From contig JAGHTW010000067.1 in NCBI GenBank assembly GCA_018065145.1, positions 3,067 through 67,066 on the forward strand: a DNA stretch of 64,000 nucleotides, written 5' to 3'. Below are positions 1 through 64,000 of the stretch, piece after piece. The notes beneath the pieces are model-generated. The model did not search any database and had not been told where the DNA came from. It saw nothing but the letters and a program-made list of their open reading frames with translations. Positions within the stretch are counted from its first letter, which is position 1. Each line of letters starts with the position of its first letter. Both the position numbers and the translations under genes were made by a program. This DNA comes from Candidatus Prevotella equi. Its GTDB lineage: Bacteria > Bacteroidota > Bacteroidia > Bacteroidales > Bacteroidaceae.

Positions 1-1
1 G

Positions 2-661
2 GTGGATCTTCTCTTCCTGCGTGACGTACGTGTGAACCCTGACGGTACGCAGTTTGACCCTGACGGCAGACAGAAGTTTACTAAAGTGAGGGGCGGAGGT
101 CAGACCTTCCTTTGGAGTATGCCGTGGCAGGTAAGCGGATTCTTTATCTGCACGACGGACTTGCAGCGTCGTTATCCATGGGATAATTCCTGCCGTAACT
201 TCGGTGACGAGAATACAGGGCGCAATCTGTTGCTGCATGCAAACTGCATAATGCAGTCAAAAGCGATATACTATTATCGCATATTGGATGATTCCGTTAG
301 CCATAAGTTGAACATGGGACAGTTTACAAGGTTGGAGGCACAGCATTCACTTGCCGTACAACTGAAAGACGAAGGCATTGACACACAACTGCTTGCCGCG
401 TACGAGAAGTTCCGTTGGCTCAACATAATACACGGATATTGGTATTACTACGAAAATCGCAGATTGCTTTCTGAAAAACAAAAAGGCGAAGCCCTGCGGA
501 TAATACGCAATATGCGTAGCACCATAGACTTCGCCATTATTCCATGTTCCCTTAAGTTTAAGTTCGGTTATTCTCCTATTATGTCTTCATGGAGACTGTT
601 CCGACTGGAGGAAAATCTCTATTTCTTCTTCAAGGCTTTACTACGACCTGTACAAGTCTGA
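2..661 (+). CDS. hypothetical protein, C-terminal fragment (5' end outside window)
   Basis: The frame is open from the window edge to TGA at 659-661. I see no nameable motif. The 3' end overlaps the convergent ATP-grasp gene by 32 nt. Confidence 0.4.
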   Translation: MDLLFLRDVRVNPDGTQFDPDGRQKFTKVRGGGQTFLWSMPWQVSGFFICTTDLQRRYPWDNSCRNFGDENTGRNLLLHANCIMQSKAIYYYRILDDSVSHKLNMGQFTRLEAQHSLAVQLKDEGIDTQLLAAYEKFRWLNIIHGYWYYYENRRLLSEKQKGEALRIIRNMRSTIDFAIIPCSLKFKFGYSPIMSSWRLFRLEENLYFFFKALLRPVQV

Positions 662-1811
662 GTATGTTATTTCGGAAATCATCCAACGCTTCACGGGTGT
701 CGAAGCGTGCTATCAGCAGTCCTATTGAGCAGTTTGTTCCTGAATAAGGATGGACGGGTTCGCCAACTTCTACAAACGGAACATACGAAACAAGGTTTTT
801 CTTCTTAAAGTCGTCATCAATAGTCAGTCCGCCGAAGTTGCCTTCCTTGTCAGTATGCACGACATAACTGCACCAGAACCCCTGGCACGGCTCATTTGTA
901 ATATCCTCACACCTGTCGCCAATGGCAGCCCTTATCGTTGCTTCCATTATATCCTTTCCTGTTGCCATGCTTGTCACGTCGGTAATAGCATTGCCGCCGT
1001 TGCGTGGTGCCACCTCCATAAGATACACATTACCCTCCTTGTCTATCCTCGCTTCTACATTGAAGGCATGGGTACGCATGTTGAGAAGACTTAGAAGACG
1101 CTGTAACTCTGCATCAAGCTTCTTCAACAACGCAGCCGGCTTGGCAGAAGGATAGCAGTATATTACGGGTGTTATAGGATTAGGCATTGCAGGATCAGGA
1201 TAGCAGTCGCTCCATACGTGTGTGGTTATCTTTCCATCAACGACAAATCCGTCGCCTTCGATGTCCGCATGCCATGACTCTATGAACTGCTCTATTATTA
1301 TCTCTCCATGCAGAGAACTTTCCATGGCGTAATCAATAGCCTTCTGCAAATCCTCCTTCCTTTCTACCTTTGTGAATCCACGGCTGCCCCAAAGGTCCGT
1401 AGGCTTTACTACCACTGGATATTCTATCTCATCATCCTTGGAATACACTCTTGGAACCTTGAAGCCATTGTTCTTCAAGAACTCACGAAACAGTTTTTTA
1501 TTTGACAGCGTATGCACAGACAGATACGGGCTTGTTGGCTTGCCCAGTGACTCCTGTGCGTACGCTGTTGTTTGTATTCCTGCTTCCAGAATATAGTTTA
1601 CCACGGCATCAACCTCCAGTTCTTTTGCCAACTTCAGCACAGCCTCATTGTCCATAATGCTTACGTTATGGTATTCATCAGCCAGTTGATGTCCGGGGTT
1701 ATCAGGCCTGTTGTCACACGTTATGACATACAACCCCATCTCTTTTGCCTTCTTTATGGCCGGTATCTGAATGGCAGTGCCACCAAGCAAGAGTATCTTT
1801 TTCTGTTTCAT
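630..1811 (-). CDS. ATP-grasp domain enzyme (polysaccharide-locus type)
   Basis: 393 aa. It has an N-terminal 'KILLLGGTAIQIPAIKKAKEMG' Rossmann-like pre-ATP-grasp segment. 'VVVKPTDLWGSRG' and 'YLMEVAPRNGG' are typical of ATP-grasp ligases. Confidence 0.7.
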   Translation of the reverse strand: MKQKKILLLGGTAIQIPAIKKAKEMGLYVITCDNRPDNPGHQLADEYHNVSIMDNEAVLKLAKELEVDAVVNYILEAGIQTTAYAQESLGKPTSPYLSVHTLSNKKLFREFLKNNGFKVPRVYSKDDEIEYPVVVKPTDLWGSRGFTKVERKEDLQKAIDYAMESSLHGEIIIEQFIESWHADIEGDGFVVDGKITTHVWSDCYPDPAMPNPITPVIYCYPSAKPAALLKKLDAELQRLLSLLNMRTHAFNVEARIDKEGNVYLMEVAPRNGGNAITDVTSMATGKDIMEATIRAAIGDRCEDITNEPCQGFWCSYVVHTDKEGNFGGLTIDDDFKKKNLVSYVPFVEVGEPVHPYSGTNCSIGLLIARFDTREALDDFRNNILRLVQVVVKP

Positions 1812-1819
1812 TACTTTGT

Positions 1820-2845
1820 TTAGATAGTATCAATAACGATGTCGGTTAATGGCTTCTCACCAATGAGAGACGCCATGTATGGCATACCGCTTAATCTCAT
1901 TTCTTTAGTAGCCAGTCGGTATATGTGACTGGCTTTAGACATCATGTATAAATCGAGGAATACTTTCATGTTGGCATCGTCATCGGAGCCCTTTGCATAG
2001 TCAATGTGGATAATATCTCCTTCTATGGCGTATGCGTAAGACAGTTTTTTCAGAACCTCTTTCCTGAATTTCTTGCTGTCGGTACAAATCAGCAATGGCA
2101 TATCATGATTATACGCGCTATGGATGCTGTCAATTTCAGCTATCAGTTTATTGATCAGTCTTTTCTGCTCATCATCTGACCATACTGTTGATATATTATC
2201 CTTGAAATCTCCTAACTGTCCTACAAATCGGCATTGTACTGTTATATAGTTCTTCCCGATAAGTGCCAATTCCTTTTCTATTGCCGCTTTTAACTTTTCT
2301 GATGGCTTAAATAGCTTGTTGTAGTACTTCACGAACACCCCTTCTTCATAAGCCAGGCGACTATTTGAATATAGGTGAATTTGTTTGCATTTTATAGTTT
2401 TGATATCATGACAGATGATATTGCGTATTCTTCTCTCTTGCCACATGGATTCCTCTGATATCTCTGCTGATAATATATGTGCTTCAGGCTTAGTCCAACA
2501 GATATCTTCATCCTTTATAGTCCAGTCAACTTCGTTAGGTTCCAGGAATTCCTCTAAGCGGAAAGGCGTCTTCCAATAAATCTTGAGTGGAATGTTGTGT
2601 TGAAGACAAATATGATATGCAGACACAATACCTCTGATTCTGTCCACCAGTCCTCCTGTTTCGTAGTGCTTGTCGTGTATGGATATGACCTCCTGACAGT
2701 AAGAATCACATGGTTCATTGCTGCAAGCGTAGGCAGGATAAAGCTCTTCAAGGTGCCCTTTGTTGAGTAACTTGAACTCGTGCCATTTGAACCAATGGAA
2801 CTTCCTCAGATATTTTAACAAAGTATATTTTGCCTCTGTGATCAT
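1820..2845 (-). CDS. putative glycosyltransferase (fucosyltransferase-superfamily-like motifs)
   Basis: 341 aa and soluble. 'VQCRFVGQLGDF' resembles the HxRRGD(Y/F) motif of GT11-type enzymes, and 'DLYMMSKASHIY' resembles their D-x-x-LMS-x-C-x-H motif. It is packed between the ATP-grasp and flippase genes. Confidence 0.4.
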   Translation of the reverse strand: MITEAKYTLLKYLRKFHWFKWHEFKLLNKGHLEELYPAYACSNEPCDSYCQEVISIHDKHYETGGLVDRIRGIVSAYHICLQHNIPLKIYWKTPFRLEEFLEPNEVDWTIKDEDICWTKPEAHILSAEISEESMWQERRIRNIICHDIKTIKCKQIHLYSNSRLAYEEGVFVKYYNKLFKPSEKLKAAIEKELALIGKNYITVQCRFVGQLGDFKDNISTVWSDDEQKRLINKLIAEIDSIHSAYNHDMPLLICTDSKKFRKEVLKKLSYAYAIEGDIIHIDYAKGSDDDANMKVFLDLYMMSKASHIYRLATKEMRLSGMPYMASLIGEKPLTDIVIDTI

Positions 2846-2846
2846 A

Positions 2847-4307
2847 TTATGCTTTGTGCTTGAAGAATTTCCATGAAATGATAGAACTTAGACATAACAT
2901 AACCGTTCCGGAAGTCCAGTAAGCCCAACCTGTAAGGTACTCTGTCAGTATGTATGTCAGTATCAGTAGTGAGACATGCAGGATTATCATGTTGACATGC
3001 AGTCTTGATATCCTTAGCTTATAGTAGTGGAATGCTATTGCAAGTATGACAATAGTGTCAACGAATGTACTGATAACTTTACCCATACCAGCTCCAACGA
3101 GTTCGCTATGTGAGTAGCCAACGATGATTAATGACATCGTAATGGTGCTGATGGTTTCTACCAAGAGGAACAGTTTCGTGTCGCCGGCAGCAAGTGGCAG
3201 GACTGCAGCAGGTATGTAGATGGCACTGAACAGAACGCCGAATATAGTAATTCTTGTCATTGGAATGACGCCAATGAAATCATTGCTGAGCAACATCGGT
3301 ATGAGCAATGGCAGGGCTACGAGCAATGCTATTGTCATAGGACCTACAAGCATCAGCAGGACTTCCATCTGCTGGCATACGGTGGTGTTGCGTTTCTGCG
3401 GATTATCTATTATGCCGGATAACCTTGGGTAGAAATCTGCGCTTATGGCTCTGAAAAACAATGAAGCATAAGTGCCGGTAATAGTGTAGCCGGCCCTGTA
3501 TAATCCGACCATTACCTCGTTTGCTTCCTTGTTTATGTAGGAGTTGATGAAAAGTTCCATGCCATGGTTCATAATGCCTGTAATCACAAAGCATCCTCCC
3601 AGCTTGAGCATAGGAAGTCCAAGATTCAGGTCTTGCCATTTCCATGTAATGACAGGCTTGTGGCTGTTATAGGAATAAGCAGCCGTAAGGATTGTTGTTG
3701 AAAGAGTGAACAGAAGTATTGCAGGTATTACGCCACTGATACCATAAAAGTAATAGATTGGTATGGCTACAATAAGTGCCATGAGTACGTGTAGCGTAGA
3801 TAACAAGGCAATAACCTTCAGCTTACGCAGAGCTTTCAGTACCACCATCTCTCCGCATGTTATGGTGCTGAATGCCACGCTTGGTGACAGAAGTATATAT
3901 CCCAATGTATGTTCCTTGTCGTCAAAGGTAAGCATAGATAGGGGCTCTGCTAACAAGATTGTGATGAACATGCCGAACAGTGCGAGCATAATTTCCCATG
4001 AGCGCAGAAGTGTGATGTACTTCTTAAGCTCTTCCTTGCACTGTAAGATTTCTGCTTCGTCTGAAGCATTCTGCAGGTTCTCGAAAGCTTTGGAGATATC
4101 GCGTACACCGCTTTGATCCATACCGACGTTTGTTGTCTCATGTATCAGTTCGCGTGTCTCGTTGTATATGGAATTTAGTCCTACGCCGGCAGGGCCCAAC
4201 AGCATGGCAACAAACTTTGTTCGCACAAGGTTTATGATAATGTTTAGTCCCTGTACGCCGCCGAAGAGTGTCGTTGCTTTAAGAATATCTTTGTATGCTA
4301 TCTGCAT
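2847..4307 (-). CDS. wzx: polysaccharide flippase, Wzx / MOP superfamily
   Basis: 486 aa and polytopic, with about 12-14 hydrophobic helices. The N-terminus 'LFGGVQGLNIIINLVRTKFVAMLLGPAGVGL' is typical of O-antigen/capsule translocases. Confidence 0.75.
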   Translation of the reverse strand: MQIAYKDILKATTLFGGVQGLNIIINLVRTKFVAMLLGPAGVGLNSIYNETRELIHETTNVGMDQSGVRDISKAFENLQNASDEAEILQCKEELKKYITLLRSWEIMLALFGMFITILLAEPLSMLTFDDKEHTLGYILLSPSVAFSTITCGEMVVLKALRKLKVIALLSTLHVLMALIVAIPIYYFYGISGVIPAILLFTLSTTILTAAYSYNSHKPVITWKWQDLNLGLPMLKLGGCFVITGIMNHGMELFINSYINKEANEVMVGLYRAGYTITGTYASLFFRAISADFYPRLSGIIDNPQKRNTTVCQQMEVLLMLVGPMTIALLVALPLLIPMLLSNDFIGVIPMTRITIFGVLFSAIYIPAAVLPLAAGDTKLFLLVETISTITMSLIIVGYSHSELVGAGMGKVISTFVDTIVILAIAFHYYKLRISRLHVNMIILHVSLLILTYILTEYLTGWAYWTSGTVMLCLSSIISWKFFKHKA

Positions 4308-4338
4308 TTAGGTTGCTCTTGTAATAGATAAATCAATG

Positions 4339-4346
4339 CAAAGTTA
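4339..4346 (-). promoter_or_regulatory. -7 promoter box (TAACTTTG) upstream of the flippase gene
   Basis: caaagtta on the plus strand is TAACTTTG on the minus strand, 32 nt upstream of the wzx ATG. Confidence 0.45.
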
Positions 4347-4401
4347 CACAAAAAATGATAGTTATCCAAATATTGGATAGCCTTTTTTTAGTTCTGGCAT
4401 A

Positions 4402-4488
4402 ACAATCGTGGCACGATTACATTAAATTTATGCAAAAATTTGTCGTAATCGTGCCACGATAACAATGCAATCATGCAACGATTACATT
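4402..4488. repeat. GTAATCGTGCC-family repeats, three copies at 43/22-bp spacing, including a perfect 16-bp inverted repeat
   Basis: atcgtggcacgattac (4405-4420) has its exact reverse complement at 4445-4460. A degenerate third copy lies at 4467-4488. Confidence 0.85.
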
Positions 4489-4530
4489 GCGTTTGTAATG
4501 TGATGGTAAAACAAGTGTGTAAAGACTGTT

Positions 4531-5145
4531 TTACTGCATGTTAATCATTTGGAAGAATTCGTTGCGCAACTGGCGGTTCTTCTTGAAACAGCCGGTGAAG
4601 TAAGACACTGTCATGTCGCCTTTGTTCTTTACGCCGCGCATGGTCTTGCACATGTGCTTGCCCTTCATGACGATGGCAAAACCCTCTGCTTTATCGTCAA
4701 GAGCTGCTGACAGCATGTCGATAATCTCGCGTGCCAAACGCTCTTGAAGTTGCAGGCGTGCAGCGCAGTAGCCTACTACGCGTGCTATCTTCGAGATACC
4801 GAGGATGCGTCCCTCGGCACTTGGGATATAGGCGAAGTAGTACTTGCCGAAGAAAGGCAGTATATGATGCTCGCACATGGAGTAATACTCGCCGCAGTCG
4901 AATACCATCTCGGTGCTGTGGGCAGAGTTTTTGAATGTTGTGATGCGTGGTTTCTTTGTTGCGTCGTAACCACGGAATATCTCCTGCCACATACGTATGA
5001 TGCGGTCAGGCGTGTTCTGCAAACCTTCGCGGTCAGGGTCTTCGCCGATAGCAAGCATCATGGTGCGTATGGCGTTGAGAATCTCCTGTTCAGAAGGCTT
5101 TACTGTACATTTATTATCTTGTGTGTTTGGAGTGATAGATTCCAT
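4531..5145 (-). CDS. folE: GTP cyclohydrolase I
   Basis: 204 aa with 'GEDPDREGLQNTPDRI' and 'SMCEHHILPFFGK' FolE signatures. The start overlaps the queE 3' end by 46 nt, and no alternative ATG lies upstream of the conserved helix. Confidence 0.9.
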   Translation of the reverse strand: MESITPNTQDNKCTVKPSEQEILNAIRTMMLAIGEDPDREGLQNTPDRIIRMWQEIFRGYDATKKPRITTFKNSAHSTEMVFDCGEYYSMCEHHILPFFGKYYFAYIPSAEGRILGISKIARVVGYCAARLQLQERLAREIIDMLSAALDDKAEGFAIVMKGKHMCKTMRGVKNKGDMTVSYFTGCFKKNRQLRNEFFQMINMQ

Positions 5146-5666
5146 TTGGGATGTTCTAATATGTAGTTGATAGTTTGCTGTAAGTTCTCTGCGTTCTCTT
5201 TCTCGTTGCCGGAGTCAAGCGGTTGCAGGCGGTATTCCTTCGCTTGTATGCCATCGTACTGGCTCATGTCCTGATTCATGAAGAGAACCTTTAGCTCATC
5301 AATGCGTTGGATGGCTATTGGGGCATCTTTTGGCGAACATGTTATCCAATCCAGGCTTACACCGTCCTGCAATGGCAGGGAACCGTTCGTCTCTATCTGT
5401 ATGAAGAAACCCTCGTTGTGCAGCAGTGCTGTTAGTTTTGCATTGAGCTGCATGGTCGGTTCGCCACCTGTTATGACGATATGCCGTGCAGGGAAACGTG
5501 AGACGTGACTTGCAATCTCCTCTTCCGTCATCTCGGTGAACGAGGTGTGCTGCGTATCGCAGAACGGACACTTCATGTTACAGCCGCTCAGTCGCAGGAA
5601 GACTGCCGGCGTGCCGGTGTAGTGTCCTTCGCCTTGCAGGGAATAAAATATCTCGTTGACTCTCAT
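5100..5666 (-). CDS. queE: 7-carboxy-7-deazaguanine synthase (radical SAM)
   Basis: 188 aa. 'EIFYSLQGEG' plus the 'SGCNMKCPFCDT' Cx3Cx2C-type cluster motif. It lies between queD and folE. Confidence 0.85.
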   Translation of the reverse strand: MRVNEIFYSLQGEGHYTGTPAVFLRLSGCNMKCPFCDTQHTSFTEMTEEEIASHVSRFPARHIVITGGEPTMQLNAKLTALLHNEGFFIQIETNGSLPLQDGVSLDWITCSPKDAPIAIQRIDELKVLFMNQDMSQYDGIQAKEYRLQPLDSGNEKENAENLQQTINYILEHPKWNLSLQTHKIINVQ

Positions 5667-5668
5667 GG

Positions 5669-5998
5669 CTATTCCTCGTAGATGGCAATGTTACCCTCGC
5701 TCTCCTGTACTTCTACGCGATAGCACTGCGGAATCTGGTCGCAGACCCACTTGGCGATGTTCTCTGCCGTAGGATTGAAGGGAAGAAGTTCGTTGAAATT
5801 ACCGTGGTCAAGGTATCCGTGTATCTGTTGCTTCACACGTGTGAAGTCTATTACCATGCCATCCTCATTGAGTTCCTGGGCTTTACAATGAATGGTCACT
5901 ACCCAGTTGTGACCGTGCAAATTCTCACATTTGCTTTCGTAGGATAGTTTCAGCTGATGACAGCCGGCTATCTCCATAGTTTTTGAAATGTAATACAT
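5669..5998 (-). CDS. queD: 6-carboxy-5,6,7,8-tetrahydropterin synthase
   Basis: 109 aa. A small PTPS-fold protein with 'CENLHGHNW' and the 'LDHGNFNE' His/Asp motifs. It is the first gene of the queD-queE-folE operon. Confidence 0.85.
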   Translation of the reverse strand: MYYISKTMEIAGCHQLKLSYESKCENLHGHNWVVTIHCKAQELNEDGMVIDFTRVKQQIHGYLDHGNFNELLPFNPTAENIAKWVCDQIPQCYRVEVQESEGNIAIYEE

Positions 5999-6002
5999 AC
6001 TT

Positions 6003-6034
6003 AAAGTTTTTTGGTCAGGGTTGCTTCTACCTGA
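6003..6034 (-). promoter_or_regulatory. candidate preQ1-I-type riboswitch aptamer in the queD-queE-folE leader
   Basis: The RNA reads UCAGG-UAGAAGCAAC-CCUGA-CCAAAAAACUUUAAGU-AUG. It has a 5-bp P1, a 10-nt loop that starts with U and ends with C, and an A6 tail. CUU can then pair with loop AAG (P2). The start codon lies 4 nt after that element. Confidence 0.45.
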
Positions 6035-6077
6035 GTTAGATTGTAAATCGTACTTTGCGATTTTTTGTTTTCGGTTG

Positions 6078-6085
6078 CAAAATTA
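6078..6085 (-). promoter_or_regulatory. -7 promoter box (TAATTTTG) for queD operon
   Basis: The reverse complement of caaaatta matches the Bacteroides-type TAnnTTTG consensus, about 80 nt upstream of the queD ATG. Confidence 0.5.
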
Positions 6086-6148
6086 CTAAAAAACTATCAC
6101 ATACAACTAATTTTTCCTCCTTTTCTTTTCTATTATATAAAAAATGTG

Positions 6149-6156
6149 TAATTTTG
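6149..6156 (+). promoter_or_regulatory. -7 promoter box (TAATTTTG) for the DUF1599-membrane-tpiA operon
   Basis: Exact TAnnTTTG match 30 nt upstream of the ATG at 6186. Confidence 0.5.
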
Positions 6157-6185
6157 CAGTCAAATTAAGCAAAAAGAACGTAGTA

Positions 6186-6731
6186 ATGGCAAATACGAAC
6201 GAGGAATTCAAACAGGCAATGACACTTTGCCGTGATATATTTTCCAAGAAGCTTTATGATTATAAACCTTCATGGCGAATGCTCCGCCCATCATCCCTTA
6301 CCGATCAGTTATTCATTAAGGCAAAGCGCATCCGTACCCTTGAGGTGACGGGTGAGTCGCTTGTTGGTGAAGGCATACTGCCAGAGTTTATGGCACTCAT
6401 CAACTATGGCATCGTGGGACTGATACAGTTGGAGAAAGGTTACGCCGACAAGGTGGATATGACAAACGATGAGGCAATGGCGCTTTATGACGAGCATGCA
6501 CAGAAGTGTGTTGACCTCATGCTGAAGAAGAATCACGACTACGGCGAGGCATGGCGAGATATGCGGGTTAGTTCCTATACCGATATCATACTGACAAAGC
6601 TTGAGCGCATCAAGGAGATAGAGGATAAGAACGGACTTACCATCGTCAGTGAGGGTATTGACTCAAACTATATGGATATAATAAATTATTCTACATTTGC
6701 TGTCATAAAGCTTGCTGTGGAAGGAAAATGA
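6186..6731 (+). CDS. DUF1599 domain protein
   Basis: The track ORF starts at 6144, but a TAATTTTG -7 box at 6149-6156 overlaps that ATG. Met at 6186 (MANTNEEF) is therefore preferred. The product is an all-helical small protein, and its stop overlaps the next start (ATGA). Confidence 0.65.
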
Positions 6732-8029
6732 AAAGAGTTGTAGTCAACATACTCCGTATCATTGTCTCCCTGACGTTTATCTTTTCAGGTTTCGTCAAGG
6801 CGGTTGACCCTTTGGGCACACAGTATAAACTGCAAGACTATGCTGAGGCTTTGGCATTGCAGGAAATGATACCTGATTGGGCAACGCTCGTTGCATCAGT
6901 GTCATTGGCAGCAGTGGAGTTTGTGCTCGGAATATTACTCCTGTTCGCCATAAACAGGCGTTTGGTGACAAAGCTGATACTGGTCTTCATGACAGCAATG
7001 ACGTTCGTTACGCTATGGATATACATCGCCAACCCCGTCAGTGACTGTGGCTGTTTCGGTGACGCCGTAGTATTGACAAACGGACAGACGCTGCTGAAGA
7101 ATGTATTGCTGCTCGCTGCCGCTGCACTTTTGGCATTAAGACCGATGGTGATGCCGCGCTTCGTGAGTTTATCCAATCAGTGGATAGTGAGGCAATACAC
7201 CATTCTCTTCATCGTCGGGGTGTCGTTGTACAGCCTCTATTATCTACCGTTGTTTGACTTCAGACCTTATCACATCGGCGCAGATATACGAAAGGGGATG
7301 GAGATACCCGAAGGAGCAGAGATGCCGCAGTTTGAAACAACGTTCATAATGGAGAAGGATGGCGTGAGAAAAGAGTTCTCGCTTGAGGATTATCCTGACT
7401 CGACATGGACATTCATAGACTCCAAGACGGTAACGATAAAGGAGGGTTACGTACCACCGATACATGACTTCTCTATTCAGCGTGTGGAGGATGGTGAGGA
7501 TATTACGGACGAGGTGCTTGACAACGATGGTTACACCTTCCTGCTTATCTCTCCGCATCTGGAAACGGCAGATGATTCGCGCTTCGGCAACATAGAACAG
7601 CTGTATGAGGATGCCAAGGATAATGGATACGCATTCTATTGCCTCACGGCAAGTAACGAGGAGGGAATGCAACAGTGGTCTGAAAAGACAGGCGCGGAAT
7701 ATCCGTTCTGTAACACTGATGAGATAACGCTGAAGACCATAATACGAAGTAATCCCGGATTGGTGCTGCTGAAGAAAGGCGTCGTGATAGGAAAATGGAG
7801 TCATAATGAGGAATTCCCGGTATTGCAGAAGGGAAAGGCTCCGCAGATGACAGAGGCAACGTCCAATGTGTCATACCTGAAGAAACTCGGTGGAGTATTC
7901 ATTTACTACATACTGCCACTGCTGTTGCTGGTATTAGCTGACAGACTATGGGCATGGAGCCGATGGGTAAAGAAAGAAGAGACAAGACAGTCAAATAAAT
8001 TATTCAAATTATTAAAAATTAAAAAAACA
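6728..8029 (+). CDS. MauE/DoxX-like membrane protein with a soluble thioredoxin-fold-like domain (BT_3928-type); no in-frame stop before tpiA
   Basis: Four N-terminal TM helices carry the 'DCGCFGD' motif. These are followed by a fifth TM, a ~200-aa soluble domain, a sixth TM '[21 protein letters not shown]' and a basic linker. The frame then runs straight into the tpiA ATG at 8030. Confidence 0.7.
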
Positions 8030-8782
8030 ATGAGAAAGAAAATTGTAGCAGGTAACTGGAAGATGAACAAGAACCTGCAGGAGGGCGTAGCTCTTGCAAA
8101 GGAACTCACAGAGGTAGTAAAGAACCCTAACTGTGACGTTATCATCGGTACTCCATTCATTCACCTCGCTTCTGTAGCAGAGGTTATCAAGGGTAGCTGC
8201 ATCCAGCTCTCTGCTGAGAACTGTGCAGACAAGGCTTCAGGTGCTTACACTGGTGAGGTTTCTGCTGAAATGGTTAAGTCAACAGGTGCAGAATACGTTA
8301 TCCTCGGTCACTCTGAGCGTCGTGAGTACTACAACGAGACTCCAGAAATCCTCAAGGAGAAGGTAGAGCTCGCACTCGCTAACGGTCTTAAGGTTATCTT
8401 CTGTATCGGTGAGTCTCTTGAGCAGCGTGAGGCAAACAAGCAGAACGAGGTAGTAAAGGCTGAACTCGCTGGTTCTGTATTCCACCTCTCTGCTGAGCAG
8501 TGGAAGAACATCGTTATCGCATACGAGCCAATCTGGGCTATCGGTACAGGTAAGACTGCTACTGCTGATCAGGCAGAAGAGATTCACGCTTATATCCGTT
8601 CTTGCGTTGCTGAGGTTTACGGCGCACAGGTTGCTGACGATACAACAATCCTCTACGGTGGTTCTTGTAAGGCTTCTAACGCTCCTGAGCTCTTTGCAAA
8701 GGCTGACATCGACGGTGGACTTATCGGTGGCGCTTCACTGAAGGCTGCTGATTTCAAGGGTATCATCGACGCTTGGAACTAA
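8030..8782 (+). CDS. tpiA: triose-phosphate isomerase
   Basis: '[13 protein letters not shown]', 'ILGHSERR', '[12 protein letters not shown]' and 'ILYGGS' are TPI signatures. Codon usage is strongly biased (ATC/GGT/GCT/CTC). An A-rich tract precedes the ATG. Confidence 0.92.
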
Positions 8783-8793
8783 TCCAAATTGAT

Positions 8794-8868
8794 AAATTGA
8801 AAATTGAGAATTGGAAATTGAACATCGGTAATACTGACTTTCAATTTTCAACTTTCAATTTTCAATTC
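8794..8868. repeat. inverted pair of heptad arrays (AAATTGA-type / TTCAATT-type) forming a ~28-bp imperfect hairpin
   Basis: The left arm aattgaaaattgagaattggaaattgaa matches the reverse complement of the right arm at 25 of 28 positions. The loop is catcggtaatactgac. It lies between tpiA and the SPOR gene. Confidence 0.85.
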
Positions 8869-8876
8869 GTAATATT

Positions 8877-9464
8877 ATGAGCAGAATATTCCTAATAACA
8901 ACCATGCTTCTGGCAGTTACGATTGCCAATGCACAGACATTCCTTGACGGACTGCGAAAGGCAGAACCGGGAAAGGGACGCGTTGACGTGGTACAGACAC
9001 AGGAGATAGACTCCCTTGTCAACGGCGTCACAAAGCAACCAGTAACAAGCGTTGCTACACCACAACCAAAGCAGGAGGTTGCGGAACATAAAACAGAAAA
9101 TAATACGCCTGCAACGACTGTCACGACAAATGGTAATAATTCATCTTCCGAAATGGAAAATACCGTTGTGGACACACGAAAGAAGGTGATGCGTAACAGT
9201 TATAAGATGCAAGGCTACCGCATACAGGTGTTCTCTGGTGGTAATACACGCGCCGACAAACAGAAGGCAGAGGCTGCCGGTGCCGTGATGAAGAACAACT
9301 TCCCAACAGAACCGATTTATGTACATTTCTATTCTCCATCGTGGAAGTGCCGAATGGGTAATTATAAAACGGTGGAGGATGCACGACGTCTGCTTGCTCA
9401 AGTAAAGAAACTGGGATATCAGCAGGCTTGTATCGTCAAGGGAACGATAAGCGTGCAGTACTAA
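8877..9464 (+). CDS. SPOR domain protein
   Basis: Signal peptide 'MSRIFLITTMLLAVTIANAQ'. The C-terminal 'YRIQVFSGGNTRADKQKAEAA...WKCRMGNYKTVEDARRLLAQVKKLG' is a SPOR-type repeat. Confidence 0.75.
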   Translation: MSRIFLITTMLLAVTIANAQTFLDGLRKAEPGKGRVDVVQTQEIDSLVNGVTKQPVTSVATPQPKQEVAEHKTENNTPATTVTTNGNNSSSEMENTVVDTRKKVMRNSYKMQGYRIQVFSGGNTRADKQKAEAAGAVMKNNFPTEPIYVHFYSPSWKCRMGNYKTVEDARRLLAQVKKLGYQQACIVKGTISVQY

Positions 9465-9466
9465 GC

Positions 9467-9591
9467 AAATGGAAAATGAAAAATTGAAAATTGAAAGTTG
9501 TGATTACCTATAAACAAAACATAATCATAATTCTCAATTCTCAATTCTCAATTCTTAATTTTCAACTTTCAATTTTCAATTTTCAATTCGA
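9467..9591. repeat. composite element: left heptads, core ttgtgattacct-N12-taatcataatt, nine right heptads
   Basis: The right side reads aattctc x3, aattctt, aattttc, aactttc, aattttc x2, aattcga. The outer arms are complementary (gaaaattgaaagttg / caactttcaattttc). The element ends 2 nt before the xth ATG. Confidence 0.85.
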
Positions 9592-9592
9592 A

Positions 9593-10381
9593 ATGAAGTT
9601 TATCTCTTGGAACGTAAACGGCCTACGTGCCTGTGCCACAAAGGGCTTTGCTGACATATTCACAGAACTGGATGCTGATTTCTTCTGCCTTCAGGAAACG
9701 AAGATGCAGGCAGGACAGCTGGATCTTGCTTTTCCAGGATACCATTCCTACTGGAACTATGCTGAGAAGAAAGGCTATTCAGGTACGGCGATATATACGA
9801 AGCATGCTCCGTTGAATGTCTATTACGGCATGGGAAGCGTTGAGGCTGACGGTACTATTATATATAAGGAGGACAATATACACAATCATGAAGGACGAAT
9901 CATAACGCTTGAGTATGAGGATTATTACGTCATCACGGTGTATGTTCCGAACGCTCAGGATGAGTTGCGCCGCCTTGAGTACAGAATGGAGTGGGAGGAT
10001 GCCTTCCTCTCTTACATAAAGGCGCTGGATAAGAAGAAACCAGTCATCTATTGTGGCGACCTTAACGTTGCACATGAGGAGATAGACCTGAAGAATCCTA
10101 AGACAAATCATAAGAATCCAGGCTTTACTGATGAGGAACGCGGTAAGTTCTCTGATGTCCTTGCAGCAGGTTTCAAGGATACCTTTAGAGAGTTGCATCC
10201 GGAAGAACAGACATTCTCATGGTGGTCATACCGTTTCCATGCACGAGAGAAGAATGTTGGTTGGCGCATAGACTATTTCATTGTGTCAGAACGACTGATG
10301 CCGATGGTAAAGTCCGCTGCAATACATACCGAGATATTTGGTTCTGACCACTGTCCGGTGGAACTTGTTTTTAATGCATAA
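9593..10381 (+). CDS. xth: exodeoxyribonuclease III
   Basis: 'MKFISWNVNGLRA', 'FCLQETK', 'GDLNVAH' and 'SDHCPV' are EEP nuclease motifs. The track ORF start at 9491 merely translates upstream repeats. Confidence 0.9.
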   Translation: MKFISWNVNGLRACATKGFADIFTELDADFFCLQETKMQAGQLDLAFPGYHSYWNYAEKKGYSGTAIYTKHAPLNVYYGMGSVEADGTIIYKEDNIHNHEGRIITLEYEDYYVITVYVPNAQDELRRLEYRMEWEDAFLSYIKALDKKKPVIYCGDLNVAHEEIDLKNPKTNHKNPGFTDEERGKFSDVLAAGFKDTFRELHPEEQTFSWWSYRFHAREKNVGWRIDYFIVSERLMPMVKSAAIHTEIFGSDHCPVELVFNA

Positions 10382-10435
10382 TGTATAATTCATAAATTGT
10401 AATATTTTTAATATAATCATAAAAAACACATCACT

Positions 10436-11782
10436 ATGACAAAAGTTATTAAGTTGCGTCGTGGTCTTGACATCAGCCTCGCAGGCAAGGCAGAACAGAA
10501 GAAGAACTGCATTGCTGTAGGAGGAACGTACGCCCTGCAACCTTCCGACTTCGTTGGCGTGAAGCCAAAGGTCGTTGTGAAGGAAGGCGACAAGGTAAAG
10601 GCTGGCGATGCTCTGTTCGTCAACAAGGAATACCCAGAGGTGAAGTTCGCTTCGCCTGTCAGTGGTACTGTAAGCCTTGTGGAACGTGGCGACAGAAGAA
10701 AGCTGTTGAGCGTGCGTGTTGATGCGGATGCTACGCAGGAGTATGTGGATTATGGCAAGAAAGACCTTTCATCCCTCAATGCTGATGGAGTCATCAATGC
10801 ATTGTTGGAGGCTGGTCTTTTTGGTTTTATAAACCAGTTGCCTTATGCCATTTCCACCAACCCACAGACAAAGCCACGTGCTATCTTTGTCTCTGCACTG
10901 CGCGATATGCCTCTTGCAGGAGACTTTGAGTATGAACTTCAGGGAAACGAGGCAGACTTCCAGACTGGTCTCTCTGCTCTGGCAAAGGTGGCAAAGACAT
11001 ATCTCGGTATAGGAGAAAAGCAGTCAACTGCAGCTCTTGCTGAGGCTAAGGACGTTGAAGTCGTAGCTTTCTCAGGCAAGTGTCCTGCTGGCAACGTAGG
11101 CGTTCAGGTAAATAACATCGCTCCTGTTAATAAGGGTGAAGTGGTATGGACCGTTGACCCTACAGCGGTGATATTCTTCGGACGTCTTTTCAATACCGGT
11201 AAAGTGAATATGACACGCACTGTTGCCATTGCTGGCAGCGAAGTGAGCGATCCTTCTTATATAGAAGCACTCGTAGGTACAAACCTCAAGGCAGAACTTA
11301 GCAATAAGGTAAAGGCAGATGGTACACGTATCATCATGGGTAACCCTCTCACTGGCACAAAGACAACGATGGATTGCTTCCTCGGAGCACATACATCTGA
11401 GGTGACCGCAATACCTGAGGGTGACAATGCCGATGAACTCTTCGGATGGATAATGCCACGCTTCAAGCAGTTCTCTGTTAGCCGCAGTTACTTCTCATGG
11501 CTCTTCGGCAAGAAGGACTACAAGCTTGATGCACGTGTGAAGGGCGGTGAGCGTCACATGATAATGTCTGGCGAGTATGACAGCGTACTGCCAATGGACA
11601 TTTATGGCGAATATCTCATCAAGGCTATCATCGCACAGGACATAGACAAGATGGAGCAACTCGGCATTTATGAGGTGAGTCCAGAGGATTTCGCTCTTGC
11701 AGAGTTCGTTGACTCAAGTAAACTCGAATTGCAGAAAATCGTAAGACAAGGGTTGGATCTCTTGAGAAAGGAGAACGAATAA
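10436..11782 (+). CDS. nqrA: Na+-translocating NADH:quinone reductase subunit A
   Basis: 448 aa with an N-terminal 'IKLRRGLDISLAGKAEQ'. It is the first of six colinear nqr genes. Confidence 0.9.
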   Translation: MTKVIKLRRGLDISLAGKAEQKKNCIAVGGTYALQPSDFVGVKPKVVVKEGDKVKAGDALFVNKEYPEVKFASPVSGTVSLVERGDRRKLLSVRVDADATQEYVDYGKKDLSSLNADGVINALLEAGLFGFINQLPYAISTNPQTKPRAIFVSALRDMPLAGDFEYELQGNEADFQTGLSALAKVAKTYLGIGEKQSTAALAEAKDVEVVAFSGKCPAGNVGVQVNNIAPVNKGEVVWTVDPTAVIFFGRLFNTGKVNMTRTVAIAGSEVSDPSYIEALVGTNLKAELSNKVKADGTRIIMGNPLTGTKTTMDCFLGAHTSEVTAIPEGDNADELFGWIMPRFKQFSVSRSYFSWLFGKKDYKLDARVKGGERHMIMSGEYDSVLPMDIYGEYLIKAIIAQDIDKMEQLGIYEVSPEDFALAEFVDSSKLELQKIVRQGLDLLRKENE

Positions 11783-12957
11783 TGGGATTCTTAAAAGATA
11801 CAGTAAATAACCTGAAGCCACATTTTGAGCCAGAAGGCAAGTTGCATGCTTTTCGTAGCGTGTTTGATGGCTTCGAGACATTCCTCTTTGTGCCGAACAC
11901 TACATCTAAGAGTGGCGCACACATCCACGATGCCATTGACTCAAAGCGTATCATGAGTATTGTGGTGATAGCTCTTATTCCTGCATTGCTCTTCGGTATG
12001 TACAATGTGGGCTATCAGAACTATCTGGCAGCAGGTACTCTTGCTACCGCTTCGTTCCTTGAAGTGTTCCTTTATGGCGCATTGCTCGTATTGCCAAAGG
12101 TGATAGTAAGCTACATCGTTGGTCTTAGTATAGAGTTCGTATGGGCGCAGTGGAAGAACGAAGAGATACAGGAAGGTTATCTTGTCAGCGGTATCATCAT
12201 TCCGCTTATCCTCCCTGTAGGTTGTCCTCTGTGGACTATAGTGCTTGCCGTTGCATTTGCCGTGATATTCGGTAAGGAGATATTCGGCGGTACTGGTATG
12301 AATATCTTCAACGTTGCCCTCCTTGCACGTGCCTTCCTCTTCTTTGCTTATCCAACGAAGATGAGTGGTGACACCGTATGGGTAGCAGATGAGAGTTTCC
12401 TTGGCTTGGGTAATACTTTGGCTGATGGCTTTACATGCGCTACGCCACTGGGAGTCCTCGCACAAGGAAGTGCTGCTGACGTTTTCAATTCTCAATTCTC
12501 AATTCTCAATTCGGTAGTAGGTCTTATCCCTGGTTCTATCGGTGAGACAAGCGTCATAGCTATCGCTATCGGTGCTGTCATACTGCTTTGGACAGGCATT
12601 GCATCATGGAAGACAATGCTCAGCGTATTCGCTGGCGGCATATTCATGGGAGTTATATTCCAGGCTACGGGACAGACACCGGTAGAGTGGTATCAGCATC
12701 TCGTTATCGGTGGTTTCTGCTTCGGTGCGGTCTTCATGGCAACAGACCCTGTTACCTCTGCACGTACAGAGACAGGTAAGTGGATTTATGGTTTCATCAT
12801 CGGAGCATTGGCTGTCATCATTCGCGTTATGAACCCTGGTTTCCCAGAGGGAATGATGCTTGCCATCCTCTTTGGTAACATGATGGCTCCTACTATCGAC
12901 TACTTCGTAGTACAGAAGAATATTAACAAACGACTGAAGAGAGTTCATAATTCATAA
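11782..12957 (+). CDS. nqrB: Na+-NQR subunit B
   Basis: A polytopic protein with 'GFTCATPLG' (FMN-Thr region) and 'IPGSIGETS'. It contains an in-frame heptanucleotide array at 12484-12512. Confidence 0.9.
   Translation: MGFLKDTVNNLKPHFEPEGKLHAFRSVFDGFETFLFVPNTTSKSGAHIHDAIDSKRIMSIVVIALIPALLFGMYNVGYQNYLAAGTLATASFLEVFLYGALLVLPKVIVSYIVGLSIEFVWAQWKNEEIQEGYLVSGIIIPLILPVGCPLWTIVLAVAFAVIFGKEIFGGTGMNIFNVALLARAFLFFAYPTKMSGDTVWVADESFLGLGNTLADGFTCATPLGVLAQGSAADVFNSQFSILNSVVGLIPGSIGETSVIAIAIGAVILLWTGIASWKTMLSVFAGGIFMGVIFQATGQTPVEWYQHLVIGGFCFGAVFMATDPVTSARTETGKWIYGFIIGALAVIIRVMNPGFPEGMMLAILFGNMMAPTIDYFVVQKNINKRLKRVHNS
12484..12512 (+). repeat. four heptanucleotide repeats (TTCAATT/CTCAATT) inside the nqrB coding sequence
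   Basis: ttcaatt ctcaatt ctcaatt ctcaatt encodes FNSQFSILN. Twenty-six nt (12487-12512) are identical to 9529-9554. Confidence 0.9.
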
Positions 12958-12994
12958 TGCATAATTCATAATGCATAATTCATAATTATCAATT
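12946..12994. repeat. seven heptads (CATAATT/CATAATG) spanning the nqrB stop to the nqrC ATG
   Basis: cataatt cataatg cataatt cataatg cataatt cataatt atcaatt is exactly 49 nt and abuts the ATG at 12995. Confidence 0.9.
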
Positions 12995-13651
12995 ATGGCA
13001 AAATTAACGGATAAGAATAGCTATATTATAGCATACAGCTGCGTGATGGTAGTCATCGTGGCTTTCCTTCTTGCTTTTGTCAGCAGTTCACTGAAGGACA
13101 GGCAAGAGGCGAATGTTAAGCTTGACAAGAAAAAGCAAGTGCTGGCAGCCCTCAACATCCGCGACCTTTCTGATGCTGATGCAGAAGCAAAGTATTCTGA
13201 GGTAGTGAAGGATGGCGATAAAGCATTTGAGATGAACAGCGCGTCCTTCAAGGAAGGTGACATCGCTGTATATCAGTGCGAGATTGACGGTGAGAAGAAG
13301 TATGTAGTCTCCGTTTACGGTGCAGGTCTCTGGGGACCTATCTGGGGCTATGTAGCAGTAAATGCAGATGGCAACACCATCTACGGTGCTTACTTCAACC
13401 ATGAAGGTGAGACGGCTGGTCTCGGTGCTGAAATAAAGGACAGCAAGGCATGGCAGGACCTTTTCAAAGGTAAGACAATCTACGCCGCTGACGGCAGCGT
13501 GGCTCTCAAGGTACTGAAGAGCAGCGAGGTAAAGAACCCTGCATCAGAGGTTGATGCCGTAACAGGTGCAACACTTACCAGCAATGGTGTTAGTGACATG
13601 CTGCAGGAAGGCTTTGAGAAGTACAAAGAACTTCTCAAAAGTAGTAATTAA
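12995..13651 (+). CDS. nqrC: Na+-NQR subunit C
   Basis: A single N-terminal TM helix and the 'VDAVTGATLTSNGV' FMN-attachment motif. Confidence 0.9.
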   Translation: MAKLTDKNSYIIAYSCVMVVIVAFLLAFVSSSLKDRQEANVKLDKKKQVLAALNIRDLSDADAEAKYSEVVKDGDKAFEMNSASFKEGDIAVYQCEIDGEKKYVVSVYGAGLWGPIWGYVAVNADGNTIYGAYFNHEGETAGLGAEIKDSKAWQDLFKGKTIYAADGSVALKVLKSSEVKNPASEVDAVTGATLTSNGVSDMLQEGFEKYKELLKSSN

Positions 13652-13670
13652 TAATTAATGATTAATAAGT
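13643..13670. repeat. four heptads (AATAATT-type) filling the nqrC-nqrD spacer
   Basis: agtaatt aataatt aatgatt aataagt abuts the ATG at 13671. Confidence 0.75.
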
Positions 13671-14285
13671 ATGGCAAACATTAAAATAAAAGAGGTTTTC
13701 ACACAGCCGCTGAGTTTTATGAATCCTGTACTCGTGCAGGTGCTCGGTATCTGTAGCGCGCTCGCTGTTACTTCACAGTTGAAGCCTGCGCTCGTCATGT
13801 GTATCGCCGTGACAGTCATCACTGCTTTCTCCAACCTCATCATTTCGTGCCTTCGCAATACAGTGCCTAACCGCATACGTATCGTAGTGCAGCTCGTTGT
13901 CGTTGCTGCCCTCGTTACCATTGTCAGCCAGGTGCTCAAGGCATTTGTATATGATGTGAGCGTTGAGTTGTCTGTATATGTGGGACTTATCATCACCAAC
14001 TGTATCCTCATGGGACGCCTTGAGGCTTTCGCTATGGCAAATAAGCCTCTGCCTTCGTTCATCGATGGTTTGGCTAACGGCCTTGGCTACGGCATCATCC
14101 TTGTTATAGTAGGTGCAGTACGTGAGTTCTTCGGCAGAGGTTCACTACTCGGCTTCCAGATTATCCCTGACGCAGTATATGACTTCGGTTATATAAATAA
14201 TGGTATGATGACAATGCCTGCCATGGCGCTCATCCTCATCGGATGTGTCATCTGGATACATAAAGCATATTTCGTAAAGGACTAA
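13671..14285 (+). CDS. nqrD: Na+-NQR subunit D
   Basis: 204 aa, RnfE/NqrD-like, with six TM helices. '[17 protein letters not shown]'. Confidence 0.9.
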
Positions 14286-14289
14286 AAAT

Positions 14290-14916
14290 ATGGATCAGTT
14301 AATAAATCTTTTTTTCAGGTCAATATTCGTTGACAATATGATCTTTGCGTTCTTCCTTGGTATGTGTTCGTACCTTGCTGTGTCAAAGAACGTCAAGACA
14401 TCACTTGGTCTTGGTATCGCTGTGACATTTGTGCTCTGCGTTACCGTACCTGTAAACTATATTCTCCAGACTAGGGTACTGGGTCCTGATTGTCTTATCG
14501 AAGGCGTTGATTTGTCTTATCTCGCATTCATCATCTTCATAGCAGTCATAGCTGGTATCGTGCAGTTGGTAGAGATGATAGTGGAGCGTTTCTCACCATC
14601 ACTGTATGGTGCGCTCGGTATCTTCCTTCCACTGATTGCCGTGAACTGTGCCATCATGGGTGCAAGTCTTTTCATGCAGCAGCGTATCAACATGGATCCT
14701 TCAAGCTCGCAGTATCTCGGTAGCGTACTCGATGCATTCGTTTATGCTCTCGGTTCTGGTTTCGGTTGGGTACTTGCTATTGTATCCCTCGGTGCCATCC
14801 GTGAGAAGATGCAGTACAGCGACGTGCCAAAGCCACTGCAAGGTCTTGGTATCACCTTTATCACCGTAGGACTCATGGCTATGGCTATGATGTGCTTCAG
14901 CGGACTTAAACTATAA
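14290..14916 (+). CDS. nqrE: Na+-NQR subunit E
   Basis: 208 aa, RnfA/NqrE-like. '[12 protein letters not shown]', '[10 protein letters not shown]'. Confidence 0.9.
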
Positions 14917-14931
14917 AAAGGAGGCTACTTT

Positions 14932-16203
14932 ATGGATATTTCATTTATATTAGCAAGTATAGGAGTATTCCTCATTGTAATACTCGTATTGGTCATCGTC
15001 CTCCTTGTGGCTAAGAAATACCTTAGCCCAAGCGGAAAGGTGACGCTGACTGTCAACGGCGATACGAAGCTGGAGGTAGAACAAGGCAACAGCGTGATGA
15101 ATACGCTGAACGAAAATGGTATCTTCCTGCCATCAGCATGTGGTGGTAAGGCAAGCTGCGGACAGTGTAAGCTGCAGATACTCTCAGGCGGTGGCGAGAT
15201 TCTCGATTCTGAGAAGCCTCACTTCACACGTAAGGAGATAAAAGACAACTGGCGTCTTGGCTGTCAGGCTAAGATAAAGGGCGATATGGAGGTGAAGGTA
15301 CCAGATAGCGTCATGGGCGTAAAGGAATGGGAATGCACCGTTATCGGCAATAAGAACGTGGCAACCTTCATCAAGGAGTACAAGGTAGCTCTGCCTCCTG
15401 GCGAGCACATGGACTTCGAACCAGGTTCTTATGCACAGATAAAGATTCCTGCATTCGAAATCGACTACAAGGACTTCGATCGTGAACTCATCGGCGACAC
15501 TTACCTCCCAGCATGGGAGAAGTTCGGTCTTTTCGATCTTCACTGCTCTAACCCAGAACCAACCATCCGTGCGTACTCTATGGCTAACTACCCAGACGAG
15601 GGCGACATCATCACGCTTAACGTGCGTATTGCTACTCCTCCGTTCAAGCCAAAGGATCAGGGAACAGGCTTCATGGACGTAAATCCAGGTATTGCCTCTT
15701 CATACATCTTCAACCTCAAGCCAGGCGACAAGGTTATCATGTCAGGCCCTTACGGAGAGTTCCGTCCAAAGTACGGCACTGGCCGTGAGATGATATGGGT
15801 AGGCGGTGGCGCTGGTATGGCACCATTGCGTGCACAGATCATGCACTGTCTGAAGACTCTTGACATCCGTGACCGTGAGATGCACTACTTCTACGGCGCA
15901 CGTGCACTTGAGGAAATACCATTCCTTGATGACTTCCTGCAGTTGGAGAAGGACTATGACAACTTCCACTTCCATCTCGCATTGGACCGTCCTGATCCAA
16001 AGGCAGATGCAGCAGGCATCGCATATACACCAGGTTTTGTAGCACCAGTAATGGGCGACACATACCTCAAGCAGCATGAGTCACCAGAAGATTGCGAGTA
16101 CTACCTCTGCGGACCTCCAATGATGGCGAAGACAGTGCTCGACCTCCTACACTCTCTCGGCGTAGAAGACGACATGATTGCCTTCGATAACTTCGGTGGA
16201 TAA
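14932..16203 (+). CDS. nqrF: Na+-NQR subunit F
   Basis: An N-terminal TM helix, the 2Fe-2S motif 'CGGKASCGQCK', the FAD motif 'RAYSMANYP' and an NAD(H)-binding C-terminus. Confidence 0.92.
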   Translation: MDISFILASIGVFLIVILVLVIVLLVAKKYLSPSGKVTLTVNGDTKLEVEQGNSVMNTLNENGIFLPSACGGKASCGQCKLQILSGGGEILDSEKPHFTRKEIKDNWRLGCQAKIKGDMEVKVPDSVMGVKEWECTVIGNKNVATFIKEYKVALPPGEHMDFEPGSYAQIKIPAFEIDYKDFDRELIGDTYLPAWEKFGLFDLHCSNPEPTIRAYSMANYPDEGDIITLNVRIATPPFKPKDQGTGFMDVNPGIASSYIFNLKPGDKVIMSGPYGEFRPKYGTGREMIWVGGGAGMAPLRAQIMHCLKTLDIRDREMHYFYGARALEEIPFLDDFLQLEKDYDNFHFHLALDRPDPKADAAGIAYTPGFVAPVMGDTYLKQHESPEDCEYYLCGPPMMAKTVLDLLHSLGVEDDMIAFDNFGG

Positions 16204-16248
16204 AGAAGTACTTAAGTAATAAGTAAAAAGTAATAAGTAAAAAGTAAA
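16204..16248. repeat. about six heptads (AANAAGT), including 2 x 14-bp aataagtaaaaagt, after the nqrF stop
   Basis: AAGT recurs at 16206, 16214, 16221, 16228, 16235 and 16242. The array runs into the terminator stem. Confidence 0.8.
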
Positions 16249-16296
16249 GTTGCGGTTACATCTGAACCTTCAGAATGTAATCGCAACTTTGTTTTA
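16249..16296 (+). terminator. rho-independent terminator after nqrF
   Basis: gttgcggttacat / atgtaatcgcaac forms a 13-bp stem with one G-U pair. There is an inner ctgaa/ttcag pairing, and tttgtttta follows the stem. Confidence 0.75.
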
Positions 16297-16394
16297 TATT
16301 AACCTCTCTTATTTGTTTTTGTTAGCTCCTTTTTGTATTAATTGAGCTCTCTTCCTCCCTCCCTTTGAGGAGGGTCGGGGAGGGGCTTCCTTTC

Positions 16395-16916
16395 TTACTC
16401 CTCCTCTGTATCCTTCTCTTCCTTCTCTTCGTAGGCTTCGAGGGTTTTCTTGAGTCGTTCTGCTCTCAGTTCCTTCTTTGTCTTGTGTTTTGTCACTTTG
16501 TTGTAAACATCAAGCAGGTCAAGTCCGCCGCCTGTAGGGTTCGCTTTTTGTAGAGCTCTCTCGCGCTTCATGCGCTTGAAGTCTTCGTTGCTGATGTGCT
16601 TTTTCTCTTCGCCCACGACTTCTATTTCCTGAATGTGCTGTCCGGTACCTTTCAGTCTCACAACGGCAGGCATATTGGCTATTGCTATTGTCTTGGGTTT
16701 GTATTCAGGGTGTACGAATGTAACGGAATCCACTTCTGTTGAAAGTACCGCGATACCTTGTGGTGTGGTACGTGTGAGTGTGTCTTTACCGTGAATTATC
16801 AATACTTTGTCGATAGGCTCTTTAGTATCTTCGTCAATGACGTTAATCATTTTTCTCTGCGCATTCGCCATCATGCAAAAGCAAACGAGAAGGAGCAGTG
16901 TTGTAATCTTTTTCAT
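16395..16916 (-). CDS. hypothetical secreted protein with a Lys/Glu-rich C-terminus
   Basis: The signal peptide 'MKKITTLLLLVCFCMMANAQ' begins at the second Met of the track ORF. A small beta-rich domain is followed by a charged tail. Confidence 0.55.
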   Translation of the reverse strand: MKKITTLLLLVCFCMMANAQRKMINVIDEDTKEPIDKVLIIHGKDTLTRTTPQGIAVLSTEVDSVTFVHPEYKPKTIAIANMPAVVRLKGTGQHIQEIEVVGEEKKHISNEDFKRMKRERALQKANPTGGGLDLLDVYNKVTKHKTKKELRAERLKKTLEAYEEKEEKDTEEE

Positions 16917-17005
16917 AACAATAAATATATTTGTGTGCAAAGGTAATAAAAATTAATGAAGAAAACATTGAAATTCCCCAAAAAATAATGTTACCTGTAA
17001 TTTTA

Positions 17006-17098
17006 GCGCAAGTACTGTGCCCAAGTACTACAGTAATCGTGCCCAAGTACTACAGTAATCGTGCCCAAGTACTGCAGTAATCGTGCCCAAGTACTGGG
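17006..17098. repeat. 22-bp tandem array (gtgcccaagtactacagtaatc), about 4 copies
   Basis: Units at 17017-17038, 17039-17060 and 17061-17082 (one substitution), plus partial units at both ends. The array lies 12 nt from the dnaE stop. Confidence 0.9.
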
Positions 17099-17109
17099 AG
17101 TATTCTTTT

Positions 17110-20100
17110 TTAATTTATTGAGAATCGTATGTGTTCGTTGTCGTGTATGAAATCTACGAGACGACGGTTAATCTTTATTCCCGGTAGCTTTGAGGCGTAG
17201 CGGACAGGGTATGGACTGATTCTTGAGTCGCGTATGGACAGCTTTAGCTTTGTGGTGCCTGGTGACTCGCGGATGATGGTGGTCAGGTCTTGTAGGACAG
17301 TATCGAGATTTGTCATCTTCGCGTCATCATCTTCGCCGTCATCAAGAATGTTACCGATGGAGTCAAGGTCAATGTGTATGGTGAGGCTTTCCATTGACTT
17401 CGTGCTTACGTCGTACAGGTACTCTACGCTTTGCACGTTGAGGCTGTATTGTCCTGTGCCTCTGAATCTCTCCTGACTCTTCATCTTGACATACACGCTG
17501 CTGCCGACGAGGAAGTACGGTTGCCAACGTGCCCAGTCTTTATCAAAGAACACCAGTTCTCCCTGTCCATGGAAGTCCTCTATCGTTACTATTCCCATTG
17601 GTTTTCCTGTCTTTGTGAACCTTGGTGTGACAGATGTCACGATACCACCGACGGTGAGCGTGTCTCGTTTCGCAAGCTCTGCGCGGTCGGCGTCCTTGCC
17701 TATCTCCTGACAGGTGGTGTTGCACAGGCACTCTATTATTATGGCAAACTCATCCAGCGGATGTGCGGAGAGATAGATACCCACGAGATCTCGTTCGCGG
17801 TTAAGCTTCTCTATGGTGCTCCACTCCTGTGCCTTCGGTGGCTTAGGCTTCGTTATCTCTATGGCATCGAAGTCACCGAAGAGTGAGTGCGTAGATTCAT
17901 TCTTCGCAGTCTGGTACTGCTGTCCGTAACGTGAGAGCTGACCGATGAAGGTATCCTTGTTTATCTCCTCGAGATACTGTTCGCGCAGGATTCCGAAGCA
18001 GTCCAGAGCGCCGGCAAGTGCAAGACACTCAAGGGCTTTCTTGTTCATAGCAGTAGAAGGGACACGCTCCATCAGGTCATAGATGGAACTATAAGGACCG
18101 TTCGCGTCACGTTCCTTGATGATAGCCTCTGTTGCCGCCTCGCTCATACCCTTGATGGCAGCGAGACCGAAGCGTATCTCACCTTTTTTATTTACACCGA
18201 AGTTGGCAAATGACTCGTTGACGTCAGGACCCTTAGTGAGTATTCCCATCGACTTACACTCGTCCATGAGCTTCGTTATCTCCTTGATATCAGAGCGACG
18301 ACGCGTCAGCAGCGCTGCCATAAACTCTGCCGGATAGTTCGCTTTGAGGTAAGCCGTCTGGTAAGCCACCCATGAATAGCATGCTGCATGCGACTTGTTG
18401 AAGGCGTAAGAGGCAAACTTCTCCCAGTCAGCCCATATCTTCTCCAGCACCTTAGGGTCGTGGCCGTTGGACTTTCCGCCCTCGATGAATTTTGGTTTCA
18501 TCGCATCAACGATGTCCTTCTTCTTCTTACCCATCGCCTTACGCAATGCGTCACTCTCGCCTCGTGTGAAGTTGGCGAGCTGACGTGAAAGAAGCATCAC
18601 CTGCTCCTGATACACCGTGATGCCGTATGTATCCTTCAGGTATTTCTCCATGCAGTCAATGTCGTATGTTATCTCTTCGCGACCGTTCTTGCGGGCAATG
18701 AATGAAGGGATGTAATCCATAGGTCCCGGACGGTACAGGGCGTTCATGGCGATGAGGTCCTCGAAGACAGTAGGATGAAGCTCGCGCAGGTATTTCTGCA
18801 TGCCGGCAGACTCAAACTGGAATGTGCCGATGGTCTGACCGCGCTGGTACAACTCGTATGTCTTAGGATCATCAATAGGAATATGGTCAAGGTCTATGTC
18901 TATGCCACGGGTGAGCTTGATATTCTTGCATGCCTCCTTCTGCTCAGAGAGCGTTTTCAGTCCGAGGAAGTCCATCTTGATGAGGCCTGTTGACTCAATC
19001 ACGTGACCGTCATACTGCGTCACGGCAGTCTTGATGTTAGGGAAGTCCGGGTCGTCAGCGGTAGATACAGGCACGTGGTCGCTGATAGGGTCACGACAGA
19101 TGATGAATCCGCAGGCGTGGATGCCCGTTCCGCGCACAGTGCCCTCAAGCATCTTCGCGTATTTTATGGTGTTCGCCTCACGAGGATCAATGGATGCCTC
19201 AGCCTGCTGCAACTCCGGTGTGCACTTTATGGCATTGCCAAGATTCATCTTCATGCCGTCAGGCAGACGGTCAGGGATGGCTTTACACAGGGCATTGGAG
19301 CGATCCAACGGCAGTTTCTCCACGCGGGCAACGTCCTTGAGGGAGTTCTTCGTTGCCATCGTGCTGTAAGTGATGATATGCGCACAGTTTTCATGACCGT
19401 ATTTGTCCATTACCCACTGCAATACCTTGCCTCGACCATCATCGTCGAAGTCGGTATCAATATCAGGGAGTGAGATACGGTCAGGGTTTAGGAAACGCTC
19501 GAACAGTAGATCGTACTTCAATGGGTCTATCTTGGTGATACCAAGGCAGTAAGCTACAACGGAACCGGCAGCCGATCCACGTCCAGGACCTACCCATACG
19601 CCCAACTCTTCTCGTGCGCTGTTGATGAAGTCGGATACGATAAGGAAGTAACCAGGGAAGCCCATCGTCTTCATTATATGAAGCTCAAAACGCACACGTT
19701 CGTCAACCTCTTTCGGAATGCCATGGTCTGCTGCCCACTGCGATAGCTCATCAGCCTGCAATGCCTTGCCGTATGGTATCTCAATGGTCTCCGGCGTATA
19801 GCGCATGCTGGCACCTTCGTAGGCGAGTTTCGCAAGGAAGTCAGCCTCAAACTTGATGCGGTAGAGCTTATCATAACCGCCCAGTTTCTTGATTTTCTTC
19901 TGACCGTCCTCCTCAGAGAGAGGGTTCTTGCGGTATTCGTCAGTGGTGAACTCCTCGTAGAGGTCCTGTTCGGAGAACTCCTTGCGCCATTGCTCCTCTG
20001 ATCCGAACTCTTCTGGGATAGGGAAGAATGGCATGATAGGGTCAGACTCAAGGTTATAGGTCTCTACCTTGTCAAGGATTTCAAGGGTGTTGCTAAGCGC

Positions 20101-20943
20101 TTCGGGCACATCGGAGAAGATATCGTTCATCTCCTGGCGCGTCTTGAACCACTCCTGCTTGGAGTAAAGCATACGCGTAGGGTCATCCAGGTCCTTGCCC
20201 GTAGAGAGACAGAGCAGGTGGTCGTGCGCTTCGGCTGTCTCTTCGTCAACAAAGTGGCAGTCGTTGGTGCACACTAACTTCACACCGTATTCCTTTGCCA
20301 ACTCTATGAGTACGCGGTTTGCCTGCTGTTGCAACGGGAATGTCTCGCGGTTGGCACGCTGGTTCGGGTCTTTCACCTCATGACGCTGGAGCTCAAGATA
20401 GAAGTCGTCGCCCCAAAGCTTCTTGTGCCATTCAAGGGATTCGCGTGCTCCGTCAATGTCTCCTTTAAGTATCTTGCTTGGTATCTCACCTGCTATGCAG
20501 GCAGAACATACGATGAGGTCTTCGTGGTATTTCTCAAGGTCCGCATGGTCGGTACGTGGACGGCCGTAGAAACCGTCAACCCAACTGCGGGAAACCAGCT
20601 TGATAAGGTTCTTGTAACCGTTCTCGTTCTTTGCCAATACGATAAGGTGCCAGCCGCCACGGTCTATCTTTGCGTCCTCCTTTTGCTCCTTACCACGACG
20701 GGCTACATACATTTCACAGCCGAAGATAGGCTTGAATGGTTCCAAACCCTCCTTCTTGCGGTCTTTGTTTAGCTTGTTGCACTCGTCGAAGAGTTCTTTT
20801 ACGCCGAACATGTTGCCATGGTCGGTAATCGCCATGCCACGCATGCCGTCTGCGGCGGCTTTCTTTAATAGTGCCTTGATGGAACTCTGGCCGTCGAGAA
20901 TGGAATAATAGGTGTGAACGTGTAAATGTATGAAGTCCTGCAT
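17110..20943 (-). CDS. dnaE: DNA polymerase III alpha subunit
   Basis: 1277 aa. PHP domain 'FIHLHVHTYYSILDG', polymerase core 'LPDIDTDF' and 'KMDFLGLKTL', and an OB-fold C-terminus. Confidence 0.95.
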   Translation of the reverse strand: MQDFIHLHVHTYYSILDGQSSIKALLKKAAADGMRGMAITDHGNMFGVKELFDECNKLNKDRKKEGLEPFKPIFGCEMYVARRGKEQKEDAKIDRGGWHLIVLAKNENGYKNLIKLVSRSWVDGFYGRPRTDHADLEKYHEDLIVCSACIAGEIPSKILKGDIDGARESLEWHKKLWGDDFYLELQRHEVKDPNQRANRETFPLQQQANRVLIELAKEYGVKLVCTNDCHFVDEETAEAHDHLLCLSTGKDLDDPTRMLYSKQEWFKTRQEMNDIFSDVPEALSNTLEILDKVETYNLESDPIMPFFPIPEEFGSEEQWRKEFSEQDLYEEFTTDEYRKNPLSEEDGQKKIKKLGGYDKLYRIKFEADFLAKLAYEGASMRYTPETIEIPYGKALQADELSQWAADHGIPKEVDERVRFELHIMKTMGFPGYFLIVSDFINSAREELGVWVGPGRGSAAGSVVAYCLGITKIDPLKYDLLFERFLNPDRISLPDIDTDFDDDGRGKVLQWVMDKYGHENCAHIITYSTMATKNSLKDVARVEKLPLDRSNALCKAIPDRLPDGMKMNLGNAIKCTPELQQAEASIDPREANTIKYAKMLEGTVRGTGIHACGFIICRDPISDHVPVSTADDPDFPNIKTAVTQYDGHVIESTGLIKMDFLGLKTLSEQKEACKNIKLTRGIDIDLDHIPIDDPKTYELYQRGQTIGTFQFESAGMQKYLRELHPTVFEDLIAMNALYRPGPMDYIPSFIARKNGREEITYDIDCMEKYLKDTYGITVYQEQVMLLSRQLANFTRGESDALRKAMGKKKKDIVDAMKPKFIEGGKSNGHDPKVLEKIWADWEKFASYAFNKSHAACYSWVAYQTAYLKANYPAEFMAALLTRRRSDIKEITKLMDECKSMGILTKGPDVNESFANFGVNKKGEIRFGLAAIKGMSEAATEAIIKERDANGPYSSIYDLMERVPSTAMNKKALECLALAGALDCFGILREQYLEEINKDTFIGQLSRYGQQYQTAKNESTHSLFGDFDAIEITKPKPPKAQEWSTIEKLNRERDLVGIYLSAHPLDEFAIIIECLCNTTCQEIGKDADRAELAKRDTLTVGGIVTSVTPRFTKTGKPMGIVTIEDFHGQGELVFFDKDWARWQPYFLVGSSVYVKMKSQERFRGTGQYSLNVQSVEYLYDVSTKSMESLTIHIDLDSIGNILDDGEDDDAKMTNLDTVLQDLTTIIRESPGTTKLKLSIRDSRISPYPVRYASKLPGIKINRRLVDFIHDNEHIRFSIN

Positions 20944-21085
20944 CGTTTAGATTGTGGTGTTTTAGTTTTGAACGTTTGGGATGCGAAGTTAGTTATTTTA
21001 TGTGATAAAACGGAACTTGTGGGCTAAAAACAAGATTTTTGTAAACAATAATTAATAATTGTTTGCGTAATTAGGAAAAATAATG

Positions 21086-21093
21086 TAACTTTG
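21086..21093 (+). promoter_or_regulatory. -7 promoter box (TAACTTTG) for psd-pssA
   Basis: Exact TAnnTTTG match 22 nt upstream of the psd ATG. Confidence 0.5.
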
Positions 21094-21114
21094 CAACACC
21101 TTATATACTAACCA

Positions 21115-21807
21115 ATGGGAAAAAGAATTAAGAAACTTAAGAAAATTAGAATACATCGTGAAGGCACTGATACGTTGATTTATAGCGCAATGGTGCTTGT
21201 CGCTATCGGTATTATACTCTGGAGATCCTTCGAAACTCATGTGCCTTTCTATGTCTTCGCAGGCGTTTTTGGCATTATATGGTGTATAGTGCTCAACTTC
21301 TTCCAGTGTCCTGTGAGACTCTTCGGTACTGATGATACCGAAGGACTCGTGGTAGCACCGGCGGATGGTCATATCGTGGTGATAGAAGAAGTGGAGGAAA
21401 CGAAGTATTTCCATGAGAAGCGCATCATGGTGAGTATCTTTATGAGCCTTTTTAATGTTCATGCAAACTGGTTTCCTGTTGACGGTAAGGTGAAGATGGT
21501 AAAGCATCAGAATGGCGCTTTCCACAAAGCATGGCTGCCAAAGGCAAGCGAGGAGAATGAGATGACGGATGTTATCATTACTACTCCTGACGGTGTCGAT
21601 ATACTCTGCCGACAGGTGGCTGGCGCTATGGCACGACGTATCAAGACTTATGCAAAGGAAGGAGAGGATTGTTATATTGACGAACATCTCGGATTTATCA
21701 AGTTCGGTTCAAGGGTAGATCTCTTCCTGCCTGTTGATGCGGAGATATTGGTACACATGAAGCAGACTACAACGGGCAACCAAACAATTATTGCTAAGTT
21801 ATCATGA
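21115..21807 (+). CDS. psd: phosphatidylserine decarboxylase family protein
   Basis: 230 aa. An N-terminal TM segment and the C-terminal '[14 protein letters not shown]' self-processing region. It is ATGA-coupled to pssA. Confidence 0.8.
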
Positions 21808-22535
21808 AGCGTCATATCCCAAATACAATAACTTGCTGCAACCTCGTTTGCGGTTGTATAGCAACGACATACGCTATCTGTGGCGATGCGAAGATGGCAT
21901 TGCTCTTTGTTATACTTGGAGCGGTGTTTGATTTCTTTGATGGCATGTCGGCACGATTGCTGCATGTAAGCAGTGAGATAGGAAAAGAACTGGACTCTCT
22001 TGCTGACGACGTTACATTCGGAGTGGCACCGGCAAGCATCATCTTCTATGAACTGAAGGTAGTAGATTACCCTTCTTTCATGGAGATAGCAAGACCTGTG
22101 CTGCCTTATGTGGCATTTGTCGTTGCTGCGTTCTCGGCACTGCGACTGGCAAAGTTCAATCTTGATACGCGTCAGACAACGTCGTTTATAGGTTTGCCAA
22201 CGCCTGCTAATGCCCTCTTCTGGGGATCGTTGATAGTCGGTTTCGGCGCACAACTGGAGACGACAACATGGTTCATGCCTATGATTATCGTGGGTATAGT
22301 ACTTAGTTCGTGGATTCTTGTGGCAGAGATACCAATGTTTGCCCTGAAGTTCAAGCAGTGGGGCTTTGCCGGTAATGAGATAAAGTATTGTTTTATTGCT
22401 TTCTCGGCTGTTGCACTTGTAGCAACAATCGCTGCAGGACTGGTGACGGGTAATGCGAATCTTTGTTATTCGGGTTTCTCAATCATCATTGTTGCTTATG
22501 TGTTGGTGTCAATACTGACACAGAAGAAGGCATAA
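21804..22535 (+). CDS. pssA: CDP-diacylglycerol--serine O-phosphatidyltransferase
   Basis: The CDP-alcohol phosphatidyltransferase motif '[25 protein letters not shown]' in a polytopic protein. Confidence 0.85.
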
Positions 22536-22564
22536 CGACACTCAAAATTTAACTGATAGATATA

Positions 22565-23005
22565 TTGATGCAAACTCCTGACGAACAGTTTATGCAGAAA
22601 GCGCTTGCTGAGGCAGAACAGGCTGCAAAGGAAGGTGAGGTGCCTATTGGCGCTGTTGTGGTATGCCGCGGCAGGATATTGGCACGCACGCATAACCTTA
22701 CCGAGACATTGCATGACGTAACGGCACATGCGGAGATGCAGGCTATTACGGCAGCGGCGAATGCTTTGGGAGGAAAGTATCTGACGGACTGCACACTTTA
22801 TGTTACGGTAGAACCGTGTCCGATGTGCGCTGGTGCCTTGGGATGGTCGCAGATAGCACGTGTGGTATATGGTGCACCGGATGAAAAACGTGGATATCGT
22901 AAAATCGCTCCAACAGCATTGCATCCGAAGACGGAGGTGACAGAGGGCGTCATGGAAGATGAATGTCGCGATATGATGCAGACATTCTTCAAGGCTAAGA
23001 GATAA
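22565..23005 (+). CDS. tadA: tRNA adenosine(34) deaminase
   Basis: 146 aa. 'HAEMQAI' and 'PCPMCAGAL' are CDA-fold zinc motifs. Confidence 0.9.
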   Translation: MMQTPDEQFMQKALAEAEQAAKEGEVPIGAVVVCRGRILARTHNLTETLHDVTAHAEMQAITAAANALGGKYLTDCTLYVTVEPCPMCAGALGWSQIARVVYGAPDEKRGYRKIAPTALHPKTEVTEGVMEDECRDMMQTFFKAKR

Positions 23006-23011
23006 AGAAAC

Positions 23012-23048
23012 AAAAAAAGAGCTAACCGCAATGCGATTAGCTCTTTTA
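23012..23048. terminator. bidirectional terminator between tadA and rplS
   Basis: agagctaa / ttagctct forms an 8-bp stem, flanked by an A-run (23012-23018) and a T-run (23045-23048). The flanking genes are convergent. Confidence 0.65.
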
Positions 23049-23069
23049 ATTTGGAGTTGTCTGTTTCGA

Positions 23070-23429
23070 TTAGTCCTTGTTAACGACACGCTTCTCAGCG
23101 ATACGTGCCTTCTTACCAGTGAGGCCGCGGAGGTAGTAAAGCTTAGCGCGACGTACCTTACCGTGCTTGTTAACCTCAATAGAGTCGATGTTTGGTGACT
23201 CGATAGGGAAGATACGCTCTACACCTACTGTACCTGACATCTTACGAACAGTGAAGCGCTTCTTGTCACCGTGACCAGAAATCTTGATTACTACACCACG
23301 GTAGAGCTGGATACGCTCCTTTGAACCCTCGATAATTTTGTAAGCGACTGTTACAGTGTCACCAGCCTTGAACTCTGGGAACTGCTTGCCGGTTGCAAAT
23401 GCTTCTTCAGCAACTTTAATTAAATCCAT
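23070..23429 (-). CDS. rplS: 50S ribosomal protein L19
   Basis: 119 aa. '[29 protein letters not shown]...GVERIFP'. Confidence 0.93.
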
Positions 23430-23517
23430 TGTTTAATTGATTTGATTTGTTTGAAAATTGTTGTTATCGTTCAATCGCAACATAGCCTTCTGCCAGCGGT
23501 TACGTCGAAAGCGGGTG

Positions 23518-23525
23518 CAAAGGTA
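23518..23525 (-). promoter_or_regulatory. -7 promoter box (TACCTTTG) for rplS
   Basis: caaaggta on the plus strand, about 90 nt upstream of the rplS ATG. Confidence 0.45.
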
Positions 23526-23588
23526 CTGCTTTTTTCCCGTTCTGGCAAACTTTTAGACTATTATTTTGCTTATTTACAGATGTTTTTG

Positions 23589-23596
23589 TAATTTTG
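23589..23596 (+). promoter_or_regulatory. -7 promoter box (TAATTTTG) for the EamA transporter gene
   Basis: Exact match. The ~130-nt leader it implies consists entirely of the repeat element at 23612-23730. Confidence 0.5.
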
Positions 23597-23611
23597 CAGT
23601 GAAAAATATAA

Positions 23612-23730
23612 AATTAATAATTAAAAATTAAAAATTAAAAATTGTGATTACCTCTTGCGGGATATAAAGTAATCATAATTTGTTAATTCGATAATTCGTT
23701 AATTCGATAATTCGTTAATTCGATAATCCG
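23612..23730. repeat. composite element: five heptads (AATTAAA), core ttgtgattacct-N16-taatcataatt, six octads (TAATTCGN)
   Basis: AATT recurs at 23612/19/26/33/40. The core hairpin is tgattac (23645-51) / gtaatca (23669-75). AATTCG recurs at 23685/93/701/709/717/(725). The element ends 3 nt before the ATG at 23734. Confidence 0.85.
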
Positions 23731-23733
23731 GCA

Positions 23734-24609
23734 ATGTCTAAGGATTTAAAAGGTGTTTTCTTAGCAACGATAAGCGGTGCTTCATTTGGATTGATACCGT
23801 TGTTTACCATTCCTGTAATAAATACGGGAATGGGATATTGCAGTATTATCTTTTATCGATTTCTTTTCGGATCGCTATTCATGCTTGCCTTCTTGCTTTA
23901 TAAGCGCGAGTCGCTGAGAATTTCGTTCAGTGAGTTATGGCGTATCTCTATTCTTTCCTCTATCTATATCGTTTGTGCGGTGACGCTGTTCAAGAGCTAT
24001 GCATATATCACTTCTGGTGTTGCAACGTCGCTGATATATACCAATCCTATATGGTGTGCTTTGCTTGCAATAGCATTCTGCGGAGAGAAATTCTCTTGGC
24101 GTGTTACTGTTGCATTGCTGTTGTCGTTCGTGGGCGTCACGATGCTATCGGGACTGTTTGATGATGGACAGGTGTTCTCTGCATTGGGCATCTTTCTCGG
24201 ACTTTGTTCTGGTATCGGATATGGTGTTTATCTTATACTTTTACCTCGTTTGAGGCTTGGTAATGTGTCAAGCCTTAAACTGACGTTCTATATCTTCTTT
24301 ACTGCTGTCATCCTGTTGTTGTTTTATCAGTTGCCGTTTGAGGGTGGGATAGATAGGATAGAGGATTGGACAACGTTCACGAATTTGTTGCTCGTAGGAT
24401 TGTTGCCTACGGCATTCAGCAATATATGTGTTACTATGGCGTTGCGTATGATTGATACTACCATCGTATCTATACTCGGTGCGTTTGAACCATTTACGGC
24501 AATGGTGGTCGGTATATTACTGCTTCATGAACCTTTCTCCCTTATAACAATAATAGGAGGATTGTTAGTCCTTGCGTCCGTAACAATCCTCACTATCAAG
24601 AAGAAATAA
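23734..24609 (+). CDS. EamA/DMT family transporter
   Basis: 291 aa with ten predicted TM helices in two EamA-like halves. Confidence 0.75.
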   Translation: MSKDLKGVFLATISGASFGLIPLFTIPVINTGMGYCSIIFYRFLFGSLFMLAFLLYKRESLRISFSELWRISILSSIYIVCAVTLFKSYAYITSGVATSLIYTNPIWCALLAIAFCGEKFSWRVTVALLLSFVGVTMLSGLFDDGQVFSALGIFLGLCSGIGYGVYLILLPRLRLGNVSSLKLTFYIFFTAVILLLFYQLPFEGGIDRIEDWTTFTNLLLVGLLPTAFSNICVTMALRMIDTTIVSILGAFEPFTAMVVGILLLHEPFSLITIIGGLLVLASVTILTIKKK

Positions 24610-24625
24610 TAAGTCTATTTGCTTA

Positions 24626-25441
24626 TTAATACATTTTTCCAACAATCTTATATGCAAGCGTAGCAGGAAGTACCTTTCCCAAGAATAGGAATGCGTGGTA
24701 CATCCATCCTACAGTAGATAGAAGCCATGGTGATTTTGCTTCTGCCATTTCGTAAAGCTTGCGTGCCATACGCTCTGGTAATATGCCGTGCTGCTCATCG
24801 TGCTCCATCTGCGCTACGGAGTCCTGCAGGTGCGTATAGATGTCTGCACCTGCCAATTCCTTTTTGCGTGCGTCTGTAAAGCCTGTCTTTACATCGCCAG
24901 GCATGAGTACGCAGACTGATATGCCGAATGGTGCCACCTCGTTCTTGAGCGAAAGGGCAAGGGCATTGAGGGCTGACTTTGATGCACTGTAGAATGCCTG
25001 GAAGGGTAGGGCGAAGGTCGCCATGACACTGCTGACGTATATTATCCTACCGCCGTCTTTGCCTTTCTTGCCATTGCCGTTCTCCATGCCTTGCTTTCGC
25101 ATGTAAGGTAGTACGGCCTGTGTGATGTTGAGTGCTCCAAAGAAGTTTACGTCTATCTGACGCTTGGCATCGCTAATCTCGGTGAATTCTATTGCACCGC
25201 TGATGCCCATGCCTGCATTGGATATCATTACGTCGATGTGACCAGTCTCCTCGATTACCTGTGAAACGGCTTTCTTGCAGTCTTCTGGTTTGGTGACGTC
25301 GCAGTCGATATGTGTTATGTTCTCTGCATTCTCGCCGTGACGAGAGAGCTCGTAAACTTTATATCCTTTCTGAGAAAAGATATTGGCGGCAGCCTTGCCA
25401 ATGCCAGAGCTGCCGCCAGTGATGATAAGTGTCTTTGCCAT
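24626..25441 (-). CDS. SDR family oxidoreductase
   Basis: 'TLIITGGSSGIGKA' (TGxxxGIG), 'NAG' and 'YSASKSAL' (YxxxK). Start chosen at MAKTL; the longer track ORF would overlap the upstream gene. Confidence 0.85.
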   Translation of the reverse strand: MAKTLIITGGSSGIGKAAANIFSQKGYKVYELSRHGENAENITHIDCDVTKPEDCKKAVSQVIEETGHIDVMISNAGMGISGAIEFTEISDAKRQIDVNFFGALNITQAVLPYMRKQGMENGNGKKGKDGGRIIYVSSVMATFALPFQAFYSASKSALNALALSLKNEVAPFGISVCVLMPGDVKTGFTDARKKELAGADIYTHLQDSVAQMEHDEQHGILPERMARKLYEMAEAKSPWLLSTVGWMYHAFLFLGKVLPATLAYKIVGKMY

Positions 25442-25455
25442 TATGTTTTTCTTGA

Positions 25456-26184
25456 TTACTTTTTCTTGCAGTCGCCTTTCTTGCAACCACCGAAACGGTA
25501 TGCTACGTAACCTGCACCAGCTACTACCCAGTCTGATGAAGAGCTGTTGATAGCGTTGAAGCGGTCACCATAGTTGTTGAGTGTGCCCTCGATACCAACG
25601 TTGAACTTGCGTGATACCTTGAAATCGAGTGCGAGACCTACACGAACAGAGTGTGTGAAGACGCTCTTACGCTTTGATCCTAATGTGCCCCAAGCATTAC
25701 CGACATCTTCGGTTATATAGTCACCGTAGAACTCCTGAAGCTTATTGAGCTGCTTGTTGTTCCATGCATAGTTGAGACCAACACCAGCGATGAAGTAGAA
25801 ACCGAAGTTGCAGTTTGGCTTCTTTGACATAAGCTGGTAGAGGTTTACCATGATGTCAATGTTAGGGTTGATATAATTAAACTTGTAATAGTCGTCAACA
25901 CTCTTAAGGTAGTTGTTCATGCTGTAGCCTGTGACATTGAGACGTGCACCTACTACACGGGTGAACATTGCGCCTACGCTAACACCATACTGTGGTGAAA
26001 CGGCATCGCATAACACATTGCCTCCACCGAAGCCTGATGCTCCACCAGCTTGTGCTGATACGTAGTAATATGGTTTGAAGTTCTTTGCGCATTCTGTCTT
26101 TTCACAAGTATTCGCATCCTGCGCTGATACCGTCATAGTAAGAGCAACGGCAATAGTAGTGATGATAGTTCTCAAATTAAGCAT
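25456..26184 (-). CDS. outer-membrane beta-barrel protein (small porin/OmpW-like class)
   Basis: Signal peptide 'MLNLRTIITTIAVALTMTVSAQ'. The sequence shows an alternating beta-strand pattern. A CAAAAGTA -7 box (rc) at 26222-26229 supports the start at 26184. Confidence 0.65.
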   Translation of the reverse strand: MLNLRTIITTIAVALTMTVSAQDANTCEKTECAKNFKPYYYVSAQAGGASGFGGGNVLCDAVSPQYGVSVGAMFTRVVGARLNVTGYSMNNYLKSVDDYYKFNYINPNIDIMVNLYQLMSKKPNCNFGFYFIAGVGLNYAWNNKQLNKLQEFYGDYITEDVGNAWGTLGSKRKSVFTHSVRVGLALDFKVSRKFNVGIEGTLNNYGDRFNAINSSSSDWVVAGAGYVAYRFGGCKKGDCKKK

Positions 26185-26221
26185 TTTTATTGATGATTTA
26201 TTTGTTTTCAACATTATTTTG

Positions 26222-26229
26222 CAAAAGTA
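26222..26229 (-). promoter_or_regulatory. -7 promoter box (TACTTTTG) for the 25456-26184 barrel gene
   Basis: caaaagta on the plus strand, about 38 nt upstream of the ATG at 26184. Confidence 0.45.
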
Positions 26230-26318
26230 AACATTTTGTTTGATATTACCAAAAAAAACGGCGACTTTTTTCCTTTTGCAGGGAAAATGTCGCCGTTTGT
26301 TTATTTGTTTATGTAATT

Positions 26319-26924
26319 TTAGAAGTAATAACCAAGTCCAATCTGCCAAGCGTTGTGCTTGCCTGAAATTACGTTACCAGCAATGTCTGATGCTGACTCG
26401 CCATACTTGCCACAGGCGATGTTATAGTTCGCCTTTAACTCATAGTGCTTTTTAATAACTGCACCGACGCCAACGTTTATACTGACGTTACTCTTCTTCC
26501 ATGACCAGTCGTAGAAGTTCTCTGCTACGGTCTTGTCCTTACCGATGTTGAATGAGAACTGTGGACCAGCAAAGGCGAAAACATTAATCACTTTGCCGAG
26601 ACTTACACCATAACGAATGTTGACAGGGATGGCAATGGCATTGGAGTTCATGCTTTCTGTTTGACCATCAGCTACCTCTACGGCTGCACAACGGAGGTCG
26701 TAAACGGCTGATAAGTCAAAGGCAAGACCTACGATAGGTACTTTTACAAGAACTGTAGGACCAACATAGAAACCTGCACGATTGGACTTTGAAAGAATGT
26801 CGCTTGAGAACTTCATGTTCGTCAGGTTTAAACCACCGCGTACACCGAACTTTACTTCAGCGTTGGCTGGTGTTGCCATAAATAATGTCATGGCAAGGAG
26901 AAGAAATGAAAGTATCTTTTTCAT
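26319..26924 (-). CDS. outer-membrane beta-barrel protein (PorT/OmpW-like class)
   Basis: Signal peptide 'MKKILSFLLLAMTLFMATPANA', 'FGVRGGLNLTN' and a terminal aromatic 'GLGYYF'. It lies 18 nt downstream of gldN. Confidence 0.65.
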   Translation of the reverse strand: MKKILSFLLLAMTLFMATPANAEVKFGVRGGLNLTNMKFSSDILSKSNRAGFYVGPTVLVKVPIVGLAFDLSAVYDLRCAAVEVADGQTESMNSNAIAIPVNIRYGVSLGKVINVFAFAGPQFSFNIGKDKTVAENFYDWSWKKSNVSINVGVGAVIKKHYELKANYNIACGKYGESASDIAGNVISGKHNAWQIGLGYYF

Positions 26925-26942
26925 TGTTGTTTAATCTGTAAT

Positions 26943-28043
26943 TTAGTGTCTTTGTCTTCTTACGCTGACGCGTGGAGCAGAACTGCCTGATGATGTGTTC
27001 TTAGGTGCGGCAGTCTTCTTGCTAACAGTTGGTGCAGAAGCGTTGTCTGCTGTGCTTCTGCGGTTTGTTGTTGTCCTTATGCGCTTTGCCTTTGGATTGG
27101 CAGCTTGTGCCTTTGCGATAGAGTCAAGAGAGTCCTTGCGCGCCTTGTCACCCCAGATGTTCTGCTCGAATGCCTTCAACTCACCCTCGATGCGCTTCTG
27201 TTCTACAACCATTGCTGAGTCGGTGTCAACAGAGTCACCAGGATTCTTCATCGCTACAATCTGTGAAAGTGTCTGGCCGAGCATATTGTTGGTCTTGTAA
27301 ATCTTTCCTTTGTAGAGATTCTTGGTGAAGTAATCGTCAACACTCATGGTAGCGGCATTGTTGATGTCGCTTGTCATGATTGTTTGCTTGCTCAGGAATG
27401 GAGCACAGTCGTCATACTTTACCCAGAAGAGTGGGTATTTTGCAACTGCACCACCGATGGCAAAGTCATCATCGCGGCTCATGATAGGGCAGAGTGCAAT
27501 CACTTTTGTGTGATATGTAGCACTAACCTGATCATAATATGATGACTCCTTGATGTAATATGACTTTACCTCTCGTGAAGGAATGTCGGAATTGTCTATC
27601 TTCAGCTTGCCGTCCTTGCGCTCGTAGTATATGCTGTAGTTGTCAAGGAATGCCAATGGCTTCAGTACAGCGTCTGGTTCGAATGATTCATTACCGTCAA
27701 GTCTGTACTCGTATGCCTTTATCTGTCCAGAAAGCACAAGTTTGAAGAGGTAAGTGAAGAGGTTCATCTGTGAACCCATAGGTTCTACAGGGTAATACAA
27801 ACCGCTGTTGTTACCTTCGTTGAGGTCAATTTCGCGATATATGTCGCGACGCCATGCTACGTCTTCCTTCATTTCCTGTGCTGTAGGCAGTGATATCTGG
27901 GCACGGGTTGTAATGTTCTGTGCTGCTGTAGCCTTTGGCTTCGCTGCTTGCTGATTACGACGTGCTGCAGGCTGTGCCATGGCAGTAGCAAGAAGTATAA
28001 ATGAAAAAGTGAAAAGTAAGATTACTTTTGATGTCTTATTCAT
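26943..28043 (-). CDS. gldN: type IX secretion/gliding component GldN (PorN)
   Basis: A signal peptide and 'DVAWRRDIYREIDLNEGNNSGLYYPVEP', typical of GldN. It is the last gene of the porP-K-L-M-N order. Confidence 0.85.
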   Translation of the reverse strand: MNKTSKVILLFTFSFILLATAMAQPAARRNQQAAKPKATAAQNITTRAQISLPTAQEMKEDVAWRRDIYREIDLNEGNNSGLYYPVEPMGSQMNLFTYLFKLVLSGQIKAYEYRLDGNESFEPDAVLKPLAFLDNYSIYYERKDGKLKIDNSDIPSREVKSYYIKESSYYDQVSATYHTKVIALCPIMSRDDDFAIGGAVAKYPLFWVKYDDCAPFLSKQTIMTSDINNAATMSVDDYFTKNLYKGKIYKTNNMLGQTLSQIVAMKNPGDSVDTDSAMVVEQKRIEGELKAFEQNIWGDKARKDSLDSIAKAQAANPKAKRIRTTTNRRSTADNASAPTVSKKTAAPKNTSSGSSAPRVSVRRQRH

Positions 28044-28091
28044 GTTTATATTCGTTTTGTGGATTATTACTTTTTGGTCATTGCCCCTTCG

Positions 28092-29660
28092 TTACTTTAT
28101 TATCACTTCCATTGCAGAAGGAAGTACACGTGCTATGCCGTCAGGACCGATGGCGTTGACGCGAGTGATATAGAAACGCTTAGAGCGTGAAAGCTTGCGG
28201 AAGAGGTCTAACTGTCGCTGTGAGAATGCAGAACCGTTAGATACTACAGGTACAGAATTACCCATGTTGTCGAAGAACACTGCTTCGTATCCTGTAACAC
28301 GGAACTCTATATTAAGCAAACCATCGTCGATGGCAGCACGAACACCGCTTGCACCTAATAGGTCTCCCTTTGCCAAACCACCGCCCTTGAAGCGGTTGTC
28401 GCCTACCTGTATATAAGGAGTAGGATCAGGCAACTTACGAACGTGGAAGGTGTATTGACCCATCTGCTGCGTCTTGCCTGTAGCATTGCTTGATACTGTT
28501 ATAGTGACGTCCTTGCCTACTGCTGTCGGACGGGCAATATACTTGCCAGGTCCAGTAGGTGTCAGGGAACCTCCTGACATTGTTGCTACGACTTTGTTGA
28601 GAGGAACACCAGGTATTGATACGCTGATAGGGTTTGAGAAACCTGCATAGAGTACGTTCATGAGGTCGGCTGATACTGTTGCAGAAGGTTCTACAACGGT
28701 ATATTTCTGAGAGAATTCACGGCGTAGCACTTCTCCGCTGCCGTCTTTCATCGTCATGTAACCCTGTAGTGTAAAGTCACCAGTCTTTCCTGCAATGAAC
28801 TCGTATGTGTTGTTCTTCAATTGTACTTGACGTCCTCCAATGAAGATCTCTGGCTGTTGTGTGGTATCAATAGCAGCCATCACAATCTGTGCAGAGAATT
28901 TGTCTCCTCTTACTACCGTCTGCGCATTAGGAATAACGAATGCTGACAGCTTGTTTACGCGAATGTCCTTAAGGTCGATGTTGCTAACAAGGGTATGCAA
29001 TACCTCTCCTTCAGCATAACGTACGTCATTCTGTAATTTAGAAAGAAGCGTTACTGCTGCTGCGACAGGCATTTGTTCAAACATATACTCCTGCCAGTTT
29101 TTGCCTAATGACTTCGCTTTTGGAGATACATCGGTATTGAGGTTGTTGATTATGATATTTTTCAGACGTTCGTCGTTGACCATATTGACAATACGGAAAC
29201 GATAGTCTTCTATCATCTTCTGAAGCTTTGGTCCTTTGCCTCTACCTGGTGATAACATAACCTGTGCTGCTGCCTCAAGGTTTTCTTTGTTCTCTATGTT
29301 GTGAATATCACCCTCTTTGCCGTCAGCCTCCTTAACGATAGCTATCTTCAACTCTTCTGCGAAGTTGTACAGCTCATCGCTCAATTTCTTTACCTCTTGC
29401 GCCTTGACATACCACACGCGTGTCTTCTGTGGGTTTGCCTTCATCTGCGTCTCGAAGTCTTTGTATATGCCGTTGTTCTCTTTTGATGCGTTGTCGGTAG
29501 AACGATTCAGACCTTCTTCTACAATAGAGAAACCGTTGAGCACCTCCGTAGAGACGTTCATTGCAAGCATCGCCATAAGAACCACGTACATGAGGTTGAT
29601 CATCTTCTGACGAGGGGATACCGGTCTTTTCTTAATTGCCACGCTATTATGAATTAACAA
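28092..29660 (-). CDS. gldM: type IX secretion/gliding component GldM (PorM)
   Basis: N-terminal 'SPRQKMINLMYVVLMAMLAMNVS' with a single TM helix, followed by a long periplasmic beta-rich region. Confidence 0.9.
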   Translation of the reverse strand: MLIHNSVAIKKRPVSPRQKMINLMYVVLMAMLAMNVSTEVLNGFSIVEEGLNRSTDNASKENNGIYKDFETQMKANPQKTRVWYVKAQEVKKLSDELYNFAEELKIAIVKEADGKEGDIHNIENKENLEAAAQVMLSPGRGKGPKLQKMIEDYRFRIVNMVNDERLKNIIINNLNTDVSPKAKSLGKNWQEYMFEQMPVAAAVTLLSKLQNDVRYAEGEVLHTLVSNIDLKDIRVNKLSAFVIPNAQTVVRGDKFSAQIVMAAIDTTQQPEIFIGGRQVQLKNNTYEFIAGKTGDFTLQGYMTMKDGSGEVLRREFSQKYTVVEPSATVSADLMNVLYAGFSNPISVSIPGVPLNKVVATMSGGSLTPTGPGKYIARPTAVGKDVTITVSSNATGKTQQMGQYTFHVRKLPDPTPYIQVGDNRFKGGGLAKGDLLGASGVRAAIDDGLLNIEFRVTGYEAVFFDNMGNSVPVVSNGSAFSQRQLDLFRKLSRSKRFYITRVNAIGPDGIARVLPSAMEVIIK

Positions 29661-29687
29661 ATTAACGATTTAGCAAGCAAATGCATG

Positions 29688-30662
29688 TTATGCCTTTGCT
29701 GCAAGTGGATTCATATTAACAGTCATAGCTTCAATCATACGAGCATAGATAGCATTGAGCTCCTGTATCTGCTGAGCCATCTTACGTGTCTGCTCGTTGA
29801 TCTCATCCTGTGTTGTGATCTGCTGTGATGCGGACTTAAGCTGCATCTCGTACACGCGGCTGATGCCGGTGAGTGTGCGGTTGAGATTTTCCATCTCTTC
29901 GCTGTCTGTAGCAAGACGTGCGCTGAGTGCTGCCACTTTCTCGAATGTCTCGTTGAGTTCGTTGAGACGTGTGACATATACAGATGTAGCCTCTTCCATT
30001 GCTTCTGCTGTCTCCTGTGATACAGCTGGAGCGGGAGTAGTGATACGTGGTGCTTTTGCTGGCTCTGCTGATTCTGAAGCTGCGAAAGAAATGGATTCTG
30101 GCTGTACAGTGACCTTTTCCTCGTTGCTTTCAGCAGGAGTCGCATTACTCTCAACGTTACAGAATGTGTTGCTGTTAACATTACCAGTACCTATCGTTCC
30201 ACCGCCGATGATGCCACCACCGATGATTACTGTGCCGCCGGTACCGCCTACGCCAGCAGGGCTAACGCTCGGAGTCTCGCTTGTTGCTGCAACTGTTGCC
30301 CCTGCGTTCTTGCTTCCAGAACCAATGATGATAGACTGTTGCATTGCAGCTTCAGAAGCAACAACATCGTTGTCCTGTGGTACGGAAATGTTATCTGCCA
30401 TGTGGTTGTCAAGAGTCATATCAATAGTTGTCTTATCGAATGGTCTGTCGAAGGCAGAGATGAAGAATACGAATACCTCAGTACCCATACCAAGGAACAA
30501 CATTACATCTGCTCCTGGAAGGTGTGTGAGCTTAAAAAGAGTACCAAGGATTACGACTGCGGCACCCCATGAGTATGCGTAGTTCAGAAATGTCTGTCCT
30601 GCTACGCTGTCCATCCATTTCTGCATGAAATAGATGAAGTTTATTTTACTGTAGTTTGACAC
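29688..30662 (-). CDS. gldL: type IX secretion/gliding component GldL (PorL)
   Basis: Two N-terminal TM helices, 'SWGAAVVILGTLFKLTHLPGADVMLFLGMGTEVFVFFISAFDRP'. There is also a low-complexity linker and a C-terminal helical domain. Confidence 0.88.
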   Translation of the reverse strand: MSNYSKINFIYFMQKWMDSVAGQTFLNYAYSWGAAVVILGTLFKLTHLPGADVMLFLGMGTEVFVFFISAFDRPFDKTTIDMTLDNHMADNISVPQDNDVVASEAAMQQSIIIGSGSKNAGATVAATSETPSVSPAGVGGTGGTVIIGGGIIGGGTIGTGNVNSNTFCNVESNATPAESNEEKVTVQPESISFAASESAEPAKAPRITTPAPAVSQETAEAMEEATSVYVTRLNELNETFEKVAALSARLATDSEEMENLNRTLTGISRVYEMQLKSASQQITTQDEINEQTRKMAQQIQELNAIYARMIEAMTVNMNPLAAKA

Positions 30663-30708
30663 GATTATATTATTTTAATAATGTACGGTTGCAATATGTG
30701 TTATTTCT

Positions 30709-32166
30709 TTATCTCTTCTTCTTTCCTCTTGCGTTCATGCTCGCAGAACTAGCAAGTGAACGAACGCAGCGGAAGCCAATATATGAGCGAGGTTGGTTTT
30801 GGTATTCCCAAGTGCGCCATGCTGAACGAATGTAACTCTCAGGGTCTTTCCATGAACCACCGCGAACAGATTTCTTCTTGAGGCGATAAGGATCTTCCTT
30901 GGCTGCCTTATACTCTAACTGAGGGTTGAGGTCGTTCATTGCTTCAACGCCAGACTCGGTGTATATTGTGGAAGTCCATTCTGCTACGTTGCCGGCCATG
31001 TCGTAAAGTCCGTTGCTGTTGGCAGAGTAGATTCCTACCTTGGATGTTATAAGGTTACCATCCTGTGTGTAGTTACCGCGGTCTGGTTTGAAATTTGCAT
31101 AATAACAGCCATCACCGTTCTTGACGTCAGGATTCTCCCATGGGAATTCAGTGCCGTTCTTTCCTCGAGCTGCATATTCCCATTCTGCCTCTGTTGGCAG
31201 GCGATAGCGCTGTATGTAGCGTGCTGCTCCTGCAAGTCCCTTGAGGAGATATTCTGTTCTCCAAGCACAGAAGGCATTTGCCTGTTCCCATGTTACGCCT
31301 ACAACAGGGTATTCGTTGAACGTAGGGTTAGAGAAATAGTTACGCAGATAAACTTCGTTGTCGCTGTTTGTGAAATCATTTACCCAACAAGTAGTGTCTG
31401 GATATATGTTGACGATGTACGTGTTAAGGAAATCCCACTCTCCTGTCAATGGTCGGTTGATAGTTTCGCGTATTATCTGTCCTTCGTCATCAATATAAGC
31501 AGTATCCTTTGATATCATAACAACCTCGTCTGGGTTTACGGTAATATCGGTGTTAAGGTTGCGCTCATTGGCATTAAGACGGTTACGACGCAGCGCAGCT
31601 GTTGTGTAGTCGTATATTTCGTAACGGTAATTCAACTGAGAACCATCAAGAAGTTTCTCGCCTGTTACAGGATTTGTCTTGTAAAGACTCTCTATGGCAC
31701 GAAGCTCGTCCTCGTTAGGCTTACGTGGTAACTGCTTTTTCCAGTTGAGATGTGGCGTTACTGGGTTTCCCTGCTTGTCTTCTGTTATCATGTATGTCTC
31801 GTCACCACCATATGCTGGATCAGCAAGACGGGTGCGAAGGATACTGTCACGTACCCACATGACAAACTGACGATACTTAGAGTTCGTTACCTCTGTATCG
31901 TCCATCCAGAATCCATCAACAGAGATGTCCTTTACTGGTGTTTCCTTACCCCACAAGGAATCTTTCTTTTCTATTCCCATACGGAGGAATCCACGATTGA
32001 CAAGGGTCATGCCGTAAGGCGTTGGTTCTGCAAAACCTCTTCCTGTGCTATGACCTGTAACCTCTCCGCCTTGTGTTGTCTGTGCCATCTTGTTGCCAAG
32101 TGTACAGCTGCCTACTGACAGTGTGACGATAACGGCGAAGATCCATAATGTAATCTTTTTTATCAT
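30709..32166 (-). CDS. gldK: type IX secretion/gliding lipoprotein GldK (PorK), FGE/SUMF1 fold
   Basis: Lipobox 'LSVGSC'. FGE-sulfatase-type motifs 'GVTWEQANAFCAWR', 'RLPTEAEWEYAARG', 'RGGSWKD' and 'GFRCVR'. Confidence 0.9.
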   Translation of the reverse strand: MIKKITLWIFAVIVTLSVGSCTLGNKMAQTTQGGEVTGHSTGRGFAEPTPYGMTLVNRGFLRMGIEKKDSLWGKETPVKDISVDGFWMDDTEVTNSKYRQFVMWVRDSILRTRLADPAYGGDETYMITEDKQGNPVTPHLNWKKQLPRKPNEDELRAIESLYKTNPVTGEKLLDGSQLNYRYEIYDYTTAALRRNRLNANERNLNTDITVNPDEVVMISKDTAYIDDEGQIIRETINRPLTGEWDFLNTYIVNIYPDTTCWVNDFTNSDNEVYLRNYFSNPTFNEYPVVGVTWEQANAFCAWRTEYLLKGLAGAARYIQRYRLPTEAEWEYAARGKNGTEFPWENPDVKNGDGCYYANFKPDRGNYTQDGNLITSKVGIYSANSNGLYDMAGNVAEWTSTIYTESGVEAMNDLNPQLEYKAAKEDPYRLKKKSVRGGSWKDPESYIRSAWRTWEYQNQPRSYIGFRCVRSLASSASMNARGKKKR

Positions 32167-32208
32167 TGTTTAGCGTTATATTTTATCTGGTTAAATTTTT
32201 TCTTCGTG

Positions 32209-33186
32209 TTATAGCGTTCTTGTTGTTTGATGTCTGTTCTTTCCTTTCTTTCCTAAATCTACGTCCATCTGGTAACCGATATGCATCTCGTGTGAACCGT
32301 TTCTTATGCTGATTCCATTTGTGAATGCCTCAAAGGAGTATCCTACGAGAAATCCCTGGAACTTGCCACCGATGAGTACTGTTACAGAGTTGGTCGGACT
32401 GACACCGATGCCTGCATAAAGCATTTTTCCATCAAAGGAATATTGTAGTCTTCCTGTAATGTCTGCCCTATATGAGGTTAGGTCGGTTCTTACGATAGCA
32501 GAAGTGAGAATCTTCAGCGCTGGGTTGCGTAGCTGAAAATCTACACCTCCCATGGCGTAATATGTTCCGTCAATCTTGAATTCGTACATCTCACCGAGCT
32601 TTACCGTAGGGTAATTCAGGTGTTGAGCACTTATGCCTACGTACCAATTCTTTCGTGAATAGTAAATGCCGACTCCAAGATCTACGGAATTGCCGTCAAC
32701 ATCACTTTTAGGGAATACCGGGTCGCCTTCTTCTCCTAACTCTACTTCCGAGCCTTTGAATTTTTCCGTTATCATTCCAGCATTGATGCCGATGGATAAA
32801 TTACCTTTGAGGGCTCTGAGCCTCATGGCATATTGCGCTGTGATGTGCTGGTGATTGAAGAGACCTATCTTGTCGTTCATGAATTTAGCTCCAACACCAT
32901 GAATCACTTTCTTCGTTCTAAACGGCATGTCACCAGCAAATGAAACCACCTGCGGTGCATTCTCAAATCCTGCAAGTGACATGGCGTAAACGGCATAAAC
33001 GTTCAGCCTGTCTTCTTTTCCAGCGGCAGCAGGGTTGAATGATGTTTGCATGTCGTAATAGTGTGAGAAGTATGGGTCATACTGTGCACTCACCTGTATG
33101 GAGGTTAGTGCCAGCATAGCCGTTATCACGGTGCATCTTATGCGCAGTGACACCTTTTTTAATATGGTAAGTCCACACTTTTTCAC
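32209..33186 (-). CDS. porP: PorP/SprF family type IX secretion membrane protein
   Basis: 'AQYDPYFSHYYDMQTSFNPAAAG' is the PorP/SprF N-terminal signature. The start is uncertain, with GTG at 33186 or GTG at 33153. Confidence 0.8.
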   Translation of the reverse strand: MKKCGLTILKKVSLRIRCTVITAMLALTSIQVSAQYDPYFSHYYDMQTSFNPAAAGKEDRLNVYAVYAMSLAGFENAPQVVSFAGDMPFRTKKVIHGVGAKFMNDKIGLFNHQHITAQYAMRLRALKGNLSIGINAGMITEKFKGSEVELGEEGDPVFPKSDVDGNSVDLGVGIYYSRKNWYVGISAQHLNYPTVKLGEMYEFKIDGTYYAMGGVDFQLRNPALKILTSAIVRTDLTSYRADITGRLQYSFDGKMLYAGIGVSPTNSVTVLIGGKFQGFLVGYSFEAFTNGISIRNGSHEMHIGYQMDVDLGKKGKNRHQTTRTL

Positions 33187-33191
33187 AAATA

Positions 33192-33231
33192 TAAAAACGA
33201 AAGCATAGCAGTTTTATTGCCTGCTATGCTT
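33192..33231 (-). terminator. terminator after the chorismatase-like gene, upstream of porP
   Basis: Perfect 11-bp stem aagcatagcag / ctgctatgctt with a 9-nt loop, followed on the minus strand by tcgttttta. Confidence 0.7.
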
Positions 33232-33270
33232 CTGTTAATTGTTAAAAAAACTTTAATATTATGTTTTTTA

Positions 33271-34386
33271 TTAATAATTTTTGTATTTGCCATTGCCTTT
33301 TTGTGTTATGGCGATACATTCCATCTCTATCAACCATGCGGGGCGGCACACAGGTGCAAGTGTTATGACGTAAGGTGTGTCTGTAAATCGTTCTTCGAAC
33401 ATTTTCTTGACTATTGCGTAATCTGCCGTGTCGCGCAGATATACTATAATCTGTGCTACGTCATTGAATGATGCTTCTGCCTCATTGAGTAAGGTCTCAA
33501 CATTCTCCCACATTCTTTTTGTTTGCTTTATGATGTCTCCGCAATGCATTACCTCGCCTTTGTTGTTGATGGATGCTGTACCGGAGATTATCACGTGACG
33601 CCTGTCTCCGTATTCTATCATAGTACCACGTTCGAAGGTGACACCATATTCGTATGTTGGATTAAGGTGTGTTGGTGCATACAAATAGTGTATCTGTTGC
33701 GGGTTGATGTCCTTTATGGCATAGGCGTCAAGCTGTACGATGCTTTTTGCGTTTGAAGGTGTACCACAGATACCAGTGGATGCAATGTAATGCGTCTTGG
33801 ATGTTAGTCCATTCGCGGTGAAGTTTTCTCTGCGTGCCACTACCATTCCGTGGTATCGTGTGTCAACGTCACGCACATAGAACCATGTTCTAAGGCAGTT
33901 GTCGTATATATTCATACCTTTGTCGCAGAGGATTTTCTCATATTTGTCTAGCAACTCATGTGTCTGTGCCTCGCTGCCTTCTTCTTCGCTAACCATATTG
34001 GCAACCCAGTGGTGCTCATAGTTGCTGCCACTGTTGAGATAGAGCCAAACAGCAATCTTGGAACCATCTAAAGGTGGTTGTTGGATTATACTCACAACGC
34101 ATCCTGACTGGATGTCGTGCTGTAGCGTAGGGGTGAGAATGGAGGATTGGTTTGTCGCATCGCTGACCAGAAGACGTTTAAATACCTTGCGCAGATTTTG
34201 AGAATCTGGCATGGATAGCAATCGTTCTTCTGACTTGATAAGGCGTTGCCATTGTTCGGAGAAATTGTCATTGCATGGTTCAACATGCATAATGACATGC
34301 ATTTCGTTGTTCTTACCATCAGGTGAGAACAACGAAATCTCTGCACTCGTGTGCAAATCCTGCCATTGTATTTTTTGTTTTGTCAT
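33271..34386 (-). CDS. chorismatase-like (FkbO/Hyg5/XanB2-type) protein with a RidA/YjgF-fold C-terminal domain
   Basis: The C-terminus 'ISGTASINNKGEVMHCGDIIKQTKRMWENVETLL...IIVYLRD...IEMECIA' has the RidA/YjgF pattern. The N-terminal extension resembles FkbO-type chorismatases. Start chosen at MTKQK to avoid overlapping fabG. Confidence 0.5.
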   Translation of the reverse strand: MTKQKIQWQDLHTSAEISLFSPDGKNNEMHVIMHVEPCNDNFSEQWQRLIKSEERLLSMPDSQNLRKVFKRLLVSDATNQSSILTPTLQHDIQSGCVVSIIQQPPLDGSKIAVWLYLNSGSNYEHHWVANMVSEEEGSEAQTHELLDKYEKILCDKGMNIYDNCLRTWFYVRDVDTRYHGMVVARRENFTANGLTSKTHYIASTGICGTPSNAKSIVQLDAYAIKDINPQQIHYLYAPTHLNPTYEYGVTFERGTMIEYGDRRHVIISGTASINNKGEVMHCGDIIKQTKRMWENVETLLNEAEASFNDVAQIIVYLRDTADYAIVKKMFEERFTDTPYVITLAPVCRPAWLIEMECIAITQKGNGKYKNY

Positions 34387-34411
34387 GATATATTGTTGAC
34401 CAAATGGCTTG

Positions 34412-35143
34412 TTATGTGTACAGACCACCATTGATGCTTATCACCTCACCTGTGATGTATGATGATGCATCAGATACAAGGAAGGCAACAAGGTCTGCTA
34501 CTTCTTCAGGTTTTCCGAATCTCTTCATAGGAACCTGCTGCTTGAGAGTGTCCACATCAAGATCTTTTGTCATGTCGCTCTCAATGAAACCTGGCGCGAT
34601 GGCGTTGACAGTGACATTACGTGCTGCTACTTCCTGTGCCAATGCCTTTGTCGCACCGATGATGCCTGCCTTTGTTGCGCTGTAATTTGTCTGACCAGGA
34701 AGACCTTTGAGTCCGGAAAGACTTGCCATGTTTACGATACGTCCACCATGCTTGCGCATCATCATCTTTGGAAGAACCTTGCGTGTAACGTAATAGAGAC
34801 CGTTCAGGGAAGTGTTTACAACTGCGTGCCAATCCTCAGAAGGCATCATAAACATCATATTGTCTCGACGAATACCTGCATTGTTTACGAGATATGCGAT
34901 GTAATCGTCTGGATGTGCTGCTTCCCATGCTTCAAGAGCGCTGTCAACAGCCTCCATGTTACCACAGTCAAAACCAAGAAGTTCTGCGCTGACGCCCTTT
35001 TCTTCACAAAGTGACTTGACTTCTTCTGCGGCAGATTTGTTTGACTGATAATTGATAATAACAGGTATGCCCATCTCTGCGAGCTTAAGGCATACGGCAC
35101 GGCCCAAACCACGTGAGCCTCCAGTAACTAATGCGTACTTCAT
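34412..35143 (-). CDS. fabG: 3-oxoacyl-[ACP] reductase
   Basis: 243 aa. 'ALVTGGSRGLGRA', 'NNAG', 'YSATKAGIIG' and 'PGFIESDMT'. Confidence 0.85.
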   Translation of the reverse strand: MKYALVTGGSRGLGRAVCLKLAEMGIPVIINYQSNKSAAEEVKSLCEEKGVSAELLGFDCGNMEAVDSALEAWEAAHPDDYIAYLVNNAGIRRDNMMFMMPSEDWHAVVNTSLNGLYYVTRKVLPKMMMRKHGGRIVNMASLSGLKGLPGQTNYSATKAGIIGATKALAQEVAARNVTVNAIAPGFIESDMTKDLDVDTLKQQVPMKRFGKPEEVADLVAFLVSDASSYITGEVISINGGLYT

Positions 35144-35172
35144 TTACGTTTGTATTATTTTGTTTTTTATTG

Positions 35173-36627
35173 TTATTCTGTAAGATCCTTTTTCTCTTTC
35201 GTTATAGGTTTGAGAATGTTCTTTTGTTCTTTGGCGAGGTATTCTTTTGCAGAGTCTATTGCTATTAGTACACCGTCTGTCGAAGAAAGATGCAAGGCTT
35301 TGAAATTTTTCTTGCCTTTGTGTTCTCCGAGATATTGTAAATCGCCAGTTGCGGCATCCATCCACCATACATTCTTCGTTGTACCGCTGATTTTTGATAG
35401 GTCTATATCCATATCCCTGCCAGTATAGTCATACACCAAGATGTAATCCTTGCCCCTTGTTGCAATCAGGCGGTTGTATTGTGTGCCATTATTCTTATAG
35501 ATGATGCTTTGGTCAGGTATTCGTTCAAAGAATGGCATTGCCAGCATCAGCGCCTTAAGATATTGCATTGATACGTATCCGCTATCATTTTGTGCCTCCC
35601 ACCAGTTCTTGCAAGTATTGGCGTATGCTACAGCTTTGCCTGGAGTATGCATCTGCATGATAGCGTTATGGCCGTATGTGTGACCAAAAGCACCAGCGAA
35701 AACATTCCAGTATGCATAGCGGCGTACGTCATTCGCCTTCCATCGTGGACCATCTGCAAAATGTAGTCCTATGGGTATGTCTTCGTATGATGGCTCTCCG
35801 TCAACAACAGGCTTTATCGGTTTGTATGCCCAGGTGGAATCTATGTACATCCAGCAATCCTCTTCTGTATTGTCTGGGATGGGATAATCCTTGTTTCCCA
35901 TTCTTTGTCCATAGGCACGATGACCGCTTTGATACATGTGGAAGTCAATCCAGTCTGCCTTTGACCACCATTTTGCAGAGGTGTAGCGTCCGCGTGGGTG
36001 ATAAGTCATCAGGTGGCGTTTGTCCAATGACTTGATTGCCGTGGCAAGTGTCTCCCATATTTCAGGTTTGATATCTCCCTGTATGTCACCGCCGATTATC
36101 CAAATGATATTGGGCTTGTTGCCATAGCGTTTTGCAAGGAATTTTCCGTATGCCTTGGCACCATCAATGTCTAACAATCCAGCCTTCACAAGTCCGCCCC
36201 AGATAGGAACCATACCGATGTATATGCCCTGACGCTCTGCTTCCTCTATGATATAATCCATGTGGTCCCAATATCCGTAAACCCCTTCACGGTCTATGTT
36301 CGTGAAGTCCCATGGGTTCGTCTTGGATATGTTTGACATCTGACCATACCAGTTGATGGAAGGAACGCCACTGAGAACCTGTATCTGCACGACATTGAAT
36401 CCCTTCTTTCCGCATTCTGTCAGATATCCTTTTGCTCCACCGCGGTCTAGGCATACTGGTAGTAGCCAACCAGTATCGCCAAGCCAGAAGAATGGTGTGC
36501 CGTCGGTATATTGCAGGTAACGTTGATTTTCCGATACCTGAAGATTCCACTGACGTGTTGCTGCCGTCGCGTTGATGGTTAGTAATGACAGTAGAACGAT
36601 GATGTATAAGCGCACATTTGTAATCAT
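35173..36627 (-). CDS. DUF4038 / GH140-like glycoside hydrolase
   Basis: A signal peptide. 'DGTPFFWLGDTGWLL' and the TIM-barrel-like pattern recall the apiosidase-type GH140 family. Confidence 0.6.
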   Translation of the reverse strand: MITNVRLYIIVLLSLLTINATAATRQWNLQVSENQRYLQYTDGTPFFWLGDTGWLLPVCLDRGGAKGYLTECGKKGFNVVQIQVLSGVPSINWYGQMSNISKTNPWDFTNIDREGVYGYWDHMDYIIEEAERQGIYIGMVPIWGGLVKAGLLDIDGAKAYGKFLAKRYGNKPNIIWIIGGDIQGDIKPEIWETLATAIKSLDKRHLMTYHPRGRYTSAKWWSKADWIDFHMYQSGHRAYGQRMGNKDYPIPDNTEEDCWMYIDSTWAYKPIKPVVDGEPSYEDIPIGLHFADGPRWKANDVRRYAYWNVFAGAFGHTYGHNAIMQMHTPGKAVAYANTCKNWWEAQNDSGYVSMQYLKALMLAMPFFERIPDQSIIYKNNGTQYNRLIATRGKDYILVYDYTGRDMDIDLSKISGTTKNVWWMDAATGDLQYLGEHKGKKNFKALHLSSTDGVLIAIDSAKEYLAKEQKNILKPITKEKKDLTE

Positions 36628-36640
36628 AATGTGTGTTACG

Positions 36641-39157
36641 TTATTTCGTTTCTATTGCTTTCCTCTTGCGGTATTGCATAGCGATAGATGCAATTACTGA
36701 CAATACCAAGAGCACGAGTGCTATGTATGCTATCGTCTCTGTTGTTGCTATGCTGGTAGGCTTGAATTCCAATACGACCTTATGAGCACCTGCGGGAACA
36801 TTTACCGCACGAAGAACGTAATTGACTCTTCCTAATTCTGTTGCCTTGCCGTCTATTGTTGCGGTCCATCCTGGATAATAAATCTCGGAGAATACGACAA
36901 TGCCGCCCGCTGATGAGTTTACGTCGTAGTGCAGTTCGTTAGGCTCGTAAGCTGTCATCGTAACAGAAGAACTGCTGTCTTGGACTGCTGTTTTGCCAAG
37001 AATGCTCTCGAACTTCTTATCTGCAACGGCTGTGTTGCGGAGGTTTATCTGTCCTACAGCATCTATTTCCTGGTTTGCATTCTCTACGTATTGTATGTCT
37101 GACACATACCAAGCATTACCCATAGCGTATGGATTAAGAATAGGTGTAGTCTTTCCACCCTGCAAAGGAAGGATGAGATATTTTGTGTTCAGCATGTTTA
37201 TCACAGGCATTACACTATCTCCGTTCACCTGTTGCATGTCACCCTGCGCTTGAGCGATTGCTGAGAATCCGTGTTGCATCTCAGGAGAGATATGTCTTTC
37301 GATAAGTTCTTGATAACGACGGAGTTTTGCTGCGTGGTAACCTCCTATAGACTTATGGAAATACGAAGTCTCGTTTTCGTTGAACGTGTTGCTCGCAAGG
37401 TTTAACACGCGATAGTCAAGAGACTCATCCTGTATGATTATCTGATCTGTCTCGGATGGCTCTATTGGTGCAGTGCGCAATGTATTGCTGACAAACATGT
37501 CGTCATTGAGGTAACGCTTGTTAACCTGCCACATGTCAAACAAGCAGATGACTGCAATAATTCCCACTGTTACCATAGCGTTGAGCTTCTTCATCTTGTA
37601 TGCGATGACGAGTGCCGTGCATACTGCGATGATGAAGAATGAGCGCCAACAGTCGGCAGTAAACGTAGCGATACGTATGCTTGTGAGGTTGCTGAGTAGT
37701 GGTTGCAACTGCTCCTGTGGTATTCCTGATAGTGCACGCAGTTCTGCCTGTGATACGAAACTGTCAAAGAATACTGTTGGCATGATTGCAAAGAGGGCAC
37801 AGATGCCTCCTGTCAGTGCGAAGCTTACGTAAAGCCAGTTTATTTTCTTTCCTTTGATGGTAGTGTTAAGGCATGATGGTTCATCAATAACCTTCTTCAA
37901 TGCCAGCATTCCGAGGAATGGGATGGTAAACTCTGCTATTACGAGTATTGATGCTACGGTACGGAATTTTGCGTACATTGGGAAATAATCGATGAAAAGG
38001 TCTGTAAACCACATCAGGTTATGTCCCCATGAAAGCATTATGCTGAGTATTGTAGCGGCAAGCATTGCCCATTTGATGGAACCTTTGACAATGAATAGTC
38101 CGAGGATGAAAAGCATGAGAACGAAGGCTCCTACATAAACAGGGCCGCTTGTTCCTGGTTGTTCTCCCCAGTATTGTCCCATCTGCTGATATATCTCCAT
38201 GTACATTGGATCGCCCTTTTCGCGTGCCGCTGCGCATTGACTGATGGCTGTCATTGACGAACCGCCTTTTGTGTTAGGCACCAAAAGGGTCCATGTCTCA
38301 TCAATGCCGTAGCTCCATTGCGTGATATAGTCGCGCTCAAGTCCGCTCGATGTCTGATTAGCCGTATTCGTCTTTACCAATTCGCTCTTGCCTCTCATGG
38401 ATTCATTCTGATACTGCCATGTGTGATAAAGGTTTGATACATTTACCAGTACGCCGAGAATGCCACCGATGAGACATACCAGTGATGCCTTGACAAAGTG
38501 CATCAACTGCTTCTTACGGATAGCATCAACAAAGAAACCGATGACGAGGAAACCGATGATAAAGAAGTAATAATATGTCATCTGCACGTGGTTGGCAAGT
38601 ATCTCAAATGCCGTAAAGATGCCGGTGACGGCAAGTCCGGCAAGATACTTTCCTCTATACGCAAGGAATATACCTGCCATCAGTGGAGGAAGGTAAGCCA
38701 AAGCCATAACCTTCCATATATGACCCGCAGCTATGATGATAAAGAAATAACTGCTGAATGCCCATACTATAGCTCCCAGCGATGCGAGATACCAACGGAA
38801 ATCAAATGCGCGGAGAAGGATGTAGAATCCCAAGAGGTAAGCGAATACGTACCATACGTTTTCTGGTAACCATAAATGATATGCGTTGATGACCTGCTTT
38901 ATGCTGCCAGTGCTCTCGTATGATGGAGCGCTCTGATAAGTAGGCATACCAGAGAAAGCTGCGTTTGTCCAACGCGTTGTTTCGCCAGTACGCTGAGAGA
39001 ACTCTTCTGCTTCGTGTCCCAAACCGCGTCCTGCTGATGAGTCATGGCGATAAAGGATGCGTCCTTCTGTGTCCGCAGGATAAAAGTATGCAAACGAGAT
39101 GACTGCAAAGAGCAGTACGATAAGGACATCGGGTAAAAATCTTTTTAATGTATTCAC
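36641..39157 (-). CDS. YfhO-family polytopic membrane protein (putative glycosyl-transfer/polymer-modification)
   Basis: 838 aa with more than 12 N-terminal TM helices, a large extracytoplasmic C-terminal domain and a terminal TM helix. Confidence 0.6.
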   Translation of the reverse strand: MNTLKRFLPDVLIVLLFAVISFAYFYPADTEGRILYRHDSSAGRGLGHEAEEFSQRTGETTRWTNAAFSGMPTYQSAPSYESTGSIKQVINAYHLWLPENVWYVFAYLLGFYILLRAFDFRWYLASLGAIVWAFSSYFFIIIAAGHIWKVMALAYLPPLMAGIFLAYRGKYLAGLAVTGIFTAFEILANHVQMTYYYFFIIGFLVIGFFVDAIRKKQLMHFVKASLVCLIGGILGVLVNVSNLYHTWQYQNESMRGKSELVKTNTANQTSSGLERDYITQWSYGIDETWTLLVPNTKGGSSMTAISQCAAAREKGDPMYMEIYQQMGQYWGEQPGTSGPVYVGAFVLMLFILGLFIVKGSIKWAMLAATILSIMLSWGHNLMWFTDLFIDYFPMYAKFRTVASILVIAEFTIPFLGMLALKKVIDEPSCLNTTIKGKKINWLYVSFALTGGICALFAIMPTVFFDSFVSQAELRALSGIPQEQLQPLLSNLTSIRIATFTADCWRSFFIIAVCTALVIAYKMKKLNAMVTVGIIAVICLFDMWQVNKRYLNDDMFVSNTLRTAPIEPSETDQIIIQDESLDYRVLNLASNTFNENETSYFHKSIGGYHAAKLRRYQELIERHISPEMQHGFSAIAQAQGDMQQVNGDSVMPVINMLNTKYLILPLQGGKTTPILNPYAMGNAWYVSDIQYVENANQEIDAVGQINLRNTAVADKKFESILGKTAVQDSSSSVTMTAYEPNELHYDVNSSAGGIVVFSEIYYPGWTATIDGKATELGRVNYVLRAVNVPAGAHKVVLEFKPTSIATTETIAYIALVLLVLSVIASIAMQYRKRKAIETK

Positions 39158-39212
39158 GTCTTTGTTTTCTTGTCTTTTGGTTGTTTTTTAATCGTACTTT
39201 GTTATTGTGCCG

Positions 39213-39220
39213 CAAAATTA
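39213..39220 (-). promoter_or_regulatory. -7 promoter box (TAATTTTG) for the YfhO-GH140-fabG-chorismatase-like operon
   Basis: caaaatta on the plus strand, about 56 nt upstream of the ATG at 39157. Confidence 0.45.
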
Positions 39221-39400
39221 CAACTTTTTTTCCTAATAATCACATATTTTATGTATTTTTTATCATCCTATTAATTAATAAATAATGTTTGCGCGTGGAA
39301 GCGGAAAGCTGTGTGCGGTAACAAAATTGATATTTGTCAAGAAATGTAAAAATCAATGCTTATATTGTATAAAAACTTTGTCCAATTCAAACGTTTCTAT

Positions 39401-39408
39401 TAATTTTG
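39401..39408 (+). promoter_or_regulatory. -7 promoter box (TAATTTTG) for the OmpA gene
   Basis: Exact match about 96 nt upstream of the ATG at 39504. Confidence 0.5.
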
Positions 39409-39503
39409 CACTCAAATTATCGAAGTGAGCAAAGATTATGCTCATAACATGTGATTTTAAAGCAAAGATTTAATTAACAACATTTTTATTATTTTTTAAA
39501 AAC

Positions 39504-40655
39504 ATGAAAAAGATCGCAATGTTTATCGCAGCTGCTGCTATCGCAGTATCTGCAAGCGCTCAGAAGACTGTTGTAACATCTTCTAAGGCAGGTGACAATT
39601 GGTACATCGGTGTTAACGCTGGTGCTCAGTCAGACAAGAGCTTCGAGAAGTACGCTCCTACACTCGCTGTACGTGCAGGTAAGAACTTCACAACTGTATT
39701 TGGCGTAGCTTTCGAGGGTGAGGCTGGTTTCAACACTCACACTGTAGAGTGCCGTCCATACGCTAACATCCTTACAAACGTTGACGTAAACGTTCTCGGT
39801 ACTGCAAACCTTATGAACCTCTTCGCAGGTTACAAGGGTGAGCCACGTGCATTTGAGGTAACTGCTCTCGGTGGTTTCGGTTGGGGTCACGGTTTCGTAG
39901 CTAACCTTTCTGACAAGGCTCTCAACGCTCTTACTTCAAAGGTAGCTCTCGACTTCGCTTACAACCTCGGTTCTGACAAGCAGTGGCAGATCTACATTGA
40001 GCCAAGCGTAAACTTCGCTCTCGCTTACAACGAGTTGATGCCAGCTGCTGACATCCAGTACGACATCAACCGTGCTAAGTTCGGTCTTAAGGCTGGTTTC
40101 AACTACAAGTTCGGTAACTCTAACGGCAAGCACAACTTCGCTATCGAGCAGCTCCGCGACCAGGCTGAGATCGACGCTCTCAACGCTAAGATCAATGAGG
40201 CTCAGGCTGCTGCTGACGCTGCAAAGAAGGCAGTTGCTGCTAAGGACGCTAAGATCGCTGAGCTCCAGAAGGCTCTCACAGAGTGTCAGAACAAGCCAGC
40301 TCCTGCTCCAGTAGTAGAGAAGAAGGCTGCTAACCTCCAGCCATCAGTAGTATTCGGTCAGGGTAAGTCAGTTGTTGAGAAGTCTCAGATGGCTAACGTT
40401 AACATGATCGCTAACTACATGAAGCAGCACCCAGAAGCAAAGGTTAAGATCTCAGGTTATGCTTCACCAGAAGGCAACGCTGAGCTCAACCAGAAGCTCT
40501 CTGAGAAGCGTGCTGAGGCTGTTAAGAACATCCTCGTTAAGCAGTACAAGATTAAGGCTGACCGTCTTGAGACTGAGGGTCTTGGCGCTACAGACAAGCT
40601 CTTCGACGAGGTTGAGTTCAACCGCGTAGCTCTCTTCAACGACACAAACAAGTAA
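39504..40655 (+). CDS. OmpA family outer-membrane protein (barrel + Ala-rich coiled coil + OmpA-C domain)
   Basis: A signal peptide, beta-barrel N-terminal half and 'AEIDALNAKINEAQAAADAAKKAVAAKDAKIAELQKAL'. The C-terminus is 'KISGYASPEGNAELNQKLSEKRAEAV'. Codon usage is very biased, a strong promoter box precedes the gene and a terminator follows it. Confidence 0.9.
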   Translation: MKKIAMFIAAAAIAVSASAQKTVVTSSKAGDNWYIGVNAGAQSDKSFEKYAPTLAVRAGKNFTTVFGVAFEGEAGFNTHTVECRPYANILTNVDVNVLGTANLMNLFAGYKGEPRAFEVTALGGFGWGHGFVANLSDKALNALTSKVALDFAYNLGSDKQWQIYIEPSVNFALAYNELMPAADIQYDINRAKFGLKAGFNYKFGNSNGKHNFAIEQLRDQAEIDALNAKINEAQAAADAAKKAVAAKDAKIAELQKALTECQNKPAPAPVVEKKAANLQPSVVFGQGKSVVEKSQMANVNMIANYMKQHPEAKVKISGYASPEGNAELNQKLSEKRAEAVKNILVKQYKIKADRLETEGLGATDKLFDEVEFNRVALFNDTNK

Positions 40656-40724
40656 TCTCGATTACTGATTAACGTCGGTTCGAAAGAACTAAAAATTAGA
40701 TAAAGTAATTTATCGACAATACAC

Positions 40725-40761
40725 GACCCCTTGGAGATTATCTTCAAGGGGTCTTTTTTTT
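40725..40761 (+). terminator. rho-independent terminator after the OmpA gene
   Basis: gaccccttg / caaggggtc forms a 9-bp stem followed by T8. Confidence 0.85.
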
Positions 40762-40774
40762 GATATGATTTTCT

Positions 40775-41677
40775 ATGAGTAAGATAATAGGAATAGGCGA
40801 GACGATACTTGATATCATATTCAAGAATGATCAGCCTTTGAAAGCTGTGCCAGGCGGTTCTACTTTTAATGCGTTGATATCTATTGGTAGAACGGGAACT
40901 CCATGCGTTATGGTGACAGAGACAGGCGATGATCATGTTGGGGATATTATATCGTCCTTCCTAAAGGAAAACAACGTGTCCGCAGACTTTGTCTATAGAC
41001 ATGCGGGAACACAGTCGCATGTATCTCTCGCATTTCTCAACGAGCGCAATGATGCCCAGTATTCGTTCTATAAACATCATGGTGCGCTTGCTATGCCTGA
41101 GGCTATGCCTGAGGTTAACGAGGGAGATGTCGTGATATATGGTTCCTTCTATGCTATCAATCCTGTTATACGTGACTATACACGTCGTTTCTTGCGTATG
41201 GCAAAGGATAAGGGTGCCATACTCTATTATGACATAAATTTCCGTGCCTCTCATATAAAGGACCTTCCAGATACGATGGGGAATATCATCGAGAACATTC
41301 AGCTGGCGACGATAGTAAGAGGTTCTTCAGAAGATTTCTCTGTACTCTTTGGTTGCGATGATGTGGATGAGGTTTATTCCAAGTATATAGCTCCGCACTG
41401 TCCTTTGTTCATATACACTAATGCCGACAAACCGGTGCAGTTGCGAACTCCTTCGTATAATGCCGAATATCCTGCAAAGCCGATAGAGACAGTAAGTACA
41501 ATTGGTGCAGGAGATAACTTCAATGCAGGTTTCTGCTATGCTGTATATAAAGAAGGATTGTCTGACCTTAGCGCACTAACAGAACAGCAGTGGGCTCGTT
41601 TGATAGCCAAAGGGCAGGAGTTCTCTTCTGAGGTATGTCAGAGTCTGGATAACTATATTGCTGTGAGAAAACAATGA
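40775..41677 (+). CDS. PfkB-family carbohydrate kinase (fructokinase-like)
   Basis: 300 aa. 'IGIGETILDIIF...VPGGSTFNA' and the C-terminal 'TIGAGDNFNAG' PfkB signature. Confidence 0.8.
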   Translation: MSKIIGIGETILDIIFKNDQPLKAVPGGSTFNALISIGRTGTPCVMVTETGDDHVGDIISSFLKENNVSADFVYRHAGTQSHVSLAFLNERNDAQYSFYKHHGALAMPEAMPEVNEGDVVIYGSFYAINPVIRDYTRRFLRMAKDKGAILYYDINFRASHIKDLPDTMGNIIENIQLATIVRGSSEDFSVLFGCDDVDEVYSKYIAPHCPLFIYTNADKPVQLRTPSYNAEYPAKPIETVSTIGAGDNFNAGFCYAVYKEGLSDLSALTEQQWARLIAKGQEFSSEVCQSLDNYIAVRKQ

Positions 41678-41679
41678 AA

Positions 41680-41707
41680 ATGCCGCGATGGGATTCCATC
41701 GCGGCAT
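41680..41707. terminator. bidirectional terminator between the kinase and MFS genes
   Basis: Perfect 12-bp stem atgccgcgatgg / ccatcgcggcat with a 4-nt loop, flanked by A and T residues. The flanking genes are convergent. Confidence 0.8.
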
Positions 41708-41734
41708 TTATTATATAATATGTATAGTGGGCTA

Positions 41735-43141
41735 TTACTTAACCACTACTGGCTTGTACTTAGGAACGAGTGCCTTCATGACAACCCATCCGATGAGGTA
41801 TGCAACGGCACAGATGCAGAAGATAATCATATATCCTGCAGGCTTGCCTTCGAAGCCCATGAATGAGAATGCGCTACCCTGTTCAGCAGCGTATGTGAAG
41901 AGTACGCCAGAACCCTTGTTGATAAGCATTGAACCGAGACCACCAGCAGCAGCACCGATACCTGTGATAGTAGCAACAGCGCTCTTTGGGAACATGTCTG
42001 ATACGGTAGAGAAGATGTTTGCAGACCATGCCTGGTGTCCAGCACCTACGAGACCGATGATGATAGCAGGCCACCATGCGCTATACTGTCCCATTGGCTG
42101 TGCGAAGAGGGCGAGCACTGGGAAGAAAGCGAAGATAAGCATAGCGAGCATACGTCCCTGATATGGGTTCATACCCTTCTTCTCAACGAAGAGTTTTGGC
42201 AGATAACCACCGAACATAGACAGTACGGTAACGATAGCGTAGAGTGTGAAGATGAGTGAGATACCCATTGGAGAGTCTGATGTGTAACCGAACTGGTCAG
42301 AGAAATAAGCTGGAGCCCAGAAGAGAAAGAACCACCATACACCGTCAGTCATGAACTTACCGAATGCGAAAGACCATGTCTGTCTGTGGCTGAATGCCTC
42401 TGCGTAGCTCATCTGCTTCTCTTCTACCTCAACCTCAGCAGCCTTCTCTGTCTCTTCGTCCTGGTTCATGTAGTTCAGCTCAGCCTCATTGACGAACTTA
42501 GACTTAGCAGGAGCGTCATAGATGAATACCCATATACCAGCCCAGATAAATCCGAGTACACCGATGATGATGAATGCCATTTCCCAACCCATAGCCTTAG
42601 CGAGGAGAGGAATAGTCATTGGAGCAGCGAGAGCGCCTACTGATGCACCAGAGTTGAAGATAGAAGTAGCGAATGCGCGGTCCTTCTTTGGGAAATACTC
42701 TGCTGTCACCTTGATAGCAGCAGGGAAGTTACCAGCCTCACCAGCAGCGAGGATACAGCGGCAAGCGAGGAAAGCGTACATACTGATAGTTGCTATCATA
42801 ACACCAGTAGCACCCATAACCTTCAGTGTGAACCATCCGCATCCTGCGTGCATTACAGCACCGAGAGACCATATCACGATAGCCCAGAAGTAACCCTTCT
42901 TTGTGCCCATGAAGTCAACGAACTTACCAGCAAAGATATTTGCTACAAGATAGAAGAATGAGAATGCTGCGGTGATAGTACCGTAGATGTCGTCATTCCA
43001 ATCAAACTCTGGAGAGATGAAGTCCTTCCATGTAAGCGAGAGAACCTGTCTGTCCATGTAATTCACTGTTGTTGCGAAGAAAAGCATCGCACACATGACC
43101 CAACGCCAGTTGGTCATTTTGTTTGTAGTTACAGAACTCAT
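41735..43141 (-). CDS. MFS transporter, hexuronate (ExuT)-like
   Basis: 468 aa. 'WRWVMCAMLFFATTVNYMDRQVLSL' and 12 TM helices. It is a paralogue of the next gene. Confidence 0.75.
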   Translation of the reverse strand: MSSVTTNKMTNWRWVMCAMLFFATTVNYMDRQVLSLTWKDFISPEFDWNDDIYGTITAAFSFFYLVANIFAGKFVDFMGTKKGYFWAIVIWSLGAVMHAGCGWFTLKVMGATGVMIATISMYAFLACRCILAAGEAGNFPAAIKVTAEYFPKKDRAFATSIFNSGASVGALAAPMTIPLLAKAMGWEMAFIIIGVLGFIWAGIWVFIYDAPAKSKFVNEAELNYMNQDEETEKAAEVEVEEKQMSYAEAFSHRQTWSFAFGKFMTDGVWWFFLFWAPAYFSDQFGYTSDSPMGISLIFTLYAIVTVLSMFGGYLPKLFVEKKGMNPYQGRMLAMLIFAFFPVLALFAQPMGQYSAWWPAIIIGLVGAGHQAWSANIFSTVSDMFPKSAVATITGIGAAAGGLGSMLINKGSGVLFTYAAEQGSAFSFMGFEGKPAGYMIIFCICAVAYLIGWVVMKALVPKYKPVVVK

Positions 43142-43190
43142 AATAGTTTAAATTTTATTGATTTAATATATATAGTTTTTTCAAAAATAG

Positions 43191-44645
43191 TTAATTCTCG
43201 ATAGGTTTACCGTCAGGCACAAGCGATTTCATTATTGCCCATCCTATAAGGTAAGCGAAAGCAAAGCAGCAGAATACCAGCATGTAGGCGCCCTGCTTGC
43301 CAGAATGTCCCATGACGGAGAATGCATTTCCTGCTTTCTCGGCATAATTGAGCAGCGAGCTGGTCTGCTTCATTACCAAGAATGATGATAGACCACCTGC
43401 AAATCCTGATACGCCCGTTATGGTAGCAACGGAGTTCTTAGGGAAGAAGTCACCCACCATGGCAAAAAGGTTTGCTGACCAACTCTGGTGCGAAGCTGCT
43501 TGCAGTCCGATTACGAGAACCAGCATCCATGGTGATATATTACTTAAAGGTATGGTGAATATTCCTACCAACTGAACCGATGCGAATATCAGCATCGTTC
43601 TCATTCTTCCAGCGTAAGGATCCAAGCCTAATTTGTTGACAAACAATGTAGGCATGTAGCCACCGAGTATGGAGAGCATAGATATAAGGTATATTACGAA
43701 TATCATAGCCATGCCCATAGCAGAGTCTGATGTGTAGGCATAGAACTCAGAGATATATACCGGAGTCCAGAAGAGGAAGAACCACCATGCACCGTCAGTC
43801 AGGAACTTACCGAAGCACAGTGCCCATGTCTGTCTGTAGCGCCAGCAGTTCAACAATCCTATGCGTTTACTCTTTGTCGTTCCCTCTGTTCCCTCTAGGC
43901 TATCCTCGTCCTGCTGTATATAGTTCAGCTCTGCGACGTTCACATAATGGTTGTTTGAAGGTTTGTAATACGACAGCATCCATGCTAGCACCCATGCATA
44001 ACCTACGGTACCAACGACGATGAATGCCATTTCCCAACCAAAGAATTTCGCAAGTGTCGGTATAGTGATAGGAGCAAACAGCGCACCTACCGACGCACCA
44101 GTGTTGAAAAGGGATATGGCAAACGCTCTATCCTTCTTTGGAAAGAATGCCGTTGTAACGCTTATTGCTGCAGGGAAGTTTGCCGACTGTCCTATTGACA
44201 GAATCACTCTGCATGCCATAAACAACCATACGCTTGTTGATGTTATGGCAAGTCCCACGATACCGTGGTCGTGCAGTGCCTCTTTTGCGTCATAATAGTT
44301 GATGAACCATTCGCCAGTAAGGAGTCCCGATGTTATGATACCGCAGAATCCGTGCAGGATGGCGCCGAAACTCCAGATGCACATTGCCCAGATATAGCCC
44401 CTTCGTGCACCAATGATATCCACCAATCGTCCTGCCACCAGCATGGCAATGGCGTAAATAATCGAGAACAATGCCGTTATCTCGCCATATTCCTTGTCGC
44501 CCCATGCAAATTCCGGTGCGATAAAGTCCTTCCATGTCAGCGAAAGCACCTGTCTGTCCATATAGTTTATCGTGGTAGCCAAGAACAGCATGCCACAGAC
44601 AAACCATCTGTAGTTAGACATTTTCGTTGTTTGAATAGGACTCAT
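43191..44645 (-). CDS. MFS transporter, hexuronate (ExuT)-like, tandem paralogue
   Basis: 484 aa. 'YRWFVCGMLFLATTINYMDRQVLSLTWKDFIAPEF' is colinear with the neighbouring transporter. Confidence 0.75.
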   Translation of the reverse strand: MSPIQTTKMSNYRWFVCGMLFLATTINYMDRQVLSLTWKDFIAPEFAWGDKEYGEITALFSIIYAIAMLVAGRLVDIIGARRGYIWAMCIWSFGAILHGFCGIITSGLLTGEWFINYYDAKEALHDHGIVGLAITSTSVWLFMACRVILSIGQSANFPAAISVTTAFFPKKDRAFAISLFNTGASVGALFAPITIPTLAKFFGWEMAFIVVGTVGYAWVLAWMLSYYKPSNNHYVNVAELNYIQQDEDSLEGTEGTTKSKRIGLLNCWRYRQTWALCFGKFLTDGAWWFFLFWTPVYISEFYAYTSDSAMGMAMIFVIYLISMLSILGGYMPTLFVNKLGLDPYAGRMRTMLIFASVQLVGIFTIPLSNISPWMLVLVIGLQAASHQSWSANLFAMVGDFFPKNSVATITGVSGFAGGLSSFLVMKQTSSLLNYAEKAGNAFSVMGHSGKQGAYMLVFCCFAFAYLIGWAIMKSLVPDGKPIEN

Positions 44646-44684
44646 TTTTTATAGTTTAGACTTAGAGTTGATAAATCTTCCATG

Positions 44685-44692
44685 CAAAGATA
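44685..44692 (-). promoter_or_regulatory. -7 promoter box (TATCTTTG) for the tandem MFS transporter genes
   Basis: caaagata on the plus strand, 40 nt upstream of the ATG at 44645. Confidence 0.45.
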
Positions 44693-44779
44693 ATAATAAA
44701 TAAGGAGAAAACCGCAACAAAAACTATATTATTAAGATTTGTTAACTATAAAATTGGTCAATTTTACTGCAAAAAGTGC

Positions 44780-44787
44780 TACCTTTG
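44780..44787 (+). promoter_or_regulatory. -7 promoter box (TACCTTTG) for the PL11-like lyase gene
   Basis: Exact TAnnTTTG match about 100 nt upstream of the ATG at 44889. Confidence 0.45.
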
Positions 44788-44888
44788 CTCGCAAACCGCT
44801 TTTAAACCTAATTTTATGTTAATACGTCACAAAAATAGTGAACCGTATCTACGACCGTAAAATACAAACAAGAAAAAACTATAAAACT

Positions 44889-47060
44889 ATGAAACGATTA
44901 CTAACAATCCTACTTGTGGCTACTGTGTCTTTGCTATCCTATGCACAGACCTATATAGAGTCACTGTCCCGTGGTGTTGTTGCCGTTCCGAGTGAGAATG
45001 GAAACTTCATCAGTTGGCGACTTCTTGCCACCGATGCCCCTGGCACCACCTTCAATCTTATGCGTGATGGCGAGACAATAGCCAGCAATTTGTCAACGGT
45101 CACCTGTTACACCGACGCTCAAGGCACCAAAGACAGCCGTTATTGTGTGCAGACACTTGTTGGCGGCAGTGTGGAAGAAACCAGTGACGAGGTTGGTGTT
45201 TGGGCGCAGCCATACCTTTCTGTGCCGCTGATTCGTCCGGTAGATGTAGAGATGCCTGACGGAAAAACGTGCTCCTACAGTCCTAATGACTGTTCTGCGG
45301 GCGATGTTGACGGCGATGGTGATTATGAGATAATCCTCAAGTGGGACCCAAGCAATGCCCATGACAACTCACATAATGGCTATTCCGGCAATGTATATCT
45401 TGACTGTTACAAGATGGAAGGCGTACTGATGTGGCGTATAGACCTTGGCAAGAACATCCGTGCAGGAGCACATTACACGCAGTTTATGGTCTATGACCTC
45501 GACGGTGACGGCAGGGCAGAGGTTGTTTGCAAGACAGCGCCGGGAGCAAAAGACGGCAAAGGCGATTATGTCACCGCTGCTGCAGATATTGACGAGATAA
45601 AGAATGCCGACAACAATGCCGACTATCGAAACAAGAACGGCCATGTGTTGAACGGTCCAGAGTATCTGACAGTCTTCAGCGGTAAGGACGGTCACGCTAT
45701 CCACACCGTTTTCTATAATCCTAACCGTGCCTTTGGTGTCGGCGGAGCACCAGAATACGCAACGGAAACATGGGGTGACCATGGTCCGGGCAATAGAGGA
45801 GAGCGCTACCTTGCTTGCGTGGCTTTCCTCGGAGGCAAGCAGGCTAATCCTTCTGTTGTGATGTGCCGTGGATACTATACTCGCTCTTATCTGTGGGCAG
45901 TGGATTTCGATGGCAAGAAACTCAAGACACGTTGGCTCCATGCAAGTATTTCCCGCAAGGAATGGATGGTGACCGATGGTGAAGGAAAGACGCTGAAGTC
46001 AGCGCAGGACCTCAAGGCAACGGCCTACGGACAGGGCGCTCATAGCATTGCCGTTGCTGATGTTGACGGTGATGGATGCGACGAGATAACATACGGTTCT
46101 GCTGCCATTGACCATGATGGCTCATTGCTTTACAGCACTGGTCTTGGTCATGGAGATGCACAACACCTCGGCGACCTTGACCCGGACAGACCAGGACTGG
46201 AATACTATATGGTGCATGAGGAACGCCCATACGGTGCAGATCTTCGTGATGCACGTACAGGAGAGATTATCTTCCATGTCACAGATAAGCAGGATACAGG
46301 ACGTGGTGTCAGTGCAGACATTGACGGAATACACCGAGGAAGTGAGATGTGGTGCTCTGCATCAAAGACCATTTACGATGTAAAGGGAAATGTCATAAAG
46401 CAAACCGAGGCATGGACACCGCAGAACTTCCGAATCTATTGGGACGGCGATTTACAGGATGAGCTTGTCGGTAATGGCGGACGCGGTCAGGCTCCTGGTA
46501 CTATGGGACCATCAATAGACGGAAACCGTGGACAGAGAGGTCTGGGCGATGGACAGTTCCAGCGCGGACAGGGAGGTCCACGCGGTATGAACTTCGGTCA
46601 GATGACACAGGCTCAGAGAGATTCGCTCCGTCAGGTGTTTGAGAGAATGACACCAGAGCAGCGCGACTCCATGATGCGTCATAATCGTCAGCAGATGTTC
46701 AACAGGTCACGTCAGGCGTATTACATCGCCAAGTGGAACGGCGAAGGCTGTGACCATGTGCTCATTAATGGCAAGGATCTCAGCGACTACGGCACTTCTT
46801 CGTCATGTAACGGCACAAAGGCAACTCCTTGCCTGCAGGCAGACCTCTTCGGTGACTGGCGTGAGGAAATCATTCTCTTTGATGCCAACGACCGTTCGCA
46901 CCTGAATATCTTCACTACAAATATCCCAACGCAGTACCGTGTGCCAACATTGATGCACGATCATGTCTATAGAATGGGCATCGTATGGCAGAATGTGTCA
47001 TACAACCAGCCACCACACCTCGGATATTACCTGCCAGACCTCTTCAAACAAGAGAAATAA
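44889..47060 (+). CDS. rhamnogalacturonan lyase, PL11-like beta-propeller
   Basis: Signal peptide MKRLLTILLVATVSLLSYAQ. Repeated Ca-binding 'DVDGDGDYEI', 'DLDGDGRAEV' and 'DVDGDGCDEI' blades, plus 'RIYWDGDLQDEL'. It contains a low-complexity insertion at 46477-46715. Confidence 0.7.
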   Translation: MKRLLTILLVATVSLLSYAQTYIESLSRGVVAVPSENGNFISWRLLATDAPGTTFNLMRDGETIASNLSTVTCYTDAQGTKDSRYCVQTLVGGSVEETSDEVGVWAQPYLSVPLIRPVDVEMPDGKTCSYSPNDCSAGDVDGDGDYEIILKWDPSNAHDNSHNGYSGNVYLDCYKMEGVLMWRIDLGKNIRAGAHYTQFMVYDLDGDGRAEVVCKTAPGAKDGKGDYVTAAADIDEIKNADNNADYRNKNGHVLNGPEYLTVFSGKDGHAIHTVFYNPNRAFGVGGAPEYATETWGDHGPGNRGERYLACVAFLGGKQANPSVVMCRGYYTRSYLWAVDFDGKKLKTRWLHASISRKEWMVTDGEGKTLKSAQDLKATAYGQGAHSIAVADVDGDGCDEITYGSAAIDHDGSLLYSTGLGHGDAQHLGDLDPDRPGLEYYMVHEERPYGADLRDARTGEIIFHVTDKQDTGRGVSADIDGIHRGSEMWCSASKTIYDVKGNVIKQTEAWTPQNFRIYWDGDLQDELVGNGGRGQAPGTMGPSIDGNRGQRGLGDGQFQRGQGGPRGMNFGQMTQAQRDSLRQVFERMTPEQRDSMMRHNRQQMFNRSRQAYYIAKWNGEGCDHVLINGKDLSDYGTSSSCNGTKATPCLQADLFGDWREEIILFDANDRSHLNIFTTNIPTQYRVPTLMHDHVYRMGIVWQNVSYNQPPHLGYYLPDLFKQEK

Positions 47061-47083
47061 ACTTATGGCGTGAAACAAAAATT

Positions 47084-47126
47084 AAAGCGCAGTTGCAGAC
47101 CGAAAAATGGTCCGCAACTGCGCTTT
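47084..47126. terminator. bidirectional terminator after the PL11-like gene
   Basis: aaagcgcagttgc...gcaactgcgcttt forms a 13-bp outer stem with an inner gacc/ggtc pairing. Confidence 0.8.
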
Positions 47127-47208
47127 CTTCGTAAAGGGCGGTTTTTAGGAGATGTCGCAAAAATCGCCTTTGTAACTATTTGATAATCAAGGGTAAAAAG
47201 GGGGCTCT

Positions 47209-47296
47209 GTAATCGTGCCACTTTTACCGTGTAATCGTGCCACTTTTACCGAGTAATCGTGCAACAATTACCGTGTAATCGTGCAACGATTACAAC
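47209..47296. repeat. 22-bp tandem array (gtaatcgtgccacttttaccgt), 4 copies
   Basis: Units at 47209, 47231, 47253 and 47275. The last unit is the palindrome gtaatcg-tgcaa-cgattac. The array ends 7 nt from the rodA stop. Confidence 0.9.
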
Positions 47297-47302
47297 ACTA
47301 TG

Positions 47303-48760
47303 TTATTTCCTTAGTAAATTACGGCTTGCATCAATGCGTAAAAAGATGAAAAGAAGCAGCGTGAAACCCCATAACGAAGAGCCGCCATACGAGAAAAATG
47401 GCAACGGGATTCCGATGACCGGAGTCAGTCCGAGCACCATGCCCACATTGATGAACAGATGGAAGAGGAAGATGCTCAAAACACAGTAGCCATAGACTCG
47501 CCCGAAGGTGTGAATCTGTCGTTCCGCGACGTGTATCAATCGCAGTATGAGAGCAAGGAAAAGCACCAAAACACCGGCAGAACCGAAGAAGCCCTCCTCC
47601 TCGCCGACGGTACAGAAGATGAAGTCAGTGTCCTGTTCCGGTACGAATTTCAGTTTCGTCTGCGTTCCGTTGAGGAATCCCTTTCCGTAGATACCGCCCG
47701 AACCGATGGCTATCTCGCTCTGATGCACGTTATATCCCGCTCCGGCAAGGTCCTCTTCCAGTCCTAACAGCACGTTGATACGCACACGCTGGTGCGGCTG
47801 CATCACATTATTCAGAACGTAGGAAGCCGAGAAGAAGAACGCCACCGAACCAATGGCGAAAAGCAGAATGAGAAGGTATTCCTTCATAGGTTTTCCCGTC
47901 CATATCCAGACGATATATCCCATCATGACGACGGTGAGGATAATCTGTATCCAAACGATGTTGAAAGGTATCACATAGACGGAGAAAAGAAGTGCTAAGA
48001 TGGTGACAGTCAGTGATGTACCGCCAATGATGAGCGCCTCCTGCCTTGCTTTGCAATATACCTCGATAAGTCCTGCGGTGAAAATCTGCACCAACAGCAT
48101 CACGATGAAAGGACCAACGGTCGTAGGAGTGTCAAAAAGCAGTGTGTCCTGATACCTTATTCCGACAACAAAATATACTACCATCGCCACTGCCGTGAAG
48201 AGAAAACTGCCCGTCATGCCCTCGCGGTACAGCATCAGGAAGAAAGCAGAATAGACAAGTGCGGAACCTGTCTCTTTCTGCATGATAATCAGTAACATAG
48301 GCGTTACTATCACGGCTATCGCCTTGGCGAGGTTCTGCCACTTGGAAAGCGTGAATTTGTACGTTGACATAAGCTTCGCGACGGCAAGGGCGGTGGCGAA
48401 TTTTGCAAACTCTGCCGGCTGCAATCGTAATGGTCCCAGAACGAGCCACGAACGGGAGCCTTTTATCTCGTGGGGATTGAAAATCGTAGCAAAAAGGAGT
48501 AGCAGTAACGCTGCGTATATGGCGAAGGCAAAAGTGTCGTATAGCCTATCGTCAAGCAGAAGCAGGCATGTGGCAAGAACGATACTCGTGCCAATCCATA
48601 TAATCTGCATGCCCGAACGGGTGTCGAGAGAGAAAATGTCTGTCTCGCCGTAGGAGTATGACGCACCACAGACACTCACCCAGCCGAATACTAAAAGGGC
48701 GAGGTAAATGATTATCGTACACCAGTCGATGGAACGTATTACTGATTTTTCCTTTTGCAT
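47303..48760 (-). CDS. rodA: FtsW/RodA/SpoVE family peptidoglycan glycosyltransferase (RodA-like)
   Basis: 485 aa and polytopic. 'RLQPAEFAKFATALAVA', 'PEQDTDFIFCTVGEEEGFFG' and 'PLPFFSYGGSS' are SEDS motifs. Confidence 0.85.
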   Translation of the reverse strand: MQKEKSVIRSIDWCTIIIYLALLVFGWVSVCGASYSYGETDIFSLDTRSGMQIIWIGTSIVLATCLLLLDDRLYDTFAFAIYAALLLLLFATIFNPHEIKGSRSWLVLGPLRLQPAEFAKFATALAVAKLMSTYKFTLSKWQNLAKAIAVIVTPMLLIIMQKETGSALVYSAFFLMLYREGMTGSFLFTAVAMVVYFVVGIRYQDTLLFDTPTTVGPFIVMLLVQIFTAGLIEVYCKARQEALIIGGTSLTVTILALLFSVYVIPFNIVWIQIILTVVMMGYIVWIWTGKPMKEYLLILLFAIGSVAFFFSASYVLNNVMQPHQRVRINVLLGLEEDLAGAGYNVHQSEIAIGSGGIYGKGFLNGTQTKLKFVPEQDTDFIFCTVGEEEGFFGSAGVLVLFLALILRLIHVAERQIHTFGRVYGYCVLSIFLFHLFINVGMVLGLTPVIGIPLPFFSYGGSSLWGFTLLLFIFLRIDASRNLLRK

Positions 48761-48844
48761 CTTTGTGAGATCTAAATCCTGATTACTTTAGAAAAATAGG
48801 AGAAAATAGGGGGATTACAACCAAGTTACTGTCGTAAATTGTTG

Positions 48845-48852
48845 CAAAGTTA
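48845..48852 (-). promoter_or_regulatory. -7 promoter box (TAACTTTG) for rodA
   Basis: caaagtta on the plus strand, about 85 nt upstream of the rodA ATG. Confidence 0.4.
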
Positions 48853-48916
48853 ATATTTTTTCACGATTTTTTTATAACTTCTTGAGCAATTAGTCTTTTC
48901 TTTAAGATTTTTTTAC

Positions 48917-48924
48917 TAATTTTG
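48917..48924 (+). promoter_or_regulatory. -7 promoter box (TAATTTTG) for the pilus-like cluster
   Basis: Exact match. The first downstream ATGs are at 48949 and 48976. Confidence 0.5.
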
Positions 48925-48975
48925 CACCCGAATTCAAGTTATCAATTGATGCAAAATATTTATTACATACTTAAA

Positions 48976-50403
48976 ATGCATTTCCGCGGTTATATGGGAA
49001 TGCTGCTTTTGCTATTATTTATGATGCCTGCCGCTTCATTACGCGCGCAGGTGTTCGACAATAGCAGACAGGTTGACACCTTGTCGATTGCTGAACGTAT
49101 CTCTATACGTACGAACCTCGTGGATTGGGGACTGACAGTTCCTAATATCGGCGTGGAGTTTGACCTGCGTAAAGAGAACTGGAACCGTTATGCTGTAGGT
49201 ATAAACCTGAGATACCGTCCACGTACTTCGGGTACTTATGTGCGTCCTTTCGTCTTCAACCTTTTTGAAGCAACGCTGGAAGGTCGTCACTACTGGCATG
49301 AGCGCAAGGCGGAGCCAAGCGGATACCTGAAGCGTCATCGCCACTGGATTGACAAGGTTTTCTCTTGCCGTACTATGATGCCAAGTCACCCACGATGGAT
49401 TTTCTATCGCGGAGGATATGTGTCATACTCTGACTTCTCAATGCTTCTTGGAAACAACGGCTGGCAGGGTCAGGCTATTCTTGCCGGTTTCACTTGGGGT
49501 TTCATAAAGCCTTTCGTGGCTTTCCAGAATGGTAACAGCATTGACCTTGAGTTTGGCTTCTCTGCTGGTATCGGTGTTAACAAGTACGACAACTATACCA
49601 TTAACGAATACACCAACTGCTATCCTCGTACTGGTACACACGGATGGGGCTTTATTCCTTATCCTGTAGTGCGAGAGATACGTGCCGGTTTCGTATATCG
49701 CCTCGGCAACTATCCTATCCAGAAGAAGTATCGCTGGCGCTATGACGTGGATATGGATTATCGCAACAAGCGTGACTCAATATACAATGCTTGGCTTGCT
49801 GCTCGTGAGCAGAAGTACATACGCGATTCCATCTATAAGGTGGTGGCACAGGAATTCAAGGTGTTGTATGACTCATGTGTTGACAGCCGCCATAAGATGG
49901 AACAGGATGATATTGATGCTAAGGCACCAAAGCGTATCACACAGGATTCTATCAAGTTGCGTAAGCAGTTCATACGCGATTCTATCGCTGCACGCAAGGA
50001 TTCTATAGCTCGCGAAAAGGCTATAAAGGCTGGTAAGCCAATACCTGTGGGTAAATATACCGCTAAGGAACAGAAGATAAAGACAGCGAAGGCTTCTGCT
50101 GAAAAGGCAAAGGCTAAACAGGTTGCTAATCGTGATAAGGCGAAGATTGCTGCCATCAAGGCTAAAGCCGCTAAGGAAAAGGCTAAGACGGTGAGCGGAA
50201 AGACAACGACGGCTGCGTCAACGACAAATAATACTCGTGGCAATGCGAAGAAGGAAGAGGACGACAGCGCTGTAATGTCTGACAAGGAAGCCAAGAAGCT
50301 GTTGCAACAGCAGAAGGCTGAACGCGCGAAGGCTGCCGCTGAACGTGCAAAGGCACGAATAGCTGCACAACGAGAGGCAAGAAAAGCAGGAACAAAGAAA
50401 TAA
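48976..50403 (+). CDS. DUF3575-type outer-membrane barrel protein with a ~170-aa Lys/Ala-rich C-terminal tail
   Basis: Signal peptide '...LLLLLFMMPAASLRAQ'. 'ISIRTNLVDWGLTVPNIGVEFDL' is the DUF3575 N-terminal signature. The tail is 'KASAEKAKAKQVANRDKAKIAAIKAKAAKEKAK...'. The track start at 48922 (TTG) overlaps the -7 box, and ATG 48949 is an alternative start. Confidence 0.65.
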   Translation: MHFRGYMGMLLLLLFMMPAASLRAQVFDNSRQVDTLSIAERISIRTNLVDWGLTVPNIGVEFDLRKENWNRYAVGINLRYRPRTSGTYVRPFVFNLFEATLEGRHYWHERKAEPSGYLKRHRHWIDKVFSCRTMMPSHPRWIFYRGGYVSYSDFSMLLGNNGWQGQAILAGFTWGFIKPFVAFQNGNSIDLEFGFSAGIGVNKYDNYTINEYTNCYPRTGTHGWGFIPYPVVREIRAGFVYRLGNYPIQKKYRWRYDVDMDYRNKRDSIYNAWLAAREQKYIRDSIYKVVAQEFKVLYDSCVDSRHKMEQDDIDAKAPKRITQDSIKLRKQFIRDSIAARKDSIAREKAIKAGKPIPVGKYTAKEQKIKTAKASAEKAKAKQVANRDKAKIAAIKAKAAKEKAKTVSGKTTTAASTTNNTRGNAKKEEDDSAVMSDKEAKKLLQQQKAERAKAAAERAKARIAAQREARKAGTKK

Positions 50404-50420
50404 TAAGGAGGAATAGCAAC

Positions 50421-51719
50421 ATGATAAAAGCAATAAAACATAATATGTTCATGAGCCTCCTGGCTATCGCTGCGGCGGCTACGACGATGACATCGTGCGT
50501 GAAAGAGCAGTTGTGCTTTGACACCGAAGGCGATGTAAGCATGTATGACTCACTCATGCAGGATCATCTCGATACATATCACGTGGGAAAGGTCAACTTC
50601 AAGTATGATTGGAATAACATCACAAGCCACGGAATGCAGGTGCCTGACTCTATGTTCGTGCTCGTTGACCGCGTGATATTCCAGAATGTAGGTTCCTTGG
50701 CTTTGGAGACAAAGACGGAGACAGGTAAGATTCTTGCTCCATTCACGAAGATACGTCCTGCCGTGAATAGTGGAATAAAGGATTTTGATATCTATGCCGG
50801 AGAGTATAAGTTCCTCACTGTGAACTACAGTTCTACGAACTTTAACTACGCAGAGATGCAGAATCTTATGACAAAGACGCTCTCTAACCACATGAGCAAC
50901 GTCAGCATAGCGTATAACTCTTATAAGAAAGGTCAGAAAAAGAACGGAGAACTGATTCTTGATGAACCTGAGAATTGGATGGACGCAAACCAATATACAC
51001 GTCCTGATGGTACTCCTTGCAGCTTTGTACTCACTGAGTCTGCTCCTGTCGTGATAGACTCTACGACAATCACTAAGTGGGAGGCTAACGAGACTAAGAC
51101 GATTAACTTCAAGCCAACGACCATCACTCAGAACATAGATATATTCTTTGATATCAAGAAGGATGTGTCAGAACTGAGCTTTGAGGTGGATTCGGTATAT
51201 GCCGTTATCTCTGGTATTCCTCATAGGGTGAATCTTGGAACGGGAGGACTTGACATCTCGGATACAGACAAGATGATTTTCCGCACTGATCTGGTGAATC
51301 CGAATGTCGTTCCTGACGAAAAGACACAGCCAGTGAAGGATACTCCAAGCAATACGAAGGTAAGATGTTTCAAGAACGTAACGGTACTGGGCATCGTGGA
51401 GAATGAACTCGCAGAGACGGATTTGTACGCAGGACCGGGCGTCATGCAGCTTATAATATATAATAAGGTGTATAACACTGACGGAACAGTGACATACAGA
51501 ACCGTTACCGGTATGGTGAATATACATAAGAGTCTGTTGAATGCAAAGCTGCAACTCTTCGATCCAGACTTGCAACTGTATCACAAGACACGTGAGCATT
51601 CTGACCTATATATCTCTATTGACGTGACACTGTCAAAGAGCAATATCCTTGGAACGGATGATGGAGGTATCGTAAAGTGGAATGAGCAGACAATACCAAG
51701 TGAGTTCGAAATATACTAA
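50421..51719 (+). CDS. lipoprotein, FimB/Mfa2-like (putative type V pilus anchor/terminator subunit)
   Basis: Lipobox 'TTMTSC'. 'INFKPTTITQNIDIFFDIKKD...VYAVISGIPHRVNLGTGG' resembles the Mfa2-family pattern. No S-R-[GA] maturation site is present. Confidence 0.45.
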   Translation: MIKAIKHNMFMSLLAIAAAATTMTSCVKEQLCFDTEGDVSMYDSLMQDHLDTYHVGKVNFKYDWNNITSHGMQVPDSMFVLVDRVIFQNVGSLALETKTETGKILAPFTKIRPAVNSGIKDFDIYAGEYKFLTVNYSSTNFNYAEMQNLMTKTLSNHMSNVSIAYNSYKKGQKKNGELILDEPENWMDANQYTRPDGTPCSFVLTESAPVVIDSTTITKWEANETKTINFKPTTITQNIDIFFDIKKDVSELSFEVDSVYAVISGIPHRVNLGTGGLDISDTDKMIFRTDLVNPNVVPDEKTQPVKDTPSNTKVRCFKNVTVLGIVENELAETDLYAGPGVMQLIIYNKVYNTDGTVTYRTVTGMVNIHKSLLNAKLQLFDPDLQLYHKTREHSDLYISIDVTLSKSNILGTDDGGIVKWNEQTIPSEFEIY

Positions 51720-51742
51720 AGCAGAATAAGAAACAAGATATA

Positions 51743-53023
51743 ATGAACAAGGTTAGCAAGAATATATGGATGGTGCTGTTGATGGTGGGAGCAACAATGT
51801 TGTTCTCATGCAGTAGCGAATATCCTGAGCTGAAATATACTCCTGATAATGCGGAGAGCCTTAACAAAGAGGTGCGAGGTACTATTGCTATAACACCTAC
51901 ATTGAACTATAGTTCTATCTTCTTTGTCAGTGCTTCACGCGGTAGCGGTGCATTCGATAGAGATCATTATCTCAGCGACTTTGAACAGCATTATATGAAC
52001 GCAAAGTTCTATGTGCTCGGATTCCGCAGAGCTGCTGCTGAGGGAGAAATGTCACAGCCTGTGGATTTCACACAGTTGATGAACAAGAACACTAATCCTG
52101 ACCGTAAGGACTGTCTCTTCAGTACTACAAAGGTCATGCTCGGAGAACTTGAACAGCCAGGAAAGCTGATGATGCCTATGGATTTCACCGGAGCATTGAA
52201 GTATATGGACGATGAGACCGGTACGAAAGAGGATGAGCGTATCCTATGGAATGAGGTCTATGGCACTACGGGATATGACTTCTACGGCTACTATTACGAT
52301 GACGCTAAGATTAATAGCATAAAGACTACCGAGGAAAAGGTAACGATGGACGTAACAATCGATGGTACACAAGACTTGATGATTGGTATGGCACCTGAGA
52401 TTACAAGGTCTTTGCTCGAACAGCATTATCCTGGCGTGGTGGAACAGCAGACAAAGGATAAGATTCTTGCATACGGCGAAGGCGCATACACTACCTTTGG
52501 TGCAGGACATAGCGTACAGCCAAAGATTGATATGAAGCATTGTCTGGCTAGACTGATGGTTTATTGTAATCAGGTAGATGCTGCTGCACAGGTAAAAGTG
52601 AAGGACGTTAGACTGAAGGCGCGCACTAATGGCATCATGACTGTTGCTGCAAGAAATCACGAGGAGGTAGGATTTACTCCAACGGGTGGATATTCTGTGT
52701 TGCATCTGCCTAATATCAATGTGCCACTGGAATATAAGAAGGATGTATTGCTCGGTCCTGGCGTGATGATTCCTGAAGAGGATCAGTATGAACTGGAACT
52801 GGTGTTCGAAGAGACATACTTCAAGGACGAGGCTGGTACACAGACAGAGACAAAGACAAGTGTCTATCCTTTCGTGATAAAGATGGATAATGATACGTTC
52901 CATGCAGGTACTTCATACTATATTAAGTTGACGATGTACGGCGTAACGGGTGCTGATATTGACGTAAGCACTAACGAACACTGGATGGACGGTGGTACTA
53001 TTGATATCGGTACACAGGATTAA
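51743..53023 (+). CDS. fimbrillin-like lipoprotein (type V pilin class), paralogue 1
   Basis: Lipobox 'MLFSC' (Cys23) and 'VSASR|GS' at Arg66. 'IDGTQDLMIG' and 'MKHCLARLMVY' are shared with the three downstream paralogues. Confidence 0.55.
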   Translation: MNKVSKNIWMVLLMVGATMLFSCSSEYPELKYTPDNAESLNKEVRGTIAITPTLNYSSIFFVSASRGSGAFDRDHYLSDFEQHYMNAKFYVLGFRRAAAEGEMSQPVDFTQLMNKNTNPDRKDCLFSTTKVMLGELEQPGKLMMPMDFTGALKYMDDETGTKEDERILWNEVYGTTGYDFYGYYYDDAKINSIKTTEEKVTMDVTIDGTQDLMIGMAPEITRSLLEQHYPGVVEQQTKDKILAYGEGAYTTFGAGHSVQPKIDMKHCLARLMVYCNQVDAAAQVKVKDVRLKARTNGIMTVAARNHEEVGFTPTGGYSVLHLPNINVPLEYKKDVLLGPGVMIPEEDQYELELVFEETYFKDEAGTQTETKTSVYPFVIKMDNDTFHAGTSYYIKLTMYGVTGADIDVSTNEHWMDGGTIDIGTQD

Positions 53024-53092
53024 TGCTTAACGGCTATCGTGTTACTGTTAACGACTATTGTAAAGAATTTAGAAGATAATAAAACAAGATAT

Positions 53093-54376
53093 ATGATGAA
53101 GAAATCGTTTTTCTACACCTTCGCCATTGTTGCCGCAATGACGAGTTGTTCTTCGCAGGAGGATTCTTTGGAAACTTCTTTTGAGACGTCAAATGATGTG
53201 CTGGCATTGAATATTGCTGCACCATCGCTGACTGAGCAATCAAGAGGAACAGGAACTATTGGTACTACGGATCCTAACACAAACCAGTGGCAGGGACAGA
53301 GAGTAAAGGTTTACATGTTCAACAAAGGTACGCTGACACCAACAAAGCTCGAGGACGTAAACGGACAACTGAAGCCAATCTTTGATAATACAGAGGTGTT
53401 TGCTCCAAATGGTGTGGCTGTAGGACCTGTATCAAAGACCAATGGTACACGTTCGTATTATCCTATCAGTGGCGCAAGCGACTTCTGGGGATATCGTACT
53501 GACGGAGCAGAAAGCGGTCAGCCTATAGCATCTGCTACAAATATCGCTGTGCCATTCGAAATCAATGGCTCACAGGATATCATGGTGGGAAAGACTGACA
53601 ACAGTAAGATTACTGCGGTAGGAGAGGAATATCTCTATTCTGCTAAGTCTGCTCGTCTGGGTGTCGTGCCAGAGTTGGATTTCAAGCATCTCCTTACACG
53701 TCTCACATTCTCTATCAGAGCATACGAGGATATGACAGAATACAGTGACCAGGCAGAGAAGATTCCTGAGGAAATGATAATGATTAACAACAACCAGTCA
53801 TTGGTTGACAAGGACTTGGACTTCTGTCTGCGCGAGTTCGGCGTGAGAAAGGTTTCTCTCGGTGTATTCGTGGATTCTATTATGATTGAATCGGCTACTA
53901 CAGGTAAGGTTATCGTTGCTTATACCGCTGCTGATGCTGACAAAGAGCAGAAGATAGTATGGGATAATACAAAGGTAAGAAACCTCACACTGATGGATCG
54001 CCCTGCTATTGACGGCGTGCCACAGCCTACAGAACCATTGAAGAAGATGGAGATGTCGATCGTACCACGTGGCGTTCATAAACCACTTGGTGAGGCTTTG
54101 TTGCTGAAGCCTGCTGAAAGATATAACATCCGTGTGGCTATGCACCAGTATAAGCAGGACGGATTGAATGACGGCAAATATACAAGAAAGGCTGTTCTCT
54201 GGCCAAATAGCGAACAGACACCACACACAATAGACCTTTCATCATTGCCAGGAAAGGGTGCTGCGGGATATTCTTACAACATTCGTCTCGGCGTCAGTGG
54301 TCTGGAAGAGATTCGTCTCTACGGAGTATTGGAGAAATGGGAAGACGGCGGTATCGGCAATAAGGATATAGAATAA
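53093..54376 (+). CDS. fimbrillin-like lipoprotein, paralogue 2
   Basis: Start at MMKKS. Lipobox 'AMTSC' (Cys19), beta-strand 'VLALNIAAP', then 'QSR|GT' (Arg51). 'INGSQDIMVG', 'FKHLLTRLTFSI'. Confidence 0.55.
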   Translation: MMKKSFFYTFAIVAAMTSCSSQEDSLETSFETSNDVLALNIAAPSLTEQSRGTGTIGTTDPNTNQWQGQRVKVYMFNKGTLTPTKLEDVNGQLKPIFDNTEVFAPNGVAVGPVSKTNGTRSYYPISGASDFWGYRTDGAESGQPIASATNIAVPFEINGSQDIMVGKTDNSKITAVGEEYLYSAKSARLGVVPELDFKHLLTRLTFSIRAYEDMTEYSDQAEKIPEEMIMINNNQSLVDKDLDFCLREFGVRKVSLGVFVDSIMIESATTGKVIVAYTAADADKEQKIVWDNTKVRNLTLMDRPAIDGVPQPTEPLKKMEMSIVPRGVHKPLGEALLLKPAERYNIRVAMHQYKQDGLNDGKYTRKAVLWPNSEQTPHTIDLSSLPGKGAAGYSYNIRLGVSGLEEIRLYGVLEKWEDGGIGNKDIE

Positions 54377-54418
54377 GAAAAACGAAAGCAAGAGTAATAA
54401 GAATAAATAAGGAGAATT

Positions 54419-55873
54419 ATGAGAAAAATAATTCTTAAAACGACAATAGCAGTTGTTGCAATGGCAGGACTCGCCGCATGTACCGACAGTGATATCATAA
54501 GCACTGCCGAGACAATGTCGGTTGAAGAGGCTATGCAGCCAAGCGACGTGGAGATAGTGCTCGGAGCAACAGCACAGAATATGACGTCAAGGGCAAGCAT
54601 AGAATCTGATGGCGTTGAGCATCCGTTCTTCAGAACAAACAAAAACGATACGCTCGGTGTCTTCGCACTTGCTACTGGCATCATAGAGAATAACGCAAAG
54701 TACTATGGTGACGTGACCATTAAGTGGGCAGGCGACTGGGTGGAAGAAAAGAATAAAGAAGGTAAGGTGATAGGCAAGAAGCATGTCTTCAATGATGCTT
54801 ACTCCGTATATCTAAATAATGTTAGAGCCGGTGTGACATACGTCTCTAACTCGTTCGGAGCTACTCTCGGTTCACGCATCGCATGGATGGATACAAAGAA
54901 CGGAAAAGTGTATTATCCTCTGGGCAGTATGCACAAATATTCCTTCTATGCGTATAACCCACGCGTGGATTCCATCAATTATAGCGCTGACAGAATCGTT
55001 GCAGTGATGAGAAACCTCAAGGGATGCGAGGATGTAATATGGGGCGCTTGTGAACCAGCAATGACAGATCCTGTATGGAATCTCGCTTATAGCGCAGACT
55101 ACTTCCGCCAGAAGGTGACAATGGATCGTTATGATGAAACGAAGAGTGAGACGACATTCAACTTCCAGCACAAGATGATGAGACTCACATTTGAAATACT
55201 TCCTGGTGCAGAGGATGAGTCATTGCCTCCAATGGAGCGTAACTACGATGAGGCTTATAAGACAACGGTTCACAGCATAAGTATCATCAATGCACCTGAT
55301 GAGGTACAGCTCGTTGTTGCTGATAAGACTCTTGGAGCTGAAAACATGCAGGGGGCGCTGACATACAGCTCTGCAAGAAACAAAAAGTATTATCTGAAAG
55401 AGAGAAGAAAGAATATAAAAGGCGAGACAGTGCTTGACTCCCTGCTCGCTCCTGTTAGCCCAAGAGCTAAGGATCCTCTTTATGTAGAGGGAAACAGGGA
55501 TGAGACAAACGTACCTGATACGATAAAGATTGGCGAGGGTATCATTCTTCCTGCATTGAATGACGTGGATAGAATGAATAATCCTTACAAGATGCAGTTA
55601 CTCCTGGAATATCCAAAGGGTACTTATCAGGTGAAGACATTCACACTCAATGCACCTTACGGTAAGTTTGAACCAGGAATGTCCTACAATCTTAAACTGA
55701 AGATATACAGTCCTAAGGATATTTCAATCAGTGCTACAGCATCACAGTGGCAACTGTTGAATGATTCCCAATATAACTCTTATGTTGATCCTTTGAAGGA
55801 GCAGACAGAGAAGAGAATAGAGGAAGAAAAGAAAAAGAAAGAAGAGGAAGAGAAGAAGAAATCCTTATTATAA
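54419..55873 (+). CDS. fimbrillin-like lipoprotein, paralogue 3 (Glu/Lys-rich C-terminus)
   Basis: Lipobox 'LAAC' (Cys21), 'VEIVLGATA', 'TSR|AS' (Arg58). 'NLKGCEDVIWG', 'FQHKMMRLTFEI'. The tail is 'EEEKKKKEEEEKKKSLL'. Confidence 0.55.
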   Translation: MRKIILKTTIAVVAMAGLAACTDSDIISTAETMSVEEAMQPSDVEIVLGATAQNMTSRASIESDGVEHPFFRTNKNDTLGVFALATGIIENNAKYYGDVTIKWAGDWVEEKNKEGKVIGKKHVFNDAYSVYLNNVRAGVTYVSNSFGATLGSRIAWMDTKNGKVYYPLGSMHKYSFYAYNPRVDSINYSADRIVAVMRNLKGCEDVIWGACEPAMTDPVWNLAYSADYFRQKVTMDRYDETKSETTFNFQHKMMRLTFEILPGAEDESLPPMERNYDEAYKTTVHSISIINAPDEVQLVVADKTLGAENMQGALTYSSARNKKYYLKERRKNIKGETVLDSLLAPVSPRAKDPLYVEGNRDETNVPDTIKIGEGIILPALNDVDRMNNPYKMQLLLEYPKGTYQVKTFTLNAPYGKFEPGMSYNLKLKIYSPKDISISATASQWQLLNDSQYNSYVDPLKEQTEKRIEEEKKKKEEEEKKKSLL

Positions 55874-55924
55874 TAGATAATCAACAACAAGAAATAATAA
55901 CAAATAAAATAAACCCAAAGAATT

Positions 55925-57307
55925 ATGAAAAAAGCAATTCTTAACTTAGCCCTTTGCGCTGTAGCTCTCGCTCCTGTCGTTTCTTGTACCAACGAGGAGA
56001 TGACAAGGGAGGAAAAGCAGCAGGCTGCAATCACTGAAATGCTCACCGAAGGCATGAAGCCAAGTGCAGAGAACATTTCACTCATGGGAAGCAACAGTAC
56101 TGCTGATGAGTCTCGTGCTCCTATTTACACTAATGACAATGACAAGGGTCAGTTCTTTGAAACAAAGGACCACTCTATCGGTATCTTTATGCTCGCAAAG
56201 AAAGTGTGTGATGAGAATATCTCTGACGGCAAGTACAGCGAGTATGCTCCTTATAAGTATCTTAAGGTGGACTGGACATCACCAAAGGATGCTGAAAATC
56301 CACAGTATAGCGACGTATGGTCTGTATATCTGAAGAATGTACGTGCTAAGGCTGACTATGTGAAGAATGCTGCTGATGAAATCGTTGGCACAAAGCTTAA
56401 CTTCCATCCTGGTGACCTCGCACCAACAGACAGCCGTCGTTTCTATCCTATGGGTGCTTATCATAACTACTGGTTCTATGGTTATGCTCCATTCGACAAG
56501 GCTGAGATAAGCGCTAAGCCTGCACGTATGTCTGCATTGTTCAAAGACCTTAATGGTACTCAGGACGTTATATACGGTATCGGTAAGCCTGATATCACTG
56601 ATACTCATGCTACATGGGCTTACAGTGCAAAGTATTTCCGCTTCTCAGAGAACCGCGACCCTGTAACAGACGTTCCTGATTCTGTAACAATGAAGTTCTC
56701 TCACAAGATGATGATGGTGAGACTGAAGATTACTGCTGGTGGTACTCCAATCAATTCTACACTCCCTGACGTGGATCGTAACTACAGTGGCGCTTACGCT
56801 ACTACTGTTGAGAAGATCAACTTCACAAATGTTCCTTCTGTAATGGAGCTTATCCTTGCTGATAACGATGATAATACAAAGGATGGTACATTCCTTCCTG
56901 CTGAGGGCGCTACACGTACAAAGGTGTATTCTGTTAATGTAAATACGAATCCTAAGCCAAAGTATCCTAACTACGAAATAGGAAAGGATACTAACGTTCC
57001 TGATACTATTGAGGTAGGAACCGTTCTTCTCCCTGTAATAACAGGTCTTAAGGAGAATCCTTACATGATTTCTGTATCATTGAAGTATCAGGGCATAAGC
57101 CTTCCTATGCTTGTTCCAATGCGCTTACCTGTTGCTGTTGACGAGTATAGCAATGATTACTTCAAGCCAGGTTATATCTATGACGTGGTGCTGAAGATCT
57201 ATCAGCCAGAGGATATCAACCTCAATGCTACTCTTAAGCCATGGGTTGAGTCAACAACATCACCATTCATCTCTCCTGATGGTGACGGAACATTCCCAAT
57301 ACACTAA
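55925..57307 (+). CDS. fimbrillin-like lipoprotein, paralogue 4
   Basis: Lipobox 'VVSC' (Cys21), 'ESR|AP' (Arg64). It is colinear with paralogue 3, for example 'DLNGTQDVIYG', 'FSHKMMMVRLKI' and 'DRNYSGAYATTVEKINFTNVP'. Confidence 0.55.
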   Translation: MKKAILNLALCAVALAPVVSCTNEEMTREEKQQAAITEMLTEGMKPSAENISLMGSNSTADESRAPIYTNDNDKGQFFETKDHSIGIFMLAKKVCDENISDGKYSEYAPYKYLKVDWTSPKDAENPQYSDVWSVYLKNVRAKADYVKNAADEIVGTKLNFHPGDLAPTDSRRFYPMGAYHNYWFYGYAPFDKAEISAKPARMSALFKDLNGTQDVIYGIGKPDITDTHATWAYSAKYFRFSENRDPVTDVPDSVTMKFSHKMMMVRLKITAGGTPINSTLPDVDRNYSGAYATTVEKINFTNVPSVMELILADNDDNTKDGTFLPAEGATRTKVYSVNVNTNPKPKYPNYEIGKDTNVPDTIEVGTVLLPVITGLKENPYMISVSLKYQGISLPMLVPMRLPVAVDEYSNDYFKPGYIYDVVLKIYQPEDINLNATLKPWVESTTSPFISPDGDGTFPIH

Positions 57308-57325
57308 TATGACAAGCGATGCTTT

Positions 57326-57357
57326 GTGTGGCTGTCGCAATAACGCGGCAGCCGCAC
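57326..57357 (+). terminator. possible hairpin/attenuator between the two halves of the pilus-like cluster
   Basis: gtgtggctg / cagccgcac forms a 9-bp stem with one G-U pair, plus an inner cgc/gcg pairing. No clear U-tract follows, so it may be a processing or stability hairpin rather than a terminator. Confidence 0.35.
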
Positions 57358-57490
57358 AAGACATCATACTTACAGAGTTATTCATACTTTTATAAATCAT
57401 ACCCCGCCTTCACAAACCAACAACGTTGAGTTCCGTGTGACAATGTTGCATGGGAAAAGAAAATAAAGCCCAACGACAAAACGATAAGAT

Positions 57491-58051
57491 ATGAGAAAAA
57501 TCCTTCTTACATTCGCAATGATAATGATGTTTACCGCCAGCACGAAAGCACAGATGTTAGCGGTAAACACCGACGTAGCCATGGATGCGATCACTGCACC
57601 ATCGCTCGGTGTGGAATTAGTGTTAGGTAAGAAGTCTTCACTGAACATCAACGCACTCTATGGTCCTAACATCCTCGGAACAAAGGCGAAGGTTGTTGCC
57701 ATACAGCCAGAGTGGCGTGTTTATATATCAGGACGTCCTATGTATCATCATTACTTTGGTGTTGTAGGACTCTTGACACAGTACAAGTTTAAGTTGAAGA
57801 ATAAGTGGCGTGATGGTGATGCTGCAGGTATAGGCGTGTCATACGGTTATGTGTTGCCAGTGACACCACGTCTGCTCTTTGATTTCCATACATCAGTAGG
57901 CGGTATCTTCTATCACCAGAAAGAGTATGCCGTTGGTGATGATTATGACGCACATTACACCAACGAGGAGGGTTATCCTAAGGCAAATGCAAAGGGTTCT
58001 ATTATACTTCCGCTACGTTTAGGTGTTTCACTGACATATATTCTTAAGTAA
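57491..58051 (+). CDS. DUF3575-type outer-membrane barrel protein (second copy, no tail)
   Basis: Signal peptide 'MRKILLTFAMIMMFTASTKAQ'. 'LAVNTDVAMDAITAPSLGVELVLGKKSSLNI', 'IQPEWRVYI' and 'GIGVSYGY' fit the DUF3575 pattern. Confidence 0.65.
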   Translation: MRKILLTFAMIMMFTASTKAQMLAVNTDVAMDAITAPSLGVELVLGKKSSLNINALYGPNILGTKAKVVAIQPEWRVYISGRPMYHHYFGVVGLLTQYKFKLKNKWRDGDAAGIGVSYGYVLPVTPRLLFDFHTSVGGIFYHQKEYAVGDDYDAHYTNEEGYPKANAKGSIILPLRLGVSLTYILK

Positions 58052-58075
58052 TCATATATTATATCAATTATCGGG

Positions 58076-60610
58076 ATGAGACAAACCTTATTATATATTA
58101 CGTTACTTCTTAGCTTCGTTATTGCAGGTAATAAGACCTTTGCGCAGAATGAGGCTCTTGATGCCAATGTTCATGTGAACTTTGAAACGGCAGGCGAGAA
58201 GGAATACCGCACCGTGCAGTATGCTTTGTTCAAGACAGAGAACAAGGCAAACGTTGTGTTGCAGGAACTGGAAAAGGCTATAGCACTGCAGCGTGGTGAT
58301 AATGGTGCAATAGAACTTGACGCATGGACCAATGCGCTCACAAAGAACAAGATAAAGTTCCGTACCTCTCGTGGTAACGGTGACTTTAAGGTGCACGCAT
58401 ATCCTGATATGGCGATACTCGTTAGCACTTATTTGCCTGACGATGAGTTGACGATTGAAGATGCGCGCTTTGCTGTTATCGTATTGAAGCCACAGCAGGT
58501 TGAATACGAACACATCTTTAAGGTAAAGATGGATAAGGGTGCTCATAGCATTAGCAATGTGGATGTCATGGGTACTAACCGTGATACCATCAGCATTCAG
58601 GCTGCTCCTGCTATCGATGATGGTAAGAATATGTACTTCAAGATACACGTAGAGCTTCCTGCTGGTTACGGAAATGACCGTGGTCGTCTTGTAGTACAGC
58701 CAAAGTCTGTTGATTGTCAGACAGAGGATACTATAGACTTTATCAGTGGTCTCGTCATGGAAGGACCAGAGTATCACAAGGTTCAGAACAAGCAGATGCT
58801 CTTTGACTACCTCCTTCATGATAAGGTAGCATATGCATATATGGATAAGCCAATGTATTCCGATGAGAAGGTTTACATTGACACGACGCTCGTATATACC
58901 AAGCCTGACCGTAGAAAGTCATACAAGATACCTTATACGGTCCAGATAGCAGACTTCAACCATATCTATTTCACACGTTCTGCAGCGACAGGTTCTTGTA
59001 ATTCGAAGAATATCTTTAAGTTCCTTGACCTCGGTCTCGCGTCAGCAGATATGGATCCGGAAGAGTTCCGTATTGATGCGGAGAGTAACTATGATACGAA
59101 GAATCAGGACTTACGTCTGAAGTTCATCGTTGGTAAGTCAGAACTTACTAACGACTCTACAAACGTAATACAGTTGAATGACCTCGTTAAGGAGTTGCGC
59201 TCATACGGAGACCAGCTCATGGAGGTGAATATTGAAGCTACAGCATCACCTGAAGGCGGTTTGGAGTCTAACCGTAAGCTCGCAGCAGATCGTACCCGCG
59301 TTGCTGTCGGTAAGGTTCGCCAGATTCTTGGTAAGGTAGATATCGCCTTCCATACAGCTCCTCCACGTGTATGTACATGGGAAGATGTTGCAAAGGAGTT
59401 GACATTCGACGGTCGTGAGGACCTTGCAACACTCGTTCTTCAGAACATGGGACCTAACGGCTATGGCGGTGATGCTGCCATACAGCAGATAGAAGGCTAT
59501 AACGAATTCATTGAACCAGTGCTTCAGCGCTTGCGTATGATGCGTGTCACATATCGTTATGAGCGTGAACATGTCATGGGCGCTGATGAAGTGATAGAGG
59601 CTTATTATAATCGTAAGCAAGACTTGTTGCAAGGACGTGGCAAAGACCTCTCAGATGGTGACTATTTCAACCTCTTTGTTCACATCAAGGACTCCCTGGA
59701 GCTTGATACAATCACCATGCTTGCATACAAGCACGTTACAAAGCGTGGCGGTTATGAGCAGGTGAAGTTCTCTATGTACGTTGCTAACCGTATGGCTGTG
59801 CTCAACCAGAAGCTTGGAAAGCCAGACTCACGCGTCCTTGATCCATTCATCAACAAGCGTTTGCGTGCCGTTACAACAAAGGAACACGGCGATCGTGCAC
59901 AGAAGAACCGCCGCGAGGTACTCATTAATCAGATTATAACATACTTCCAGTTGGAGGAACGTGATAGCGCCTTGTCCTTCTGTGACTATTGGTTCGGAAA
60001 GGATGACGACCCGAAGGTAGAACGATTGAAGAAATACATCAAGTTCAAGGAAGGCTTTGTGAAGTATGCAACACATCAGTTGACTCCAGAACAAGAGAAA
60101 GAAGTGCTCGACGCAATGGAGTTTGTCATCTCATGTGCTCCAGACAACAAGGCAGTACTCTACACTGAGGCGCGAGACATCTTGAATGTGCCTAATGCAG
60201 TAGCGCAGAAACTTGTCTCACAGATGGCGGATGACAGTCCGAAGAAATGGTATCTGCGTGCTATCCTTGAAGGCGACCTGGAGGAAAAGAAACTTGCAGA
60301 GAGACAGCCAGAGACATATATCCCTAACTATCTCGCATTCTTCCATCACAGTTTCGAATTGGAACCATCATACAAGTGGCTCTATTTCAATGACGGACAG
60401 ATAAGTGACCAGTTACGCGAGCGTTATAAGTATCGTAAGAAGGATATTCCTCGCTACCGAGATATGTTCAACAGCATGGTAGTGCTCAATGGTGCTGCGA
60501 AGACTGTTAATGAAGATGAGATAGAACTTAGCGGTGATGACGATGAACAAGAGTCAGACGCAGCTACAGACGACAACAATCCTGAGAATATAGACGAAAC
60601 AGGTAATTAA
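58076..60610 (+). CDS. large secreted protein with an OmpA-C-like ASPEG segment (DUF3868-like position), a helical C-terminal half and an acidic tail
   Basis: It has a signal peptide. 'VNIEATASPEGGLESNRKLAADRTRVAVGKV' parallels 'KISGYASPEGNAELNQKLSEKRAEAVKNI' of the bona fide OmpA at 39504. The C-terminus is 'SGDDDEQESDAATDDNNPENIDETGN'. Confidence 0.45.
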   Translation: MRQTLLYITLLLSFVIAGNKTFAQNEALDANVHVNFETAGEKEYRTVQYALFKTENKANVVLQELEKAIALQRGDNGAIELDAWTNALTKNKIKFRTSRGNGDFKVHAYPDMAILVSTYLPDDELTIEDARFAVIVLKPQQVEYEHIFKVKMDKGAHSISNVDVMGTNRDTISIQAAPAIDDGKNMYFKIHVELPAGYGNDRGRLVVQPKSVDCQTEDTIDFISGLVMEGPEYHKVQNKQMLFDYLLHDKVAYAYMDKPMYSDEKVYIDTTLVYTKPDRRKSYKIPYTVQIADFNHIYFTRSAATGSCNSKNIFKFLDLGLASADMDPEEFRIDAESNYDTKNQDLRLKFIVGKSELTNDSTNVIQLNDLVKELRSYGDQLMEVNIEATASPEGGLESNRKLAADRTRVAVGKVRQILGKVDIAFHTAPPRVCTWEDVAKELTFDGREDLATLVLQNMGPNGYGGDAAIQQIEGYNEFIEPVLQRLRMMRVTYRYEREHVMGADEVIEAYYNRKQDLLQGRGKDLSDGDYFNLFVHIKDSLELDTITMLAYKHVTKRGGYEQVKFSMYVANRMAVLNQKLGKPDSRVLDPFINKRLRAVTTKEHGDRAQKNRREVLINQIITYFQLEERDSALSFCDYWFGKDDDPKVERLKKYIKFKEGFVKYATHQLTPEQEKEVLDAMEFVISCAPDNKAVLYTEARDILNVPNAVAQKLVSQMADDSPKKWYLRAILEGDLEEKKLAERQPETYIPNYLAFFHHSFELEPSYKWLYFNDGQISDQLRERYKYRKKDIPRYRDMFNSMVVLNGAAKTVNEDEIELSGDDDEQESDAATDDNNPENIDETGN

Positions 60611-60627
60611 TATACCCACCCGTTATA

Positions 60628-62922
60628 ATGATGAAGATACAGACGAAAATATTTTTCATAGCATTCCTTACCATACTTCTCCCTTGCCTTACAGTAGGAG
60701 AGTGGGGTGGTAAGGCATGGAGTCTTCCAATAGACTATCGTGATATTGATCCGTTGGATACTCTTGATGAAGAGGATATAATAGCGTTGCGTGACACTTC
60801 TATGTTGACACGCCGTAACCTTGCAAAGGATACTGAGTCAGTCAATGCGCTGGACTATATCCTTAAGGATCGCTATTCTCCAAAGCATCAGTCTTTTGAT
60901 CATAAGTGGTACGACCATCTGTATGTTGGTGCAAGCCTTGGATTTGAGAAAATCAATCCACAGTCATCATCATACAAGTTCCGCACTATGACGCAGGTGG
61001 ACCTTCTTGTAGGTAAGCAGTTGGATAAGTACAACAGTCTTCGCCTTGGATTAGGTGGTGGCTGGGGTTATCAGCAGGATAAGAATCTCTGGTTGAAGCG
61101 TGCTTCCCTGAAGCTTGACTATATGTACAACCTCTCTACCTTCTTTGCTGGTTACAATCCTGCTCGCAGGGTAGAGGCATCGTTGCTCTTCGGTGTAGGA
61201 GCCAATTACTCTTGGATAAACAGTAGCGACAAGCAGTTTGCGCCAGAGGCACATTTCGGTGTACAGCTGAAGTGCTATACCGGTCCGCTTGGTACTATGA
61301 ACATAGAGCCTTACATCGGTATATCTTCAGACAAGATAGATATCTCTGGTAAGCGTAACTGGAGAGGCTATGATATCTTCTATGGTATCAATGTCAACTA
61401 TGCGTTCTATCTTGTTGACAACCTCTCAAAGGAGTCACGTCAGACACTTCTTGAGTCACGTATGGCTGGTGACCGCATGGTAGATCCAAAGACATTGGAT
61501 TCTTGGCGTACACCATGGTTCGTGGAATACTCTATGGGAATGGTGATGAGTCACTCTGACTACCTTGATTTCTCAAAGACCATGGGCAACCAGACCGCTC
61601 TCAGTGTTGGTCGTTGGCTCTCTCCTGCTATCGGTTTCCGTCTCTCTGCCGTTACCCGTGCAACGAAGTGGCAGCAGAACACCATCGATGCAACGAAGAA
61701 GAATGCTGCATACGTCAATAACTACAACTCACATTATGTCAGTGGCAGACTTGAAGCTCTCCTCAATCCATTCGGCTTCTTCAAGAACTTCAAGTGGGAT
61801 GCTCCATGGGGTGCATACCTAGCATTTGGTGGAGAGGTAGGTCAGCTGACAAAATACATGCCTTATGGCCGTATGAAGACAACAAGCGAGTCTTATGATA
61901 TCGGTGCACACTTCTGGTATGCTATCAGCGAAGACCTCCAGGCATTTATTGAGCCACGATTTACTCGCACTGTTTACACCATACCATATAGCAATGTAAA
62001 TATGCGCAAGATGTATGGCGACAACAATTTCGGTATTGACTTCGGTCTCACTATGCTCATACGTTCTGAGAAATACCATGACCTCTACGAGATGGACCAT
62101 ACTCAGAACTACACCTATCGTAACATTCGCGGTACCCGCGTAGGTGTTGCTGCTGGTCTCCCTGTATTCCAGAGACGTTATGACTACATAGGAAAGAATG
62201 CTCCAAACTGGAACGCTATGGCATTCGCCGAATACCGTTTCAATGAGCTTCACAGCGTTCGTGGTCAGGCAGAGCTGCTCACCAGCACAGGCAATGTATA
62301 TACCGGATACACCGATAAATATACAAATACATTGGGTAAGACCACTACCACCTCTCGTGAAGGCGTATGGAAATACCGTCGTAAGATGCTCCTTGCATCG
62401 CTCAACTACGAGGTCAGCCTGACAAACCTCTGCAGTGGTCGTCTGCGCGACCGTCGTTTCGAACTCGAAGCATTCGCTGGTCCAGCTGTAGGTGTTATCC
62501 TTTCTACCAATGCAAGCATCAATCCTGCAGAACCAATGGCCGATGGAGACCATATCCTTACAGCCAGCTATAAGGATAATAAGAAACCTATGGTGGGTCT
62601 TGACCTCGGTCTTAAGCTGAGCACACATATATGGAAGGGTATCTCCGTATTCCTTACCCCAACAGTATATATGCTTCACAGCAAGGAAGACATTCGCGGC
62701 CTCAATACTGTCAGCTTAGGTAACTTCCATCTATACCAGACTCTCAACGTTGGTGTGCAGTATAAGATAGGTAAGCTTCGCAGAAACCCAGAGGTTGTGC
62801 GCCGCATACACCAGCGCCAGGACCGTGACTGGAAGCATAAGCAGCTTGTACAGGAACAGAAGTATGCTGAGAAGCTTGCAGAGAAGCAGGCAAAGCGCAA
62901 AGCAAAATATTTCAGTAAATAA
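60628..62922 (+). CDS. 764-aa secreted beta-rich protein with three barrel-like modules and a basic C-terminal tail
   Basis: It has a signal peptide. Three ~200-aa segments of alternating amphipathic strands begin near 'LYVGASLGFEK', 'FVEYSMGMVMS' and 'RVGVAAGLPVF'. The tail is 'KHKQLVQEQKYAEKLAEKQAKRKAKYFSK'. Confidence 0.45.
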   Translation: MMKIQTKIFFIAFLTILLPCLTVGEWGGKAWSLPIDYRDIDPLDTLDEEDIIALRDTSMLTRRNLAKDTESVNALDYILKDRYSPKHQSFDHKWYDHLYVGASLGFEKINPQSSSYKFRTMTQVDLLVGKQLDKYNSLRLGLGGGWGYQQDKNLWLKRASLKLDYMYNLSTFFAGYNPARRVEASLLFGVGANYSWINSSDKQFAPEAHFGVQLKCYTGPLGTMNIEPYIGISSDKIDISGKRNWRGYDIFYGINVNYAFYLVDNLSKESRQTLLESRMAGDRMVDPKTLDSWRTPWFVEYSMGMVMSHSDYLDFSKTMGNQTALSVGRWLSPAIGFRLSAVTRATKWQQNTIDATKKNAAYVNNYNSHYVSGRLEALLNPFGFFKNFKWDAPWGAYLAFGGEVGQLTKYMPYGRMKTTSESYDIGAHFWYAISEDLQAFIEPRFTRTVYTIPYSNVNMRKMYGDNNFGIDFGLTMLIRSEKYHDLYEMDHTQNYTYRNIRGTRVGVAAGLPVFQRRYDYIGKNAPNWNAMAFAEYRFNELHSVRGQAELLTSTGNVYTGYTDKYTNTLGKTTTTSREGVWKYRRKMLLASLNYEVSLTNLCSGRLRDRRFELEAFAGPAVGVILSTNASINPAEPMADGDHILTASYKDNKKPMVGLDLGLKLSTHIWKGISVFLTPTVYMLHSKEDIRGLNTVSLGNFHLYQTLNVGVQYKIGKLRRNPEVVRRIHQRQDRDWKHKQLVQEQKYAEKLAEKQAKRKAKYFSK

Positions 62923-62930
62923 ATTGTAAG

Positions 62931-64000
62931 ATGACACATACAAAGTATTTCATTTCCCTTTTCGTCTTCGTTTTCGTCTTCGTACAGAACGTTTCGGCAC
63001 AGAAAGACCCTGATGCGGTACAGTCTGCCATGGCACAACTGATACACCATCAGTCCACCAATGCTGATACCATTGCGGTGGAGTTGTCCAAGCGCTTTAA
63101 GAAGAGTGCGCCGATGCAGGTAGCCCTTGCACGTGCGTACTATCGTAACAACGAACGTAGCAAGACACGTTATTATCTTGCCAAGGCAATGCAGGCAGAC
63201 GACAAGTATTCTCCAGCATACATCCTCTACGGAGATATGTATGGTGAGTGGGACATTGACTCTGCATGCTACTGGTTTGACAAGGCTATAGAGGCAAAGC
63301 CACGTGATCCTGACGGATATGTGCGCTATGCCAATGTGATGTCACGCCGAGACATGGACAAGGCAAAGGAGAAACTCGAGGAATTGCGTAAGGTTCTGCC
63401 ATCATACAACGTTGATGTTGAGATAGCATCCCTTTATAATAAGAAAGGTGATGACAAGTCTGCAGCAGAAGCTATGGCAGGTGTTGACCTTCGTTCACTC
63501 TCTATGAACCAGACAGCCCAGTACCTTCAGAACTGTTATTGGGCAAACAACGACGAGCGCGGTATCGAAGTTGCTAAGTTCGCTGTCAAGCGCTTCCCAC
63601 AGAACCGTGGTTTCAACCGTGTTTATTCTTGGTGTGCAGCCCGTTCCGGTTCTTATAAGGAAGCTATCGAACAGGGCGACAAGTGGTTTAAGAATACTCC
63701 TGTCGATTCTATCAACTCTATTGACCTCCTTACTATGGGCTCTGCCTATCTTGGAGAGGGCAATTATGACAAGGCATTCAGCTATTGGGAGCGCATCAAG
63801 TTCCTGAAGAATGACTACTTCGCACCACAGATGCGTGGACAGATCAACCGCCTTGTAAACGCACGCGTTGATGCACTGAAAGGAAATGGTGAGTATGACA
63901 ATGCAGCAGACCTTTACCGTCGCTTCGTTAAGGAATATCCAAGTGAGACAGACCCTGCATATCAGCTCTATTCACTCTCACAGATACACCGCGATGAGCA
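62931..64000 (+). CDS. secreted TPR-repeat protein, N-terminal part (3' end outside window)
   Basis: This ORF is absent from the supplied track because it has no stop in the window. My own translation is 'MTHTKYFISLFVFVFVFVQNVSAQKDPDAVQ...ALARAYYRNNERSKTRYYLAKAMQADDKYSPAYILYGDMY...', with helical 34-residue-type repeats. It starts 8 nt after the previous stop. Confidence 0.6.
   Translation, partial: MTHTKYFISLFVFVFVFVQNVSAQKDPDAVQSAMAQLIHHQSTNADTIAVELSKRFKKSAPMQVALARAYYRNNERSKTRYYLAKAMQADDKYSPAYILYGDMYGEWDIDSACYWFDKAIEAKPRDPDGYVRYANVMSRRDMDKAKEKLEELRKVLPSYNVDVEIASLYNKKGDDKSAAEAMAGVDLRSLSMNQTAQYLQNCYWANNDERGIEVAKFAVKRFPQNRGFNRVYSWCAARSGSYKEAIEQGDKWFKNTPVDSINSIDLLTMGSAYLGEGNYDKAFSYWERIKFLKNDYFAPQMRGQINRLVNARVDALKGNGEYDNAADLYRRFVKEYPSETDPAYQLYSLSQIHRDE

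Follow-up and report, generated by a model that had tools for sequence, protein, structure and literature searches.

A variable type V pilin cassette in a fixed slot of a conserved Prevotella-lineage envelope gene module

The window, a 64,000-nucleotide stretch of Candidatus Prevotella equi DNA, carries ten back-to-back ORFs on the plus strand (g1–g10), each of which encodes a secreted protein or a lipoprotein. The spacers measure 8–51 nt (up to 69 nt when g4 is started at its ATG), and the gap between g6 and g7 spans 183 nt. The ORFs thus bear out the initial annotation of ten codirectional genes with signal peptides or lipoboxes, short spacers, and a single 183-nt gap. The lipoboxes of g2–g6 read, in order, MTSC, LFSC, MTSC, LAAC, and VVSC. 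Cleavable signal peptides ending in AQ are found for g1, g7, g8, and g10, and g9 begins with an N-terminal hydrophobic helix. The features of the locus are as follows.

48917..48924, plus strand: candidate Bacteroidetes-type −7 box TAATTTTG upstream of g1, a match to TAnnTTTG
48922/48949–50403, plus strand: g1, DUF3575 outer-membrane barrel with a ∼218-residue Lys/Ala/Glu-rich C-terminal tail
50421–51719, plus strand: g2, lipoprotein (lipobox MTSC) assigned weakly to the DUF5119 family; first cassette gene
51743–53023, plus strand: g3, fimbrillin-like lipoprotein (lipobox LFSC), candidate maturation site SASR|GSG
53039/53093–54376, plus strand: g4, fimbrillin-like lipoprotein (lipobox MTSC), candidate maturation site EQSR|GTG
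54419–55873, plus strand: g5, fimbrillin-like lipoprotein (lipobox LAAC), candidate maturation site MTSR|ASI
55925–57307, plus strand: g6, fimbrillin-like lipoprotein (lipobox VVSC), candidate maturation site DESR|API; paralog of g5
57318..57365, plus strand: RNA hairpin directly 3′ of the g6 stop codon, 16-bp core stem
57491–58051, plus strand: g7, short DUF3575 outer-membrane barrel, 186 amino acids
58076–60610, plus strand: g8, 844-residue secreted protein with an OmpA_C-like domain
60628–62922, plus strand: g9, 764 amino acids, three tandem homologous 8-stranded β-barrel modules and a basic C-terminal helix
62931 to beyond 64000, plus strand: g10, secreted TPR protein, clipped by the end of the window

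The mechanical ORF of g1 opens at TTG 48922; the real start is probably ATG 48949 or 48976, and the candidate −7 box at 48917..48924 implies that the TTG is not the true start. The mechanical ORF of g4 opens at GTG 53039, and starting at ATG 53093 yields a normal lipoprotein signal peptide. The T9SS core previously noted upstream in the same window was found as porP/K/L/M/N at 26943–33186 on the minus strand, separate from g1–g10.

Both DUF3575 barrels of the initial annotation, including the one with a Lys/Ala tail, match Pfam above the cut-off. The match of g1 (E 6e-8, 32.6 bits; cut-off 21.1) is followed by the ∼218-residue tail, which carries a net charge of +28, has no Pfam match, and varies from 67 to 322 residues among orthologs. 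hhalign finds the g1 barrel homologous to g7 (98%), which matches DUF3575 over the full model (E 2.6e-31, 108.7 bits); a profile search with g7 found no relative of solved structure. Nearly every related locus contains g1, whether or not pilins are present, and g7 lies directly upstream of g8 in essentially all of them. The protein that runs past the end of the window, g10, matches several Pfam TPR families (e.g. TPR_14, E 7e-14), in agreement with its earlier description. Its orthologs comprise ∼490–560 amino acids and directly follow g9 in most loci, including the fusion locus L080 described below; the TPR gene is missing 3′ of g9 in L081 and L083.

The two large proteins g8 and g9 had been described as lacking a nameable counterpart, and neither has a match in Pfam, NCBIfam, or a PDB sequence search. 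The AlphaFold model of g8 (mean pLDDT 79.5) comprises an N-terminal α/β domain, a β-sandwich, an OmpA_C-like domain (residues ∼335–500), helical repeats (residues 503–803), and a disordered acidic tail (residues 806–844, net charge −14). Foldseek aligned this model with the C-terminal domains of OmpA_C, OprF, and PorE (probability 1.0, target-normalized TM-score 0.52–0.73), confirming at the level of the predicted fold the OmpA-C-like segment proposed before, and remote homologs of g8 score above the gathering threshold for Pfam OmpA. In the NxxLAxxR motif of g8, Asn-399, Leu-402, Ala-403, and Arg-406 are invariant, whereas an invariant S-P-E-G motif replaces the canonical aspartate of the peptidoglycan-binding pocket. 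Because g8 itself has no Pfam OmpA match and the pocket aspartate is replaced, peptidoglycan binding by g8 stays putative. At E ≤ 1e-30, the g8 family falls into 242 clusters (50% sequence identity).

The model of g9 (pLDDT 84, pTM 0.75) shows three times eight long strands, and the modules are mutually homologous (hhalign 97%, 98%, and 88%), so that the three-module, barrel-like protein first described resolves into three homologous 8-stranded modules. These are followed by a basic C-terminal helix (residues 721–763, net charge +10). Foldseek returned only generic barrel matches for g9 (TM ∼0.13), and Pfam OMP_b-brl (PF13505 or PF13568) is recognized in a few homologs of g9. The number of modules grows to ∼5 in L030–L033 and L081. 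In L080, g8 and g9 are naturally fused into a single protein of 1356 amino acids (P0079), indicating that the two are functionally linked.

On sequence grounds, g3–g6 are fimbrillin-like (Mfa_like_1) proteins. g5 matches Pfam Mfa_like_1 (E 1.2e-10, 42.3 bits; cut-off 27), g6 scores just under this cut-off (26.4 bits), and g4 lies below it (E 5.4e-4, 20.5 bits), its N terminus matching NCBIfam NF038041 (Mfa1 family, E 2.9e-6). g3 has no direct Pfam match, but blastp relates it to g4 (E 2e-6), and 26 of 40 g3/g4 orthologs match Mfa_like_1. g5 and g6 are 30% identical (E 3e-58), and the g3/g4 profile aligns over its full length with the g5/g6 profile (hhalign 99.95%, E 5e-38). The assignment of four paralogous pilin-like lipoproteins therefore stands. 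The g5/g6 family profile also matches two Bacteroides proteins entered in the PDB as “putative cell adhesion protein,” 4k4k (E 6.9e-4) and 3t2l (E 4.3e-3). The C terminus of g5 bears a short EEEKKKK tail.

Pilins of the g3–g6 type share a conserved candidate maturation site, [ST]R[GAS], with TR[GAS] located 30–47 residues past the lipobox cysteine. A TRG[TS]G motif is conserved for g3, TRGTGTVG is nearly universal among g4 orthologs, and the arginine is switched to lysine in every cassette pilin of one clade (L001, L005, L014, and L026). The R/K maturation motif is absent from g2. Known type V pilins are cleaved at Arg-46 (FimA) and Arg-49 (Mfa1), and anchor subunits lack a cleavage site (PMC13655056); the presence of TR[GAS] in the pilins and its absence from g2 therefore agree with these cleavages and with uncleaved anchors. 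g2 itself may be placed, weakly, in DUF5119. The copy in the window scores below threshold (17.6 bits), and 15 of 23 g2 orthologs match the family (best E 2.2e-8). g2 matched nothing in NCBIfam or the PDB, nor could any similarity to the g3–g6 pilin profiles be detected, so that its initial labeling as an Mfa2-like lipoprotein is not supported.

We compared the locus with 79 related loci from other species-level Prevotella-lineage genomes. The arrangement recurs in these 79 loci and therefore exceeds chance; what had been taken for an atypical organization is a common, conserved architecture of this lineage, present in at least 79 species-level genomes. The complete arrangement is found, for example, in the cultivable Leyella stercorea DSM 18206 (locus L057). 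The order g1 … g7-g8-g9(-g10) is kept in the 79 loci and also in the remote relatives L080, L081, and L083. The conserved unit is thus g1, g7, g8, and g9, usually with g10, and not all ten genes. Between g1 and g7 lies a cassette of 0–5 lipoprotein genes, always in this slot and always in the same order: the DUF5119 lipoprotein, two g3/g4-type pilins, and one or two g5/g6-type pilins. Slot and gene order hold even in L083, where the g8 homolog reaches only E 2e-79 against the g8 profile and 1e-87 against its local equivalent. No gene lies between g1 and g7 in ∼35% of the loci (∼26), and g2, the cassette gene most often kept, is the sole one in ∼27% (∼20). The pilin-less fusion locus L080 adjoins a ribosomal-protein operon. 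The empty slots and L080 indicate that the core has a function independent of locally encoded pilins.

Divergence is far faster in the cassette than in the core. When the window is compared with L001, L004, and L023, nucleotide identity is 66–75% for the core, and the cassettes have no homology at this level; among the proteins, identity is 74% for g8 but 28–34% for those of the cassette. Some genomes hold two core copies (L047 with L054, and L056 with L062), and many loci have rodA as a neighbor, on one side or the other. Outside Prevotella-lineage genomes, no members of the g8 and g9 families were found.

The hairpin previously placed in the g6–g7 gap has a 16-bp stem (57323–57338 paired with 57345–57360, with three G·U pairs on the plus strand). 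The gap folds at −51.9 kcal/mol (z-score −4.6), better than all 200 shuffled sequences. The 3′ side of the hairpin is not followed by a U run, and the hairpin has no Rfam match. Strong hairpins of unrelated sequence occupy the same place in L023, L045, L048, L049, L051, L055, L057, L064, and L067; none is present in L001–L014, L026, and L028, and the closest pilin-bearing relatives, which lack the hairpin, have gaps of 56–78 nt. The box TAATTTTG is the sole intergenic plus-strand match to TAnnTTTG between 48.7 and 64 kb, and the g6–g7 gap contains none. This box is weak evidence for a promoter, because TAnnTTTG is unenriched in the window (50 observed versus ∼40 expected).

The fim cluster of Porphyromonas gingivalis (fimX-pgmA-fimA-fimB-fimC-fimD-fimE) is likewise a type V pilin operon that opens with two nonpilin envelope genes, fimX and pgmA, the latter encoding an outer-membrane protein (PMC3436787). 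These two would be the DUF3575 and the DUF3868 gene, respectively, because in strain W83 a DUF3575 protein (Q7MT57) lies two accession numbers from FimB (Q7MT55) (PMC12937337), and in ATCC 33277 PGN_RS00830 is a DUF3868 protein (PMC13055991). As proposed for g3–g6, the fim products are lipoprotein pilins matured at arginine. In contrast to fim, where the pilins lie downstream of the accessory pair and start with the stalk pilin, the cassette described here sits between two DUF3575 genes, starts with a DUF5119 lipoprotein, and is optional. Moreover, g8 is much larger than its fim counterpart and lacks a DUF3868 signature (no match even at E ≤ 10), and the locus adds the triple-barrel g9 and the TPR protein g10. 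In Bacteroides, DUF3575-DUF3868 pairs resemble g7-g8 in that a small DUF3575 barrel precedes a larger secreted partner, with fimbrillin-like lipoprotein genes linked; in Bacteroides thetaiotaomicron, BT4233-BT4234 (DUF3868 and DUF3575) are close to the Mfa1-type BT4227 (PMC10434189). Unlike these pairs, the module has g8 and g9 families found only in the Prevotella lineage and a duplicated DUF3575, one copy with a long charged tail.

The building blocks of OmpA and OprF, 8-stranded barrels (g1, g7, and the g9 modules) and an OmpA_C-like fold (g8), are common to the locus, with 4rha, 3td3, and 5u1h among the structures matched by g8 (target-normalized TM-score 0.6–0.73). The g8::g9 fusion resembles OmpA and OprF in uniting both blocks in one chain, in reversed order. 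Otherwise, the blocks are split over genes, the barrels are multiplied to five modules per locus, g8 adds a β-sandwich and helical domains, and the canonical pocket aspartate is not conserved. A comparable combination of outer-membrane barrel, periplasmic β-sandwich, TPR or helical repeats, and OmpA_C-like peptidoglycan anchor is found in PorP-PorE, and the C-terminal domain of PorE (6top) is among the g8 matches (probability 1.0, target-normalized TM-score 0.52). However, neither PorP/SprF nor PorE has a sequence homolog in this locus, the genuine porP-porN operon is separate, and the cargo here would be lipoproteins instead of T9SS C-terminal-domain proteins. Slam of Neisseria, which combines a periplasmic TPR domain with an outer-membrane barrel and is linked to the surface lipoproteins it serves, is similar in concept but not homologous; the sole link is a TPR_Slam match of g10 (E 0.023, 15.6 bits versus a cut-off of 35.2). 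Slam has a single 14-stranded barrel.

We favor, at about even confidence, the reading that a peptidoglycan-tethered outer-membrane platform hosts a swappable type V pilin cassette. Two evolutionary layers would be transcribed together: a conserved envelope module, consisting of the DUF3575 barrels g1 (with its long basic periplasmic tail) and g7, periplasmic g8, g9, and usually the periplasmic TPR protein g10, and the hypervariable lipoprotein cassette of 0–5 genes between g1 and g7. The pilins would take the standard type V route: Sec export across the inner membrane, lipidation at the lipobox cysteine, Lol transport to the outer membrane, and flipping to the surface, where a protease specific for basic residues would cut at [ST]R|[GAS] and polymerization by strand exchange would follow. 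The core proteins may build a multibarrel platform that g8 tethers to peptidoglycan and that coheres through TPR and charged-tail contacts, serving as the base or organizing site for the filament or for any lipoprotein that the cassette supplies. The hairpin 3′ of the last pilin gene might partly uncouple abundant pilin expression from the downstream core.

Whereas gene content, folds, homologies, synteny, the variability of the cassette, and the maturation motif are observed, the binding of g8 to peptidoglycan, the assembly of the core into a complex, its role as a platform, and the operon organization are inferred. Several observations favor the platform reading: the conserved core order, the g8::g9 fusion, the fixed slot, and the unequal divergence of core and cassette; the OmpA_C-like fold of g8, the three times eight strands of g9, the identity of the pilins, and their maturation site; one candidate promoter box 5′ of g1 with none in the g6–g7 gap, and a recurrent hairpin; and the precedents of fimX/pgmA and of BT4233-34 near BT4227. 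The surface sorting of type V pilins, described as unsettled in the initial annotation, was still ascribed in 2026 to “an unknown lipoprotein sorting mechanism” (PMC13655056). A cassette inside a conserved, unstudied envelope module offers a concrete lead on how type V fibers sit in the envelope.

That gap in the known pathway also speaks for a reading in which g1, g7, g8, g9, and g10 form a dedicated outer-membrane machine that exports and assembles type V pilins and related surface lipoproteins, its TPR protein and barrels acting like Slam or like the usher of chaperone-usher pili; the core would then be the missing lipoprotein-sorting step. The fixed slot of the lipoprotein cargo genes across deep divergence fits such a machine, as do the faint, subthreshold TPR_Slam match of g10 and the two core copies, which might be cargo-specific. 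We nevertheless consider it unlikely. An eight-stranded barrel is, on its own, too small for a protein-conducting pore, and type V pili are spread across Bacteroidia, whereas this family was found only in Prevotella-lineage genomes. Because about one-third of the loci lack pilin cargo and P. gingivalis can export and polymerize FimA and assemble fimbriae without fimX and pgmA (PMC3436787), the core is probably not the essential pilin translocon.

The loci without any cassette, the slow evolution of the core relative to the cassette, the parts list of barrels plus an OmpA_C-like domain, and the housekeeping neighbors (rodA and, in L080, the ribosomal operon) would also suit a general outer-membrane–peptidoglycan tether or envelope-integrity complex unrelated to pili, an expanded OmpA in pieces, whose g1–g7 site tolerates recombination and lets the lipoprotein cassette hitchhike. 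Random hitchhiking is hard to square with the constant slot, order, and families (DUF5119, then Mfa_like_1) even in remote relatives, and in Bacteroides and P. gingivalis, too, DUF3575 genes are linked to those for pilins. The two paralogous copies in some genomes speak against a single housekeeping complex. This reading is rather improbable. The 183-nt gap with its strong stem-loop directly 3′ of g6, a hairpin with counterparts in many other loci, could mark a real operon boundary between a pilus operon (g1–g6) and an unrelated envelope operon (g7–g10), and g7–g10 do occur without pilins. However, the hairpin lacks a U-tract and is absent from the closest pilin-bearing relatives, and no promoter-box match lies in the gap. 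g1 keeps company with g7–g10 and the cassette always lies between g1 and g7, so that two unrelated operons are very unlikely. The barrel, OmpA-like, and TPR components first listed as extras of a pilin locus are tied to it physically and evolutionarily. In pilin-less loci, g1 stays and abuts g7 at −8 to 190 nt; the conserved unit therefore spans the supposed operon boundary.

The locus comprises ten consecutive plus-strand genes (g1–g10) from 48.9 kb to the end of the window, as proposed in the initial annotation and borne out by the ORF list together with the window-end sequence. Spacers are 8–51 nt long (up to 69 nt with the ATG as the start codon of g4), and a single 183-nt gap lies between g6 and g7. 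The products had been described as signal-peptide or lipobox proteins, and indeed lipoboxes are found in g2–g6 and signal peptides with an AQ end in g1, g7, g8, and g10, while the N terminus of g9 is a hydrophobic helix. Searches of Pfam and NCBIfam gave the following family matches.

Family matches of individual genes of the locus (bit scores; source in brackets)
g1: DUF3575, 32.6 bits, cut-off 21.1 (Pfam)
g2: DUF5119, 17.6 bits, under cut-off (Pfam)
g4: Mfa_like_1, 20.5 bits, under cut-off 27 (Pfam); weak Mfa1-family N-terminal match (NCBIfam)
g5: Mfa_like_1, 42.3 bits, cut-off 27 (Pfam)
g6: Mfa_like_1, 26.4 bits, under cut-off 27 (Pfam)
g7: DUF3575, 108.7 bits, cut-off 21.1 (Pfam)
g10: TPR_14, 51.4 bits, TPR_16, 43.2 bits, and TPR_6, 35.2 bits, all above cut-off (Pfam)

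No family was matched by g3, g8, or g9 in either database, so that the two large proteins (g8, 844 aa; g9, 764 aa) are, as first noted, without a counterpart that can be named. We regard the locus as one for type V pili, organized around these two uncharacterized protein families. Type V pili are the main adhesive fibers of Bacteroidia in gut, mouth, and rumen.

With the g8 alignment as query, one genome of each species was searched, which yielded 79 related loci, almost all from Prevotella, Palleniella, Leyella, and Xylanibacter and from Prevotellaceae/Bacteroidaceae MAGs. Every ORF of these loci was classified by tblastn and then by HMMs; the resulting architecture counts are approximate.

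Main architectures among the 79 loci (g3/4 and g5/6, the two pilin families)
g1-g7-g8-g9-g10: about 26 loci
g1-g2-g7-g8-g9-g10: about 20 loci
g1-g2-g3/4-g3/4-g5/6-g7-...: about 17 loci
g1-g2-g3/4-g3/4-g5/6-g5/6-g7-... (ten-gene form): about 10 loci, window included

The conserved unit is g1, g7, g8, and g9, usually accompanied by g10, whereas the cassette of lipoprotein genes g2–g6 is optional. The initial annotation had treated the pilin genes and the genes downstream of the gap as one locus. This linkage is upheld by synteny in that the cassette always sits between g1 and g7, with an internal gene order that never varies, but about 26 of the 79 loci have the core without a cassette; in such cases g1 abuts g7 at a spacing of −8 to 190 nt. 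The return of the cassette to one and the same slot links it to the core, and a natural g8::g9 fusion (1356 aa) links g8 to g9. Three remote loci bear out the arrangement. L080, which carries the fusion, lies beside a ribosomal operon and consists of g1, g7, the fusion, and g10, with no cassette. L081 has g1, g7, and g8 together with a g9 that comprises about five barrels, and L083 has the architecture of the window (g1, g2, four pilins, g7, g8, and g9) with two g8 paralogs. L083 stems from a remote relative, its g8 homolog reaching the g8 profile only at E ∼1e-79, and the g8 duplication in it is in tandem (L083:9388-13966).

The cassette evolves far faster than the core. Between the window and its relative L001, protein identity is 74% for g8 and 28–34% for the cassette proteins. 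In nucleotide comparisons of the window with L001, L004, and L023, identity is 66–75% in the core, whereas no homology is seen in the cassette. Such a contrast is typical of a putative swappable or diversifying surface-antigen block held between conserved flanks. Two assemblies contain two core copies each (L047 and L054 in MAG JAZRXS01; L056 and L062 in MAG JAKSLI01), one copy with g2 and the other without a cassette. The presence of two core copies per genome argues against a single housekeeping complex. Cultured carriers include Leyella stercorea DSM 18206, Xylanibacter muris, Palleniella muris, and Prevotella sp. MGM1, which makes the locus directly testable.

Within the cassette, g3–g6 carry the lipoboxes LFSC, MTSC, LAAC, and VVSC, respectively, and the cysteine is invariant in both pilin family alignments. 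Homology between the g3/g4 and g5/g6 families extends from end to end (hhalign 99.95%, E 5e-38). Mfa_like_1 is matched by 26 of 40 g3/g4 orthologs, g3 itself having no direct Pfam match, and the g5/g6 profile finds PDB entries 4k4k and 3t2l, both structures of a Bacteroides “putative cell adhesion protein”. These two hits are indirect evidence for a putative fold of g3–g6 as in type V pilins, with two transthyretin-like β-sandwich domains and C-terminal donor strands. By these sequence comparisons, g5 qualifies as a full member of the fimbrillin family, and g3, g4, and g6 are assigned to it via transitive homology. The C terminus of g5 (window 55780–55873) is an alternating-charge tail, KRIEEEKKKKEEEEKKKSLL, which is unusual for a pilin, because the pilin C terminus normally supplies the donor strand.

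The protease site of type V pilins lies in a loop past the N-terminal anchor strand. In all four pilins of the window and in most orthologs, a candidate site, [ST]R[GAS], is found 30–47 residues past the lipobox cysteine, in agreement with cleavage of FimA at R46 and of Mfa1 at R49 (PMC13655056) and with clostripain-type cleavage in Bacteroides (PMC12632263). Four loci of one clade (L001, L005, L014, and L026) have a lysine at the aligned maturation position in every cassette pilin; examples are SSKGTG vs TRGTG and SKAAI vs TRASI (window pilins, 51743–57307, for comparison). A coordinated switch to lysine is what would be expected of a site read by a protease specific for basic residues, and the lysine cassettes would imply that the specificity of the processing protease has changed throughout the clade.

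The first cassette gene, g2, had been described as Mfa2-like. This label is not retained: g2 has no match to Mfa2 (PF08842), NCBIfam, or the PDB, and instead gives the sub-threshold DUF5119 match, a family that 15 of 23 g2 orthologs match. Past the signal peptide, g2 shows no similarity to the pilin profiles. It possesses a lipobox (MTSC), and its family conserves no R[AGST] motif. A lipobox without a maturation site is compatible with a lipid-retaining anchor or base subunit, although such a combination is also unspecific.

The g8 protein had no sequence match in Pfam (E ≤ 10), NCBIfam, or the PDB. Its AlphaFold model, computed with 48 homologs as input, has a mean pLDDT of 79.5. In the model, an N-terminal α/β domain is followed by a β-sandwich, an OmpA_C-like domain, helical repeats (residues 503–803), and a disordered acidic tail. 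The OmpA-C-like segment seen in the initial annotation is well supported by Foldseek against the PDB, which aligned this domain (pLDDT ∼70–88) at probability 1.0 and target-normalized TM-scores of 0.52–0.73 with 4rha, 3td3, 5u1h, 4erh, and 6top, the C-terminal domains of OmpA_C, OprF, and PorE type. The predicted domain thus displays the β-α-β-α-β-β fold of OmpA_C. The Pfam OmpA family (PF00691) is not matched by g8 itself; two of its remote homologs, P0219 (28.0 bits) and P0207 (27.9 bits), just exceed the cut-off of 27.2, and a third, P0277, reaches 23.1 bits.

In OmpA_C domains, the diaminopimelate-binding residues of the peptidoglycan site are a conserved Asp and Arg within the motif TD...NxxLSxxRA. 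Residues N399, L402, A403, and R406 are invariant in the g8 family and form the NxxLAxxR stretch of this motif. The position that we take to be that of the Asp, judging from a manual alignment to E. coli OmpA, holds an invariant S391-P392-x-G394 (E393 in the window protein). Peptidoglycan binding by the predicted OmpA_C-like domain is thus only plausible, as the usual Asp is apparently replaced by S-P-x-G, although NxxLAxxR is invariant.

The top Foldseek matches of g8, α-2-macroglobulin and GH2, were rejected, because they had an RMSD of >30 Å or covered one β-sandwich only; we take them to reflect a generic Ig-like domain. Invariant residues are densely clustered within the β-sandwich at ∼200–310 of g8 (gene 58076–60610): R204, Q208, P209, C214, D218, E229, G230, Y233, H234, Q237, D249, K276, Y283, S307, and C308. 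Such a set may mark a specific site for binding or catalysis, or else a C214–C308 disulfide. A cysteine protease, an idea prompted by the invariant C214, H234, D218, and D249, was set aside in view of the predicted β-sandwich and the possible disulfide. The acidic tail is conserved as well: the last 40 residues have a median charge of −11, and 32 of 47 sequences contain an SG[DE] motif.

A word-indexed homolog search with the g8 alignment recovered 78 proteins, and the remote members were reached by an exhaustive profile search, in which the family comprises 242 clusters at E ≤ 1e-30. Its members are annotated just as “hypothetical” or “OmpA family” protein.

The three-module, barrel-like organization first proposed for g9 is recovered in its AlphaFold model (pLDDT 84, pTM 0.75), which has its long strands in three blocks of eight and ends in a basic helix. 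The blocks are mutually homologous at the profile level (hhalign 97%, 98%, and 88%), and each is predicted to be an 8-stranded antiparallel barrel. While g9 itself has no Pfam match, a few of its homologs carry PF13505 or PF13568 (OMP_b-brl). A single 22-stranded barrel was rejected, since the Foldseek matches to TonB-dependent transporters and OmpG are generic (TM ∼0.13). In several lineages g9 grows to about five barrel modules (∼1111 aa in L030–L033, L035, L066, and L072; 1251 aa at L081:12217-15972).

The DUF3575 (PF12099) barrels of g1 and g7 are homologous to each other (hhalign 98%), and no homology is detectable between the DUF3575 barrel of g7 and the barrel modules of g9 (hhalign probability ≤12%). 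The tail of g1 is basic (charge +28) and has no Pfam match even at E ≤ 10; the basic tail of g9 (+10 to +19) is present only in the nearer half of the g9 family. Together with the acidic tail of g8, these sequences suggest electrostatic or TPR-peptide contacts. Single-sequence searches of the PDB with g8, g9, g2, g4, and g5 gave nothing meaningful, and profile searches of the PDB with the g2, g3/g4, and g7 families gave nothing.

Between 48.7 and 64 kb, the Bacteroidetes −7 box has a single intergenic match on the plus strand, just 5′ of g1 (48917–48924), and the g6–g7 gap has none. As the count of TAnnTTTG is not enriched over chance, we treat this promoter call as weak. A σ70 promoter scan was set aside because Bacteroidetes promoters differ. 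The hairpin described in the g6–g7 gap is confirmed as a 16-bp stem that follows immediately on the stop codon of g6, the 183-nt gap having a folding z-score of −4.6. Three G·U pairs on the plus strand indicate that it acts as RNA, in sense orientation. In ten lineages, namely the window and L023, L045, L048, L049, L051, L055, L057, L064, and L067, the last pilin gene is directly followed by a strong hairpin, the sequences being unrelated; in the nine other than the window these hairpins are GC-rich, with 15–17-bp stems, and lie in the gap before g7. They are absent from this position in the closest pilin-bearing relatives (L001–L014, L026, and L028). Rfam contains no RNA family that matches anywhere in 48.7–64 kb. 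Attenuators or mRNA-stabilizing elements are common after abundant pilin genes, and we take the hairpin to be a putative element of this kind.

The closest analogues of the locus are the fimX-pgmA-fimA-E cluster of Porphyromonas gingivalis and the DUF3575-DUF3868 pairs near Mfa genes in Bacteroides; OmpA split into parts and PorP-PorE of the T9SS are further ones. In contrast to the Bacteroides pairs, DUF3868 (PF12984) is matched neither by g8 (Pfam, E ≤ 10) nor by any of the 10 remote homologs compared, and g2 differs from Mfa2 anchors in lacking an Mfa2 match. Literature searches on DUF3575, DUF3868, DUF5119, and Prevotella type V pili turned up no account of such a gene arrangement or of either family, g8 or g9.

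The chances are about even, in our estimate, that the core forms a peptidoglycan-tethered multi-barrel platform in the outer membrane, made up of the g1, g7, and g9 barrels and g8, plus g10, which would host the swappable type V pilin cassette and act as base or organizer of the filament. A role of this platform as an essential pilin translocon is unlikely, because 8-stranded barrels are too small to conduct protein, because the cassette is missing from about a third of the loci, and because fimX and pgmA of P. gingivalis are dispensable for FimA assembly. These are upstream genes of the fim cluster, and FimA assembly proceeds without them (PMC3436787); the adjacency of accessions suggests that DUF3575 is encoded by fimX and DUF3868 by pgmA. 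A stronger version, in which g1, g7, g8, g9, and the TPR protein are a machine anchored to peptidoglycan and dedicated to bringing type V pilins and related lipoproteins to the cell surface, and also form the filament base, strikes us as improbable. If true, it would supply the step that the field calls “an unknown lipoprotein sorting mechanism”, and cassette-less copies would serve pilins encoded elsewhere in the genome. Should the core instead be a general tether between outer membrane and cell wall, a lineage dominant in gut and rumen would nonetheless have a new OmpA-like system with multiple barrels.

Beyond the choice between a hosting platform and these alternatives, g8, g9, the two DUF3575 barrels, and the TPR protein are candidates for the surface route of pilins or the anchoring of fibers, and in more than 70 species all of them are genetically linked to a swappable pilin cassette. 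The g8::g9 fusions, the loci with 0, 1, 4, or 5 cassette genes, and the R-to-K cassettes serve as natural experiments.

Several neighbors of the locus deserve mention. The T9SS core reported for the same window is present as a complete operon on the minus strand at 26943–33186 (porP/sprF, porK, porL/gldL, porM/gldM, and porN/gldN), in which porK encodes an FGE-sulfatase-like protein, and has no physical linkage to the pilin locus. A rodA gene (FtsW/RodA family; 47303–48760, minus strand) is a conserved neighbor of the module, as compared in L004–L034 and L015–L024: in one group of loci it lies divergently upstream of g1, in another on the same strand downstream of g10. This adjacency may reflect either a connection with cell-wall synthesis or just conserved local synteny. 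Finally, the family 11 rhamnogalacturonan lyase at 44838–47060 (plus strand) contains a ∼95-aa low-complexity insertion rich in Gly, Gln, Arg, and Met (∼residues 545–640), which divides its RGL11_C Pfam match into two stretches.
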